Position numbers and translations under genes: made by a program. Source: Malacoraja senta (Eukaryota). From it: a stretch of DNA of 64,000 bases. This document shows positions 1-64,000 of this stretch, piece by piece. Below the pieces are notes generated by a model. The model searched no databases and was not told the origin of the DNA. It saw only the letters and a list, made by a program, of their open reading frames with translations. The stretch's first letter is position 1; each line of letters begins with the position of its first letter. The DNA lies in assembly GCA_038087875.1 (NCBI GenBank), contig CM075993.1, positions 5,644,001 to 5,708,000 on the forward strand. Direction: 5' to 3'.

Positions 1-10
1 AGAGGTCAGC

Positions 11-318
11 AGTTTAGTGTAGTTTAGTTCAGAGATACAGCTCAGAACCATGCCCTTTGGCCCACCAAGTCCGCGCCGACCAGCAATCCCCATTACACTA
101 GCACTCACCACACACTAGGGACAAGTTATAATTTGTACCAAAGCCAATCAACTTACAAATCTGTACGGCTTTAGAGTGTTGACGAAACCGGAGCAAATGG
201 GGAAAGACCATGCGGTCACAGGATGAATGTAGGTACAGACAGCACCCGTGGTCAGGATCGAACCCGGGTCGCCAGCGCTGTAAGGCAGCAACTCTTCCGC
301 TGCGCCACCGTGCCGCCC
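11..318 (-). mobile_element. HE1-type tRNA-derived V-SINE, full length
   Basis: Minus strand has the head GGCGGCACGGTGGCGCAGCGG (A box) and GGTTCGATCC (B box), a V-domain, and an (AAACT)n-like tail. Confidence 0.85.
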
Positions 319-556
319 TATAAGGTGCCCTCAATATTCTGGTCCACAGTGGAAGAGTTATGCTTGTGACGTCTGAGGAGTGGCCTCAGCCCAACTCTGG
401 CATCAGCCGTCATGGTTCCATGTGTGCTCACGAGTTTGCACGTTCCCCTTGCGACGTGGGTTTCCTTCGGATGCTCTGGATTCCTTCCATTTCTCAAGGA
501 CGTGTGGGTTTGTGTGTTAATTGGCTTCTGCAAATTGCAGGGTGTGGATGAGACCA

Positions 557-752
557 CCCAAACCACCCCCTCCCCAGGTACTTTCCCCTGCAACCGCAGG
601 AGATGCAACACCTGTCCCTTTACCTCTCCCCTCGACTCCGTCCAAGGACCCCGACGGTCTTTTCAGGTGAGGCAGAGGTTCACTTGCACCTCCTCCAACC
701 TCATCTACTCTATCCGCTGTTCCAGGTGTCAACTTCTATACATCGACGAGAC
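557..752 (+). mobile_element. Penelope-like element fragment: Cys-rich linker and start of the GIY-YIG endonuclease
   Basis: Translates as PGTFPCNRRRCNTCP...FTCTSSNLIYSIRCSRCQLLYIDET, matching the (L/V)IY...YIGET motif. Confidence 0.9.
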
Positions 753-1012
753 ATAGCTGGAGTTACAGAACTCCTCCACTCCACCACTGTCGGAGTGAGG
801 CCCAGTGCAAATTGGAGGAACAATTTGAGGAAATGGTCAAACGTGGGCAAATAGTACCAGCTAAGATGAGGCATCTTGGTCAGCATGGACGAGTTGGGCC
901 GAAGGGCCTTTTCCATGCTGTATGGCTTTATGCATCACAGGACTTTAGGCAGGCAAGCACTTGACTGAATGTCTGACCTAAACTTAGCAGGGACAAACTC
1001 CCTGAGTGTTAT

Positions 1013-1390
1013 GTCATACTTTGTAAGTGATAGGAGCAGAATTGGGCCATTCGGCCCATCATGTCTACTCCGCCATTCAATCATGGCTGATCTATCTCTC
1101 CCTCCTAACCCCATTCTCCTGCCTTCTCCCAATAACCCCTGACACCCGTATTAATCAAGAATCTATGTATCTCTGCCTTAAATATATCCAATGACGCCCT
1201 CCACAGCCTTTAGTGGCAAAGAATTACACAGATTCACCACCCTCTGCTAAAGAGATTCCTCCTCATCACTTTCCTAAAGGAACGTCCTTTAATTCTGAGG
1301 CTATGATCTCTAGTCCTAGACTCTCCCACTGGTTGAAACATCCCCTCCGCATCCACTCTATCCAAGCCTTTCAGTATTCGATAAGTTCCA
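1013..1390 (-). mobile_element. CR1/HER1-like LINE 3' fragment
   Basis: Translates as YRILKGLDRVDAEGMF..GESRTRDHSLRIKGRSFRK, followed by the standard 3' tail. Confidence 0.85.
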
Positions 1391-1945
1391 GTAAGAACAG
1401 TTAGACTGCACAAGACACACAGGGTCCCTGGAGTGGGACTTGAACTCATAGCCCTCTGACTCCAGAGGGAAGAGAGAGATGCTCAACGAATCTCGGTTAA
1501 TGGACATAGTGCTTCCCTTAAATTGTCTTATTAAACCTTACCTCACCACTTGGCACCGCCACCTCCATCTATTTATTTCCTCCTCTATCTGTTCTGCGGT
1601 ATTTTTTAACCTTGTTCCTTCACCTAGATTTCTATTAATACGTTTTTAAAAATGGACCAGTTGCAAACAGCACTCGAGGTCCTGTTAAATTATGCAGCAG
1701 GTTTGATTTTCCGTTACTGGTCTTGCATCTGGGCGCCATTAGTGAGGGAAGCTATGCTCCAGTGTGGTAAAGAGGAGCTATTAAGACAATAGGATATGTC
1801 CACTCTGCAAAAATAATCTAATCCGCAGAGAGTGGTTTCGAGCAGAAGGCCCCAGACCCTTGTCCCTGACACTCTGTCCCTGGCCCTCTGTCAACAAACT
1901 AGTTTGTCCCGTAAAACGGCACTGTATATCTTTTCGTTTTAATTT

Positions 1946-2245
1946 AGTTTAGTTTAATTTAGAGATACAGCGAGGAAACAGGCCCTTCGGCCCTCCGAGT
2001 CCGATCAGCGATCCCCGCACATTAACACTACCCTACACACGCGCGGAACAATTTTACATTTACACCAAGCCAATTCACCTACAAACCTGTACGTCTTTGG
2101 AGTGAGGGAGGAAACTGAAGATCTCGGAGAAAACCCACGCAGGTCACGGGGAGAACGTACAAACTCCGTACAGACAAGCACCCCTAGTCAGGATCGAACC
2201 CGGGTCTCTGGCGCTGTAAGGCTCCATCGCTGCACCACTGTGCCT
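1946..2245 (-). mobile_element. HE1-type V-SINE
   Basis: Same head, V-domain and tail as the copy at 11-318. Confidence 0.85.
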
Positions 2246-2777
2246 CCCTTGGCTGTAGAAACAAGGAATTGCAGGTGATGGTTTACAAAAAAGACATAAA
2301 GTGCTGGAGTAACACAGTTGGTCAGGCATAAGTTCATAAATGATAGGAGCAGAATCATGCCAACCAGCCCCTCAAAACTACTCTGCTATTCAATCATAGC
2401 TGATCTATCTTCCCCTCTCAACCCTGTTCTCCAGCTTTCTCTCCACTATCTCTAATGCCCTTCCAAATCAAGAACCTGTCAACCTTCATTTTAAAAATAC
2501 CCAATGACGGCCTCCACCGCCGTCTGTGGCAACAAATTCCGCAGATTCACCACCCTCTGACTAAAGAAATTCCTCCTCATCTCCTTTCTAAAGGCAACAT
2601 CTCTGGAAAAACATGGGTAGATAATGTTTCGGGTTGGGATCCTCTTCAGATTGTAGAAGGTTCCGGACCCGAATCGTCACCTATCCATGTTCTCCAGAGA
2701 TGCTGCCTGACCCGCTGAGTTACTCCAGCACTTTGTGTCTTTTTACTATATCTTGAGTTCAGCATAAATGATATTGG

Positions 2778-3282
2778 TCCCCGCACATTAACACCATCCT
2801 ACACCCACTAGGGACAGTTTTTACATTTACCAAGCCAATTAACCTACAAACCTGTACGTCTTTGGTGTGTGGGAGGAAACCGAAGATCTCGGAGAAAACC
2901 CACGCAGGTCACGGGGAGAACGTACAAACTCCGTACAGACAGCGCCCATAGTCGGGATTGAACCCGGGTCTCTGGCGCTGCATTCGCTGTAAAGGCCCTG
3001 TCCCACGATGCGAGTTTACCCAAGAGCTCTCATGGTAAGTACGTAGCGGGTACGTCGGAGCTCGTGGATGTCTCGTTGCGGCTCGTAATGCTAACGGCAG
3101 GTACTCGGGAAACGCGGAAACTCGTGACGTTTTTTCAACAGTGTGAAAAATGTCCAAGAGTAAAAGAAAATACTCGTGATGAAGTACCACGATTTTTTGG
3201 GGTTTTTTTTACTCGGGAGAGCTCTTGGGTAAACTCGCATCGTGGGACAGGGGGTTACGCAACTCTACCGCTGCGCCCCTGT
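2778..3282 (-). mobile_element. HE1-type SINE interrupted by a MITE
   Basis: The SINE sequence resumes (caactctaccgctgcgcc) after the MITE. Confidence 0.8.
2993..3255. mobile_element. PIF/Harbinger-like MITE (subfamily A)
   Basis: Inverted termini cctgtcccacgatgcgagtttacccaagagctctc / gagagctcttgggtaaactcgcatcgtgggacagg, inserted at a TAA. Confidence 0.75.
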
Positions 3283-3289
3283 GACCGTT

Positions 3290-3675
3290 TTGTGATTCGT
3301 GTCACGTGTTCCGAGGTACAGTGAAGAGTTTTTTGTTTCATGCTATCCAGTCAGTGTAAAGATTATACATGATTACAATTGAGCCGTCCACAGTGTACAG
3401 GATATAGGCAATAATGTTTAGTGCAAGATTAGGTCCACTAAAGTCCGATTAAAGATAGTCCGATGGTCTCCAATGAAGTAGATGGTAGCTCAGGCCCGCT
3501 CTCGAGTTGGCGACAGGATGGTTCAATTGCCTGATAACAGCTGAGAAGAAACTGTCCGTGAATCTGGAGGTGTGTGTTTTCACACTTCTGAAACTCTTGC
3601 CTGATGGAAGAGGGAGTGGCCAGGGTGAGACTGGTCCTTGGTTATGCTGCTGGCCTTGCCGAGGCAGCGTGGGGG
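3290..3675 (-). mobile_element. Rex1/Babar-like LINE 3' fragment
   Basis: Translates as LPSGKSFRSVKTHTSRFTDSFFSAVIRQLN. Confidence 0.75.
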
Positions 3676-3787
3676 TTGTGTGGTTGTTAGTGGCAGGGTT
3701 TGTAGCATGGCGTGTAGAGCGAACTAACCCACAAATAAAGCAATACAGCAAGAACCATCTAATTAAATAGGAGCAGTAGGTGAGATA

Positions 3788-4686
3788 GGGCGGCATGGTG
3801 GCGATTTGCTGCCTCACAGCGCCAGAGACCCGGGTTCGATCCCGACTACGGGTGCTGTCTGTACGGAGTTTGTACGTTCTCCCCGTGACCTGCGTGGGTT
3901 TTCTCCAAGATCTTCGGTTTCCTCCCACACTCCAAAGACGTCCAAGTTTGTAGGTTAATTGGCCTTGGTATAAATGTAAAAGAATTGTCCTTAGTTTGTG
4001 TAGGATAGACTCAAGAGTGTTTATTGTCATGTGTCCCTGACAGGACAATGAAATTCTTGCTTTGCTTCAGCACAACAGAACATAGTAGGCATTGACTACA
4101 AAACAGATCAATGTGTCCATACACCATTATATACGTAAATACACACATGAATAAATAATCTGATAAAGTGCAAATAACAGATAATGGGCTATTAATGTTC
4201 AGAGTTTTGTCCGAGCCAAGTTTAATAGCCTGATGGCTGTGGGGAAGTAGCTATTCCTGAACCTGGTCGTTGCAGTCTTCAGGCTCCTGTACCTTCTACC
4301 TGAAGGTAGCAGGGAGATGAGTGTGTGGCCAGGATGGTGTGGGTCCTTGATGATACTGCCAGCCTTTTTGAGGCAGCGACTGCGATAGATCCCCTCGATG
4401 GAAGGGAGGTCAGAGCCGATGATGGACTGGGCAGTGTTTACTACTTTTTGTAGTCTTTTCCTCTCCAGGGCGCTCCAGCATGCTCTCTACTGTGCACCTG
4501 TAGAAGTTCGAGAGAGTCCTCCTTGACAAACCGACTCTCCGTAATCTTCTCAGGAAGTAGAGGCGCTGATGTAGATTCTTAATAATTGCATCAGTGTTCT
4601 CGGACCAGTGTTAATGTGCGGGGATCGCTGGTCGGCGCGGACTCGGTGGGCGCAAGGGTCTGTTTTCACGCTGTATCTATGAACTA
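3788..4686 (+). mobile_element. HE1-type SINE split by a Rex1 insertion
   Basis: Head and V-domain at 3788-4007; the tail resumes at about 4607 (agtgttaatgtgcggggatcgctgg). Confidence 0.8.
4008..4606 (-). mobile_element. Rex1/Babar-like LINE 3' fragment
   Basis: Minus strand reads QRLYFLRRLRRVGL..NFYRCTVESML..IIKDPHHPGHTLISLLPSGRRYRSLKT..RFRNSYFPTAIRLLN. Confidence 0.85.
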
Positions 4687-5536
4687 TGTAATTATTCCTT
4701 CAGAGATCTGGGCTACACCCTGTGGACCAAACACTAAAAGTGTTTCTTTAATCCTACGCTAACTTAAGAGGAGAGTGTCCCTGACTTTGTTTTGAGTTCT
4801 TTTAAAACCTTTACCATTCATGGATGGTGGACTCTGATAATGGCAGCATTTATTTTCCCATCCCCATTTGCCCTGAGCTGTGGAGTCAATTGGGAGTCAA
4901 CTCCATTTTGTGGCCCTAGGGAGCAGGTATCCTCCCCTGAAAGTGCCTTCTCTCTGATCTCCTTTAAATCCACATACATCCATCTGGTAGTTTAGTTGTC
5001 ATAGAGTCTCAGACCTTCGCAGCAAGGAAAAAGGCCCTTCGGCCCAGCTTGTCCATGCCAACCTCTATGTTATTTCATGTTGTAGGAAGGAATGCTGGTT
5101 TAAACCGAAGATAGACACAAAGTGCTGGAGTAACTCAGCGGGGCAGGCGGCATCTGTGGAGAGAAGGAATGGGTGATGTTTCGGGTCGAGACCCTTCTTC
5201 AGACTGCAGACTTCTCTCCAGAGATGCTGCCTGTCCCGTTGGGTTACTCCAACATTTTGTGTCTATCTATTTAAGTTAATCCCTGTTTTTGGTCCATATT
5301 CCTCCATATCCCTGAACTTTTCCAATCCATGTACCTCTCCAAATGGCTTTTAAACATTGCGATTGTACCCGGCTTGCCCACCACCTCTGGCAGTCATTTA
5401 TTCACCACCTCCCGTGTGAAAAACATTCCCCTTCGACCGCTTTAAAACTTTCCCCTCTCACGTTAATTCTATGCCCGCTAGTTTTGAACTTCCCTACACC
5501 CTGGAGAAAAAAGTCCCCAACCATCCATCCTGTCTA

Positions 5537-5781
5537 AGGTAGACAAAAGTGCTGGAGAAACTCAGCGGGTGCAGCAGCATCTATGGAGCGAAGGAAATAG
5601 GCAACGTTTCGGGCCGAAACCCTTCCGGGTTTCGTCCCGAAACGCTGCCTATTTCTTTCAGGGTTTCGGCCCGAAACGTTGCCTATCTCCTTCGCTCCAT
5701 AGATGCTGCTGCACCCGCTGAGTTTCTCCAGCACTTTTGTCTACCTTCGATTTTCCAGCATCTGCAGTTCCTTCTTAAACA
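5537..5781. mobile_element. Penelope-derived fold-back (palindromic) insert
   Basis: Inverted arms flanked by the 15-bp direct repeat catccatcctgtcta (5522-5536 and 5782-5796). Confidence 0.85.
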
Positions 5782-6009
5782 CATCCATCCTGTCTATGCC
5801 CCTGCTGGACACAAAATGCAGGAGTAACTCAGCAGGTCGGGCAGCATCTCTGGAGAGAAAGGATGGGTGATGTTTTGGGTCGCCACACTGCTTGAGACTG
5901 AAAGTGGAGGGGATAGATTGTGTAAACCTCATACAAGGTCACCTCTCAGTCTTGTTTGCTTCAGGGAAAGCAGTCCCAGCCTAGACAGCCTCTCCTTATA
6001 ACTGGGGTG

Positions 6010-6416
6010 AAAACATAGAAAATAGGTGCAGGAGGAGGCCATTCGGCCCTTCGAGCCACCACCGCCATTCATTGCAATCATGGCTGATCGTCCCCAATCA
6101 ATAACCTGCCTTCTCCCCATATCCCTTGATTCCACTAGCCCCTAGAGCTCTATCTAACTCTCTCTTAAATCCATCCTGTGATTTGGCCTCCACTGCCCTC
6201 TGTGGCAGGGAATTCCACAAATTCACAACTCTCTGGGTGAAAACGTTTTTTTCTCACCTCCGTCTTAAATGGCCTCCCCTTTATTCTAAGACTGTGGCCC
6301 CTGGTTCTGGACACGCCCAACATTGGGAACATTTTTCCTGCATCTAGCTTGTCCAGTCCTTTTATAATTTTATATGTTTCTATAAGATCCCCCCTCATCC
6401 TTCTAAACTCCAGTGA
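6010..6416 (-). mobile_element. CR1/HER1-like LINE 3' fragment
   Basis: Translates as MRGDLIETYKIIKGLDKLDAGKMFPMLG..RTRGHSLRIKG. Confidence 0.9.
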
Positions 6417-7242
6417 AAGGGGGAAATGAGGCGGCGAAACAGGCTGATGGGAACACTCTGAGGGTCAGTCTTGAACAGAGGGGCTGAATGGCCCTTTACT
6501 GTTCCCTAAAGGGTGTGAAGGTAGCTGACGGCAGGAGTTGTGACTGTGAAATCACTGAGTTGTCAAACTAACCATGTGTTTCACTAAGTCTGAGTCTGAA
6601 GAAGGGTCTCGACCTGAAACGTCAATATTTCCTTCACTCCGTAGATGCTGCCTCACCCGCTGAGTTTCTCCAGCAATTTTATCTACCATGTGGTTCACCA
6701 ATGTCCTTCAACAGAGTCCGAGTGACTGAGCCTGGATCAGTTTAAAGGAGATGTAGGTGCCTGGAACGCAGGGGTAATGACAGAGGCAGATATGATAGGA
6801 GCGTTTTGGAGGCTTTAGGATAGGCACAGGGATATGCAGGGCATGAGGTACATGGATCATGTGCATGCTGAGGAGATAAGTTTAACTCGACATCATGCTC
6901 AGCACAGACATTGTGGGCTGAAGGGCCTGTTCATAAGTTGTAGAAGCAGAATTAGGCCATTCAGCCCATCAAGTCTACTCCGCCATTGGCTGATCTGTCT
7001 TTCCTTCTCAGCTCCGTTCTCCTGCCTTCTCCCCATAACCCTTGACACCCTAACTAATCAAGAACCCATCAGTCTCCACCTTAAAAATATCCATTGACTT
7101 CATCTCCACGGCCCTCTGTGCTGTTCTTTATTCCATGGCTGTCTGTTGTACAGTCACTCGTGAGTATCTATGAAGATGGGCGATGAGCAGAAAAGCCAAA
7201 TGTGGGTGGATTTACAGTGTAGTCAAGTTAGATTTACCCTGG

Positions 7243-7344
7243 GTAGACAAAAATGCTGGAGAAACTCAGCGGGTGAGGCAGCATCTATGGAGTGAAGGAA
7301 TAGGTGACATTTCGGGCCGAAACCCTTCTTCAGACTGACCCTTC
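7243..7344 (-). mobile_element. Penelope-derived short insert with hammerhead core
   Basis: Minus strand has CTGAAGAAGGGTTTCGGCCCGAAA. Flanked by the 12-bp direct repeat gatttaccctgg (7231-7242 and 7345-7356). Confidence 0.8.
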
Positions 7345-8050
7345 GATTTACCCTGGCGTTGTTTTGATAAAGATATATTTGCCTGCATATCTTTGGAAAA
7401 GTACTGCACAATACTTGGCGATCTCAGCTGAATGTCAAAGCGGGCAGTCGGTTTGGCCAGTGCCGTCCTTCCCAGTGGGTATGAGGAGGAAAAACAGCGC
7501 AAGATGTATCACATGGGAACATCTGTCCCTTTTATGGTGTGGCTGGAGGCTGTGGGTCCATTTGATGGGGATCAGATTACACTGCAATGCAGTCCAGGGA
7601 TTCAGGGAGGAAACTCGATCCGGACCGATAGATTCCCGGATATAATTAAGCACGGATCACGTCTCTCAGGTCACCACAGCCTGCAATAAGTGAGATCAAA
7701 CTAAAGCATATTGTGTTCTTATGTACATCTTGTGCATCTGCAATCTCATGAGAATAATTTTGGAAGTGGTGCGGGTGGAAGTATTTATAGATACTTAAAA
7801 AAATAACAAGCAAAGACTTTTGAACAACAAAATATAAAATGTATACGAGTAATTTTAATAGACCAGCAGTGAGGTGAATGGGAATTAACATGTAGAACCC
7901 CCTCCCCCCCACGACTTGCATGGTTAAAATACATACAGGGAACTCGGAGTGGCGTGGTGGCACAGTGGGTAGAGCCACTACATCACGATGCCAGAGACCT
8001 GGGTTCAATCCTGATCTTGGGTGCTGTCTGCGCGGGGTTTGCGTGTTCTC

Positions 8051-8464
8051 CTCTTTTAAGTCAAGACTAAAGACTTATCTATACCCCCAAGCCTTTCCTG
8101 GCGTCCTCTGAGTGAGAGCTGCATGTATATATGTATGTAGGTACACAAAAATGCTGGAGAAACTCAGCGGGTGCAGCAGCATCTATGGAGCGAAGGAAAT
8201 AGGCAACGTTTCGGGCCGAAACCCTTCTTCAGACTGATAGGCAATATATGTATGTAGTCTGAAGAAGGGTTTCGGCCCGAAACGTTACCTATTTCCTTCG
8301 CTCCATAGATGCTGCTGCACCCGCTGAGATTCTCCAGCATTTTTGTGTACCTATGTATGTAGTTTGTTTTGTTTGTGCTATTCTTATAACAAATGTAAAG
8401 CACTTTGGCCAACGAGAGTTGTTTTTTAAATGTGCTATATAAATAAATGTGACTTGACTTGACT
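8051..8464 (+). mobile_element. L2-like LINE 3' end nested in a SINE, itself containing a Penelope-derived palindrome
   Basis: FKSRLKTYLY peptide, then tgtaaagcactttg...tgctatataaataaa and a (GACTT)n tail. SINE head at 7948-8050 and SINE remainder at about 8478-8655. Confidence 0.7.
8259..8290 (+). ncRNA. Minimal hammerhead ribozyme motif (Penelope type); representative of dozens of copies
   Basis: CTGAAGA-A-GGGT(TTCG)GCCC-GAAA-C-GTT: conserved CUGANGA and GAAA boxes, stem II, a short palindromic stem III and an NUH triplet. Confidence 0.7.
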
Positions 8465-9009
8465 CCCTCTGGCTGCATGGGTGCTCCGGTTTCCTCCCGC
8501 ATCCCAAAGATGCACAGGCTTGCAGGCTGGTTGGCCCCTGGTGTGTAGGGAGTAGGGACGAGAGAGTGGGGTCAGGCAGAACTGGTGTGAGTCGCTGGTC
8601 AGCGCGGACTCGGTGGGCCGAGGGACCCGCTTCCATGCTGTGTCTCCAAACTGAACTCCTGGCCGTGTGTTTAAATCAAACTCCAGACTCTTCAACACAA
8701 AAGCCATGGCCGACACCCTTACTGCAGATAGATAAAAAGTTGCTGGAGTAACTCAGCAGGTCAGGCGGCATCTGTGGAGAAAATGGAGAGGTGATGTTCT
8801 GGGCTTGGACCCTTCTAGAGACTGATTGTAGCGTGCAGGGGAGTGGGAGGGGGGGAGGGACTGGAAGCAATAAACCAGCATCTGCAGTTCTTTTTTATTA
8901 CCCATCCTGCAGCATTATTGACCTGTCTGCGAGAATGAGACGTTAAACTGCGATCCCTTTGTCAGGCTGATGCAAGTAACTCGGCAGTCAGTAGACTGCA
9001 GGGAAGCTT

Positions 9010-9595
9010 TAGGCTTTAGGTACAGCCCGGAAACAGGCCATTTGGCCCCCCGAGTCTGTGCTGACCAGTAATCACCCCGTACACCAGCACTATCCCACAT
9101 ACTAGGGGCAATTAAATTTTATTTACCGAAGCCCATTAATCTACAAATGTGGACAAAAGCGCTGGAGAAACTCAGCGGGTGAGGCAGCATCTATGGAGCG
9201 AAGGAAATGGGCAACGTTTCGGGCCGAAACCCGGAAGGAAATAGGCAACGTTTCGGGCCGAAACCCGGAAGGAAATAGGCAACGTTTCTGGCCGAAACCC
9301 GGAAGGGTTTCGTCCCGAAACGTTGCCTATTTCCTTCGCTCCATAGATGCTGCCTCACCCAGTTTCACCAGCCCTTTTGTCTACCTTCGATTTTCCAGCA
9401 TCTGCAGTTCCTTCTTAAACCTACAAATGTGCACGTTTTTGGAGTGTGGGAGGAAAACCGGAGCACCTGGAGAAAACCCTCGTGGTCACAGAGGGAATGT
9501 ACAAACTCCGTACAGTCAACACCCGGAGGCAAGGTTGAACCCGGGACACTGGCGCTGTGAGGCAGCAACTCTACCGCTGCGCCACCGTGCCACTG
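9010..9595 (-). mobile_element. HE1-type SINE interrupted by a Penelope-derived palindrome (9152-9420)
   Basis: Direct repeat ctacaaatgtg at 9141-9151 and 9421-9431 flanks the palindrome. Confidence 0.8.
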
Positions 9596-10204
9596 TGTCC
9601 TTGCCATCATTTCTCCCTCAGCCAACATCATCAGAGATCAGCGCCCGGCTGTGTTGCTGTTGGACCATGGGCGACTGCTGTACACAAACAGACTGCTGCA
9701 TTGCCAATGCTTCTGCAGCAATGCGGAACTATTTTTTATCAGCAACACGGTATTTTTGGACATCCCATATGGGCCGTGAATTGTGCAATAGAACCACATG
9801 TTTGTTTTTAGTGAGGGTTTTGGGAAACAAAGACTCCCCCTCCCAATCCACAATCAGTCTGGTCCCGACCAGAAACGTTTAACGTCACCTATCCATGTCC
9901 TCCAGAGATGCTGCCTGACCCCTTGAGTCACATGTTTAAGCAGGAACTGCAGATGCTGGAAAAATCGAAGGTAGACAAAAATGCTGGAGAATCTCAGTGG
10001 GTGCGGCAGCATCTATGGAGCGAAGGAATTGGCGACGTCGCCTATTCCTCACCTCCATAGATGCTGCCTCACCTGCTGAGTTTCTCCAGCATTTTTGTCT
10101 ACCCTGAGTTACATACACCACTGCAAGTTTGAATTTCATTGTTCTATCTGGGATAACATGATGGCAAGACCATCTTTCATCTACCTGCACATAGCGTGCA
10201 TCAT

Positions 10205-10800
10205 AAAGTCATAAGGTCATTAGTGATTGGAGTAGAATTAGGCCATTCGGCCCATCACCTACTCTGCCATTCAACCCTGGCTGATCTATCTCTCCCTCCT
10301 AACCCCTTTCTCCTGCTTTCTCCCCATAACCTCTGACACCAGTACTAATCAAGAATATCTACAGTATCCCTGCCTTAAAAATATCCACTGACTTGGCCTC
10401 CACAACTTTCTGTGGCAAAGAATTCCACAGATTCACCACCCTCTGACTAAAGAAATTTCTCCTCATCACCTTCCTTAAAGAACGTCCTTTAATTCTCCAC
10501 ATCCACTCTATCCAAGCCCTTCAATATTCCGTATGTTTCAATGAGGTCCCGCCCCCCCCCACTCCCCCCCTCATTCTTCTAAACTCCACGAGTACAGGCC
10601 CAATGCCGACAAACGCTCATCATAGGTTAACCTACTCATTGCTGGGATCATTCTTGTAAACCTCCTCTGGACCCTCTCCAGAGCCAGCACATCCTTCCTC
10701 AGAGATGAGGCCCAAAATTGCTCACAATATTCCAAATACAGCAGCATCTCAGCATTACATCCCTGTTTTTATATACAAGCCCTCTTGAGATAAATGCTAG
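10205..10800 (-). mobile_element. CR1-like LINE 3' fragment
   Basis: Homologous to other CR1 copies in the window, including the RT C-terminal region. Confidence 0.8.
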
Positions 10801-10974
10801 TACTGAGTTTGCGTTTATCACTCCATTCCCTGCATATCCAGATGCCTGTCCAAAAGTCTGTTAAATGCCACTAACCTATCTGCTACAACTGCCACCTCTG
10901 GCAGCATATTCCAGGTGCTCACCCAACCTCTGTGCCCCACACATCTCCGTTAAACTTTGGCCCCTCTCTGCATG

Positions 10975-11715
10975 CAGTTCTGGCAAACACATTCCAGGAA
11001 AGATGTGCAGGTTTGGAGAGGTTGCAGATGAGGATTACCAGAATGCTGCCTGGATTAGAGGGTTTCAGCTTCGGGGAGAGGTTGGATAGACTTGGATTGG
11101 TGTCTCTGGAACGTTGAAGGTTGAGGGGTGACTTGACAGAAGTACATAAAATCAAGAGAGGCATTAGAAACATAGGTACAGGAGTAGGCCCTTCGAGCCA
11201 GCACCGCCATTCAATACGATCATGGCTGATCATCCAAAATCAGTACCCCGTTCCTGCTTTTTCCCCATATCCTGAAGAATATCCATTTCCCCTTAGACTG
11301 AAGAAGGGTTTCGGCCCGAAACGTTGCCTATTTCCTTCGCTCCATAGATGCTGCCGTACCCGCTGGGTTTCTCCAGCATTTTTGTCTACCTTTTCCCCAT
11401 GTCCCTTGATTTCATTAGCCCTAAGAGCTAAATCTAACTCTCTCTTGAAAACATCCAGCGAATTGGCCTCCACTGCCTTCTGTGGCAGAGAATTCCACAG
11501 ATTCACAACTCTCTGGGTGAAAGAGTTTTTCCTCATCTCAGTCCAAAATGGCCTACCCCTTATTCTTAAATTGCCACCCCTGGTTCTGGACTTCCCCCAA
11601 CATCGGGAATTTTTTTCCTGCATCTGGCCTGTCCAATCCTTTAAGAATTGTATATGTTTCTATAAGATCCCCTCTCATCCTCCTAAATTCCAGTGAATAC
11701 AAGCCCAGTCGACCC
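10975..11715. mobile_element. Two opposed CR1 fragments with a hammerhead-bearing insert (about 11272-11390)
   Basis: Plus strand LERLQMRITRMLPGL; minus strand RGRPFWTEMRKNSFTQRVVNLWNSLP. The repeat ttttccccat flanks the insert. Confidence 0.8.
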
Positions 11716-12189
11716 TTTTAGAACCTTTATCGCAGGTTGGAAATGCCCCGACATGAGAGCGTTTGCATTTAGCCAGTCTCTCTCTCAGCCAGTGTGGGGT
11801 CATTAGCAGGCAATGTGCCTCTCGGCTCCTACCACACGGACTCTGCCGAGAGACAGAATTCTGCGCAGAGTGAAACTAAAATTGCGCATCAACAACAAGT
11901 CTTCGAGCAGACTGGCAATAACATTGTTTTGTACCAGCATCCGTTCCAACCCATGTGGGACTGTGCTCAGTGCCGACTAACTGTTAGAGCCAGCCAGCTG
12001 TGTGTTCAGTGAAACTATCGATTACTGCTGCTCTTATTCTGTCTGAATGCTGCACCCGTCCAAACCACCGCTGATAAAAATTACCGCAATTAATGTGGGG
12101 CAGAGGCAGGAATATTCTCGCCCCATCCGGCAGTCGAGGCATTGTGTTAATCTGGAAGTTATCCGCTCAAACCAAACCTTGCCCGGATC

Positions 12190-12568
12190 TGTGCGGGAAG
12201 GAACTGCAGACACAAAATGCCGGAGTCACTCAGCGGGACAGGCAGCATCTCTGGAGAGGAGGAATGGGTGACGCCTCAGGCGTCGAGATCCCTCTTGAGA
12301 CTGAGAGTCAGGGACGAGGGTGACACAGAGATAAGGAAGGGGAAGGTGTGAAGATGAGACATCAAAGGAGATGGAGATCAAGGAAATGTAGAATAGATCA
12401 ATGTTAGCTCGTGGCAGCGAATCGTACAGAGATAAAACTTAATCAGGGGGGGACAGTCAGACTGGCCAGAGAACGAGGAAGGGGGAGGGATGGAGAGAGG
12501 ACAAGCAAGGGTTACTTGAAGTCAGAGAAGTCAATATTCATACCGCTGTTGTGTAAGCTGCCCAGATC
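12190..12568 (-). mobile_element. Penelope-like element 3' part (ORF end plus terminal repeat)
   Basis: Minus strand reads LGSLHNSGMNIDFSDFK*, a GIY-YIG C-terminus, followed by a degenerate copy of the second terminal-repeat family. Confidence 0.75.
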
Positions 12569-13804
12569 TGACTTGGTGGAAGCAAAGACCGCATAACAAA
12601 CCTGACCTCCTTGCTGTGACTGGGGGCTGTGAGCATCATTGAGATGTTGCATTGCGAAAGGGAACGCACGGCTCTATGCTTGTCTCAGCTGTGGGACATC
12701 TAACCCATTTAGTTTAGTTTAGTTTATTGTCACGTGTACCGAGGTACAGTGAAAAGCTCTTTGTTGTGTGCTAACCAGTCAGCGGAAACCAGTCTGAAGA
12801 AGGGTCTCGACCCGAAACATCACCCATACCTTCTCTCCAGAGATACTGCCTGCCCCGCCGAGTTACTGCAGCTTTTTGTATCTATCTTCAGCGGAAAGAC
12901 AATACATGATTACAATCGAGCCGTCCACAGTGTACAGATACATGATAAGGGAATAACGTTTAGTGCAAGATAAAGCCAGTAAAGTCCAACCAAAGATAGT
13001 CCGAGGGTCACCAATAATTAGTTGATTAGTACGAGTGTCAGGGGTTATGGGGGGGAAGGCAGGAGAATGGGGTTTGGAGGGAGAGATAGATCAGCCGCGA
13101 TTGAATGGCGGAATAGACTTGATGGGATGAATGGCCTAATTCTGTTCCTACCACTTATGACCTTAATCTGTCCGTAGCAGGCAGCACCTACACACCAACT
13201 CAAGGACATCTCAAAGCCTCTTAGATGCCGCTATTGTATCTGCCTTGTTCCATTCTTACATTCCCTCAGCTGAGCAGAGGAGCAGAGGCTCCAGACAGTG
13301 TGAGCTTAGGCCCACTGGCTGCTGAGGCTGACAGTGTGGCCCGTAAACAGGCAGCCGAATGGACCCCTCCACATGGTGTCAGGGTGACAATATGGGCATC
13401 GGCAGAGGCACAATGGGCACTGGCCACCGCATGTTCAATCCATGGGCTGGGGGTGAGAGATTGCAACCTTCACATGGTCCACCGTGTGTCAACGGCATCT
13501 GCAGTTCCTTCCAACACAAGTCTTTGATTACATTGGCTGCGTTTCCCAGGCAGTGTAAATCCTGAGTCTGGTGGTGCGCCCTTTCATGCTTCTGTACGTT
13601 CTACCACAAGGGAGCAGGGAGAGGAAGGAATGACCGGGGTGGGACATGTCCTTTGATTATGTTGGCTGCTTTTCCGAGGCAGCGTGATGTGTGGATGGAG
13701 TCGAGGGTGGGAAGTCAGGGACGAATGGCCTACTCTTATTGTGTGACCCTTGCCGGTAACGCAGTGGCTGACGGTTGCTTGTCTTTGATTTTCCCCAAAC
13801 GCAG

Positions 13805-13907
13805 GCGTTCGTTCCCTGGGATGTGGACCTGACCTCCTTTGACCTTGACCAGCAGCTGAGGCACTTTGTGACCAGGCATTCGGCTCAGTTCTCCAGCGAG
13901 GTTCGAG
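13805..13907 (+). CDS. MAP1A: MAP1A-like coding exon (equivalent to exon 2), with an apparent 1-bp insertion
   Basis: Acceptor ttttccccaaacgcag and donor GAG|gtaagt. Reads (G)VRS then, after a +1 shift, WDVDLTSFDLDQQLRHFVTRHSAQFSSEVR(G). This resembles the MAP1A/1B/1S N-terminus; DLTSFDL-QQLR and FSSEV are closest to MAP1A as recalled. Length is 103 bp versus 102 bp recalled for the MAP1B equivalent. Confidence 0.9.
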
Positions 13908-14411
13908 GTAAGTCCAGCGTCCAGAGACTGCGGTCTCAGAAGGTCCCGATATCTCCCCCAACTTCCTTGTATCCATCGTGGAGCATTATTTGACGACCAC
14001 TCCTGCTGTTAACCCCACACCTACACACACCTGAGTCTGAACTGCTGCTTTTTACAGAACCATATCTGCGTTAGATACAAAAACCTTGCCTTGCATATTA
14101 AGCCGTGCACTCCTGGAATCTCAAACTGTTTATTGTTTAAAGAATCACTTTAAATATATTTGAAATAAAGATATCACTAACTTGCCTGTAAAAACAGAAG
14201 ACGTTGGAAATGCTCATCAGACCAGGTATTGACATGAAATGTTGCAAACTAGGAACTGCAGATGCTGGTTCATTAAGAAGGCCCAGAGTGCTGGAGTAAC
14301 TCAGTGGGTCAGGCAGCTTCTCAGGAGAACATGGATAGGTGATGCTTCCGGTCGAGACCCTTCTACAGACGGAAGAAGGAACCCCCACCCGAAATGTCGC
14401 CTCTCCATGTT

Positions 14412-14710
14412 ATAGACAATAGACAATAGACAATAGGTGCAGGAGTAGGCCATTCGGCCCTTCGAGCCAGCACCGCCATTCAATGTGATCATGGCTGATC
14501 ATCCCCAATTAGTACCCCGTTCCTGCCTTCTCCCCATATCCCCGGACTCTGCTATTCTTAAGAGCCCATCTAGCTCTCTCTTGAAAGCATCCAGAGAACC
14601 TGCCTCCACCGCCCTCTGAGGCAGAGAATTCCACAGACTCAGCACTCTCTGTGAGAAAAAGTGTTTCCTCGTCTCCCATTCTAAATGGCTTGCTCCTTAT
14701 TCTTAAACTG
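14412..14710 (-). mobile_element. CR1 3' fragment with (CTATTGT)n tail
   Basis: (agacaat)n tail and CR1 C-terminal coding sequence. Confidence 0.85.
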
Positions 14711-14862
14711 TTCTCCTGGGATGCTGCCTGACCTGCTGAGTTACTCCAGCACTGCCCCTGAAATATGAACTGTTTCTCTCTCCTCGGATGCTGCCCGACC
14801 CTGTTGAGTGTTTCCAGAATTTTATTATAATAAGCCTCTGCAATTTTTGCTTTCTGATAATG

Positions 14863-15023
14863 AGTCAAGAGTCAAAAGAGTGTTTTATTGTCATGTGTCC
14901 CAGATAGAACAATGAAATTCTTACTTGCTGCCGCACAACAGAATATGGAAACATAATAAATAATATGATAAACGAAAGAGAGAAAAAAAAAGTTCTGTGT
15001 GTGTATACACATACTCACTTATG

Positions 15024-15120
<97 letters not shown>

Positions 15121-15482
15121 CATATATAAATGAATGAATGAATACATTTATTGGCCAAGTATTCACATACAAGGAATTTGCCTTGTTGCTCCGCCCACAA
15201 GTGACAACAACATACAGTGACAACGACATACAGTATATACACTTGCATACATACTCAAAAAACAATAACAGTGCAATAATCATAATAATAATAATAATAA
15301 TAATAATAAGAGTCTGTTGTAGTTCAGAGCTCATGAGGTTGTAGTGTTTAATAGCCTGATGGCTGTAGGGAAGAAACTGTTCCTGAACCTGGACGTTACG
15401 GTTTTCAGGCTCCTGTACCTTCTTCCCGATGGCTGTGGTGAGATGAGAGTGTGGCCAGGATGGTGTGGGTCTTGGATAATGC
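14863..15482 (-). mobile_element. Rex1/Babar-like 3' fragment with nested insert and microsatellites
   Basis: Translates as IIQDPHHPGHTLISPQPSGRRYRSLKTVTSRFRNSFFPTAIRLLN. Confidence 0.8.
15027..15111. repeat. (CA)n microsatellite
   Basis: Perfect AC run. Confidence 0.98.
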
Positions 15483-16176
15483 CGGGTGCTTGTTTCAAGA
15501 TGTGGGATGGATTATGATGTGTTACGACAACAATAAGAGATGTCCCCTCCTCCTGATGCTTAATGTGTGACAATTAATCCCTTTGTGTTTGAACCAACCC
15601 CTGTTAATTAACGCATCATTTACGGGCTGTGGGGGTCGATGGTGGTGCCAGCATTTATTGCATTTCCCCAATTGGTCCTGAGAAGATTGCCCCATGAGCT
15701 ACCTCCTTGAAGTCATTGTGACATGTAGAAAACACCTATTTTCTATATGTGTAGGAAGGAACTGCAGATGCCGGTTTACACCAAAGAGAGACACAAAAAG
15801 CTGGAGTAACTCAGCGGGACAGGCAGCTTCTCCGGAGGGAAGGAATGTGTGACGTTTCGGGTGGAGAAGCCTGAAGAAGGGTCTCAACCCGAAACGTCAC
15901 CAATTCATTCTCTCCGGAGATGCTGCCTGTCCCGCTGAGTTACTCCAGCTTTTAGTCTCTTTCTCCTATTTTCTACATCAATGGTTCAAGAGGGAATGCA
16001 TTTACTTTGAAGAACTGTTTGTGCTTAGGAGGCAATTGATCTGGGTATTGATCGTGGAGCAACCAGTCTGCACACATTCGGCCAAATCGACCAGACTGTT
16101 TGCGCACTGTCAGTGTCTCGAGGGTTCAGTTCTGCTCGGCTGGTACGAAGTGGCTGGATTGCAGGTGCTGTGGATC

Positions 16177-16696
16177 GAGGGTCGCCAACGTTCCCACTCC
16201 CAAATAGGGACAAACGGTCAAAATACGGGACAAATTCCCGACGGCAATTTGTTGACCAACTCGGCCGTGGCTGGGTGTGTGAATGATGAGTTGGCCCCGG
16301 GTGCTGGACTGCACACAAAGCCCAGCCGGCCGGCCAGCTGAGGAGTTTTGGCCCGGCACCCCATCCAACTCATGAACCGATGATCGGCCGTGAGAAGGAG
16401 GGGTGGTGGTGGTGTGGGCGGTAAGCGAAGGTCCGAAGGTCGGACAGCTGGCCGGGCTGCCGACCGACCGACGGGGCCACGGGCGAGGCGCTGCTGCTGC
16501 TGCTGCTGCTGCACTCCATGGGCTGCACTACGTCGGGACGGGTGAGGCAGGGCAGGACGCGGCGCTCCGACCCGACAGCCCCCTCGACCCGAGTAGTAGC
16601 AGTCAAATACGGGACAAGGGCGGTCCCGTACGGGACAAACCAATTTAGCCCAATATACGGGATGTCCCGGCTAATACGGAACAGTTGGCAACCCTC
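16177..16696. mobile_element. hAT (Blackjack-like) MITE, copy 1
   Basis: TIRs gagggtcgccaac / gttggcaaccctc, subterminal GGGAC motifs, and 8-bp flanks tgtggatc / tgtggaac (7 of 8 identical). Confidence 0.8.
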
Positions 16697-16887
16697 TGTG
16701 GAACTGTCAAGGTTTGCCGTGTAGCTATCTGGTATGGTTGAGCGACGTCTGGGATCAGTAACCTGTAGAGGTTGTGCGTAGGGAAACCAAATGGCATGGT
16801 ACCGCCCTCGTGTAGAGAAAGAATGATTCAATGGTTCCATGGGGCATATATTCTCACTTGCACAAAGTGCAAACACACAATGGCATT

Positions 16888-17191
16888 CTTTTAGTTTTAG
16901 ATTTTTAGTTTTAGAGACACAGCACGGAAACAGGCTCTTCTGCCCCCCCGAGTCTGCACCGATCAGCGATCCGCGCACATACACACACCAGGAACTATTT
17001 TACATTGACACCAAGCCAATTAACCTACAAACCTGTAAGTCTTTGAAGTGTGGGAGGATCTCGGAGAAAACCCACAGAGGTCACGGGAAGAGCGTACAAA
17101 CTCCATACGGACAAGCACCCGTGGTCAGGATCGAACCCGGGTCTCTGGTGCTGTGAGGCTGTAGCTCTACCGCTGCGCCACCGTGCTGCCC
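16888..17191 (-). mobile_element. HE1-type V-SINE
   Basis: Head, V-domain and tail present. Confidence 0.85.
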
Positions 17192-17215
17192 ACATGGTGG
17201 GAGTGTTGAGTCTTA

Positions 17216-17524
17216 AAGCCCTGTCCCACAGTACGAGTTCATTCCAAGAGCTCTCCCGAGTTTGCCCCGATTCGAACTCGGAGATTTACAGTAATGGCCA
17301 CTCGTCGGTACTCGGGGCTCTCGTGGACATTTTTCAACATGTTGAAAAATCTTCACGAGTCTTCCCGTGCTTACCTGCCATTAGCGAGTCTTCCCGAGTA
17401 CCTGCCATTAGCGTTACGAGCCGCTAAGAGACATCCTCGAGCTCCGACGTACCCGCTACGTTCATTCTCCGTGCTTACCACGAGTTTGATTTGTTTTAAA
17501 CTCGGGAGAGCTCTTGGAATGAAT
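17216..17524. mobile_element. Harbinger-like MITE (subfamily A), right TIR truncated
   Basis: Starts tta-aagccctgtcccac and is near-identical to 18528-18858. Confidence 0.75.
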
Positions 17525-17699
17525 GGCTATTACAAACAGTCCAGTAGGGTATTGCCAGATACATCCCCGATCAGAAATAGTTTACTGATCCCACGTGTCC
17601 AAAAGGCACCATTTTCAAAGTCCAGTCCATGCCCTCGGTGTTATGAGCGGTGCCCATTCCAGGGGACCCCCAGGTTGCTGCAGGGCCTCCAGCCATAAG

Positions 17700-18275
17700 C
17701 CACAAAATCATGAGAGGAATAGATCGGGTAGATGCACAGAATCTCTTGCCCAGAGTAGGTGAATCAAGGACCAGAGGACAGAGGTTTAAGGTGAAGGAGA
17801 AAAGATTTAATAGGAATCTGAGGGGTAACTTTTTCACACAAAGGGTGGTGGGTGTATGGAACAAGCTGCCAGAGGGGGGTAGTTGAGGCTGGGGCTATCC
17901 CAACATTTAAGAAACAGTTAGACAGGTACATGGATAGATTGGTAGACAAAAATGCCGGAGAAACTCAGCGGGTGCAGCAGCATCTATGGAGCGAAGGAAA
18001 TAGGCACCGTTTCGGGCCGAAACCCTTCTTCAGACGAGTTTCTCCAGCATTTTTGTCATAGATGCTGCCACACCCGCTGAGTTTCTCCAGCATTTTTGTC
18101 TACCTTCGATTTTCCAGCATCTGCAGTTCCTTCTTGAACATGGATAGATAGGACATGTTTGGAGGGATATGGACCAAACGTGGGCAGGTGGGACTAGTGT
18201 AGTTGGGACATGTTGGTCGGTGTGGGCAAGTTGGGCTGAAGGGCCTGTTTCCACACTGTATCACGGTATGACTCT
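17700..18275 (+). mobile_element. CR1 3' fragment containing a Penelope-derived palindrome
   Basis: Translates as KIMRGIDRVDAQNLLPRVGESRTRG. Direct repeat acatggatagat at 17928-17939 and 18138-18149. Confidence 0.8.
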
Positions 18276-18527
18276 AAGCCTCATCACTGCAGACAGAGAT
18301 CGCATGAGGGAGGGCTTATAAATCACTTTGAACAGAATAAGAAAAGTTGCCAGTTGCTTGACAGCAGAAATTCTTCAGACTAAACGATCTGAGGGAATTG
18401 TGTGGTATTGATCTGTGCCGTGGTAACTTTCTAAGGAGCTGATGGGAGATTGTGGGTGAACTGCAAGCCCGATGCTGTACTTTAACTAACAACGGCACGG
18501 TGGTGCAGCGGTCGAGTTGCTGCCTAA

Positions 18528-18858
18528 AAGCCCTGTCCCACGGTACGAGTTCATTCCAAGAGCTCTCCCGAGTTTGCCCTGATTCGATCTCGGAGATTTA
18601 CGGTAATGGCCGCTCGTCGGTACTCGGGGCTCTCGTGGACATTTTTCAACGTGTTGAAAAATCTTCACGAGTCTTCCCGTGCTTACCTGCCGTTAGCGAG
18701 TCTTCCCGAGTACCTGCCGTTAGCGTTACGAGCCGCTAAGAGACGTCCCCGAGCTCCGACGTACCCGCTACGTTCATTCTCCGTGCTTACCACCAGTTTG
18801 ATTTTTTTTTAAACTCGGGAGAGCTCTTGGAATGAACTCGTACAGTGGGACAGGGCCA
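18528..18858. mobile_element. Harbinger-like MITE (subfamily A) inside a SINE head (SINE at about 18493-19200)
   Basis: TIRs aagccctgtcccac / gtgggacagggcca with taa and tta flanks; the SINE continues as cagc.ccagagac. Confidence 0.8.
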
Positions 18859-19529
18859 TTACAGCTCCAGAGACGCGGGTTCGATCCTGACTACGGTTGC
18901 TGTCTGTACGGAGTTTGTACTGTATGTTCTCCCCATGACCCGCGTGGGTTTTCCCCGGGTGCTCCGGTTTCCTCCCACACTCCAAAAGACGTACAGCTTT
19001 GTACTGTAGGTTAATTGGCTTCTGTCACAAGAAGCGCAAGACGGACGCCATTGTACGCAGATGCGGAGAAGTGTGTTCAGCTCTGGCTGGACAACTTCTA
19101 ATCTTGTGTGTGGACTCGATAAGAAGATTGTCCCTAGTGTGAAGGATAGTGTTAGTTTACGGGTGATCGCTGGTCATCACAGGCCAACTAAACTAAACTA
19201 AATTATAACATTATAACGTTAAAGATATAACATTGAAACACAAAAGACTGGAGATGCAGGAATCTTGAGCAAACAAACAAAGTGTTGGAGGAACTCAGCA
19301 GGTCAGGCAGCATGTATGGAGGAAAATGGACAAAATGGACCTTTCAGATCAGGACCCTTTGCTAAATATGTCTTGGAAGGAACTACCCATGCTGGTTTGA
19401 ACAGAAGGCAGACACAAAATGTGGAGTAACTCAGCGGGACAGGCAGCAACTCTGGAGAGAAGGAATGGGAAGTCTGAAGAAACGTCACCCATACCTTCTG
19501 TCCAGAGATGCTGCCTGTCCGACGCGTTA

Positions 19530-19736
19530 AGGGCCTGCCCCACTTGGGCGTCATTTGCGCGGCGCGCGAAAATTTTGTACATCCCAAAATCCTGGGGCGC
19601 CGCGCGCAACCGCGCATCACTGCCTACGTCACCACGCACCATGCGCGCGTAATGCACACCTATAACACATTATAATCCACCCCACATCGTGACGTGTAAA
19701 TGATGTAGCGTAAATTACGCGCAAAATGGCTCCCAA
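19530..19736. mobile_element. Harbinger-like MITE (subfamily B, CpG-rich), truncated
   Basis: Starts tta-agggcctgccccacttggg; its interior is homologous in reverse to 37422-37607. Confidence 0.65.
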
Positions 19737-19757
19737 TTTGTGTCCACCTTTGTTGAA

Positions 19758-20265
19758 TATAGACAATAGACAATAGACAATAGGTGCAGGAGTAGGCCAT
19801 TTGGCCCTTCGAGCCAGCACCGCCATTCAATGTGATCATGGCTGATCATCCCCAATCAGTACCCCGTTCCTGCCTTCTCCCCATATCCCCTGACTCCGCT
19901 ATTTTTAAGAGCCCTATCTAGCTCTCTCTTGAAAGCATCCAGAGAACCTGCCTCCACCGCCCTCTGAGGCAGAGAATTCCACAGACTCACCACTCTCTGT
20001 GAGAAAAAGTGTTTCTTCGTCTCCGTTCTAAATGGCTTACTCCTTATTCTTAAACTGTGGCCCCTGGTTCTGGACTCCCCCAACATCGGGAACATGTTTC
20101 CTGCCTCAAGTGTGTCCAAGCCCTTAACAATCTTATATGTTTCAATGAGATCCCCTCTCATCCTTCTAAACTCCAGAGTGTACGAGCCCAGCTGCTCCAT
20201 TCTCTCAGCATATGACAGTCCCGCCATCCCGGGAATTAACCTTGTAAACCTACGCTGCACTCCCT
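19758..20265 (-). mobile_element. CR1 3' fragment
   Basis: 134-aa ORF QRRFTRLIPGMAGLSY...GYGEKAGTGY. Confidence 0.92.
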
Positions 20266-20800
20266 ATACTATTCATCATTTGCAAGCATCTACTGCTTCT
20301 GGTGGGCGAGACTTCCACCATCCTTTTGGATGGCAAAACAATTCCTACATTTTCGTATGAAAGTCCTCATTTTAGGTGATTATGGATGTAGGCACCAGAG
20401 GCACGGCGCTGAACTACCACAAAGATACAGGTTATGCAATGGAGGCACAAAGAGGTACACCTGGGTTAAGCGAGTGGACAATGAGCTGCCTGATGAAGTC
20501 TAATATTGGAAATGAGAAATTGTCCATTGTGGCAGGAACATTAAGAAAACCCTCTATTATCTAAATGGTGACAGATTGTCGAGCTCTGAGGTGCAGATGG
20601 GATCTATATGTTCTAGTGCAAGATGTGCAGGTACATGAAGTAATTGCGAAGCTAACAGAATGGGTTTTTTTTCATCGTGGCAGTGGGGAGGTATTATTTA
20701 GTTTAAGGTAGACACAAAATGTAACTCAGCGGGACAGGCAGCATCTATCGAGAGAAGGAATGGGTGACGTTTCCGGTCGAGACCCTTCTTCAGACTTTTA

Positions 20801-21469
20801 AGGGGCTGTCCCACTGCGGCGACCTAATTGGGGAGTTTATAAGAGTTTAGGAGAGATTGAAAAAGTGTCATGTTGAAGAGCTTCTTCGACCTCCTTCGAC
20901 TATGTTGAAGACTAGCTTCGGGAAAATTGGACACCGAATAGTGGAGAGTGAAGACGACCTCCTTCGATCTTCTTCAACCTTCCTTCGACTATGTTGAAGA
21001 CTATTTGTGTTTTTGGAAGGAATTCTGTCCCTGAATTGTGTATTGGCCTTTATAACGTATTTTTTTTAAATTCTGATTATTCTGATTATATGTTAACCAT
21101 AAATCTCTGTAAGGTGTCCTTGAGACCTCGGTATAAGGCGCCCATAAATAAAATTCATTATTATTATTATTATCTACGACTACCTTTGATTACCTTTGAC
21201 TAACCTCCAATAACATGCCGACCTACTTCGACTAAACCTACGAGTAAAAAAATTATAGATTTTTTTCCATGGCGACCTTTTTTTACTTGCGGGCATTTTC
21301 AGCATGTTGAAAAATACGCCGCGACCTAGCTGAGGCGTCGAGTACGCGGGGACTACTCTCGAGCATGAAGGAGAGTTACAAAGACCTCGTGTCGACCATG
21401 CTGCGAGTATGAGTCGAGGGCAAACTCTTCTAAACTCGCCAATTAGGTCGCGGCAGTGGGACAGCCCTT
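20801..21469. mobile_element. Harbinger-like MITE (subfamily C) with a nested LINE 3' end (about 21005-21173)
   Basis: TIRs aggggctgtcccac / gtgggacagccctt with tta and taa flanks. The insert ends aaataaaattc(att)n and is absent from the sister copy at 51028. Confidence 0.8.
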
Positions 21470-22192
21470 TAAGGTTGGATATAGTCATGTGTAACGAGGT
21501 ACAGTGAAAAGCTTTTAGTTGCATGTTAACCAGTCAGCGGAAAGACAATACATGATTACAATCGAGCTGTACAGGTACATGATAAAGGGAATAACTTCTA
21601 GGGCAAGATAAAGCCCAGTAAAGTCTGACTAAAGATAGTCCGAGGGTCTTCTATGAGGTCGATGGAAGCTCAGGACCGCTGTCAGTCATTGTATCAGTTA
21701 TGGTAGACAAAAATGCTGGAGAAACTCAGCGGGTGCAGCAGCATCTATGGAGCGAAGGAAATAGGCAACGTTTCGGGCCGAAAGCCTTCAGTTATTGTAT
21801 CAGTTATGTAGGGCACTGATGCAAATGTATGTTCATAAGTTCGAGGAGCAGAATTAGGCCATTCGGCCCATCTGGAATACTGCGCACAGTATGGTTTCCT
21901 GAGTCAAGGAAGGATGTAGGAGCATTGGAAACAGCTCGGAGAAGGTTTACTCGACTGGGAGTTGTCTTGTAGGAATACGTTGGAGAGACCAGGCATATCC
22001 ATGAGGGTTAAAAAGAATAAAAGGGACCTGATTGAAATATATATGATCCATTTGTTGCCCGCGATGCATATCACTCCATTCCCCGTATATCCTTGTGGCT
22101 ATCTAAAAGCCCCTTAACGACACTATCGTATCTGCCTCCACCGACACCCCCCAAATGCAGGCAGAGCATTCCAGGCCCCCACCACCCTCTGT

Positions 22193-22745
22193 GTAAGTAA
22201 GTAAGTTTATTGGCCAAGTATTCACATACAAGGAATTTGCCTTGGTGCTCCGCCCACAAGTAACAACATGACATACAGTGACAGTTACGAATGACTCAGA
22301 AAACACTAAACATTAATACTAATAAAACATTAATGATAAAACACCATTGATCAAGCATGTGAACCAACAAAATACCAGATCAAAGGGAGGCTACAGATTT
22401 TTGGCTGTTGAGTAGAGCAACTACTCGTGGATAAAAACTGTTTTTATGTCTGGCTGTGGCAGCTCTGACAGTCCGGAGGGAAGTGATTCAAAGAGTTTAT
22501 GGCCAGGGTGAGAGGGGTCAGAGATGATCTTGCCCCCTCGCTTCCTGGCCCTTGAAGTGTACAGTTCATCAATGGAGGGAAGGTTGCAGCCAATAACCTT
22601 CTCTGCTGATCGGACGATTCGCTGCAGCCTCCAGGTGTCGCGCTTGGTGGCTGAGCCAAACCAGACCATGATGGAGAAGGTGAGGACCGTGTAGAATTGG
22701 ACCATCATTGCCTGTGGCAGATTGTGTTTCCTCAAGGAAAACTTG
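22193..22745 (-). mobile_element. Rex1/Babar-like LINE fragment nested in a CR1 remnant
   Basis: Translates as VWFGSATKRDTWRLQRIVRSAEKVIGCNLPSIDELY..KIISDPSHPGHKLFESLPSG, with a (TACT)n tail. Confidence 0.85.
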
Positions 22746-23136
22746 TCCCACACATCTCCTTTACACATTGCCCCTCTTGCCTTGAAGCTGTGCCCTCTAG
22801 TCTTTGACACCTCCACCCTACCCTCTCTATGCTTCTCATATTTTTATATATTTGTAACAAGTTTCTCTCCCTCAGCCTCTGACGCTCCAGAGAAAACAAT
22901 TTATGTTTGTCCAACCTCTCCTTATAATGAATGCCCTATAATCCAGTCGCACTCTGGTAAACCTAGACAAGGACTGCAGATGCTGGAATCTTGCGTAGAA
23001 AACAAAATGTTGGAGTAACTCAGTGGGTCAGGCAGCATCTCTAGAGTACATGGGTAGGCAACGTTTTGGGTCGGGACCCTTCTTTAGATCTCTTCTGCAC
23101 CAGCTCCAAAGGGTACATTTTAGTGAGTTAGACCTG

Positions 23137-23449
23137 GTGGCACGATGGCACAGCGGTAGAGTTGCTGCCTTACAGTGCCAGAGACCCGGGATTGAACCTG
23201 ACTACGGGTGCAGTCTGTACAGAGTTTGTATGTTCTCCCCGTGACCGCGTGGGTTTTCCACCAGTTGCTGTGGTTTCTTTCCACACTTCAAAGATGTTCA
23301 GGTTTGTAGGTTAATTGGCTTTGGCAAAGATTGTAAATGGTTCCTAGTGTGTGTAGGATAGTGTTAGTGTGCGGGGATCGCTGGTCAACGTGGACCCGGT
23401 GGGCTGAAGGGCCTGTTTCCAGGCTGTATCTCTAAACTAAACTAAACTA
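23137..23449 (+). mobile_element. HE1-type V-SINE, full length
   Basis: tRNA-like head, V-domain and (AAACT)n tail. Confidence 0.88.
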
Positions 23450-23459
23450 GTCTTGGAGT

Positions 23460-23873
23460 TCTTAGGCCCCCTTCGGTCATGGCTGACCATGGGTGTCTCC
23501 AGGGTTGGAGGACGCCTGTGCGTGACTTTGTTTAACGTGGGGAGGCTGGTGCACAGACAGCCACCACACGGTCCTTGACAGATCTGGGTCAGGATCCAGT
23601 GGCATGGATTCCAAGATGACCGGAGACCCTTTTCTGCTGCAGCCTTCATCCGCCTTCCCAGCCGTTGTGACGCTCCACTAAAGTCAGCCATCATCCTCCG
23701 CCAGTTCCATCGTTGAGGTCTTGGTTGGATTGCTCTTTGTCAGAGACCTCCCCCTCGACCTTACCGCCATGGGTGGCCCCACCAGGAGCATAGCTCCAGA
23801 CGGCATCGCTCTCAGGATCTCAGGTCCACACGAGCTTCTCCACCACGACAAGGTGACAATCCACAGAGATATA
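23460..23873 (-). mobile_element. Non-autonomous RTE-clade derivative (5' UTR plus short 3' end)
   Basis: Minus strand begins GGATTGTCACCTTGTCGTGGTGGAG..., resembling BovB/Rex3 5' UTRs as recalled. No RT ORF. Flanking ttggagt at 23453-23459 and 23874-23880. Confidence 0.7.
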
Positions 23874-24065
23874 TTGGAGTAGGCAACTTGATAAAGGAGA
23901 ATGCAAATACTGCAAATCTTCCCAGTTTGGTTGTCAGGAATGAAAAGTGTTTGATTGCGGGGCAGATGTAGATGGTCCGATCAGTTGAGTCAACGCAATT
24001 AACGACAAAAGGGAATGCACAATAAAGGGAGGACACAGAACATTGTGGAGGAATAGAGGGAGACT

Positions 24066-24345
24066 GGTTTAGCTCATAGATACAGTGTGGAAACAGGCCC
24101 TTCGGCCCACTGAGTCCACACTGACCACTGATCCCCGTACACTAACACTATCCTACAGGGATTTACAATTTACCAAAGCCAATTCACCTACAAACCCGCA
24201 TGTCTTTGGAGTGTGGGAGGAAACAGGAGCACCCAGAGAAAACCCACGCGGTCACAGATAGAACGTACAGACTCCGTACAGACAGCACCCGTAGTTAGGA
24301 TCGAACCCGGGGTCTCTGGCGCTGTAAGGCAGCAATTCTACTGCT
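24066..24345 (-). mobile_element. HE1-type V-SINE
   Basis: Homologous to other copies. Confidence 0.85.
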
Positions 24346-24924
24346 GGGTCTCCCATTGTTGGAAGGAGGGAGAAAGCACTTTTTCTTGACCTGCACAGGT
24401 CTAATGGACACACTCAGGTCCGCTGTTTTGTAAATGATCTGAAGTGCACTCTGAAAGATTTATGTCCCAGGATTATTATTAATCTAGACTCCTATAGAGG
24501 GCACTGCTGTCTAATTATCCCAGTCAAGCCATCAACATTGGAATGAGTCAACGGTTTAAATGCCAGCTCTTCTCTTCTCACAGCAACATCTTGGACCCTC
24601 TCTCCGCAAGTAGTGAGTTTCCACCTGACTCTTCCCTGTCAATGACCTGAATTGCTCGCCGATCGCTCGCACATCTCTTGGTAACATCTCTCAAAGTGAA
24701 GGATCGCCAAAGCCATAAATTAAAGGGCTCTGGAAACCTTTAATACAATACCGATCCTGCATTCTCGCAGAGTGGGACATGCATCAAGGTGACATGAATG
24801 GACAATCAATTTCCCCACTAGAACATTGAAGGTCGACATTTCATATTACTCTCTTTCACTCAGAACTTTTATTTACAGTTTGCTTTCCTTTTCCTTCCAC
24901 CCTTGCTCGTGTTTCTGGCTTTTT

Positions 24925-25555
24925 GGTTCAGTTTAGTTTAGAGATAGAGCATGGAAACAGGCCCTTCGGCCCATCATGTCCGTGCCGACCAGCGATTCCG
25001 GCAGACTTACACTATCCTACACACACTGGGGACAATTTACAATTTTACCAAGCCAATTAACCTTCAAATAACACATCTTTGGAGTGTGGGAGGAAACCGG
25101 AGCTCCTGGAGAAAACCCACGCAGGTCACAGGGAGAACGTACACACTCCGTACAGGCAAGCACCTGTGGGCAGGATCGAACCTGAGTCTCTGCCGCTGTG
25201 AGGCAGCAGCGCTAGAGGCAGGAAACATGTTCCCGATGTTGGGGGAGTCCAGAACCAGGGGCCACAGTTTAAGAATAAGGAGTAAGCCATTTAGAACGTA
25301 GACGAGGAAACACTTTTTCTCACAGAGAGCGGTGAGTCTGTGGAATTCTCTGCCTCAGGGGGCGGTGGAGCAGGTTCTCTGGATGCTTTCAAGAGAGAGC
25401 TAGATAGGGCTCTTAAAAATGGGGAGAAGGCAGGAACGGGGTACTGATTGGGGAAGATCAGCCATGATCACATTGAATGGTGGTGCTGGCTCGAAGGGTC
25501 AAATGGCCTACTCCTGCACCTATTGACTATTGTCCGCCGCTGCTCCACTGTGCCG
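24925..25555. mobile_element. HE1 SINE (-) with a CR1 3' fragment (+, about 25210-25535) inserted in its head
   Basis: The SINE head resumes as ccgctgctccactgtgcc after the CR1 tail. Confidence 0.75.
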
Positions 25556-27760
25556 ATGCTATGACCAACCCTGATCCAGCCACTTGACAGGTCGCAATGT
25601 AGGGTCATGACCCTGACCTAACTTCCTTGTCCCCGTCAGGACTCCTGACCGCCCAACACCTTGTCCTGATCTGAAGAAGGGTTTCGTCCCGAAACGTTGC
25701 CTATCTCCTTCGCTCCATAGATGCTGCTGCACCCGCCGAGTTTCTCCAGCACTGTTGTCTACCTTGTCCTGACCTACCAGGTTGAAGCAACCCTAACAGG
25801 AACCCCAAACCTCAGTGTGCCCCAAATGCAACCCCATCTCATAAGTTTGGGAATGGTCTCCCAGTCGACCTTCCATGGCTGAGACAATGGATGTAGCAGG
25901 GTATAGAAACAAGCGCACTAAAGGACACAAATTACTGGAGTAACTCAGCGGGTCAGGCAGCATCTCTGGAGAATATGGATAAGTGACGTTTTGGGTCGAG
26001 ACCCTTCTTCAGACCGGCAGGGTGGTTAGTATATGGAAGGGGATGCCAGAGGAAGAAGTTGAGGCAGGGTCCAATTCGCGATGGCTTCTGCATCCCAGGT
26101 CTTCTTCTTATCAAGTCCACACACAAGATTAGAAGTTGGTCAGCCAGAGCTGAACACACTTCTCGGCATCTGCATACAATGGTGTCTTTCTTGTCGCTTC
26201 TTGTGCGTGGTGGTGGAAAGATTGGTGGAAACAGGGGCCGCGACGTGAACGCACTTCCCTTGACCCCTGCTTCCGGGGTTGGAAATATCAAATATTCCCC
26301 AGAATGGACATATCCCAAAAATGTGGATGTAACGCTGAGGCTTTCTAAGGCACTGGTGAGACGGCATTTGGTGTAATGGTGTTTAAGAGGCTTTTAGATA
26401 GGCACAAAATGCTGGAGTAACTCAGCGGGTCAGGCAGTGTCTCTGGAGAGAAGGAATGGGTGATGTTTTGGGTCGAGATCCTTCTTCAGATAGACATGTG
26501 GATAAGCAGGGAATGGAGAGATATGGATTATGCACAGGCAGATATGTGATGGCATCATGTTCAGCCCGGACATTGTGAGCCGAAGGGTCTGATCCTGTGC
26601 TGTACCGTTCTGTACAGGGGCATTGTGGGGGTGGTCTACTGGCAGGAGGGAAAGCTCCAATTTAACATGGGTTTGGGCAAACTTTCATCAAAGGCATCCG
26701 AGCACGCAGACGCAAGTCCCTCCCTGGTGTTCCCCTGTGTGATCATTGACACAAAATGTCCAATTAAACCGTTTGCCAACAGAGTCGGTCCTAGCCAATC
26801 CTTCACCTTTCCCTCCCGTTAATTAGCCGAGTTAGTCAGGCGTGATGACCCAAGGCGACAATTAGAAGCTTCCGTTCACACGTCTAAGCAGTTGCCATTG
26901 ACAGAGGAAGCCAGTTTATTTCTAGCGGCGTTTCCACAGGTTAGGTGGGAATCAGAGCCCTTGGTAACCCTCACCCAGCACTTCGAGGACACCAGATCAG
27001 TTGTGAATGAAAACACAGTTCAAAAGAAATAAATTGGAAAGCAGCGAATTCCTATTAAACTTGCATCAACCCTTGAGCTGGAATCAAAGTGCTGGAGGAT
27101 AGACACAATGGGACAGGCAGCATCTCTGGAGAGAAGGAATGGGAACCGTCACCAAAAAAATGGGAATTCACTCCAGAGATGCTGCCTGTCACGTTGAGTT
27201 AAGCCAGCATTTTGTGTCCATCTTCGATGTAAACCAGCATCTGTAGTTCTTTCCTGCACAAAATGCTGGAGGAACTTAGTGTAGGCATTACCTGTGGAGA
27301 GAATAGATCGATGATGTTTCAGGTCAAAGGCATATGGATTATGAGTAGACAGATGAGAGTTGGTCTTGACATTATGTTCAGCACGGACATTGCAGGTCGA
27401 AGGGCCCAACTGAACCTTTCTCCAGTACACATGAAAGCAAAACGATGATGAAATCTGTCAGGTTTTGTCACTTTCCCCACCCATTCCGCCAATCACCCCC
27501 ACCCCTCTTGCCTGCATCCACCTATCACTCGCCAAGATAGTCACCAAATGCTGGAGTAACTCAGGCAGCATCTCTGGAGAGGAGGAATTGGTGACGGTTT
27601 TGGGTCAAGACCCTTCATCAGACTCGCGTCCAAAGCTTTCTCTCGTGTCAAGCTTAGTCCTAGCCCTACCCCTCTTTCCAGTTTTCTCCCCCTTTTTCCA
27701 ATCAGTCCGCAGGAGGGTCCCGGCCAAAAATGTTGTCTGTTGAACCTCACCACGGATGCT

Positions 27761-28167
27761 GGGAGTTCCCCCCCCCCCCCCCGCCACGGGTGCCATGCAA
27801 TCCCGTGCTACCTACTCCATGGTCGGATAGTCGGCGACTAAACCGCTTCCCCACCTGGTTTTGCCAGGTGAGGAGGGGGCTGTGGACCCCCAGCAGGACC
27901 AAAAACAAAAGACCTGTCAAAGGGCGGATGAGCTCCTAGCGAACCAACGGCCATCCACACTTCAGTAGAAGTTGCGATGACTGTCGTACGTAGCATTGTA
28001 AGGAACGATGATAAAGCACACACACACACACACCAAAATCTTGTACTTCCAGCGGCGGAAGTCCGCAGGAAGTGGAGGATGGAGATGTGTGGTGCGTCCG
28101 TCACCGTTCCCGTCGGAAACCAGCACCACTGCGTCGCTAATGTTTTCAACGATGATGAATGAATGAA
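27761..28167 (+). mobile_element. Unclassified short structured retroposon with a (TGAA)n tail
   Basis: Interrupts a Penelope-derived repeat (flanks cggatgc / cagatgc), contains several hairpins and ends gatgatgaatgaatgaa. Confidence 0.5.
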
Positions 28168-28734
28168 CAGATGCCCCCTGACCCACTTAAAAATAGTGGA
28201 GTCAGGGGATACGGGGAGAAGGCAGGAACGGGGTACTGATTGGGGATGATCAGCCATGATCACATTGAATGGCGGCGCTGGCTCGAAGGGCCGAATGGCC
28301 TACTCCTGCACCTATTGTCTATTGTCTATTGTTCTTTCCTCAAAATTCAAGCATCTGCAGTCCCTTTTGTCCACATCCTACCAATATTGCTACCACAATC
28401 AGGAATCATCCTACCACAATCTGAGAGCAGTGTTGAACTACTATCTACCTCATTGGTGACCCTCAGACTATCCTTGATTGGACTTTGCTGGCTTTATCTT
28501 GCGCTTAACGTTATTCCCTTCTCATGTATCTATACACTGTAAATGGATCGATTGTAATCATGTATTGCCTTTCCGCTGGCTGGTTAGCACGCAACAGAAG
28601 CTTTTCACTGTACCTCGATACATGTGACTCTCCCCACTCCACCCCCAATCAATTGTGTGCTACAACGGGTCGCCAATTTAGTCTCAATTCTATGGTACGA
28701 TGGAAGATATAACACCTTATCAACATTATGATGA

Positions 28735-29105
28735 AACATAGAAACATAGAAAATAGGTGGAGGAGGAGGCCATTCGGCCCTTCGAGCCAGCACCGCCATT
28801 CATTGCGATCATGGCTGATCGTCCCCTATCAATAACCCGTGCCTGCCTTCTCCCCATATCCCTTGATTCCACTGGCCCCTAGAGCTCTATCTAACTCACT
28901 CTTAAATCCATCCAGTGACTTGGCCTCCACTGCCCTCTGTGGCAGGGAATTCCACAAATTCACAACTCACTGGGTGAAAAAGTTTTTTCTCACCTCAGTC
29001 TTAAATGGCCTCCCCTTTATTCTAAGACTGTGTGGCCCCCTGGTTCTGGATTCGCCCAACATTGGGAACATTTTTCCTGCCCCTAGCTTGTCCAGTCCTT
29101 TTATT
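28735..29105 (-). mobile_element. CR1 3' fragment
   Basis: (atagaaac)n tail; homologous to 6010-6416. Confidence 0.85.
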
Positions 29106-30899
29106 TGAACTTATGATGTAAGTAGCATATGTTTGTTACACTGTGCCTCGACTCGCTGGAGTTTAGGAGGATGAGAGGGCACCTCATTGAAACTTCCCGA
29201 ATAGTATTCTTCTTCTTGTGTATGGCATACACAGCCTAAAGTTGTAGGTCAACTTGTAGGGCGAAGGCAGGAGAATGGGGTTAGGAGGGAGAGATAGATC
29301 AGCCATGATTGAATAGCGGAGAGGACTTGATGGGCCGAATGGCCAAATTCTCTCCTATCACTTATGACCTTATGAACTTTGCGGAGAACTGGGACTGATA
29401 CTTTCACAACTGTGCACTATCCTTGAGGATATTTGTAGTTCTGAAGGAAGAAAAGCCATCTCATACCTGAATATTTTTACGTCTGGTTAGTTTGAATATT
29501 GACATTAATATTTCTAACGTACTGAGTTCTTGTGGACCGATTGGAAAACAAACATTAATTAACCATTGAAAAAAGAAAGCATTGAATAATGTGTAGATAC
29601 AGCCACCTCATTCACGTCGCTGGGCAGAGATGGGGATGAATGGAGATGAATGAGGAATGCGAGCACTTCAGTTTAATTCCCTGTGGGATTCTGCTTACAG
29701 AGTGGTGTTCAGGGGACTGGTCTTTAACTCCTCCAGGGTGGTCCCGGGGAATTAGCATCTCATCGGTGTGAGGGGGGGGATTATCGCCTCTATCACAGAC
29801 CCTGGTGGAGGAAGGGGGGGGGGTGGTTTGTTCAGTGTGCCGGCTCTTGAAGCCGCCTGCGGGCTCACGGTGTCTGGACCAGCTGCTTGTGTCTCTTGCC
29901 AGACGGCTGGCGAGTGAGATCATTCGTGTTGCCGTGCTACGGGGGCAGGAATGCCTCAGTGTCGCGGCGTGGGGTGGTCCACCCCCCCCCCCCCCTCGCC
30001 CTTCTGCACAGAGCTACCGCCGGTCTGGAGAAGCAGAGATGGGGGGGCGGGGAGGGTCGAGGAAGAGGGGGTCGGGGGGTGTGTGAGAGTTAGGGGGGGG
30101 GGGTTGATGTAGTGGTGGCAACGTTCACTGGAATTCAACCCCCACAGCAACAACTCTGGGCTTATCCAAGCATGGATTTTCGTAAAGAGAACTACAACTG
30201 ATGTCCAGTGGTCCAAGCCGGAACACTGACCTAAGCCAAGCCCAGGATAGCTAAGAGAGACACAAAATGCTGGAGTAACTCAGCGGGACAGGCAGCATCT
30301 CTGGAGAGAAGGGATAGCTCTGAAGAAGGGTCTCGACCGCAAACGTCACCCATTCCTTCTCCCCAGAGATGCTGCCTGTCCCGCTGAGTTACTCCAGCTT
30401 TCTGTGTCTATCTTCGGATTAAACCAGCACCTGCAGTTCCTTTCCGACACAGGAATGGGTAACGTTTCGGGTCGAGATCGTTCTTCAGGATAGCTGCTGG
30501 ATTACCTTCAGTTAGTGACTGAGACCGTTCAGCCCATCGAATCTGCTTCCTCGTCCAACCCCTAGCCCAGCTTCAACAATATCTCAATTTCTTTATTCCT
30601 TGGAGCGCAGGAGGATGAAGGGTGTTCTTATAGAGGTGTACAAAATCATGAGAGGAATAGTTCGGGTAGAGGCACAGAGTTTTTTGCCCAGAGTAGGCGG
30701 AATCGAGAACCAGTTTAAGGTGAGGGGGGAAAGATTTAATAGAACCCTAAGGGGTAGCGTTTTTACCTGAAGGGTGGTGAGTGTTACTTCAGCACTTTGT
30801 GTCTAGGCTCAGTAACTGTGATGGACCGGGCAATATCTATCAATGTCGCTAAGTGTGTGAGACTTGGGACTGGCCGCATCAGGTTGTCTGTGATTCTGT

Positions 30900-31335
30900 A
30901 ACAATAGACAATAGACAATAGGTGCAGGAGTAGGCCATTCGGCCCTTCGAGCCAGCACCGCCATTCAATGTGATCATGGCTGATCATCCCCAATCAGTAC
31001 CCCGTTCCTGCCTTCTCCTCATATCTCCTGACTCTGCTATTTTTAAGAGCCCTATCTAGCTCTCTCTTGAAAGCATCCAGGGAACCTGCCTCCACCGCCC
31101 TCTGAGGCAGAGAATTCCACAGACTCACCACTCTCTGTGAGAAAAAGTGTTTCCTCGTCTCCGTTCTAAATGGCTTACTCCTTATTCTTAAACTGTGGCC
31201 CCTGGTTCTGGACTCCCCCAACATCGGGAACATGTTTCCTGCCTCTAGCGTGTCCAAACCCTTAACACTCTTATATGTTTCAATGAGATATCCTCTCATC
31301 CTTCTAAACTCCAGAGTGTACAAGCCCAGCCGCTC
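30900..31335 (-). mobile_element. CR1 3' fragment
   Basis: Translates as YTLEFRRMRGYLIETYK...EKAGTGY. Confidence 0.9.
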
Positions 31336-32764
31336 CCCCCAACATCGGGAACCTTGGCTCTCTGGTGCAGGATGGGGACTCTGGTTGTAAGTGGGCTCCT
31401 AATCCAAGTATTAAGGTAATTGCACTGATCCCATCCCCAGTTCCTTGACTGGCCCTGTTGGTCAGGACTTGACTGAGGCTGAGTTAATGAATGCTCCCTC
31501 TGAGCTCACGGTTGCTCTGGAAACCGTGTTCAACGGCTCCATTCTCAAAGGTGAATGCAGACTCGGTGACGAACCTTAGCTGCATAACTTAACCCCTTCT
31601 GTACAGCAGTTGGTGAATGGAGTGGGAGGGGGGGGGGGGGAAGCCGACACTTGGATAGCCCACTTGGTAAAGGGAAAGTTAGCGAGTAGGATTTATTGTT
31701 GGAAAAAATCTTATCGATGGGAATCTTTACCCCTTTTAGCACCAGTATTGTTGAAAATCGTGCCTAAGCATTAGTTTGTGCTGAACAGACCAATGCCAGG
31801 CTGCTCTGTATATTTCAATACAGTGCAGAAGGCCATTTGGCCCATCAGGTCTATGCCAGCTCACAGTATTTCTATTTCCTGCTAATTTTAACTGTATAAA
31901 ACACAAAGTGCTGGAGGAATTCAAACGTAGACAAAAATGCTGGAGAAACTCAGCGGGTGAGGCAGCATCTATGGAGCAAATGAATAGGTGATGTTTCGGA
32001 AAGATCAGGCTACTGGGGAGGGAATGGGCAGATAGATGTCTTTTTGGGTCAGGGCCCTTCTTAACACTGAAGAAGGCCTGAAGAAAGGACCCGACCCAAA
32101 ACATCGTCTGTCCATTTCCCCCACAGATGCTGCCTGACCCGCTGAGTTCCTCCAGCACTTTGTGTTTTACTCAAGATTCCTGCATCTGCAGTTTCTTGTG
32201 TCTTAATTTCCCCTTTAACTCTGAAGCGGTTTCGCTAAAGTCTAAAAGTTCTACCCAGTATCTTCCTCCAAGAGTGGTCCCCCAACCAACTTAAGATGCA
32301 GATCACCTGGTCTCTGTGGAATCTTCTGAGCACTTATGCCAAGATTGGGTGGGGGGGGGAAGAGGTTCGAGATCTTTGGCCATCTGACCATGGCTGGGTT
32401 GACTTCAAAGTTTGCCAATAGACTCTCCTTTGAAGTACCAGGAGAAGGTTTACTAAGTTAAGGGCACAGTGTAGATGTTGGTTGGCATTGGATCCCACCA
32501 TCACCCCTCTCCCCCTCACCAGCTGGGAATGGGTATTTAAAGGGTCTGGTTTTAGTACTTTCCAAAGTCAAACAAAGTTGGCGAGACTTCCTAACTAGGC
32601 TGGCATCAACGACATCCCTTAATTGGAAGAAGCAGCTAAGCCCTTGAGTTCCAGCTGGTAACAGGTCTATTAGAAGAAAGGGCATGTTGCCACTTCACCC
32701 TCACCAACCCAGCAGAGATCCCACCTGCCGCCGGTATTGTCCTCTGAGCATTCACTTAAAGGGT

Positions 32765-33640
32765 TTCGTTTTTAGAGATTCAGCGCGGAAACAGGCCCTT
32801 TGTCCCACCGAGTCTGTGCTGACCCATACAGTAGCACTATCCTGCACTGGGACAAATTATAATCTTTACAGAAGCCAATTAACCTACAAACCTGTACGTC
32901 TTTGGAGTGTGGGAGGAAACCGGAGCACCTGGAGAAAACCCACGCAGGTCACGGGGAGAACGTACAAACTACGGACAGACAGCACCCGTAGTCAGGATCG
33001 AACCCGGGTCTCTGGCGCTGTAAAGCAGCAATTTTTAGTTTAGTTTTGTTTAGAGATACAACATGGAAACAGGCCCTTCGGCCCACCAAGTCCGCGCCCG
33101 ACCAGCGATCCCCGCACATTAAAACTACCCTGCACACGCTAGGGGCAATTTACACATGCACCAAGCCAATTAACCTACAAATCTGTACGTCTTTGGAGTG
33201 TGGGAGGAAACCGGAGCACCTGGAGAAAACCCACGCGGTCACGGGGAGAACGTACAAACCACGTAGTCCGTAGTCAGGATCGGACCCAGGTCTCTGGTGC
33301 TGTTAGTTTAGTTTAGAGATACAACATGGAAACAGGCCCTTCGGCCCAAAGATCTATGATCTTTGCTTCGGCCCACCAAGTTCCGCGCCAACCAGCTATC
33401 CCCGCACATTAACACAATCCTGCACACACTCGGGGCCATTTACACACGCACCAAGCCAATTAACCTACAAACCCGTACGTCTTTGGAGTGTAGGAAGAAA
33501 CCTGGGCACCCGGGAAAACCCACACAGGACATGGGGAGAGCGTACAAACTCCGTACAGACAGCACCTGTAGTCAGGATCGAACCTGGGTGTCTGGCCGCT
33601 GTGAGGCAGCAGCTCTACCGCTGCTCCACCTTGCCGCACA
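32765..33640 (-). mobile_element. Three tandem HE1-type SINE copies
   Basis: Tails at about 32765, 33035 and 33303, each followed by V-domain and B-box sequence. Confidence 0.85.
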
Positions 33641-34189
33641 CCCTTGGACAAGGTTGAAATGAGGGAAGAGTCTGTGTTGGTGGCATTGCCAGGTCATCGG
33701 CCTCTAGAAAGCCCTCAAAGCCTCCAGTCAGCCAGTTAAGCGCCATCTTTATTTGGCAGAGTGGCTGCTCTCGTAGTGCGTTGCTTGCCGTGAAGTTTCC
33801 CTTTGAAAGGCAAAAACGAATTGCGATTGCAAAATAAAAAATCTCCAGACGTTTCTGTGCCATTTGCGGTTTGGGCATTTCACGAGCTGGCAGAGAGCCA
33901 GAGCTCACAACGTCGGGAGAATGCCAGGTACAGACTCACTGAAACTGGGCCACGGACCGAAAATAGGAGCCCTGGGGATCTAGCAGCTGTAAGTGGGCCA
34001 ACCTGTTGTTCCTCTGCAGGAGATGGCACAGGATACGGCTTAACTTTCCCCACCATCCTCCGCTGAAGGATTTGAGTCAAAGAGACTTACTGCAACTATC
34101 GACAGACACAAAAATCTGGAGCAACTCACCGGGACAGGCAGCATCTCTGGAGAGAAGGGATGGCTGACGTTTCTGAAGAAGGGTCTCGA

Positions 34190-34527
34190 CCAATGTTGGG
34201 CGAGTCCAGAACCAGGGGCCACACAGTCTTAGAATAAAGGGGAGGCCATTTAAGACTGAGGTGAGAAAAAACTTTTTCACCCAGAGAGTTGTGAATTTGT
34301 GGAATTCCCTGCCACAGAGGGCAGTGGAGGCCAAATCACTGGATGGATTTAAGAGAGAGTTAGATAGAGCTCTAGGGGCTAGTGGAATCAAGGGATATGG
34401 GGAGAAGGCAGGCACGGGTTATTGATTGGGGACGATCAGCCATAATCACAATGAAAGGCGGTGCTTTGGCTCGAAGGGCCAAATGGCCTCCTCCTGCACC
34501 TATTTTCTATGTTTCTATGTTTCTATG
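34190..34527 (+). mobile_element. CR1 3' fragment
   Basis: (tttctatg)n tail and CR1 coding sequence. Confidence 0.85.
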
Positions 34528-34794
34528 ACCCGAAACGTCACCCATCCCTTCTCTCCAGAGATGCTCCTGACATGGAGAACACGAGAGGTTCTGAAGAAGG
34601 GTCTGAAGAAGGGTCCCGACCCAAAATGACACCTACCCATCACGTTCTCCAGAGATGCTGCCTGGCCCGCCGAGTTACTGCAGCACCTTGTGTCCTCTCA
34701 CAGACAATAATGTTTGTTTAGAGAGAAGGGGCTGCAGAGTGTGGCAGTGAATGAGCAGTCAGCCTGTATCTCCCCCCACTCCACATCTAGTGAT

Positions 34795-36230
34795 AATAGA
34801 CAATAGGTGCAGGAGTAGGCCATTTGGCCGTTCGAGCCAGCACCGCCATTCAATGTGATCATGGCTGATCATCCCCAATCAGTACCCCGTTCCTGCCTTC
34901 TCCCCATATCCCCTGATGCCGCTATTTTTAAGAGCCCTGTTGAAAGCATCCAGAGAACCTGCCTCCACCGCCCTCTGAGGCAGAGAATTCCAGAGACTCA
35001 CCACTCTCTGTGAGAAAAAGTGTTTCCTCGTCTCCGTTCTAAATGGCTTACTCCTTATTCTTAAACTGTGTGGCCCCTGGTTCTGGACTCCCCCAACACC
35101 GGGAACATGTTTCCTGCCTCTAGCATGTCCAAGCCCTTAACAATCTTATATGTTTCAATGAGATACCCTCTCATCCTTCTAAACTCCAGAGTGTACAAGC
35201 CCAGCTGCTCCATTCTCTCAGCATATGACAGTCCCGCCATCCCGGGAATTAACCTTGTAAACCTACGCTGCACTCACTCAATAGCAAGAATGTCCTTCCT
35301 CAAATTAGGGGACCAAAACTGTACACAATACTCCAGGTGTGGTCTCACTAGGGCTCTGTACAACTGCAGAAGGACCTCTTTGCTCCTATATTCGATTCCT
35401 CTTGTTATAAAAGCCAACATGCCATTCGCTTTCTTCACTGCCTGCTGTACCTGCATGCTTACTTTCATAGACTGATGTACAAGGACCCCCAGATCCCGTT
35501 GTACTTCCCCTTTTCCCAACCTGACGCCATTTAGATAGTAATCTGCCTTCCTGTTTTTGCTAGCAGAGTGGATAACCTCACATTTATCCGCATTAAACTT
35601 CATTTGCCATGCATCTGCCCACTCCCCCAACCTGTCCAAGTCACCCTGCATTCTCATAGCATCCTCCTCACAGTTCACACTGCCACCCAGCTTTGTGTCA
35701 TCTGCAAATTTGCTAATGTTACTTTGAATCCCTTCATCCAAATCATTGATGTATATTGTAAATAGCTGCGGTCCCAGCACTGAGCCTTGCCGTACCCCAC
35801 TAGTCACTGCCTGCCATTCTGAAAGGGACCCGTTAATCCCTACTCTTTGTTTCCTGTCTGCCAACCACTTCTCTATCCATGTCAACACTCTACCCCCAAT
35901 ACCATGTGCCCTAATTTTGCCCACTAATCTCCTATGTGGGACCTTATCAAATGCTTTCTGAAAGTCCAGGTACACTACATCCACTGGCTCTCCCTTGTCC
36001 ATTTTCCTAATTACATCTTCAAAAAATTCCAGAAGATTAGTCAAGCATAATTTCCCCTTCGTAAATCCATGCTGACTCGGACCGATCCTGTTACTGCTAC
36101 CCAAATGTTCGGCTATCTCAACTTTTATAATTGACTCCAGCATCTTTCCCACCACCGATGTCAGGCTAACTGGTCTATAGTTCCCTGTTTTCTCTCTCCC
36201 GCCTTTCTTAAAAAGTGGGATAACATTAGC
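34795..36230 (-). mobile_element. CR1/HER1-like LINE, 5'-truncated, with reverse transcriptase domain (inactivated)
   Basis: ORF 35274-36155 contains QHGF..CLTNLL, YLDFQKAFDKVPH, SGVRQGSVLGP and KFADDT. An in-frame TGA at 35274-35276 is followed by VQRRFTRLIPG. Confidence 0.95.
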
Positions 36231-37421
36231 ATCATGGCTGATCTATCTCTCCCTCCAAACCCCATTCTCCTGCCTTCTCCCCATAACCTCGGGATCAAGA
36301 ATCTATCTATCTCTGCCTTAAATATTAAACTATTAAAATATTCAATATTAAACTGAGATGTGATCTGTCTTCCTGGTTTAATCCCCAACCACAGACCCTA
36401 TTTGAAACCAGACGAGGGGATCTCTCTCCAGAGACCTGGACCCAATATTAAGCCAGTCTGAAGAAGGGTTTTGGCCCGAAACGTCGCCTATTTCCTTCGC
36501 TCCATAGATGCTGCCGCACCCGCTGAGTTTCTCCAGCACTTTTGTCTACCGCCAATATTAATCTGTGAGCCAACATCACCAAAGCATCTCATCTTGCCTC
36601 TCGCACTGCTCCTTATGGGAGAAATACTTCAGCTTGGTTGCTGTCTGGGACTGGAGTGCAGTCTAGTTATTAGAAGTGGGATATCGGGGCAGGAGGTAGT
36701 ACACACACACACACACACAATGCAAGGAATTTGGAATTGTTCTGCTAATGTTGGCTGTTAGATTCGCTGCTGTCGTTGTTAGAGATGTTAGAAGAACAGC
36801 TTCTTCCCAACAACCAAGAGAAGCAAAGGTACTGGAGTATCCCTGTGGGTCAGGCAGCATCTCTGGATAATATGGACAGGTGACATCTGGATATAAGGAG
36901 ATCTCTCCTCATCTCCTTACTTCACACTTTTTGTCTTTTCATCTCTGGACTTTGCCCACCCATCTGCCTCAGAGGGCGGTGGAGGCAGGTTCTCTATATG
37001 CTTTCAAGAGAGAGCTAGATAGGGCTCTTAAAAATTGCAGTCAGGGGATATGGGGAGAAGGCAGGAACGGGGTACTGATTGGGGATGATCAGCCATGATC
37101 ACATTGAATGGCGGTGCTGGCTCGAAGGGCCAAATGGCCTACTCCTGCACCTATTGTCTATTGTCTATTGTCTATTATCTGTGTAAATGGCCTTTTCCAT
37201 TCCTTCTCTCCAGAGATGCTGCCTGTCCCGCTGAGTCACTCCAGCATTTTGTGTCTATCTTCGATTTAAACCAGCATCTGCAGTTCCTTCCTACACATCT
37301 ACACATTCCCGTCCCCGCCACAGCTATTTCAGGGAATCATGCGGTGACTGTTCCTCCTCATGGGATCAACAAAATGATTAACTCACCACCGGCAAAACCA
37401 CACTGTGGTGAGAGAGCTTCA

Positions 37422-37607
37422 AGGGCCTGTCCCACTTGGCCGTCATTTGCGCGTCATTTACGCGACATCATTTACGCGTCACGAAGCACGACGTGCGCGG
37501 CGTGAGATGCACGTGATGCGCGCATGGTGCGTGGTGGCGTAGGCAGTGACGCACGGTCGCGCGCGACGCCCCAGGATTCTGGTACATCACACAAAATGGA
37601 CAGGCCC
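37422..37607. mobile_element. Harbinger-like MITE (subfamily B)
   Basis: Termini agggcctgtcccacttggc ... ggacaggccc. Confidence 0.7.
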
Positions 37608-37613
37608 ATCAGA

Positions 37614-38100
37614 AATAGACAATAGACAATAGGTGCAGGAGTAGGCCATTCGGCCCTTTGAGCCAGCACCGCCATTCAATGTGATCATGGCTGATCATCC
37701 CCAATCAGTACCCCGTTCCTGCCTTCTCCCCATATCCCCTGACTCCGCTATTTTTAAGAGCCCTATCGAGCTCTCTCTTGAAAGTATCCAACCTGCCTCC
37801 ACCGCCCTCTGAGGCAGAGAATTCCACAGACTCACCACTCTCTGTGTGAAAAAGTGTTTCCTCGTCTCCGTTCTAAATGGCTTACTCCTTATTCTTAAAC
37901 TGTGGCCCCTGGTTCTGGACTCCCCCAACATCGGGAACATGTTTCCTGCCTCTAGTGTGTCCAAGCCCTTAACAATCTTATATGTTTCAATGAGATGCCC
38001 TCTCATCCTTCTAAACTCCAGAGTGTACAAGCCCAGCCGCTCCATTCTCTCAGCATATGACAGTCCCGCCATCCCGGGAATTAACCTTGTAAACCTACGC
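37614..38100 (-). mobile_element. CR1 3' fragment
   Basis: Translates as RRFTRLIPGMAGLSYAERMERLGLYTLEF. Confidence 0.9.
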
Positions 38101-38320
38101 AGAAGCACATCGCCTAACCCCAGAAAGTAATACTTATTCACCACTCTAAGTGGATGCTGGGTGGGACCTGCAGCTCTGCAGGTTGGAGGGAGGAGTTGAA
38201 AACCATGGTTATTTACTGAAACAGCTGTAGCTTTGAATAGAGATACAGGCACTTCAGCCCACCGAGTCCAGACCGACCATCGATCACACGGACACCGAAG
38301 ATAGACACAAAATGCTGGAG

Positions 38321-38432
38321 TCTTCTTCTTCTTCTTGCGAATGGAACATAAATAAACCAAAGGTTTATAAAATAAACAAAAGTTAAATCTCAAGCCGGGG
38401 TGTTGAGCAGCCAGGTTGTTGTCTCTGCGTCA
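38321..38432 (-). mobile_element. Vingi/Ingi-like LINE 3' end (a related end lies at about 29207-29258)
   Basis: Minus strand ends ccattcgc(aag)n; the other copy ends gccatacac(aag)n. Family assignment is from recall only. Confidence 0.45.
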
Positions 38433-38604
38433 TAGAAACATAGAAACATAGAAACGTAGAAAATAGGTGCAGGAGGAGGCCATTCGGCCCTTCGAGCCTG
38501 CACCGCCATTCACTGTGATCATGGGTGATCGTCCCTGATCGTCTCAAATCAATAACCCGTGCCTGCCTTCTCCCCATATCACTTGATTCCACTAGCCCCT
38601 GACA

Positions 38605-38701
38605 AAAACCTCCGGGAACCTCCGGGAACCGCACGGAAACCTTGGGTGGGGCGCAGAGTCTCCAGAGGTTTCCGTTCAGGTTTCCTAAGTGGGACAGGGG
38701 C
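38605..38701. mobile_element. Right end of a further Harbinger-like MITE subfamily
   Basis: Ends taagtgggacaggggc, with an interior unlike the other subfamilies. Confidence 0.55.
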
Positions 38702-39349
38702 AAGTTGCTGTTGTGCCTTTGCTCCTGTTCTCACAGCCGGGCTGATTTAACTACACAAAGCAAAGGTATACAGAGGCTGTGCGCGACACCAGTGCACTGA
38801 CCCCAGCTGCTGCACAGGGTCGCGCATTGTGCCTTAGCCCTTTGACCTGCCTGCTTGTTGACGGGACTATTATCTTTGACCATCAGTCCCTGGGCAATGC
38901 TGCACTGCGACCTCTGACCTCCGACACGCATTAAAGGGCCATTTGGCCACACATTTTCTGCAAAGGTCAGCCAAAGGGAGACCCATGGGTCCTTTGGTCC
39001 AGCGTGACTTGGTTAATGGAGCGGCTTCTGAGTACAGGTCCTTCCTAATGCAGGATGAACCCATTGTCCGAACAGTAGGCAAGGCAGGCAAAATGGTGGA
39101 AGCTTTTATTGATGGAGTTATGTCGAGTCAAACAGGCCTTTCATCCCAAATGGCCCATGCCGGCCAAGATTCCCCATCTAAGCTAGTCTCATTTGCCTCA
39201 GTTTGGCCTCTTATATCTCTAATGCTTCCCTTTTCATATGCCAGTCATGGCCTGGATAGAGTGGGTGTGGAAGGAGTGTTTCTACTAGTCGTGGAGCCTA
39301 GGACTAGAGGGTTGTCCTTTTATTCTCCAGTTTTAGGGATGCAGCGTGC

Positions 39350-39858
39350 ACAATAGACAATAGACGCAGGAGTAGGCCATTTGGCCCTTCGAGCCAGCAC
39401 CGCCATTCACTGTGATCATGGCTGATCATCCCCAATCAGTACCCCGTTCCTGCTTTCTCACCATATCCCCTGACTCCGCTATCTTTAAGAGCTATATCTA
39501 ACTCTCTCTTGAAAGCATCCAGAGAAATGGCCTCCACTGCCTTCTGAGGCAGAGAATTCCACAGATTCACAACTCTCTGGGTGAAAAAAACTTTCCTCAA
39601 CTCCGTTCTAAATGGCTTACCCCTTATTCTTAAACTGTGGCCCCTGGTTCTGGATTCCCCCAACATCGGGAACATGTTTCCTGCCTCTAGCGTGTCCAAT
39701 CCCTTAATAATCTTATATGTTTCAATAAGATACCCTCTCATCCTTCTAAATTTTAGTGTATACAAGCCCAGCCGCTCCTGTCTATCAGCATAGGACAGTC
39801 CCGCCATCCCGGCAACCTACGCTGCACTCCCTCAATATCAAGAATGTCCTTCCTCAAA
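39350..39858 (-). mobile_element. CR1 3' fragment
   Basis: 123-aa ORF MAGLSYADRQERLGLY...GTGY. Confidence 0.9.
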
Positions 39859-39959
39859 CAGGCCCTTCAGCCCAACGAGTCCACACCGACCATCGATCAC
39901 CTGTTCACACCAGTTCTTAACCTATAAACCCGCACGTCTTTAGGATGTGGGAGGAAATG

Positions 39960-39975
39960 CGTGTGTGTGTGTGTG

Positions 39976-40044
<69 letters not shown>

Positions 40045-40101
40045 TTATGTGTATGTGTATATATATATGTGTGTGTGTATGTGTTTATGTGTATGTGTAT
40101 G

Positions 40102-40134
<33 letters not shown>

Positions 40135-40141
40135 ATGTGTG

Positions 40142-40174
<33 letters not shown>

Positions 40175-40278
40175 ATGTATATATATATATGTGTGTGTGT
40201 GTGTATGTGTGTATATATATATATTGTGTGTGTGTGTGTGTATGTATCTATATATGTGTGTGTGTGTGTATGTGTGTG

Positions 40279-40368
<90 letters not shown>

Positions 40369-40453
40369 TATATATATATATGTGTGTGTGTGTGTATGTA
40401 TCTATATATGTGTGTGTGTGCGTGTGTGTGTGTGTGTGTGTTTGTGCATATAC

Positions 40454-40511
<58 letters not shown>
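39960..40511. repeat. Compound (TG)n/(TA)n/(GA)n microsatellite
   Basis: About 550 bp of alternating TG and TA blocks ending in a GA run. Confidence 0.98.
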
Positions 40512-40949
40512 GCAGGCTGAAGAAGAGAAAGCTTCCACATGTCCAGAATGTACATTGAGCCCTCCAGCAACAGACAAGAGTTGAATGTGCAGTCGAGTGT
40601 AGGAGATTTAAGCTGGAAGCAGAATCACTTACTGAGAAAGGCAAAGATAAGGCTGTGAGTTCATACCAGAGCAATGGGCATTGTGCCAGCTACAAAACAT
40701 GGAGGCTGATCTGTCTGAGCTGAGTCATGTTTGAAGCTGTGAATAGATGTACTGTTAAGTGTCTCCCCTTAATGCCAGGAGATGTATAGCCAACAGGAAA
40801 CCTTGGTTTAAAACAATCCTTGCCATGATCCTGCCATTGGCAATGTCAACATTCATTACCCGAGCTGGGATGAGCGCTGAGAGGATTTGCGAAAATATTT
40901 CCCAGACTCCAGGGCCTGAGTTAAAGGGGGTAGGTTGTGCAGGCTCGGA

Positions 40950-41655
40950 CTATATTCCTTGGAGCACAGGAGGGGTGATCTTATAGAGGTGTATACAGTG
41001 AGATCATGAGGATGAATAGACAGGGTAAATGCACACTTTTACCCAGAGTGGGGGTATCGAGAACCAGGGGATGCGGCTTTAAGGTGAGAGGGGAAAAACT
41101 GAAGAGGTACCTGAGTGAGGGGAAACGTTTTCACACACAGAGGGTCGAGCTGCCAGAGGAGGTAGTTGAGGCAGGTACAATATCAGCATTTAAAAGACAT
41201 TTGGGCAGGTACGTGGATAGGGTAGGTTTAGTGGGATACAGAGCAAACAAGGGGTCACAGTTTAAGGATAAGGGGGAAGTCTTTTAGGACCGAGATGAGG
41301 AAAACATTTTTTACACAGAGAGTGGTGAATCTCTGGAATTCTCTGCCACAGAAGGTAGTTGAGGCCAGTTCATTGGCTATATTTAAGAGGGAGTTAGATG
41401 TGGCCCTTGTGGCTAAAGGGATCAGGGGGTATGGAGAGAAGGCAGGTACAGGATACTGAGTTGGATGATCAGTCATGATCATATTAAATGGCGGTGCAGG
41501 CTCGAAGGGCCGAATGGCCTACTCCTGCACCTATTTTCTATGTTTCTATGTTTCTAAACACAGGCAAATGGGACTAGTGTAGCTATGGGCATCTTGGTCA
41601 GCAGGGGCAAGTTGGGCCGAAGGGCCTGTTTCCATGCTGTTTGACGCTATGACTG
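40950..41655 (+). mobile_element. Older CR1 3' end with a younger CR1 fragment (about 41250-41555) nested in it
   Basis: The old tail resumes aaacacaggcaaatgggactag after the (tttctatg)n tail. Confidence 0.75.
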
Positions 41656-42073
41656 TATCCCATTATATCGCACAGTGCAAAACACAAGAAGGAAGCTGTT
41701 TGTAGCAGAATTTCTTTTTACTCCCCAGAGTTATTAGTGTTGTATCCAGATATAGCAGAAGCCACAGTGTGATGGATGGATTGGGGCTAGGTTAACCATT
41801 GAGTGCCCAGTCTCAGCGCTGGCTGAGGCTGCAGGATGGCGCTGGGTGGCGAGGCTGGCACTCGGTACGACAGGTGCAGGCAGTGTCACAGTCTCACCTG
41901 GGGAGACAGTTCACAGGCTGCGTGGCTTCAACAGTGTATAGGATGCAACTGCAGATGCTGGTTTACACCGAAGACAGACACAAAATGCTGGAGTAACTCA
42001 GCAGGACAGGCAGCGTCTCCAGACAGAATGAATGGGTGATGTTTCGGGACGATCCCCAAGATCCAATCTGAAG

Positions 42074-42608
42074 TAGGGTCGCCAACTTCCTCACTCCCAG
42101 ATAAGGGACAAATGGTCAAAATACGGGACAAATTCCCGACGGCAATCCATTGACCGACTCAGCCGTGGCTGGGTGGGTGAACGATGAGTAGGCCCGGGTG
42201 CTGGACTGCACACAAAGCCCAGCCGGTGGGCCAGCTGAGGAGTTTTGACCCGACCGACATCGCGCGCAAAGTCCAGCGCCCCATCCAACTCATGAACCGA
42301 TGATCATCCATGAGAAGGAGGGGTGGTGGTGGTGTCGGGGGTAAGCGAAGACCCGAAGGTCGGACAGCTGGCCGGGCTGCCGACCGACCGACGGGGCCAC
42401 GGGCGAGGCGCTGCTGCTGCTGCACTCCATGGGCTGCACTACGTCGGGACGGGTGAGGCGGGGGCCGGACGCGGCGCTCCGACCCGACAGTCCCCTCGAC
42501 CCGAGTAGTAGCGGTCAAATACGGGACATGGGCGGTCCCGTACGGGACAAACCAATTTAGCCCAATATACGGGATGTCCCGGCTAATACGGGACAGTTGG
42601 CAACCCTA
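42074..42608. mobile_element. hAT (Blackjack-like) MITE, copy 2
   Basis: TIRs tagggtcgccaac / gttggcaacccta. Highly similar to 16177-16696; no clear TSD. Confidence 0.8.
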
Positions 42609-42947
42609 GTGTGAGTTCAAGTCCCACTCCAAAGACATAGGAACAAGATTCAGTCTGGGGAATGAGCTCCACTGTGCGAATGTCGCAAAGCGGAAAGTGT
42701 TGTCCCTCGAGTGACTGAGGTCCCTCATTCCCGCCGGCAAGTTGGAGACCAGGGAAGCTCTACCCCATTTTGTTCTAACACGGGAACAGATAATGTGCCC
42801 ATCATCTTAGTTTTAAATGTAGTCATACAGCGCGGAAACAGGCCCTTCGGCCCACTGAGTCCGTGCCGACCATCGATCCTCCCACATTAACACCATCCTA
42901 CACAGACTAGGGAGAATTTTACATTTACCCACCAAGCCAATTAACCT

Positions 42948-43321
42948 CCAATAACCAACCTGATCTCCCGGTGGCTCAGCACTTCAACTCCCCCTCCCAT
43001 TCCGTATCTGACCTCTCTGTCCTGGGCCTCCTCCATGGCCTGAGTGAGGACCACCGGAAATTGGAGGAGCAGCACCTCATATTTCACTTGGGCAGTTTAT
43101 ACCCCAGCGGTATGAACATTGACCTCCAATTCCAGGTACTCCTCACTGTCTCCTCCCCTTCTCAGCTCTCCCTCAGCCCTCTGGCTCCTCCTCTTCCTTT
43201 CTTCTTCCCGCCCCCACCCGACATCAGTCTATAGAAGGGTTTCGGCCCGAAACGTTGCCTATTTCCTTCGCTCCATAGATGCTGCCTCACCCGCTGAGTT
43301 TCTTCAGCACATTTGTCTACC
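42948..43321 (+). mobile_element. Penelope-like element 3' part inserted in a SINE
   Basis: PVAQHFNSPSHS..LEEQHLIFHLGSLYPSGMNID (GIY-YIG C-terminus), followed by a terminal repeat whose hammerhead core is mutated to ctataga. Confidence 0.88.
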
Positions 43322-43362
43322 CTACAAACCTGTGCGTCTTTGGAGTTTGGGAGCAAACCAAA

Positions 43363-43640
43363 CCTTCTGAACCTTCTGAATTTTGTAGTCGGCAGGGCAG
43401 TACTCTGCATATCGCCAACTTAGACAATTTAACATTTTTTATCAAGCCAATTAACCAAGCCAATTAACCTACAAACCTGTACGTCTTTGGAATGTGGGAG
43501 GAAACCGAAGACCTCGGAGAAAACCCATGCAGTCACGGGGAGAACGTACAGACTCCGTACAGACAGCACCCGTAGTCGGGATCGAACCCGGGTCTCTGGC
43601 GCTGTGAGGCAGCAACTCTACCGCTGCGCCACCGTGCTGC
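43363..43640 (-). mobile_element. HE1-type SINE variant with an alternative 3' tail
   Basis: Normal head and V-domain, but ends ...gccgactacaaaattcagaaggttcagaagg. A second copy lies at 55358-55645. Confidence 0.75.
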
Positions 43641-44390
43641 CTGATGCGTGGGAGCTTGCCGTTTGCAACTTTGCAGCCACCTTCGCTGTTACTCCTCAGC
43701 GACTACACTGTATAATTAGCTCTTCCTCTGCAAAGGCTTGGCATGTTCAGAATCTGTGAAGAAAAACCTTAAAAATAACCGATTACCGTTGCCAAATCTC
43801 CAGGATTGTCCCCAGAATTAGAGCTCGATGCTCAGACCAATTCTGGAAGAAACATGGTGTCACCAACAAGTGTATTTAATAGGAAGGTGAAAATTTCATT
43901 TTTGAATTACTCAGGAAATTAGCATTAAAAATATTGCTTATGGAAAAAATGAATTAGATGCCAAGCATTGAGGAATTTAGTACCAGTGTCAGGGATTATG
44001 GGGAGAAGGCAGGAGAATGCGGATAGGAGGGAACGATAGGTCGGCCATGTTTGAATGGCGGAGTAGACTTAATGGGCCTCTAATGGCCTAATTCTGCTCC
44101 TATCATTTGTGACCTTATGATCTTATAGAAACATAGAAAATAGGTGCAGGAGTAGGCCATTCGGCCCTTCGAGCCTGCACCGCCAATTCAATATGATCAT
44201 GGCTGATCATCCAACTCAGTATCCTGTACCTGCCTTCTCTCCATACCCCCTGATCCCTTTAGCCACAAGGGCCACATCTAACTCCCTCTTAAATATAGCC
44301 CTCTTAAATTATGATCTTCAAAGTCCAAGCTACAGATTTCAGACATGAATTCACACCAGTACGAGATGTCAAATCAGTTAAAGGTAACAT

Positions 44391-44695
44391 GGTAGACAAA
44401 AATGCTGGAGAAACTCAGCGGGCGAGGCAGCATCTATAGGAAATAGGCAACGTTTTGGGCCGAAACCCCTGAAGGAAATAGGCAACGTTTCGGGCCGAAA
44501 CCCTGAAGGAAATAGGCAACGTTTCGGGCCGAAACCCGGAAGGAAATAGGCAACGTTTCGGGCCGAAACCCGGAAGGGTTTCGTCCCGAAACGTTGCCTA
44601 TTTCCTTCGCTCCATAGATGCTGCCTCACCCACTGAGTTTCTCCAGCATTTTTGTCTACCTTCGATTTTCCAGCATCTGCAGTTCCTTCTTAAAC
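44391..44695. mobile_element. Penelope-derived palindrome with an internal tandem unit of about 32 bp
   Basis: Direct repeat aaaggtaacatggt at 44380-44393 and 44696-44709. Confidence 0.85.
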
Positions 44696-45164
44696 AAAGG
44701 TAACATGGTGCCTGCCTTATGGGGACTGGTAGAACTGTACACTACGTAACAAGCACCTGGTACCCTTGCATTCTATCTTTACTGATCCACTCAGAACTCT
44801 TTACCTTTGGGACTTTATCACGAAGGCGAGGCACTCAAGCAGGGAAGACAATGTTCTGGCTGTCTGTATTAAATGAGAGCAAAATATCATCTAAGGGTGA
44901 TCTTCACCTCCCACGTACTTCATAGGGAGCGCCACTCTGCGAAAGATGCCACCTTTTTGGATGAGATGTTAAACTTAAGTTGTTACTTGTGGGCGGAGCA
45001 CCAAGGCGAATTCCTTGTATGTGAATACTTGGCCAATAAACTTACTTACTTACTTACTTAAGTGTTGTCACCCGTCCCCCACCCCCCCCTCCCCAATCCA
45101 CCCCATCTCAGGCCGTTGAATCACCTTCATGAAGAATAGGGTTGTTTCTCCCCATCAATGACTC

Positions 45165-45745
45165 ATAGAGTCATAGAATGATACAGCATTGAAACGGGCA
45201 CCGGCCCAACTTGCCTACACCAGCCAACATGTCCCAGCTACACTAGTCCCACTTGCCCGCGCTTGGCCCATATCCCTCCAAACCTGTCCTATCTATGTTT
45301 CGTAAATGTTAGGATAGTCCCTGCCTCAACTACCACCTCTGGCAGAAGAAGGGTTTCGGCCCGAAACGTTACCTATTTCCTTCGCTCCATAGATGCTGCT
45401 GCACCCGCTGAGTTTCTTCAGCATTTTTGTGTACCTACCACCTCTGGCAGCTTGTTCCGTACACCCACCACCCTCTGTGTGGAAATGTTACCCCTCAGAT
45501 TTCTATTAAATCTTTTCCCCTTCACCTTAAACCTATGTCCTCTGGTCCTCGATTCCCCTACTCTGGGCAAGAGACTCTGTGCATCTACCTGATGTATTCC
45601 TCTCAAGATTTATACACTATAAGATCACCCCTCGTCCTCCTGTGCTCCAAGAAATAGAGTCCCAGCCTGCTCAACCTCTCCCTATAGCTCACACCCTCTA
45701 GCCCTGGCAACATCCTCGTAAATCTTCTCTGCACCCTTTCCATGC
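45165..45745 (-). mobile_element. CR1 3' fragment with a hammerhead-family insert
   Basis: The insert is flanked by the direct repeat ctaccacctctggcag. Confidence 0.8.
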
Positions 45746-46377
45746 TTGGCAGCTTTCTTGATCAGTACGAGTGTCAGGGGTTACGAGGAGAAGGCAGGAG
45801 AATGGTGTTTGGAGGGAGGGATAGATCAGCCATGATTGAATGGTGGGGTAGACTTGATGGGCCGAATGGCCATATTCTGCTCCCAGAGCTTATGAACCAT
45901 GAGTCACCTTGCCCAACAATGGTCCCTCAAAAGCCCACCAGAGCTCCCTATGCTCAACATCACTCCCTTGAATGGCATGTTTCAGCCTTGAGGTGAGATG
46001 AGATAGTCTTTTGCTTTGGACTTTGTCCCTGGAGCCAAGGGTGCTGGGGCTTGACCTGAAAGAGGTGTATGAGAAATAAAATGAGGCCCGTAGACAGAGT
46101 GGAAGGTGAGAAGCTTCTCTCAAGGTGTCCAAGACCAGTCCTAGATCTAAGGTGAGAGATTTAGATCTGAGGAATCTCTTCACCCAGAGGGTGGTATCTG
46201 GGACTCACTGCCTGAAGAGGTGGAGGAGGCAGAGATTCTCACAACATATAAGTAGCATTTAGACCAGAACTTGAATCACCTGGACATAGACACAAAACCC
46301 CTTCTCAGTAGATCATCCTCCTGGTTTGGAAATATATTGCTGATTGCTAGGTGATCACTGGGTCTAAATCTTGGACT

Positions 46378-46762
46378 TCCCTCTCCCTTTCTCCCTCAAC
46401 CTCATCCCACCCTCCCCCCCCTCCTCCCCCCTTCCTTCTCCCCCCCTTACTCCACCATCCCCCTAGCCCCCTCCCCCAACCCCCCTCCTCCCCTCCCCTT
46501 CTCCACCCCATCCACGTCCACCCCCTCCCCATCCACTTCCACCCCCTCCCCCCACTCCCCTCCACTTCTCCTCCCCATCCACTTCCACCCCCTCCCCCCC
46601 ACTCCCTCCTGCCTCACCCTTCCCCCTCCTCGCCCCTCCCCCCGACCAACCCACCCCCCTCCCTCTCCTCCTCCTCCCCTTCCACCCCTCCCCCACACAC
46701 CCCCTCCCCACCCTTGCCCCCCTCCCCCCCCAACCCTCTCGCCCTTGCCCTACCCACCCCCT
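46378..46762. repeat. C-rich polypyrimidine low-complexity tract
   Basis: Runs of C3-C7 with almost no G on the + strand. Confidence 0.95.
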
Positions 46763-47082
46763 GCAGGAGCACTATACCAGAGGACCACACTGGCTCAGCC
46801 CCACCTTCTCAAGACCTTCAGGGTTCGGCAACAAATGCTAGACTTGCAGCGGTGTCCTCATCCCGTGAAAGGATAAAAATAAGGAGTAATTGAATCCCTC
46901 AATGGCCCAGTGCAATTTAACTCAGCCCTGCTTTAATGGCCTGTCTGAGTGCATATTCTCAACCACAAGTAATGCTGTTTTCACTGAAGTCAGAGTTATT
47001 TTGCAGCATGACTCAGATTTGTTCTTGGCCTTTCATTGACTGAACATAGAATTGTTGCATCAGCATGGGTTAGTTGGGTGGT

Positions 47083-47790
47083 TCCCTCCCTCTCCCTCTC
47101 CCTCTCCCTCTCCCTCCCCTCTCCCACTCCATCTCCATCTCCCTCTCGCTCACTCCCCCCCCTCCCCCTCCTCTTCTCCCTCTCTCTTCCCCCTCTCCCT
47201 CACTCCCTCTCCCTCACTCTCCACCTCTCCCTCACTCTCCACCTCTCCCTCACTCTCACCTCTCCCTCACTCTTCTCCCCTCTCACCCTCTTTCTCCCTC
47301 TCCCTCTCTCTCCCTCCTCCACCCTTTCCCCACCTGCACAATGACTCTCTCCCTCTCCCTCATCTTTCCCTTTCCGGCCTTCTCCTCTCTTGCTCTCTCT
47401 CTCCCTAATCTCTCTCCCCCCTAAGTCTCTCTCCCCCTCATTCTCTCTCCCCCTAACTCTCTCTCCCCCTAACTCTCTCTCCCTCTATCTCTGTCTCCCC
47501 CTAACTCTCTCTCCCCCTAGTCTCTCTAAATTGCACTGGGCCATTGAGGGATTCAATTACTCCTTTCACTCTCTCTCTCCCCCCTCACTCTCTCTCCCCT
47601 AACTCTCTCTCCCCCTAACTTTCTCTCCCCCTATCTCTGTCTCCCCCCCACTCTCTCTCTCCCCCTAACTCTCTCTCCCCCTAACTTTCTCTCCCCCTAT
47701 CTCTGTCTCCCCCACTCTCTCTCTCCCCCTAACTCTCTCTCCCCCTAACTCTCTCTCCCCCTAACTCTCTCTCCCCCTAGTCTCTCTCCA
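47083..47790. repeat. CT-rich tract and (CTCTCTCCCCCTAA)n-type minisatellite
   Basis: Repeated ctctctccccctaa units from about 47400. Confidence 0.93.
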
Positions 47791-48118
47791 CCTCCCCATA
47801 ACCCCTGACACCCGTTCCAATCAAGAATCTATCTATCTCTGCCTTAAAAATATCCACTGACTTGGCCTCCACAGCCTTCTGTGGCAAAGAATTCCACAGA
47901 TTCACCTCCCTCTGACTAAAGAAATTCCTTCTCATCTCCTTCCTAAATGAACGCCCTTCAATTCTGAGGCTGTGACCTCTAGTCCTAGACTCTCCCACTA
48001 GTGGAAACATCCTCTCCACATCCACTCTATCCAGGCCTTTCACTATTCTGTACGTCTCAATGAGGTCACCCCCTCATTCTTTAAACTCCAGCGAGTACAG
48101 GCCCAGTGCAGTCAACGC
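47790..48118 (-). mobile_element. CR1 fragment
   Basis: Translates as KGLDRVDVERMFPLVGESRTRGHSL. Confidence 0.88.
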
Positions 48119-48369
48119 TGAATCAGAATCTGAATCAATCTATTGGCCAAGTATGAACACATAGTACAAGGAATTTATCTTGGTGCTTTGTCCACACATG
48201 GCAAAAACATAATATACAGCAGAAAATTAAAAAAAAAAACATTATAATTTAAAAATTTAAATAATTTATAAGTGCAAGTGTAAAAAGGGGCAACTTTGCT
48301 AAATATTGCACATGTAGATATCTAAAGTGCACTTGGCGAGTTCATGTGTGTGGCTTGCAGACCAGAATG

Positions 48370-48745
48370 TATAGAAACATATAAAATTCTTAAGGGATTG
48401 GACAGGCTAGATGCAGGAAAAATGTTGGGGGAGTCCAGAACCAGGGGTCGCAGTTTAAGAATAAGGGGTAGGCCATTTAGGACTGAGTTGAGGAAAAACG
48501 TTTTCACCCAGGGTGTTGTGAATCTGTGTAATTCTCTGCCACAGAAGGCAGTGGAGGCCGATTCACTGGATGTTTTCAAGAGAGAGTTAGATATAGCCCT
48601 TAGGGCTAATGGAGTCAAGGGATATGGGGAGAAAGCAGGAAAGGGGTACTGATTTTAGATGATCAGCCATGATCATGTTGAATGGCGGTGCTGGCTCAAA
48701 GGGCCAAATGGCCTACTCCTGCACCTATTGTCTATGTTACTATGT
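48370..48745 (+). mobile_element. CR1 3' fragment
   Basis: Translates as IETYKILKGLDRLDAGKM...GYGEKAGKGY. Confidence 0.88.
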
Positions 48746-49347
48746 AGCGGTGTAGTTCGGGCGTTAGGTAGAGCTACCATTGACTGCACCAGACTGTATT
48801 ATTTCACATCTCTGAGATAGGATAACCTTCAGATGCAGAGTTGACCCCACAACCTTTTTGACTCGGAGATGAACGTTGCTTCGTCATAGCAACGCGGGTA
48901 AAGGAGTGGGAATTGTAAATAAAAGATGTATTCAAGAGAGAGTTAGATTTAGCTCTTAGGGCTAACAGAATCAAAGGATATGTGGAGAAAGCAGGAGTGG
49001 AGTCCTGATTCTGGATGATCAGCCATGATCATATTGAATGGCGGTGCTGGCTCCAAGGGCCGAATGGCCTAGTCCTGCACCTATTGTCTATGCTTATATG
49101 TTTCTATAATGAGAGCTGGCTAGTGCACAGGGATTCAAACAAAGGGCAAATTTAGAATTGAGGTTAGTAATTACTGATTCTTATACTCGCTTGGAGCAGA
49201 ATCTTTAAGAGTCAAGAGTGTTTATTTGCCACATGAGCCGGCAACAGGACAACGACATCCTCACTTGCTGCAGCTTAACAGGCCTGTTAACACAATAGCA
49301 AACAGATAAATATATAACAATTAATAATACGATACATTAAAAATAGC

Positions 49348-49929
49348 AGGGGGCACAATGGCAAAGTTGGCAGAGTTGCTGGATTCGATCCTGACTTCGG
49401 ATGCTGTCTGTGCGGAGCTTGCACGTTCTCTCTGTGACCGTGTGGGTTTCCTCTAGGTGCTCTGGTTTCCTCCCACATCCCAAAGACATACAGATTTGTG
49501 GGTTGATTGACACTCTTTAAATTTGCAACTAATGTTTAGGGAGTGGATGGGAAAGTGGTTAGCATGGACTTGGTGGGCCGAAGGGCCTGTTTCCATACTG
49601 TATCTCTAAATTAAGTTAACCATAATAGTCATAATCGTGCAGAACCGAAACAGGCCCATCGGCCCACCGAGTCCGCGCCAACCAGCGATCCACGCTCATT
49701 TACACTATCCTACACTGACACTAGGGACAATTTTACATTTACACCAAGCCAATTAACCCTACAAACCTGTATGTTTTTGGAGTGTGGGAGGAAACCGAAG
49801 ATCTCGGAGAAAACCCACGTGGTCACCAAGAGAACGTGCAAACTCCGTGCAGACAGCTCCCGTAGTCGGGATCGAACCCGGGTCTCTGGCGCTGTGAGGC
49901 AGCAACTCTACCGTTGCGCCACCGTGCCG
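49348..49929. mobile_element. Two HE1 SINEs tail-to-tail (+ 49348-49612, - 49640-49929)
   Basis: Opposed V-domains and tails. Confidence 0.8.
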
Positions 49930-50630
49930 TAGTTAGGGTGGGAAATGAGAAAATCGGTCTGAAGAAGGGTTTCGGCCCCGAAACGTTGCCTATTTCCTTC
50001 GCTCCATAGATGCTGCTGCACCCGCTGAGTTTCTCCAGCACTTTTGTCTACCTAGAAAATGAGAACCGTCTGAGATGGAGTCAATGGTGCCCTGGGAGAG
50101 ATTTCTTGATGGAAGAAATGATGTGGACAGAATCACTTGCTTCCACTAAACCTGCGAGCAGAAGTCGTAATCATTAGGAAAAATTGGGAGTTGAGCTAAA
50201 TCTGAAATGTTCTTGAAACTGGATCAATCCAAGAATTGCATCAGCCAGCCAGCTGAAAAACGGCAATGTTGTTCCAATTAAACACCAAGCCCAGAAACAT
50301 GATCCATCCAACTAAATCAACATCTGCAGCAGGGAGAACATCGTGCTGGGTTATAATGGAGGGGGTGGAGCGTCCATGCAGAACAGGGAGCTCTCTTGTG
50401 GGTGGTGGGGCCGGGATCTACATTGGGAGCTTGGACACTAGAAACTGGGATGATGGCCCACTGTCGGTATGAGGGATTGCCGTGCTGTCAGTGATGCCGT
50501 ACTGGTAGATGAGGCACCCAACCGTGAGCTCTTCTAGCCTCTTGTGGTCCAATGAGTCACAGAGTCATTCAGCACAGAAGCAGGCCCTTTGGCCCATCAT
50601 ATCAATGCCGCCCATCCAGTACCACTCTAT

Positions 50631-50861
50631 GTTTTTAAGAAGGAACTGCAGATGCTGGAAAATCGAAGGTAGACAAAAATGCTGGAGAAACTCAGCGGGT
50701 GCAGCAGCATCTATGGAGCGAAGGAAATAGGCAACGTTTCGGGCCGAAACCCTGAAGGAAATAGGCAACGTTTCGGGACGAAACCCGGAAGGGTTTCGGG
50801 CCGAAACGTTGCCTATTTCCTTCGCTCCATAGATGCTGCTGCACCCGCTGAGTTTCTCCAG
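50631..50861. mobile_element. Penelope-derived palindrome
   Basis: Direct repeat cagtaccactctat at 50617-50630 and 50862-50875. Confidence 0.85.
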
Positions 50862-51027
50862 CAGTACCACTCTATATTCATTTCATTTACCAACACTTGC
50901 CCCATAGCCTTCTCGGCCATGGTGATTCAAGTGCTCATCTAGATAGTTTAATTTTTGAGATGCCGCGCGTAAACTGGCCCTTCGGCCCATCGAGTCCGCA
51001 CCGACCAGCGATCCCCGCTAACACTGA

Positions 51028-51569
51028 AGGGGCTGTCCCACTTGGGCGACCTAATTGGCGAGTTTAGAAGAGTTTAGGAGAGTTTGAAAAAATGACATGT
51101 TGAAGAGCTCCTTCGACTATGTTGAAGACTAGCTACGACTAGCTACGACTAACTTCGGGAAAATTGGACACCGAATAGTGGAGAGTGAAGACGACCTCCT
51201 TCGACCTCCTTCCACCTCCCTTCGACTATGATGAAGACTATCTACGACTACCTTTGACTACCTTCGACTACCCTCGATTACCTACGACTAACATGCCGAC
51301 CTACTACGACCTACTACAACTAAACCTACGAGTAAAAAAAGTATCGATATTTTCCATGGCGACCTTTTTTTTACTCGCGGGCATTTTTCAACATGTTGAA
51401 AAATACGCCGTGACCTAGCTGAGGCCTCGAGTACGCGGGGACTACTCTCGAGCATGCAGGAGAGTTACAAAGACCTCCTAGGACCTCGTGTCGACCATGC
51501 TGCGGGTACGAGTCGAGGGCAAACTCGCTAGAACTCGCGGATTAGGTCGCCCAAGTGGGACAGGCCCCT
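51028..51569. mobile_element. Harbinger-like MITE (subfamily C) inside a SINE
   Basis: TIRs aggggctgtcccacttgggcgacctaat / attaggtcgcccaagtgggacaggcccct, with internal CGACTA-like repeats. Confidence 0.82.
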
Positions 51570-51792
51570 TAACATTATCCCACACACACACTAGGGACAA
51601 TTTATATTTATGCCAAGCCAATTAAGCTGCAAACCTGCAACGTCTTTGGAATGTTGGGGGAGCCCGGAGCTCCCGGAGAAAACCCACGTGGTCACAGGGA
51701 GAACGCCACCTCGTGCGACTGGGACATCTGGGGTTCAATGGGGGCATATCCTCCCAGTCTGACTTGGCCATGGGTTGAATAACAACACTAAG

Positions 51793-52309
51793 GGGCGGCA
51801 CGGTGGTGCAGCGATAGTGTTGCTTCCTTACAGTGCCAGAGACCCGGGTTCGATCCTGACTATGGCTGCTCATAAGCTCATAAGTGATAGCAGTAGAATT
51901 GGGCCACTCGGCCCATCAAGTCTACTCAGCCATTCAAACATGGCTGATCTATCTCTCCCTGCTAACCACATTCTCCCACCTTCACCCCCTGACACCTGTC
52001 CTAATCAAGAACCATTGAGTGCTGTTGGAACGGAGTTTGTACGTTCTCCCCGTGACCGTGTGGGTTTTCCCCGGGTGCCCTGGTTTCCTCCCACACTCCA
52101 AAGACGTGCAGGTTCGTCAGTTAATTGGCTTCGGTAAAGATTGTAAATTGTCCCGAGTGTGTGTAGGATGGTGCTAGAGTAGAAGGATCGCTGGTCAATA
52201 GACAATAGACCAATAGGCGCAGGAGTAGGCCATTCGGCCCTTTGAGCTGTCGGCACAGACTCGGTGGGCCAAAGGGCCTGTTTCCGCGCTGCATCTCTAA
52301 ACTAAACTA
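51793..52309 (+). mobile_element. HE1 SINE with two short nested CR1 tails
   Basis: Head at 51793, V-domain from about 52020, tail (aaact)n. Confidence 0.75.
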
Positions 52310-53829
52310 GGTTACCATTTGGACCAGACACATAACTGAATAAAATAGAGTTACCCAGACTACCGCTGCTCATGAGATCATCTTCGTTCAGACAGAAGGG
52401 AAAGTCAGACCCTATCATTTTGTATAACCCACACAGCCTGCAGTGGTCAGATACCAGGGAGATAATTGAAACGGAAAACCACCAGCTTCCCCTTCCAAGG
52501 ACACTGACGGAGTCTGTCTGAAGGGTTCACTCAGCGAGGACGTGCAAAATGGGTGCTTACGTAGAACGGAAATAAGCTGTGCCATCCCTCGCCCCATAAT
52601 GTGTTGGTAATGGTCCACATCACCTTCCTTCCATTGCGACCATCACCCCACCTTTCTAGCACGAAACAGAGTGCTGGAGGAACTCAGCAGGCCAGGCATT
52701 ATCTGTGGAGGCCATGGACAGACAATGTTTCGGGCCGGGACACTTCTTCGTCCTTAACAAAGCTTATACCCCCTACATCAGTCTGAAGAAGGGTTCCAAC
52801 CTGAAACCTAGAACGGAGACGAGGAAACACTTTTTCTCACAGAGAGTGGTGAGTCTGTGGAATTCCCTGCCTCAGAGGGCGGTGGAGGCCGGTTCTCTGG
52901 ATGCTTTCAAGAGAGAGCTAGATAGGGCTCTTAAGGATAGCGGAGTCAGGGGATATGGGGAGAAGGCAGGAACGGGGTACTGATTGGGGATGATCAGACA
53001 TTGAATAGCGGTGCTGGCTCGAAGGGCCGAATGGCCTATTGTCTATTGTCAATTGAAACAACGTCTGTCCATTCTTCCACTGATGCCGCCCGACCTGTTG
53101 AGTTCCTCCAGCACGTTGTTTTTTCCCCCCTCAAGATCCCAGCATCTGCAGTTCTGTGTGTGTGTCTACCCCATCCTTCAGTATCTCCCCCAACAACTTC
53201 CCAGTGTTGGTCACCTTGACCAATGGCTCAATGGTGGTTTATTTCAAATGCACAGTGAAATTCTTTCTTACAGGCCAGTAGAGTATCCCCAATTAGAAAA
53301 GTGCACAGAAAAATATTCTACTGATCCCGCATGCGAGGCGCCATGTTTGGTACCATTTTCATGGTCCAGTCCGCACTCTAGTTCTTATGAGCGTTGCCCG
53401 ATCTACTCAAGCCCCAGGCTGCTGCGGGGCCTCCAGCCATCGCCTTCCCTTGGACGTGCGGATCGACGAGCGAACCCAAGTCCCTCTCCTCGCCCGTCCA
53501 CCTTGGTGGGGCACGGGGGACACCTCCTGCAGCCGACCCTGAAGGTGCGTTAGAGGCCATTCCCCAGTTCCCCTCTCCCATCGGACTTGCTCCTCGCCTG
53601 TCACGTCCCACGTCATCGCTGGCTCCAATCCTCCCCGGCCTCTGGTCGTCGGGGAAGAGCAGGAACCGTTCGGCAGCTTCAACCCCTCCTGTGGGTTCGT
53701 GCATCCGCCCATGTGGGACAAGTGAGGTTGGCTCAGCGGCTTCCCCGCAAACAGGCCGAGGCCCACTGCGAGCGAGTTCCATGAAAATAAATTTATTTTA
53801 AATTCCCGATTGGATTTATCAGGGACTGG

Positions 53830-54164
53830 TTAGTTTAGTTTAGTTTGGTGTGGTTTAGTTTAGAGATACAGCGCTGAAACAGGCCCTTCGGCCCACCGGG
53901 TCCACACCGACCAGCGATCCCTGCACACGAACACTATCCGACACACACTAGGGACAATTTACATTTCTACCAAGTGTACAAACACAAACCAATTAACCTA
54001 CAAGCCTCTTTGGAGTGTGGGAGGTAATCAAAGATCCTGGAGAAAACCCACGCGGTCACGGGGGAGAACGCACAAACTCCACACAGACAGCACCCGTAGT
54101 CAGGATCGAACCGGGGTCTCGAGCGCTTTAAGGCAGCAACTCTACCGCTGCACCACCGTGCCAC
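53830..54164 (-). mobile_element. HE1-type V-SINE, full length
   Basis: Head, V-domain and tail present. Confidence 0.88.
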
Positions 54165-54289
54165 CCATTTATCATTTATCATTTACCAGCACAATCTAAA
54201 TGGGCTGAATGGCCTCCTGAGTCATAAATGTTCTGACGTTGTACGATACGGACTTCTTGGCTTTAATCTCCAACTTTATTGTGTTCATT

Positions 54290-54775
54290 CCTTGGCACCA
54301 GGTTGTAGGGAAGATGTTGTTACGTTGGAAAGAGTACAGAGAAGATTCACAAGGATGTTGCCAGGACTCAAGGGGCTGAGCTATAGGGAGAGGTTGAGCA
54401 GGCTGGAACTCTAGGCTCTGGATCACAGGAGCACGAGGGGTGATCTTATGGAGGTGTATAAAATCAGGAGTGGAATAAATAGGGTAGGCACACAGTCTCT
54501 TGCCCAGAGTAGGGGAATCGAGAACCAGAGGGCATAGGTTTAAGGGGGAAAGATTTTATAGGAATCTGAGGGGTGACTGTTTCGCACTAAGGGTGGTGTA
54601 TGTCTGGTACGAGCTTCCGTTGGAGGTAGTTGAGGAACGCAATGTTTAAGAAGCAATTAGACAGGTACATGGATAGGACAGGTTTGGAGGGAGATGGGCC
54701 AAACGCAAACAGTGTAGATGGGACATGTTGGTCGGTGTGGGCCGAAGGGCCTGTTTCCACTCTGTATGACTCTAT
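54290..54775 (+). mobile_element. CR1 3' fragment (diverged)
   Basis: Translates as ERVQRRFTRMLPGLKGLSYRERLSRL. Confidence 0.8.
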
Positions 54776-57309
54776 GCCTCCAGAGGAAAGACAGTGTTGA
54801 TGCTTTTACAATATTGTTTCATTATTTCCGCACTTTTCCAATTGAATTGTGGGGCCAGACATGTGCCTGAGTTGGCTTAGTTTTCCGACAGATCAGATAT
54901 ATCCAAGGCAGAGATTTCCAATACATTGAGCACCAGCTGTAATGTGCAGGGACCTTTATTTTAAGGTCAGAATGATAATGTCCTGTTAATGTTCCTTCTG
55001 TATAATTGCAACCATTTCAGTGGAAAGAGGCCAGTATGGGTTCAGTAACATTTAGAGGCTTCAAACGTCAGTGAGTGAGAGCTGCTACAACTAAAAATTA
55101 ACTTTAAATATAGATAAAGCAAAAATGACAATTGAATTTCCATGATATGACTTCTGCACAGCTGATAAATAAGCAAGATAGATACTCCCTCTTTATAAGA
55201 CCATAAGACAATAGACAATAGACAATAGACAATTCGGCCCTTCAAGCCAGCACCGCCATTCAATGTGATCATGGCTCATCATCCCCAATCAGTACCCCGT
55301 TCCTGCCTTCTCCCCATATCCCCTGACTCCGCTATCTTTAAGAGCTGTATCTAACTCTCCTTCTGAACCTTCTGAATTTTGTAGTCGGCAGGGCGGTACT
55401 CTGCATATCGCCAACTTGGACAATTTAAACATTTTTACCAAGCCAATTAAACAAGCCAATTAACCTACATACCTGCACGTCTTTGGAGTGTGGGAGGAAA
55501 CGGAAGATCTCGGAGAAAACCCACGCAGATCACGGGGAGAACGTACAAACTCCATACAGACAGCACCCGTAGTCGGGATCGAACCCGGGTCTCTGGCGCT
55601 GCATTTTGCTGTAAGGCAGCAACTCTACCGCTGCGCCACCGTGACGGCCCCAACTCTCTCCTGAAAGCATCCAGAGAATTGGCCTCCACTGCCTTCTGAG
55701 GCAGGGAATTCCACAGATTCACAACTCTCTGGGTGAAAAAGTTCTTCCTCATCTCCGTTCTAAGTGGCCTACCCCTTATTCTTAAGTCGTAGTGTATGAA
55801 ATCATGAGAGGAATAGATTGTGTAGACGCGCAGAGTCTCTTGCCCAGAGTTGGGCAATGGAGAAGCAGAGGACATAGGTTTAAGGTGAGGGGGGAAAGAT
55901 TTAATAGGGTCACTTTGTCACGCAGAGGGATTAGGTGTATGGAACGAGTTACCAGAGGAGGTAGACAACAAAAGTTGGAGTAACTCAGCGGGATAGGCTG
56001 ATCTGAAACATTTTCCAGAGATGCTGCCTGTCCCACTGATTTACTCCAGCATTTTGTATCTATCCGGTATAAAGGATCAGGATTGCTCCCTAGTTGGTGA
56101 AAGAATGGTTCAAAGGCTTGATAACAGCTGGAAAGAAACTGTCCCTGAATCTGGAAGCAGATACTAAATGCTGGAGTAACTCAGCGGGTCAGGCAGCATC
56201 TCAGGAGAAACGGAATAGGTGACGTTCGGGTCGAGACTGAAATAAGTCTGGAATATAAAGCCGGTCTCATTGACGTCAACTGTGAAGTTGCTGGAGATTT
56301 TTTAACCCGTCTGCTTCAACGCTGTCCTTCGGAGCGGGATGTTCGTAATCTGACTCTGGACACACCAAGGCGGTTGATTATTCAACATTAACAATTAAAA
56401 ACAAAAAAAAAGACACAAAGTGCTGGAGTAACTCAGCGGGACAGGCAGCATCTGTGGGGAGAGGGAATGGGTGACGTTTCGGGTCGAGGCCCTCCTTCAG
56501 ACTGAACGTCACGGGAAAGGGAAACGAAAGAACGTCACCCATTCCTTCTCCCCACAGAGGCTGCCTGTCCCGCTGAGTTACTCCAGCTTTTTGAGTCTAT
56601 CCAATTTACCAGACTTGTTCAGAAGGGTCCCAATTCAAAACGTTTTGTTTTGTAAAACAATTCCTTGCTTCAAGAGTTAAAGACTTTTCGACGGGTACAT
56701 GGATGGGAACAGTTTAAAGGGATATGGGCCAAACTATTAATAGTTTAGTGTGGGTGCTGGGGGGTTATGGGGGGGGAAGGCAGGAGAATGGGGTTAGGAG
56801 GGAAAGATAGATCAGCCATGATCACATTGAATGGTGGTGCTGGCTCGAAGGGCGAATGGCCTACTCCTGCACCTATTGTCTATTGTCTATAGACTCCATG
56901 GGCTGAATGACCTAGAAACATAGAAACATAGAAAATAGGTGCAGGAGTAGGCCATTCGGCCCTTCGAGCCTACACCGCCATTCAATGTGATCATGGCTGA
57001 TCATCCAACTCAGTATCCCGTACCTGCCTTCTCTCCATACCCCCTGATCCCTTTAGCCACAAGGGCCACATCTAACTCCCTCTTAAATATAGCCAATGAA
57101 CTGGCTAATTCTACTCCTACAACCTATGAACAAACATGCACAGGTAGGATTAGCGTAGATGGGGCATCTTGGCCGGCATGGACAAGTTGGGCTGAATGGC
57201 CTGTTGCCGTGCTGTATGACTCCATGCTGTTACTACATGACTCAGCAGGTCACATAGTCAGGGAAGAGATTTTGGGATTGGCCTAGTAAACAGAAATAGA
57301 ACAGTACAG

Positions 57310-57509
57310 NNNNNNNNNNNNNNNNNNNNNNNNNNNNNNNNNNNNNNNNNNNNNNNNNNNNNNNNNNNNNNNNNNNNNNNNNNNNNNNNNNNNNNNNNNN
57401 NNNNNNNNNNNNNNNNNNNNNNNNNNNNNNNNNNNNNNNNNNNNNNNNNNNNNNNNNNNNNNNNNNNNNNNNNNNNNNNNNNNNNNNNNNNNNNNNNNNN
57501 NNNNNNNNN
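57310..57509. other. Assembly gap (200 N)
   Basis: Run of N characters. Confidence 1.
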
Positions 57510-57884
57510 TTTACTTTAGACTTTAGAGATACAGCATGGCAGAGCTAGCGTAGACATCCAGAACAATTGATTCTAGGGTGGAAATGTCAGAGACTAGTGG
57601 GCATAGCTTGATAGTGAGTGGGGGAAAGTATAAAGGAGAAGAGTGGCGCGTTTTTTTAATACAGAGGGTGGTGAGTGCCTTGAAACACACTGGCAGCAAT
57701 GGTAGATATATGGTTTAAGAGGCTTTTAGATAGGCTTTTGAATATGCAGGGAATGGAGGGATATGGACCATGTGTAGGTGGAGGCGATTAGTTTAACTTG
57801 GTGTCATGTACAGCATAGCCAATGTGGGCCGAAGGGGCCTGTTACTATGTTGTACTGTTCTATGTGTGTTTATTCATTTTAAGT

Positions 57885-58479
57885 GTTCTCTGCCTCAGAG
57901 GGCGGTGGAGGCAGGTTCTCTGGATGCTTTCAAGAGAGAGCTAGATAGGGGCTCTTAAAGATAGCGGAGTCAGGGGATATGGGGAGAAGGCAGGAACGGG
58001 GTACTGATTGGGGATGATCAGCCATGATCACATTTGAATGGCGGTGCTGGCTCGAAGGGCCGAATGGCCTACTCCTGCACCTATTGTCTATTGTCTATTG
58101 TCTATTGTATCTCCACTCTATCCCACCCTTCCGAAAGTTCACTCCTTTGAAAAACAATTGTCCTGCATCGCATCTTTAGTTTGGAGATACAGCGTGGAAA
58201 CAGGCCCTTCGGCCCACCGAGTCCATGCCGTCCAGCGATCCCCGCACACCAGCGCTATCCTACACACTAGGGGCAATTTGCAATTTTTACCAACGCCAAA
58301 TTAACCTACAAACCTGCACGTCCTTGGAGTGTGGGAGGAAACCAGAGCACCCAGAGAAAGCCCACACGGGTCACGGGGAGAACGTACAAACTCCTACAGA
58401 CAGAACCCGTGGTTAAGATCGCACCCGGGTCTCTGGTGCTGTAAGGCAGCAACTCTACCGCTGCCTCACCGTGCCGCCC
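57885..58479. mobile_element. CR1 3' end (+, 57885-58108) followed by an HE1 SINE (-, 58175-58479)
   Basis: Homologous to other copies in the window. Confidence 0.82.
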
Positions 58480-59684
58480 ACAGAGCGATGTATAAACCAC
58501 TGTTATGGCGTTAAACAATGCTGTCTAGTTCTGCTCATGAATCTATCTCTCTCTATCAGAGGGGCAGTGTGAAGGGAATGCCACACTGTCAGAAGGAGGG
58601 GTCGGTAGGTCCTGCATTCTGTGGGTGGGATACTGAGAGCGATCTCAGGCCTTGCTAATCCCCATGGATGGACACAAACAGCTGGAGTAACTCAGCGGGT
58701 CAGGCAGCATCTCTCGTGCTAAAACATCACCCATTCCTTTTCTCCAGAGATGCTGCCTGTCCCGCTGAGATACTCCAGCTTTTTGTGTCTATCTTCAGTT
58801 TAAACCAGCATCTGCAGTTCCTTCCCACACATCTTGTCTAAACCCACGGAAGTGTTATTGGTGAGTTGTTGACCCGAGACTCCGTCTCTCTTTGTGTGTG
58901 ATGGTGAAGATTGTAAAGAAAATGAATGTTTAAAGAAGGAACTGCAGATGCTGGAAAATCGAAGGTAGACTAAAATGCTGGAGAAACTCAGCGCGTGAGG
59001 CAGCATCTGTGCAGCGAAGGAAATAGGCGACGTTTCGGGTTTAAGACACTTCTTCAGTCTGAAGAACGGTCTCGACCCGAAATAAATTTAATGGCTCAGT
59101 TTGGAGAGGTTTCTTGAAAGCAATCTCACTGAAACAACTTTTATTATCCTAATACATTATTATCATTATCACAGCGTTATCAGACTACTGAATAATCTTC
59201 CAACCTACCCCATTATTAACCTTGGATATTTTCTTAGTAAGCGTGGCATATTCCGCACTCTGGTAATTTTCTATTTGCACTACCTGTTGTAAGTGTGTGT
59301 GTATGTGGCTCAATTCTACCTGTCTTTAGTTTGAATTGACATAAGCTTTTTCATTGTATCTCGTTGTACACGACTATAATAGACCAATATTTTAACGTTT
59401 GTCGGAGCTGGCTATGTGCAAGTTACCTTTTCCTTCAACTGAACCACTGCTTCGAGTCATACCCCATTCCTTCCGTGCCCCATCTAAGCTAGTCCCATTT
59501 TCCCGCATTTGGCCCATATCCCTCTAAACCTTTCGTATGCATGTACCCTGTCCAAGTGCCTTTTAAGTGTTCTGAAGATGTAGGCGTACCTTGCTGGTGA
59601 GAGGAGAGGTGGTTTCCGCCCTTCATTTAACCTTCACATCTGATTGATAACTGCTGTTAAAATGTCGAGGTGTCAAAGTCTGGA

Positions 59685-60490
59685 GACAGGGATACAGCGC
59701 GGAAACACGCTCTTCGGTCCACTGAGTCCGCGCCCGAACAGCGATCACCACCCACACTAGGGACAATTCACAATCTTCACCCAAGGCATTTAACCTACAA
59801 GCCTGTACGGCTTTGGAGTGTGGGAGGAGAACCCACATGGTCACAGGGAGAACGCACAGACTCCGTGCCGACAGCACCCGTGGTCAGGATTGAACCTGAG
59901 ACACTGGTGCTGTAAGGCAGCAACTTCTACCGCTGCGCCACCGTGCCGCCCCTTCTGGGAAGGTGTATATGTGTGTGCAGTGTTGGGTACTACTGGACCA
60001 ACAACGAGTTTAGACAGATGGAGACACGAGATGCTGGGACCCTGCATGGAACTCAAAATGCTGGGGTAACTCAGCGGGTCAGGCAGCATCTCTGGAGGAC
60101 ATGGATAGGTAATGTTGGGGGTCAGGACTAGTCTGAAGAAGTGTCCCAACACAAAATAATCGGCTATCCGTACCCTCCGGAGATGCCGCCTGACCCGCTG
60201 AGTTACTCGAAGTAAAGTTTTTAGTTTCGTTTAGAGATACTGCATGGAAATGGTGCCTTCACCCCACTGAGTCCAAGCCGAGCATCGATCACCAGGTCTA
60301 ATATTATCCCACATTCTCATCCACTCCCTACACTCTGAGGGCAATTTACAGATGAACCTACAAACGCACGTCTTTGGGACGTGGGAGGAAACCGGAGGAA
60401 TCCCAAGCGGTCACGGGGAGAACGTACAATCTCCGTACAGACGGCACCCGGGGCCAGGATCGAACCTGGGCCTCTAGCGCCATGAGGAAG
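59685..60490 (-). mobile_element. Two HE1 SINEs (59685-59951, 60218-60490) with a Penelope-derived inverted pair between them
   Basis: Homologous to other copies in the window. Confidence 0.75.
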
Positions 60491-60741
60491 CAGATGTGTC
60501 AGCTTTGGTTTGTGCCTGTGAGTCACTGTTGCCGGGCACAATTTTTGCGGTCGAAGATGGGTACACAAGATGCTGGAGTAACTCAGCGGGACGGGCAGCC
60601 AACATCTCCGGAGAGAAGGAATGGGTGACGTTTCGGGTCGAGACCCTTCTTGCGTCGTGGCGTTTTGGTTTCACGGTCTATCTCAGTGTGCCCATGCTCT
60701 AACCTGATCTACAATCAATGTGTGTCCTTGTCTTTCCCCAG

Positions 60742-60824
60742 GCCAGAAGACACTCCACCACAGGAGTGATGAGCTGGAGTCCGTGGTCCTGGTAAACCCC
60801 ACAGAGCACACTGTCGCCTCAGAG
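60742..60824 (+). CDS. MAP1A: MAP1A-like coding exon (equivalent to exon 3), 83 bp
   Basis: Acceptor ccttgtctttccccag and donor GAG|gtaact. Phase 1 to 0, reading (G)QKTLHHRSDELESVVLVNPTEHTVASE, compared with MAP1B GQKILHHRSDVLETVVLINPS. Confidence 0.93.
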
Positions 60825-60884
60825 GTAACTGCCCCCCCTGCCCTCCCTCTCCCCTCCCCTCCGCCCCATCCTTTCTGTTGTTTG

Positions 60885-61867
60885 GTTTCAAGAGAGAGTT
60901 AGATTTAGCTCTAAGGGCTAACGGAATCCAGGGAAATGGGGAGAAAGCAGGAACGTGAGGAATTGATTCTGGCTGATCAGCCATGATCATATTGAATGGG
61001 TCGTAGGGCCGATTGGCCTACTCCTGCACTTATTTTCTACCCACATCCCATGAATTAATAATTCAAAAGAGAGACTCTATTATCTCAGTAGCTCAGTGGC
61101 TATTGTGTCATTGCATTAGGGAGAACGCATCACATGGCCTCAAACTAGAATGGAGATGAGGATGAATTTCTAAAGCCAGAGGAAGTGAATCTGTGGAGTT
61201 CATTGCCACAGACGGCTGTGGAGGCCAAGTCAATGGGGATTTTTAAAGCGGAGATTTCTAGGTCCTTGATAAGTAAGGGCGCTCCAAGGTTACGGAGAGA
61301 AGGCAGGAGAATGGTGTTGAGAGGGAAAGTAGATCAGCCACGATTGAATGGGAGGAGCAGACTCGATGGGCCGAATGGCCTAATTCTGCTAATTTGAGGA
61401 AAGACATTCTTGCTATTGAGGGAGTGCAGAGTAGGTTCACCAGGATAATTCCCGGGATGGCGGGACTGACATAGGATGAAAGAATGGGTCGACTGGGCTT
61501 GTATTCACTGGAATTTAGACGGATGAGAGGGGACCTTATAGAGACATTTAGCATTCTTAAGGGATTGGACAGGCTAGATGCCGGAAAAATGTTCCCGATG
61601 TTGGGGGAGTCCAGAATCAGGGGTCACAGTTTCAGAATAAGGGTAGGCCATTTAGGACTGAGATGAGGAAAGACTTTTCACCCAGGGAGTTGTGAATCTG
61701 TGGAATTCTCTGCCACAGAAGGCAGTGGAGGCCATATCACGGAATGTATTCAAGAGAGAGTTAGATAGAGCTCTTCGGGCTAACGGAATCAAGGATATGG
61801 GGAGAAAGCAGGAACGGGAGGCGGGTACTAATTTAGGATGATCAGCCATGATCATATTGAATGGCGG
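60885..61867 (+). mobile_element. Three CR1 fragments filling most of the 1.1-kb intron between exons 3 and 4
   Basis: Includes LRKDILAIEGVQSRFTRIIPG.. and RLGLYSLEFRRMRGDLIETF. Confidence 0.85.
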
Positions 61868-61936
61868 AGGGCAGGGGCTGGTGGGGAGGGGTTGGACTCC
61901 CCGTGTGACGTGTGACGCCCTCGGTTCCCGTTTCAG

Positions 61937-62077
61937 GTTCACGCTCTCGTGGCCGACCCGTCCCAGCATAAGCTCCTGATTCTGTGCGGGCAAACGACAG
62001 AACACGGAGGAGACCTGATACTACAGACTGGGACGTACACCTTTCAAAGATTCGTCGAGACCTTTGCAGACACTGAG
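61937..62077 (+). CDS. MAP1A: MAP1A-like coding exon (equivalent to exon 4), 141 bp
   Basis: Acceptor ttcccgtttcag and donor GAG|gtgagc. Phase 0 to 0, reading VHALVADPSQHKLLILCGQTTEHGGDLILQTGTYTFQRFVETFADTE, compared with MAP1A KLLILSGQ..GGDLILQSGTYS. Confidence 0.93.
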
Positions 62078-62549
62078 GTGAGCTTGTGGACTATTAAACA
62101 TTGCAATGGAGTCATACAGCACAGACATGGGCCCTTCAGCCAAAACATGTCCACATTGACCAAGATGCTCCATCTAAGATCCCTATCCCCATTTGCTCAC
62201 TCATGTCCCAAATCCTTCTAATCTAAATCATCTACGCCATCCTACAATCTACCTCATCGGGGACCCTAGGACAACCTTTGATCGGACTTAAGACACAAAA
62301 GCTGGAGTAACTCAGCGGGACACGCAGCATCTGCAGAGAGAAGGAATGGGTGACATTTCGGGTCTCTATTCTTCAATTGGACCCGAAACGTCACCATTCC
62401 TTCTCTCCGGAGACGCTGCCTGTCCCGCTGAGATACCCCATCATTTCTGTGTCTATCTTCGGTGTCAACCAGCATCTGCAGTTCCTTCCTACACATATGG
62501 TCGGACTTTACTGGCTTTACCTTGCACTAAACATTATTCCCATATCTCG

Positions 62550-62774
62550 GGTGGATAAAAATGCTGGAGAAACTCAGCGGGTGCGCCGGCATCTATGGAG
62601 CGAAGGAAATAGGCAACGTTTCGGGCTGAAACCCGGAAGGATAGGCAACGTTTCGGGGACGAAACCCGGAAGGGTTCGGCCCGAAACGTTGCCTATTTCC
62701 TTCGCTCCATAGATGAGTTTCTCCAGCATTTTTGTCTACCTTCGATTTTCAGCATCTGCAGTTCCTTCTTGAAC
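62550..62774. mobile_element. Penelope-derived palindrome
   Basis: Inverted arms with approximate flanking repeat attcc(c)atatc. Confidence 0.75.
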
Positions 62775-63261
62775 ATTCCATATCGTGTATCTGTACACTG
62801 TGAGTGGCTCGATTGTAACCATGTATTGTCTTTCCGCTGGCTGGTTAGCGCTGAACAAAAGCTTTACACGTGGGCAATAAACGAAACTGAAACTACAGCA
62901 CAGAAGCAGGCCCTTCCCGCCAAAACATCGACCAAGGTGTTCCATCTAAGCTACCTCGCGCATGTCCCAAATCCTTCTGAACCTATCTTTGCACGTGCAA
63001 TAATAGCGTGCAGGATAAAGGAGATGGTTTCAAAAATTAGTCACCAGCTTTAAGCATAGAACCAGGCACTCTGCCCCACTTCTGGGGCTTCTGCTGCACC
63101 CCTCCTCTGCTCCTCCATCACTAAGACCTCCTGCCCATTCTCCCTGTGTTTATCCAGCCTCCCCTCAAATGCCTTTGCCTGTCCACCACAACCACATGCA
63201 CTGGGAACAAGGTCCACACGCTGCCTTGTGTCGTCTGTTTCTTTTACCTCCCCAATTCATC

Positions 63262-63612
63262 AGTGATAGGAGCAGAATTAGGCCCTTTGGCCCATCAAGT
63301 CTACCACACCATTCAATCGTGGCTGATCTATCTCTCCCTCTCGACCCCATTCTCCTGCCTTCTCCCCATAACCCCTGACACCCGTACTAATCAAGAATCT
63401 ATCTATCTCTGCCTTAAAAATATCCATTGATTTGGCCTCCACAGCTGTCTGTGGCAATGAATTCCACAGATTCACCACCCTCTGACTAAAGAAATTCCTC
63501 CTCATCTCCTTCCTAAAGGAACGTCTTTAATTCTGAGGCTGTGACCTCTGGTCTTAGACTCTCCCACTAGTGGAAACATCCTCTCCACATCCACTCGATC
63601 CAGGCCTTCACA
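63262..63612 (-). mobile_element. CR1 3' fragment
   Basis: Translates as MRRNFFSQRVVNLWNSLPQTAVEA. Confidence 0.88.
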
Positions 63613-63669
63613 ATTGTAGTGTGGGAGCGCCTTTCCTGTGTCAACCCCTATCTTACTATCTTAGACTGA

Positions 63670-63726
63670 TTCTCACTCACTCTCACTCACTCATACTCAC
63701 TCACTCACTCACTCTCACTCACTCAC
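63670..63726. repeat. (CTCA)n microsatellite, imperfect
   Basis: Repeated ctca/ctcact units. Confidence 0.9.
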
Positions 63727-64000
63727 CACCCACTCGCCCACTCACACAGAAAGGATCCCCAGTCAGTTCAATACCTCTCAGATCATAATATTGCAGAGCG
63801 TGGAGGTTGGCTTAAAGATATTTAATTAATCCCACTCTTTGGTTTTTCCCCCCGAGCCTTGTCATTACTTCCCCTTAATTTGTAATCCAATTTGCTTTAT
63901 AAATCTGCTCACTGTCCTTTCCTGACATTTATTCCAGACTAAAGCAAGTCGCTATTTAAAATTGTGTTTTATCATCTAGTTCTAAAAGAGCTAATGGGTC

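What the first reader, a model, noticed from the sequence alone, without database searches (positions are those of the whole stretch)
5075..62775. Dozens of short Penelope-derived inserts carrying a minimal hammerhead ribozyme core, in two co-varying families
Seen: a motif CTGAAGA-A-stem II-GAAAC-(G/A)TH recurs on both strands. Plus-strand examples are 6596, 8259, 11298, 12794, 15870, 25671, 36458 and 49959; minus-strand examples are near 5172-5206, 7303-7336 and 25983-26013. Stem II is GGGT(TTCG)GCCC in one family and GGGT(CTCG)ACCC in the other, so pairing is kept (U-G versus U-A). Each family is attached once to a GIY-YIG ORF end (42948-43321 and 12190-12568), and many 100-250 bp copies have direct repeats of about 9-20 bp. 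Known: Penelope-like elements carry minimal type I hammerheads with a short palindromic stem III that are thought to act as dimers. Inference: these are ribozyme-bearing short retroposition products amplified to SINE-like density, and sense copies could cleave the MAP1A-like pre-mRNA inside its introns.
Basis: partly seen in the sequence, partly recalled or inferred. Interest (0 to 1): 0.8.

Follow-up and report, generated by a model that had tools for sequence, protein, structure and literature searches.

The report
Paired stubs of a Penelope retroelement
The short repeats are 100-135-base copies of the end module of an abundant Penelope-like jumping gene, many inserted as back-to-back pairs, that carry a known minimal hammerhead ribozyme motif; they were likely copied from uncut RNA, and the motif is predicted to be folded off, so cutting of the host gene's transcript is unlikely.

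Summary
The motif is real: 25 matches in the window, 0 in 100 shuffles; 71 arms, 10.7% of the window. It is the pLTR of an endonuclease-positive, Neptune-type Penelope-like element (RT, Cys-linker, GIY-YIG; 3.8-kb unit), a known home of minimal hammerheads. There are at least five subfamilies, not two, and the stem II change is one-sided (U-G/U-A). In a 1.2-Mb genome sample, 5' ends cluster at TCAGT just before the core (191 of 277 that reach it stop there). Only 6 of 474 begin at the predicted cut. 3' ends sit at two sites. About 40% of arms are in head-to-head pairs under one target duplication, and 78 of 92 pairs use one site on each arm (46 expected). Copies that hold the ORF start mostly read through the same edge (21 of 22 in the youngest subfamily), hinting at two RNA templates. 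Intron cleavage of the MAP1A-like gene is unsupported: 6 intact cores, a 2-bp stem I, the active fold predicted 5-12 kcal/mol uphill, no strand bias (22+/24-). The scan noted such elements, and the 5' cluster, in other shark-like genomes.

The parts
42948..43321 (+). 5'-truncated long copy, family A: GIY-YIG C-terminus, pyrimidine-rich 3' UTR, hammerhead module (core mutated at 43229-43235), ends at site 1 (+92)
   Evidence: 40 genome matches at 91-94% scored of 4,176 candidates
12208..12564 (-). 5'-truncated long copy, family B: GIY-YIG end, 218-nt UTR, degenerate core, ends near site 1
556..753 (+). Internal fragment of the parent ORF: Cys-x4-Cys-x2-Cys linker and start of the GIY-YIG domain
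   Evidence: 44,392 first-look candidates in the genome
5092..5274 (.). Head-to-head pair, family B (arms -4..+110 and +36..+102)
5533..5781 (.). Head-to-head pair, family A, site 1 arm plus site 2 (tail) arm, 34-bp repeat at the junction, about 15-bp target duplication
6593..6687 (+). Solo short copy, -3..+92, 14-bp target duplication, intact core, 1-bp stem I
7242..7338 (-). Solo short copy, -5..+92, 15-bp target duplication; stem III C mutated
8139..8352 (.). Head-to-head pair of two young family A arms, both site 1, both with intact cores and 2-bp stem I; target sequence present three times
9146..9420 (.). Head-to-head pair, site 1 plus site 2, with three 34-bp repeats (+5..+38, no CUGA) at the junction; gap over 60 bp so not in the pair count
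9933..10103 (.). Head-to-head pair, site 2 plus site 1, joined at the stem III ACGT palindrome (+23)
11295..11392 (+). Solo short copy, 14-bp target duplication, intact core, no stem I
12787..12888 (+). Solo short copy, family B; G16.2 lost by CpG decay
15749..15964 (.). Head-to-head pair, family B, site 2 plus site 1; right arm core intact, no stem I
17941..18104 (.). Pair with a rearranged junction, site 1 arm on - and tail arm on +
19373..19520 (.). Head-to-head pair, family B, right arm cut short
25670..25765 (+). Solo short copy, 15-bp target duplication; stem II mismatch
25916..26012 (-). Solo short copy, older subfamily; G12 lost by CpG decay
30258..30488 (.). Head-to-head pair (site 1 plus site 2) followed by a third inverted piece
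36454..36550 (+). Solo short copy, -4..+92; the only copy in the 47-kb MAP1 intron with a fully intact core and 2-bp stem I under the strict scan; sense to the gene
44391..44698 (.). Head-to-head pair, site 1 plus site 2, four 34-bp repeats at the junction; not in the pair count
45345..45436 (+). Solo short copy, +2..+93, 16-bp target duplication
49953..50053 (+). Solo short copy with one extra C in stem II
50634..50863 (.). Head-to-head pair, family A, 34-bp repeat junction
56411..56601 (.). Head-to-head pair, both site 1
62291..62493 (.). Head-to-head pair, family B, site 1 plus site 2
62550..62775 (.). Head-to-head pair, family A, site 1 plus site 2, 33-34-bp repeat junction
13802..13924 (+). 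MAP1-family exon match (PF23415 positions 23-63; splice donor at 13908)
60738..60830 (+). MAP1-family exon match (PF23415 positions 57-87)
61934..62083 (+). MAP1-family exon match (PF23415 positions 85-134)

Best explanation
These are short insertions of the pLTR end module of an endonuclease-positive Penelope-like retroelement, likely of the Neptune clade, likely made when the element's protein nicks both strands of a target and starts reverse transcription inside an uncut RNA at two fixed sites about 92 and 128 bases behind the hammerhead core, copying until what is likely the RNA's 5' end at TCAGT just before the core. One primed strand would give a solo copy; two primed strands, one from each site, would give the head-to-head pairs under one target duplication. 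Long copies likely come from a second, longer template (tandem read-through or circular RNA) that has no end at this point. The hammerhead is a passenger: kept in the source elements, decaying in the inserts, and predicted to be locked in an alternative hairpin unless the element's protein remodels it. Shown: parentage, end distributions, pair asymmetry, target duplications. Inferred: twin priming, the start-site reading of the 5' edge (about 0.55 on its own), two templates, ribozyme inactivity.
For: Parent: 484-aa frame with RT and GIY-YIG matches (both below Pfam cut-offs), 86 relatives of 849-1,657 aa, most with RT and many with GIY-YIG, a 3,819-bp unit between two pLTRs whose upstream pLTR runs through the tail towards the ORF. 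5' ends: of 474 sample arms, 191 end at -7..+3, 86 run further, 197 end inside; stop rate 10% per base against 0.8% upstream; same edge for site 1 and site 2 arms (100 of 237, 76 of 203). Only 6 of 474 begin at +28. 3' ends are bimodal. Adjacent arms in the sample: 119 head-to-head, 11 tail-to-tail, 12 direct; of 151 head-to-head pairs in all data 92 had both ends classifiable: 78 mixed, 10 site1/site1, 4 site2/site2, against 45.8 mixed expected (p about 1e-11); 145 of 151 same family; target duplication of 10 bp or more around 33 of 59 pairs against 1 of 59 controls; arms share non-reference alleles above all 200 random pairings; the site 1 arm reaches further 5' in 38 against 21 pairs, p = 0.036. 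Copies holding the ORF start stop at the edge in 2 of 19 and 1 of 22 in the youngest subfamily. No shared upstream exon in 124 solo copies. Frangieh 2024 (PMC11167929): two internal RT starts, both strands cleaved and extended, uncut RNA the main substrate, hammerhead inactive without protein.
Against: No raw RNA reads, so no start site was seen. No excess of an extra G (cap mark) at 5' junctions. The edge is 6-10 bases wide. In the older A subfamily 5 of 16 ORF-start copies do stop at the edge (eight of those 30 loci repeat), so the contrast is weaker there; very processive RT complexes could also read through a stall. 59 of 151 pairs had an unclassifiable end. Only 26 of 156 solo copies show a clear adjacent duplication. 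Frangieh saw no strand difference in start-site use in vitro. Folding energies ignore tertiary contacts, magnesium and protein.
Confidence: 0.65

Rival explanations
1. The 5' edge is a reverse-transcriptase stall or roadblock on one long RNA (C-rich tract, or splicing factors on the polypyrimidine-CAG acceptor-like site that ends at -2), so the short copies are ordinary 5'-truncated PLE ends with a hot spot.
For: Every long subfamily has a pyrimidine-rich UTR and nearly all end in CAG-T just before the core; in D. virilis Penelope an intron ends at helix I (Cervera 2014). Short and long copies share alleles. 5 of 16 older ORF-start copies stop there.
Against: 21 of 22 young ORF-start copies read through the same position; 2 of 19 against 191 of 277, p = 5e-7. 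A spliced junction was found only twice genome-wide and both are explained by target DNA.
Confidence: 0.25
2. Pairs arise by fold-back self-priming of one cDNA, and the two 3' sites are endonuclease cuts that resolve a DNA intermediate, not two priming sites.
For: Junctions often sit on palindromes (stem II region, ACGT at +23). Self-priming (PMC3846280) and endonuclease resolution of the tail (PMC8557442) are the published readings. Arms sharing alleles fits this as well.
Against: A fold-back from a site 2 first strand predicts that the site 2 arm reaches further 5'; the reverse is seen, 38 against 21 (modest). Site 1 is also the commonest end of solo copies (168 against 124). RT starts at the tail boundaries were mapped directly for the anole element (PMC11167929).
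Confidence: 0.25
3. The short copies are a self-propagating non-autonomous family (SINE- or retrozyme-like) transcribed from solo copies and mobilised in trans.
For: Fixed 5' and 3' ends, several hundred thousand copies, internal RT start makes any transcribed copy a possible template.
Against: No short-only alleles in family A (8 variable columns, best p = 0.037 uncorrected at a CpG); each of the five main clusters has at least one endonuclease-linked member (15/63, 14/100, 5/58, 1/37, 1/18), although three minor clusters have none (0/35, 0/12, 0/10); head-to-tail tandems are rare (12 of 584 arms).
Confidence: 0.15
4. Sense copies are working ribozymes that dimerise and cleave the MAP1A-like pre-mRNA.
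For: Core, extra base after A9, G10.1-C11.1 and the ACGT palindrome match the min-HHR consensus; core invariant across five subfamilies after CpG correction (0 of 13 against 16 of 59, p = 0.027); about 8% of sample arms (49 of 584) keep core plus 2-bp stem I.
Against: Stem I is 2 bp; hammerhead-like fold 4.7-11.9 kcal/mol above the minimum, stem II probability at most 0.03, trans stem III worth only -3.1 to -3.5. One strict-intact copy in the 47-kb intron. 22 sense, 24 antisense arms; 10 and 10 with the whole core. Core decays in inserts about as fast as the flank (7.7% against 8.8% non-CpG, 23% against 20% CpG). Published min-HHRs cleave little even as dimers.
Confidence: 0.08

Closest known systems
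Minimal hammerheads in pLTRs of metazoan PLEs (Cervera and De la Pena 2014, PMC4209133; parts 1-2 of 4 read)
   Same: Type I core with an extra base after A9, G10.1-C11.1, palindromic positions 15.2-16.2, thousands of dispersed single motifs tied to truncated PLEs, and motif pairs on opposite strands 100-700 bp apart.
   Different: Helix II is 4 bp and helix I 2 bp here (7-8 and 4-5 bp in Schistosoma; 2-bp helix I as in D. virilis). Density is far higher than the 4,000-9,000 motifs reported for coelacanth and Xenopus. No cartilaginous fish appears in the parts read.
Poseidon element PAc of Anolis carolinensis (Frangieh et al. 2024, PMC11167929; parts 1-2 of 4 read, supplements not seen)
   Same: Two adjacent internal RT starts that bound the tail, both strands extended, uncut RNA as substrate, protein-dependent hammerhead.
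   Different: Here the element has a Cys linker (Neptune type) and the first in-frame ATG of copy L056 lies about 165 bases behind C3, so core and tail are 5' UTR, not coding. The paper reports no strand difference in start use, and in the text read no clustering of genomic 5' ends.
Canonical EN+ PLE insertion structure (Craig et al. 2021, PMC8557442; PMC3846280 on Adineta vaga; passages read)
   Same: 5' truncation, partial tandems, adjacent inverted truncated copy, 30-40-bp tail at only one end, target duplications, Inr-like element in the pLTR.
   Different: Here the whole insert is usually only the inverted pLTR pair or a solo pLTR with no ORF, and the one-tail rule is measured (78 of 92).
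Animal non-LTR retrozymes (Li et al. 2026, bioRxiv 10.64898/2026.07.22.740005; parts 1-3 of 5 read)
   Same: Short, non-coding, pLTR-derived, type I hammerhead, present in a cartilaginous fish.
   Different: Retrozymes are head-to-tail tandems with a full ribozyme per unit; these are solo or head-to-head, and the 34-bp tandems lack CUGA.

Membership tests
Endonuclease-positive Penelope-like element | Single ORF with RT followed by C-terminal GIY-YIG | tested here: met
   L047 484-aa frame: RVT_1 E 7e-5 at 22-137, GIY-YIG E 3.5e-4 at 388-422, both under the curated cut-off; 86 full-length relatives
Endonuclease-positive Penelope-like element | pLTRs from partial tandems, optional 30-40-bp tail, inverted 5' copy, target duplication | tested here: met
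   3,819-bp unit; about 36-bp tail, pairs and duplications
Neptune clade | CX2-5CxxC motif in the RT-EN linker (shared with Nematis) | tested here: met
   Cys-x4-Cys-x2-Cys in window 556-753 and L046-L057; definition from PMC8557442
Neptune clade | RT phylogeny groups with named Neptune elements | not tested
   No named reference sequences came from any call (one search hits are unnamed or hypothetical)
Minimal type I hammerhead (min-HHR) | CUGANGA, GAAA and UH core; extra base after A9; G10.1-C11.1; palindromic stem III | tested here: met
   All five subfamily consensuses after CpG correction; 63 of 584 sample arms intact
Minimal type I hammerhead (min-HHR) | Helix I of 4-5 bp as in most metazoan min-HHRs | tested here: not met
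   2 bp in 49 of 56 descriptor hits, 3-4 bp in 7; a 2-bp helix I is reported for D. virilis
Minimal type I hammerhead (min-HHR) | Match to a curated Rfam hammerhead model | tested here: not met
   0 matches at gathering score
Minimal type I hammerhead (min-HHR) | Self-cleavage as a dimer | not testable with these tools
   Folding predicts an inactive hairpin in naked RNA; no clear fossil peak at +28
Non-LTR retrozyme | At least two head-to-tail units, each with a complete hammerhead | tested here: not met
   12 direct neighbours among 584 arms; window tandems are 33-34-bp pieces without CUGA
SINE-like non-autonomous family | Own lineage of short source copies | tested here: inconclusive
   No short-only alleles in 28 versus 28 family A copies; small sample
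MAP1A orthologue (host gene) | MAP1 N-terminal and MBL-like domains; assignment among MAP1A, 1B, 1S | tested here: inconclusive
   PF23415 and PF25281 met; A versus B rests on the 3,202-codon exon frame and recalled sequence features, no tree

The most novel reading that the evidence does not exclude
The genome is a fossil record of Penelope's mechanism: hundreds of thousands of 'strong-stop' cDNAs copied from an uncut capped RNA that starts at the hammerhead's doorstep, inserted by a dimeric RT that primes one target strand from each of two RNA sites, while a separate circular or concatemeric RNA makes the long copies.
Probability: 0.4. Interest if true: 0.62.

Novelty: new member of a known kind. 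Interest (0 to 1): 0.4.

Why it matters
Hammerheads in Penelope pLTRs and their dispersed truncated copies are known, so the ribozyme claim alone is ordinary. The value lies in how PLEs insert, which is still unresolved: this family has very young members (ORF-start region 99-100% identical across the genome) and enough copies to measure that paired arms use one priming site each and that short and long copies behave differently at the 5' edge. Both give sharp predictions for the existing in vitro PLE assay. It also means that about 5% of the sampled DNA and 11% of this window are PLE stubs that look like a SINE.

Tried and rejected
Rfam at gathering score: nothing. PDB sequence search with the ORF: nothing. 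Spliced-mRNA origin of the 5' edge: 2 genome-wide matches to one junction, both explained by target DNA, and no shared upstream sequence in 124 solo copies; other donors were tested only by the second route. Fossil of cleavage: 6 of 474 ends at +28 against 2.3 per neighbouring base (p = 0.03 for one base, 0.48 for +27..+29); 3 of 16 distinct ORF-start copies that end inside the unit do so at +27..+30 (one is a microhomology deletion, one is diverged): not counted as evidence. Cap-derived extra G: no excess. First core-versus-flank test used eight clusters, two of them deletion artefacts, and gave 7 of 13 against 27 of 64, p = 0.86; it was redone on five clusters, and both raw and corrected values are reported. 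The intact counts (7 of 71, 68 of 584) were relative to references, some mutated, and are replaced. RNA: no RNA holder listed on record; contigs of four runs cannot show starts. Other hammerhead families: the descriptor found 59 hits, 56 of this family, 0 in shuffles. Lunse et al. 2017 could not be opened and is known only through a review (PMC6765202, passages). Paper searches for Penelope with 'twin priming' (2 listed), 'strong-stop' (1 listed), shark hammerhead retrotransposon (4 listed) and elasmobranch Penelope listed nothing on point by title or abstract; subscription papers, Repbase and Dfam were not searchable, and the supplements of PMC11167929 (genomic end plots) and PMC4209133 were not seen and may bear on novelty.

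Full report
Scope and numbering. The window is G000:C17:5644001-5708000 of a 1.94-Gb genome; a ray or skate is my inference from recalled repeat content, not from a call. Unit positions count from hammerhead C3 = 0; the predicted cut follows +27. The genome sample is 120 stretches of 10 kb (1,197,635 bp), picked at round coordinates and over-weighted to small chromosomes.

Observation. A profile finds 79 hits in the window, 71 arms after alignment, 10.7% of the DNA. The first 60 sample stretches give 219 hits in 599 kb, chromosome C1 alone 1.9 per 10 kb, so roughly 0.4-0.7 million arms genome-wide; the window is about three times denser than average. Clustering resolves five subfamilies of about 9-18% divergence. 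Stem II is four pairs with a U-G or U-A top pair: a one-sided change. No Rfam model matches.

Parent element. Upstream of long copies lie a pyrimidine-rich UTR, about 92-225 bases in uninterrupted copies, and a GIY-YIG end; further up are a Cys-x4-Cys-x2-Cys linker and RT. L056 holds a 3,819-bp unit between two pLTRs, and its upstream pLTR runs through the tail into the ORF. 86 relatives of 849-1,657 aa were found. By the linker definition in PMC8557442 (passages) this is Neptune or Nematis type; Neptune is the one reported from vertebrates (Li 2026 preprint). No tree was built. One subfamily is very young (99-100% identity).

Ends. Among 474 sample arms with a complete 3' part, 191 begin at -7..+3 (peak -5..-2, TCAGT), 86 extend further upstream and 197 begin inside the unit; the stop rate is 10% per base at the edge and 0.8% upstream; for young family A it is 22 of 43. 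The edge is the same for both 3' classes. Only 6 begin at +28, so the templates were almost all uncut, in line with PMC11167929. 3' ends fall near +92 and +128, the two bounds of the tail. Target duplications of 11-21 bp adjoin 26 of 156 young solo copies against 0 controls; in 14 of 24 edge copies with a duplication the gap is under 10 bases, and several longer gaps hold inverted element pieces. No common upstream exon exists. Contigs from four public runs of other, unnamed organisms show loose ends at the same three positions, so the anatomy is shared beyond this genome.

Pairs. Of 584 sample arms, 119 neighbour pairs are head-to-head, 11 tail-to-tail, 12 direct. With the window and its flanks there are 151 head-to-head pairs, 145 within one family; 92 have both ends classifiable, and 78 of these combine site 1 with site 2, against 45.8 expected (60 of 70 in the sample alone, 7 of 9 in the window, 62 of 70 with narrower site limits). 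One duplication encloses the pair in 33 of 59 cases against 1 control, arms share non-reference alleles more than random copies (0.019 against 0.011 per column), and the site 1 arm tends to reach further 5' (38 against 21). The published rule that the tail is often at one end only (PMC8557442, PMC3846280) is thus measured here. The simplest reading, inferred, is one protein dimer priming each nicked strand from a different site of the same RNA; fold-back with endonuclease resolution remains a rival.

Two templates. Copies that contain the ORF start were fetched by three searches (30 loci each of 40 scored). Their upstream pLTR stops at the edge in 2 of 19 distinct cases (5 loci without pLTR, 4 ending inside and 2 duplicates left out), 5 of 16 in a partly overlapping older set and 1 of 22 in the youngest subfamily, where many run on for more than 1 kb (3 without pLTR, 3 ending inside, 2 with identical edge context left out). 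I did not check that these copies are complete at the 3' end. An intrinsic stall should act on them as well, so the edge is better read as the 5' end of a short-headed RNA; TCAGT fits the initiator consensus (recalled), and pLTR-internal promoters with an Inr are described (PMC2377424, PMC3846280, passages). No RNA data test this, and no cap mark was seen. Short and long family A copies carry the same alleles, so a separate SINE lineage is not shown.

Ribozyme. The consensus has the min-HHR core, the extra base, G10.1-C11.1 and an ACGT palindrome with no loop, so stem III can form only between two molecules. The core is invariant across five subfamilies once CpG decay is restored (0 of 13 against 16 of 59 downstream columns, p = 0.027; raw 2 of 13, p = 0.31), weak support for selection in source elements. 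Stem I is 2 bp. In five references and two lengths the hammerhead-like fold lies 4.7-11.9 kcal/mol above the minimum, where bases from +5 to +10 pair elsewhere, mostly with +33..+39. In inserts the core decays almost like the flank; 63 of 584 sample arms keep it, 49 with stem I.

Host gene. MAP1-family exons on + lie at 13802-13924, 60738-60830 and 61934-62083, with the giant exon beyond the window; the first exons were not located. Between 13908 and 61937 there are 22 sense and 24 antisense arms, 10 and 10 with the whole core region, and one strict-intact sense copy (36458). This gives no sign of selection against sense copies; the numbers are small.

Comparison and verdict. Dispersed min-HHRs from truncated PLEs, including opposite-strand pairs, were described in 2014 (PMC4209133), so this is a new member of a known kind, not a retrozyme by the tandem criterion. 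My paper searches listed no work on this family or on a strong-stop or twin-priming reading for PLEs, but Repbase, subscription papers and supplements were out of reach. The scan's own notes report the same kind of element, the 5' cluster and fold-back pairs in other shark-like genomes (seen after my analysis); those are unchecked and not support. What this window adds is the one-site-per-arm count and the contrast with ORF-start copies. Interest 0.4.

Noticed in passing
window 35274-36242 (-), and fragments at 11240-11659, 19856-20263, 30994-31398, 37695-38429, 39436-39816: Truncated LINE copies with an RT frame (RVT_1 E 1e-34); CR1/HER1-like by recall.
   Followed up: partly
window e.g. 43440-43640, 3449-3800, 24948-25250: A second abundant short repeat that looks like the tRNA-derived elasmobranch SINE (HE1, name recalled); PLE stubs often insert into it.
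   Followed up: no
window 5621-5693, 9200-9306, 44438-44577, 50720-50792, 62609-62673: Family A pair junctions repeatedly hold 2-4 copies of a 33-34-bp piece (+5..+38) whose ends are complementary, exactly the predicted anti-hammerhead hairpin; suggests repeated template switching on that hairpin.
   Followed up: partly
window 8139-8352: The target sequence occurs three times (left, between the arms, right), as if two insertions or two primings each duplicated it.
   Followed up: no
L248-L277: A very young PLE subfamily, 99-100% identical in the ORF-start region at 40 of 40 scored places; several copies continue over 1.3 kb into a second upstream unit.
   Followed up: partly
L188-L217, about +160 in the unit: A strong splice-donor-like site overlaps the first in-frame ATG of the PLE ORF; L056 lacks about 60 bases nearby that other copies have.
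   Followed up: no
L062-L063 (window +66034..+75639): A 3,202-codon open frame, the giant exon of the MAP1A-like gene; a paralogue with a 1,999-codon frame is on C1.
   Followed up: partly
L059-L060 (about 24-28 kb left of the window, - strand): Gag- and pol-like frames of an LTR retrotransposon, and an RT frame of a different LINE at 19-21 kb left.
   Followed up: no
window 57309-57508: A 200-base run of N (assembly gap or withheld stretch).
   Followed up: no
window 16000-16700 and 42150-42620: Two copies of a GC-rich repeat with short inverted ends, possibly a non-autonomous DNA transposon.
   Followed up: no

What the first reader, a model, noticed from the sequence alone, without database searches (positions are those of the whole stretch)
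5522..5796. Fold-back palindromic units with a shared junction, each flanked by its own target duplication
Seen: at least five inserts (5537-5781, 9152-9420, 44391-44695, 50631-50861, 62550-62774) consist of two inverted terminal-repeat arms. They join at nearly the same point, within the hammerhead stem II (gaaacccggaagggtttcg or its complement), and have lost the CTGAAGA box. They hold variable numbers of a unit of about 32 bp (ggaaggaaataggcaacgtttcgggccgaaacc). A single 11-15 bp direct repeat brackets each whole palindrome. Inference: either the palindrome moves as one ribozyme-dead unit, or the Penelope RT repeatedly snaps back or switches template at stem II. Each copy would form a dsRNA hairpin of roughly 80-100 bp in the intron.
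Basis: partly seen in the sequence, partly recalled or inferred. Interest (0 to 1): 0.7.

Follow-up and report, generated by a model that had tools for sequence, protein, structure and literature searches.

The report
Skate Penelope palindromes sharing one fold
Five short hairpin-shaped insertions of a Penelope-like jumping gene in a skate-like genome all turn back on themselves at the same ribozyme-destroying joint, which looks inherited while the outer arms look re-copied at each jump, a variant of a known layout that gives a natural marker for how these elements build inverted repeats.

Summary
The five inserts are real. Each is an inverted, tail-less terminal-repeat (pLTR) arm, a central fold, 1-3 units of 34 bp (not 32), a long arm and a 35-37 bp tail. 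Four have an exact 11-15 bp target duplication; the fifth's is imperfect. The arms belong to a Neptune-like Penelope-like element (PLE); all five lack the hammerhead CUGA box. Inverted pLTR + tail + duplication is the described PLE layout. What is unusual is the shared centre: the same 20-nt fold occurs 5 times (0 in shuffles), always with one T allele beside it (1 of 20 other copies). Yet the two arms of each copy match each other better than other copies' arms (1 of 120 permutations) and come from different subfamilies. The fold also stands in contigs of independent runs from other organisms, so an artefact is unlikely. Ribozyme loss is unsurprising: PLE insertion in vitro needs no hammerhead cleavage. 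Hairpins lie in a MAP1-family gene; no function shown. New variant of a known kind.

The parts
5522..5536 (.). E1 left target duplication, 15 bp (right copy 5782-5796)
5538..5622 (-). E1 short arm: inverted pLTR without tail, outer end at the point where tail-less single copies end
5623..5626 (+). E1 fold loop (TTCC on +) closing the 8-bp perfect stem; replaces the CUGA box of both arms
5627..5660 (+). E1 34-bp unit; T allele of stem II at 5635
5661..5781 (+). E1 long arm (5661-5745) and 36-bp tail (5746-5781)
5782..5796 (.). E1 right target duplication
9141..9431 (+). E2: duplication 9141-9151/9421-9431 inside a SINE; short arm 9152-9232; two units 9233-9300; loop GGAA 9301-9304; long arm 9305-9385 with T allele 9313; tail 9386-9420
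44380..44709 (+). E3: duplication from 44380 and 44696; short arm 44391-44469 (13-bp deletion); three units to 44571; loop GGAA 44572-44575; long arm 44576-44660 with T allele 44584; tail 44661-44695
50617..50875 (-). E4 (reverse): duplication 50617-50630/50862-50875; tail 50631-50667; long arm 50668-50752; unit 50753-50786 with T allele (A on + at 50778); loop 50787-50790; short arm 50791-50863, ending about 12 nt early and with the 3-nt inner loop of stem II inverted
62536..62784 (+). E5: imperfect duplication; short arm 62550-62634; one 33-bp unit 62635-62667 with T allele (A on + at 62659); loop GGAA 62668-62671; long arm 62672-62740 (15-bp deletion); tail 62741-62775. Centre is flipped relative to E1/E4
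42950..43321 (+). Parent-type copy: C-terminal end of a PLE GIY-YIG endonuclease frame running into the same pLTR family (43233-43321); links the arms to a PLE
25671..25763 (+). Ordinary single-arm copy with intact CUGA box and the T allele: shows that T is a real but rare family allele
8127..8362 (.). Comparison copy: two full ribozyme-intact arms head to head with the target sequence at left, middle and right; looks like two cDNAs primed at one site

Best explanation
These are non-autonomous insertions of a Neptune-like PLE terminal repeat, moved in trans by the element's RT/GIY-YIG protein. The fold arose once (or a few times) as a head-to-head junction that removed the CUGA box, and is since carried in the RNA template with a partial inverted arm. 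At each insertion RT starts at the tail end, copies the long arm and the fold; the outer short arm is then re-made from the same long-arm sequence, either because the cDNA snaps back on itself once past the fold, or because a second cDNA primed at the other target nick at the second RT start site anneals to the first through the palindromic centre. The 34-bp units come from re-alignment between the CCTTC at the fold and the CCTTC 34 nt further on. SHOWN: anatomy, PLE link, shared fold, T allele, arm concordance, presence in other organisms' runs. INFERRED: RNA-borne centre, re-made arm, slippage origin of units, which of snap-back or twin priming.
For: Fold identical in 5 of 5, 0 in shuffles; none of 16 further inverted-arm loci that I picked by eye has it, and the 13 clean head-to-head pairs among them all differ at the junction. 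Exactly one T allele per element, always next to the fold: 5 of 10 fold-adjacent stem II copies versus 1 of 20 others, Fisher p=0.009; independent assembly from random templates has probability 8e-5 at the observed frequency 1/12 and at most 0.03 at any frequency. Outer arms differ by 3.1% within a copy versus 6.2% averaged over all pairings; 1 of 120 permutations is as low, and copies carry different subfamily alleles that are common in relatives too (places 5572, 5573, 5734). Short arms end at or within about 4 nt of the point where all 8 single-arm copies end in 4 of 5 elements; tails occur on 7 of 8 palindromes of this family and on 0 of 8 single-arm copies, matching two RT start sites that bound the tail and extension on both target strands in vitro (PMC11167929, parts 1-2 read). 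The copy at 8138 has the target sequence three times. Hammerhead mutants still insert in vitro. Self-priming was proposed for PLE palindromes (PMC3846280, passages).
Against: Only five copies; no genome was held. No strictly private variant is shared by both arms; the shared alleles are family-wide and one site is a CpG that can mutate repeatedly, so several homogeneous masters explain the concordance as well. The centre is not uniform: T lies 3' of TTCC in three copies and 5' of it in two; loop orientation relative to the tail is TTCC in two, GGAA in three, which needs extra inversions. In two relatives only about 15% of contig depth at the T position reads T (X1: 160,889 of 189,769 is G; X7: 375,254 of 457,868 is G), so the T marker is not universal and G/G folds could be a repeated hot-spot product. 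E4's short arm ends about 12 nt early.
Confidence: 0.5

Rival explanations
1. The whole palindrome is transcribed and copied end to end from several master copies; arms agree within a copy because each master was already homogeneous, and centre flips come from recombination between the inverted arms in genomic DNA.
For: One duplication brackets each whole insert. Centre type tracks an arm allele: E1 and E4 share both, E2 and E3 share both. Shared alleles are not private. Fold-spanning depth relative to arm depth differs about 30-fold among three runs (0.3%, 4%, 10%), a weak hint of lineage-specific amplification that the tool warns is no copy number.
Against: Four well-preserved copies show four arm haplotypes at two sites, each concordant in both arms where readable, so many masters are needed. 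A run-off 5' end would not be expected to fall on the RT start site shared with single-arm copies. RT must read through an 85-bp RNA duplex (-186 kcal/mol).
Confidence: 0.25
2. The junction is a hot spot re-formed de novo at each insertion: RT stalls at hammerhead stem II and switches template, helped by the quasi-palindromes there and the GAAGG/CCTTC hairpin of the pLTR.
For: De novo head-to-head inserts are common here. The pLTR folds a GAAGG/CCTTC hairpin whose span equals the unit. Arms agree within a copy. G dominates beside the fold in two relatives. An earlier AI note (e1-7858806, unchecked) read shark palindromes this way.
Against: The fold needs the same untemplated base each time and shows no microhomology (sequence). 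The snap-back junction predicted from the GAAGG/CCTTC hairpin is absent from this family in the window (0 matches). One T and one G beside the fold in 5 of 5 cannot come from a single ordinary template. The sister family shows no recurring junction in 10 pairs.
Confidence: 0.2
3. The fold and the units are hairpin-induced sequencing or consensus artefacts.
For: Perfect hairpins can make fold-back chimeras (general knowledge). Raw reads of this assembly were not available.
Against: Contigs of independent public runs from other organisms cross the fold: variant-bearing contigs reach 27-41 letters beyond positions 5625-5645 in X2 and X7, one 85-nt contig lies whole on 5595-5679, and joints show folds without a unit and head-to-tail units. 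Arms and units carry their own point changes and indels; four copies have exact duplications.
Confidence: 0.03

Closest known systems
Endonuclease-bearing PLE insertions with inverted pLTR, optional 30-40 bp tail and target duplication (Arkhipova et al. 2013, PMC3846280; Craig et al. 2021, PMC8557442; passages read)
   Same: Head-to-head inverted pLTR shorter by the tail, tail on one end only, one duplication around the whole insert, palindrome at the inverted junction, self-priming proposed.
   Different: There the junction is a per-copy or per-family feature of ORF-bearing copies; here ORF-less 230-305 bp copies share one fold that removes the ribozyme box, with a marker allele and a 34-bp unit array. 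The passages read do not describe that.
[quoted passage not shown]
   Same: Ordinary arms carry CUGANGA, an unpaired base before helix II, a G-C closing pair and a palindromic helix III; the paper notes dual motifs 100-700 bp apart on opposite strands.
   Different: The five copies have lost the CUGA box on both arms.
Poseidon of Anolis carolinensis in vitro (Frangieh et al. 2024, PMC11167929; parts 1-2 of 4 read)
   Same: Two RT start sites bounding the tail; both target strands extended; hammerhead cleavage not needed for insertion.
   Different: Different clade (the element here has the Neptune/Nematis-type zinc finger in its homologs); inverted-arm formation was not reconstituted.
Non-LTR retrozymes, non-autonomous PLE derivatives (bioRxiv 10.64898/2026.07.22.740005; part 1 and passages read)
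   Same: Short, non-coding, pLTR-derived, mobilised in trans; tandem units.
   Different: Retrozymes are head-to-tail repeats with an intact hammerhead in each unit; these are head-to-head, ribozyme-dead, and the 34-bp unit lacks the core.

Membership tests
EN+ Penelope-like element insertion | pLTR lies directly 3' of an RT/GIY-YIG frame | tested here: met
   Frame end at 42950-43138 runs into the same pLTR; 16 homologs, 3 of 8 scanned show GIY-YIG at E 0.001-0.008, below Pfam's cut-off
EN+ Penelope-like element insertion | Inverted, shorter pLTR adjoining a direct pLTR, tail of 30-40 bp on one end | tested here: met
   5 of 5 copies
EN+ Penelope-like element insertion | Variable-length target duplication | tested here: met
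   Exact 11-15 bp in 4 of 5, imperfect in 1
EN+ Penelope-like element insertion | Hammerhead motif in the family's pLTR | tested here: met
   12 descriptor hits in the window versus at most 1 in 100 shuffles; Rfam has no hit; cleavage untested
Neptune clade | CX2-5CxxC zinc finger before the GIY-YIG motif | tested here: inconclusive
   Present in homologs P0003, P0012, P0015 and in a separate fragment at 553-753, not in the truncated copy linked to this pLTR; shared with Nematis
Neptune clade | RT phylogeny | not testable with these tools
   No PLE RT found in the window; no genome held
Non-LTR retrozyme | Intact type I hammerhead in each tandem unit | tested here: not met
   0 cores in the five copies
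Non-LTR retrozyme | Head-to-tail array of full monomers | tested here: not met
   Arms are head to head; the tandem unit is a 34-bp fragment
MITE (non-autonomous DNA transposon) | Inverted repeats at both termini with a fixed-length duplication | tested here: not met
   One end is an unpaired tail; duplications vary 11-15 bp

The most novel reading that the evidence does not exclude
The fold is a heritable, ribozyme-dead 'joint' module that parasitises the Neptune cycle: it lets two target-primed cDNAs (or one cDNA) anneal through the palindrome, so it completes insertion more often than ordinary copies, recruits arms from different pLTR subfamilies, flips orientation through a heteroduplex centre, and has spread to very high copy number in several skates. 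Its T allele, loop orientation and unit number would then record, copy by copy, how PLE inverted repeats are made.
Probability: 0.25. Interest if true: 0.65.

Novelty: new variant of a known kind. Interest (0 to 1): 0.4.

Why it matters
How PLEs make their tandem and inverted structures is called undefined in Craig et al. 2021 (passages), and the in vitro system stops before that step. A family with a fixed fold, an asymmetric marker base, a flippable loop and countable units is a natural tracer: a genome-wide tally separates whole-unit copying, snap-back and twin priming without any bench work. It would also show in vivo that ribozyme-dead PLE templates propagate. As a source of intronic dsRNA it is one of many hairpins in this genome and not special.

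Tried and rejected
No whole genome is held, so no genome-wide count. Exact pattern scans found nothing in metagenome, viral or prokaryote collections, as expected for a vertebrate repeat. Rfam gave 0 hits at gathering score over the window and, over 5000-12000, 22 weak matches, mostly generic miRNA hairpin models, no hammerhead family; rejected as hairpin look-alikes. No RNA holder was listed on record; run X15 is RNA only by guess, and its low fold depth (35.5) is no evidence on expression. No empty site was seen in relatives' contigs (929 joints not shown). My first hammerhead descriptor was too greedy and found 5 hits; corrected. A CTGAAGG look-alike at unit junctions in E3/E4 was considered as a rebuilt ribozyme and rejected: A9 is changed and no cleavage triplet follows. 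Homolog search to name the MAP1 paralog found none. Exon search covered 150 of 333 candidate frames, plus 6. Paper searches; none listed a paper on a shared-junction PLE palindrome family in skates or sharks (listings only, except the five papers cited); Repbase/Dfam entries and subscription papers were not searchable, and supplements were not read, so a consensus of this family may already be deposited. Earlier-findings look-ups by sequence, place and long word list gave nothing relevant.

Full report
OBSERVATION. The five inserts (E1 5538-5781, E2 9152-9420, E3 44391-44695, E4 50631-50863 reversed, E5 62550-62775) are present as described. The 20-nt fold matches exactly these five places in the window at up to 2 mismatches, and never in 100 shuffles. 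The unit is 34 bp (33 in E5), with 1, 2, 3, 1 and 1 extra units. Target duplications are exact at 15, 11, 11-14 and 14 bp and imperfect in E5; removing the insert and one duplication restores the host repeat for E2 (21 paralogs) and E5 (4 paralogs), while no paralog spanned the site for E1, E3, E4. Each insert is asymmetric: one arm carries a 35-37 bp tail. E1 folds as RNA at -186 kcal/mol, z = -25.

WHAT THE ARMS ARE. The same repeat at 43233-43321 follows the end of a reading frame whose best homologs are skate proteins (Leucoraja, Rhinoraja; 16 hits). Three of eight scanned homologs match GIY-YIG weakly and three of six printed carry a CX4CxxC finger before the motif, the mark of Neptune/Nematis PLEs (PMC8557442). 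The host is therefore most likely a skate (inference). A minimal-hammerhead descriptor finds 12 cores in the window against at most 1 in 100 shuffles, and none in E1-E5; the layout fits the PLE minimal hammerheads of PMC4209133. Rfam has no matching family.

WHAT IS ORDINARY. An inverted pLTR shorter by the tail, a tail on one side and one duplication around the whole is the described PLE layout (PMC3846280; PMC8557442). The window has many such inserts of two pLTR families. Loss of the ribozyme is no obstacle: hammerhead mutants still insert in vitro (PMC11167929).

WHAT IS NOT ORDINARY. Of 16 further inverted-arm loci that I picked by eye, none has this fold, and the 13 clean pairs all differ at the junction. 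Five of the eight palindromes of this family share it. Each of the five has exactly one stem II copy with a T allele, always beside the fold: 5 of 10 fold-adjacent copies against 1 of 20 others (p = 0.009, copies not independent). T is a real family allele, seen in one ribozyme-intact copy at 25671. This points to inheritance of the centre. The outer arms point the other way: they differ by 3.1% within a copy against 6.2% over all pairings (1 of 120 permutations), and different copies carry different subfamily alleles in both arms. None of the shared alleles is strictly private, which weakens this test. The centre also varies: loop TTCC (E1, E4) or GGAA (E2, E3, E5) relative to the tail, T 3' of TTCC (E1, E4, E5) or 5' of it (E2, E3), and an inverted 3-nt inner loop in E4.

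ENDS. All 8 single-arm copies of this family end at one point and lack the tail; 7 of 8 palindromes have a tail on one arm, and the other arm ends at or near that same point (E4 about 12 nt early). In the anole element the tail is bounded by two RT start sites and both target strands are extended. The copy at 8138 has its target sequence at left, middle and right, as two cDNAs primed at one site would leave.

INDEPENDENT DATA. Contigs of four public runs from three other organisms were laid on 5380-5960 (platform not on record). Contigs cross the fold in X1, X2 and X7: variant-bearing contigs extend 27-41 letters beyond it in X2 and X7, one 85-nt contig covers 5595-5679 whole, and joints show a fold without unit (X7) and head-to-tail units (X1). 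Ordinary arms continue into the intact CUGA box. An assembly artefact is thus unlikely. Against my reading, T makes up only about 15% of depth at 5635 in X1 and X7 (about 54% in X2), and some of that may be ordinary T-allele arms; G/G folds probably exist. Summed depths are no copy numbers.

MECHANISM. Most likely (0.5): the fold is carried in the RNA with a partial inverted arm, and the outer short arm is re-made from the long arm at insertion, by snap-back of the cDNA or by annealing of two cDNAs through the centre. The second variant would also explain flipped centres. Units would arise by re-alignment between two CCTTC words 34 nt apart; the pLTR folds a hairpin of that span. Rivals: whole palindromes copied from several masters (0.25), a de novo hot spot (0.2), artefact (0.03). 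All steps beyond anatomy, allele counts and cross-organism presence are inferred from five copies.

CONTEXT. Three + strand exons of a MAP1-family gene (Pfam PF23415) lie at 13805-13907, 60742-60824 and 61937-62077. E3 and E4 lie between the first two and E5 just after the third; E1 and E2 lie upstream, probably in an earlier intron (inference). Hairpins would form in the pre-mRNA, but 167 inverted pairs lie within 600 nt of each other in this window, and no expression or editing data were obtained.

VERDICT. Real; a new variant of a known kind of PLE insertion. Ten paper searches listed no description of a shared-fold family, but repeat databases could not be searched. Interest 0.4: its worth is as a tracer for an open step of the PLE cycle.

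Noticed in passing
window 13805-13907, 60742-60824, 61937-62077 (+): Three exons of a MAP1-family microtubule-associated protein gene (Pfam MAPB1_N), with AG/GT ends; about 47 kb between the first two found. Paralog not determined.
   Followed up: partly
window 8127-8362 and 30245-30495: Head-to-head PLE arms with the target sequence repeated in the middle as well as at both ends, in two different pLTR families; looks like twin insertion at one target site.
   Followed up: partly
window, family of 11298-11390: Tail present only on palindromic or composite copies (7 of 8 palindromes plus 58927), never on 8 single-arm copies; single-arm copies mostly start within a few bases of the CUGA box.
   Followed up: partly
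window 553-753 (+): Separate PLE endonuclease fragment with CX4CxxC finger and GIY-YIG-type motif, no pLTR next to it.
   Followed up: partly
window 58927-59070: Composite copy: tail-bearing arm of this family joined head to head with a short piece of the sister pLTR family, suggesting a switch between templates of two families.
   Followed up: no
window 35274-36242 (-): 322-aa LINE reverse transcriptase fragment (Pfam RVT_1), with many related 3' fragments across the window.
   Followed up: no
window 17210-17698 and 18525-18861: Another repeat with about 51-bp inverted ends and an internal 27-bp tandem, present at least twice; not PLE-like; possibly a MITE.
   Followed up: no
window 57310-57509: Assembly gap of 200 N.
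   Followed up: no
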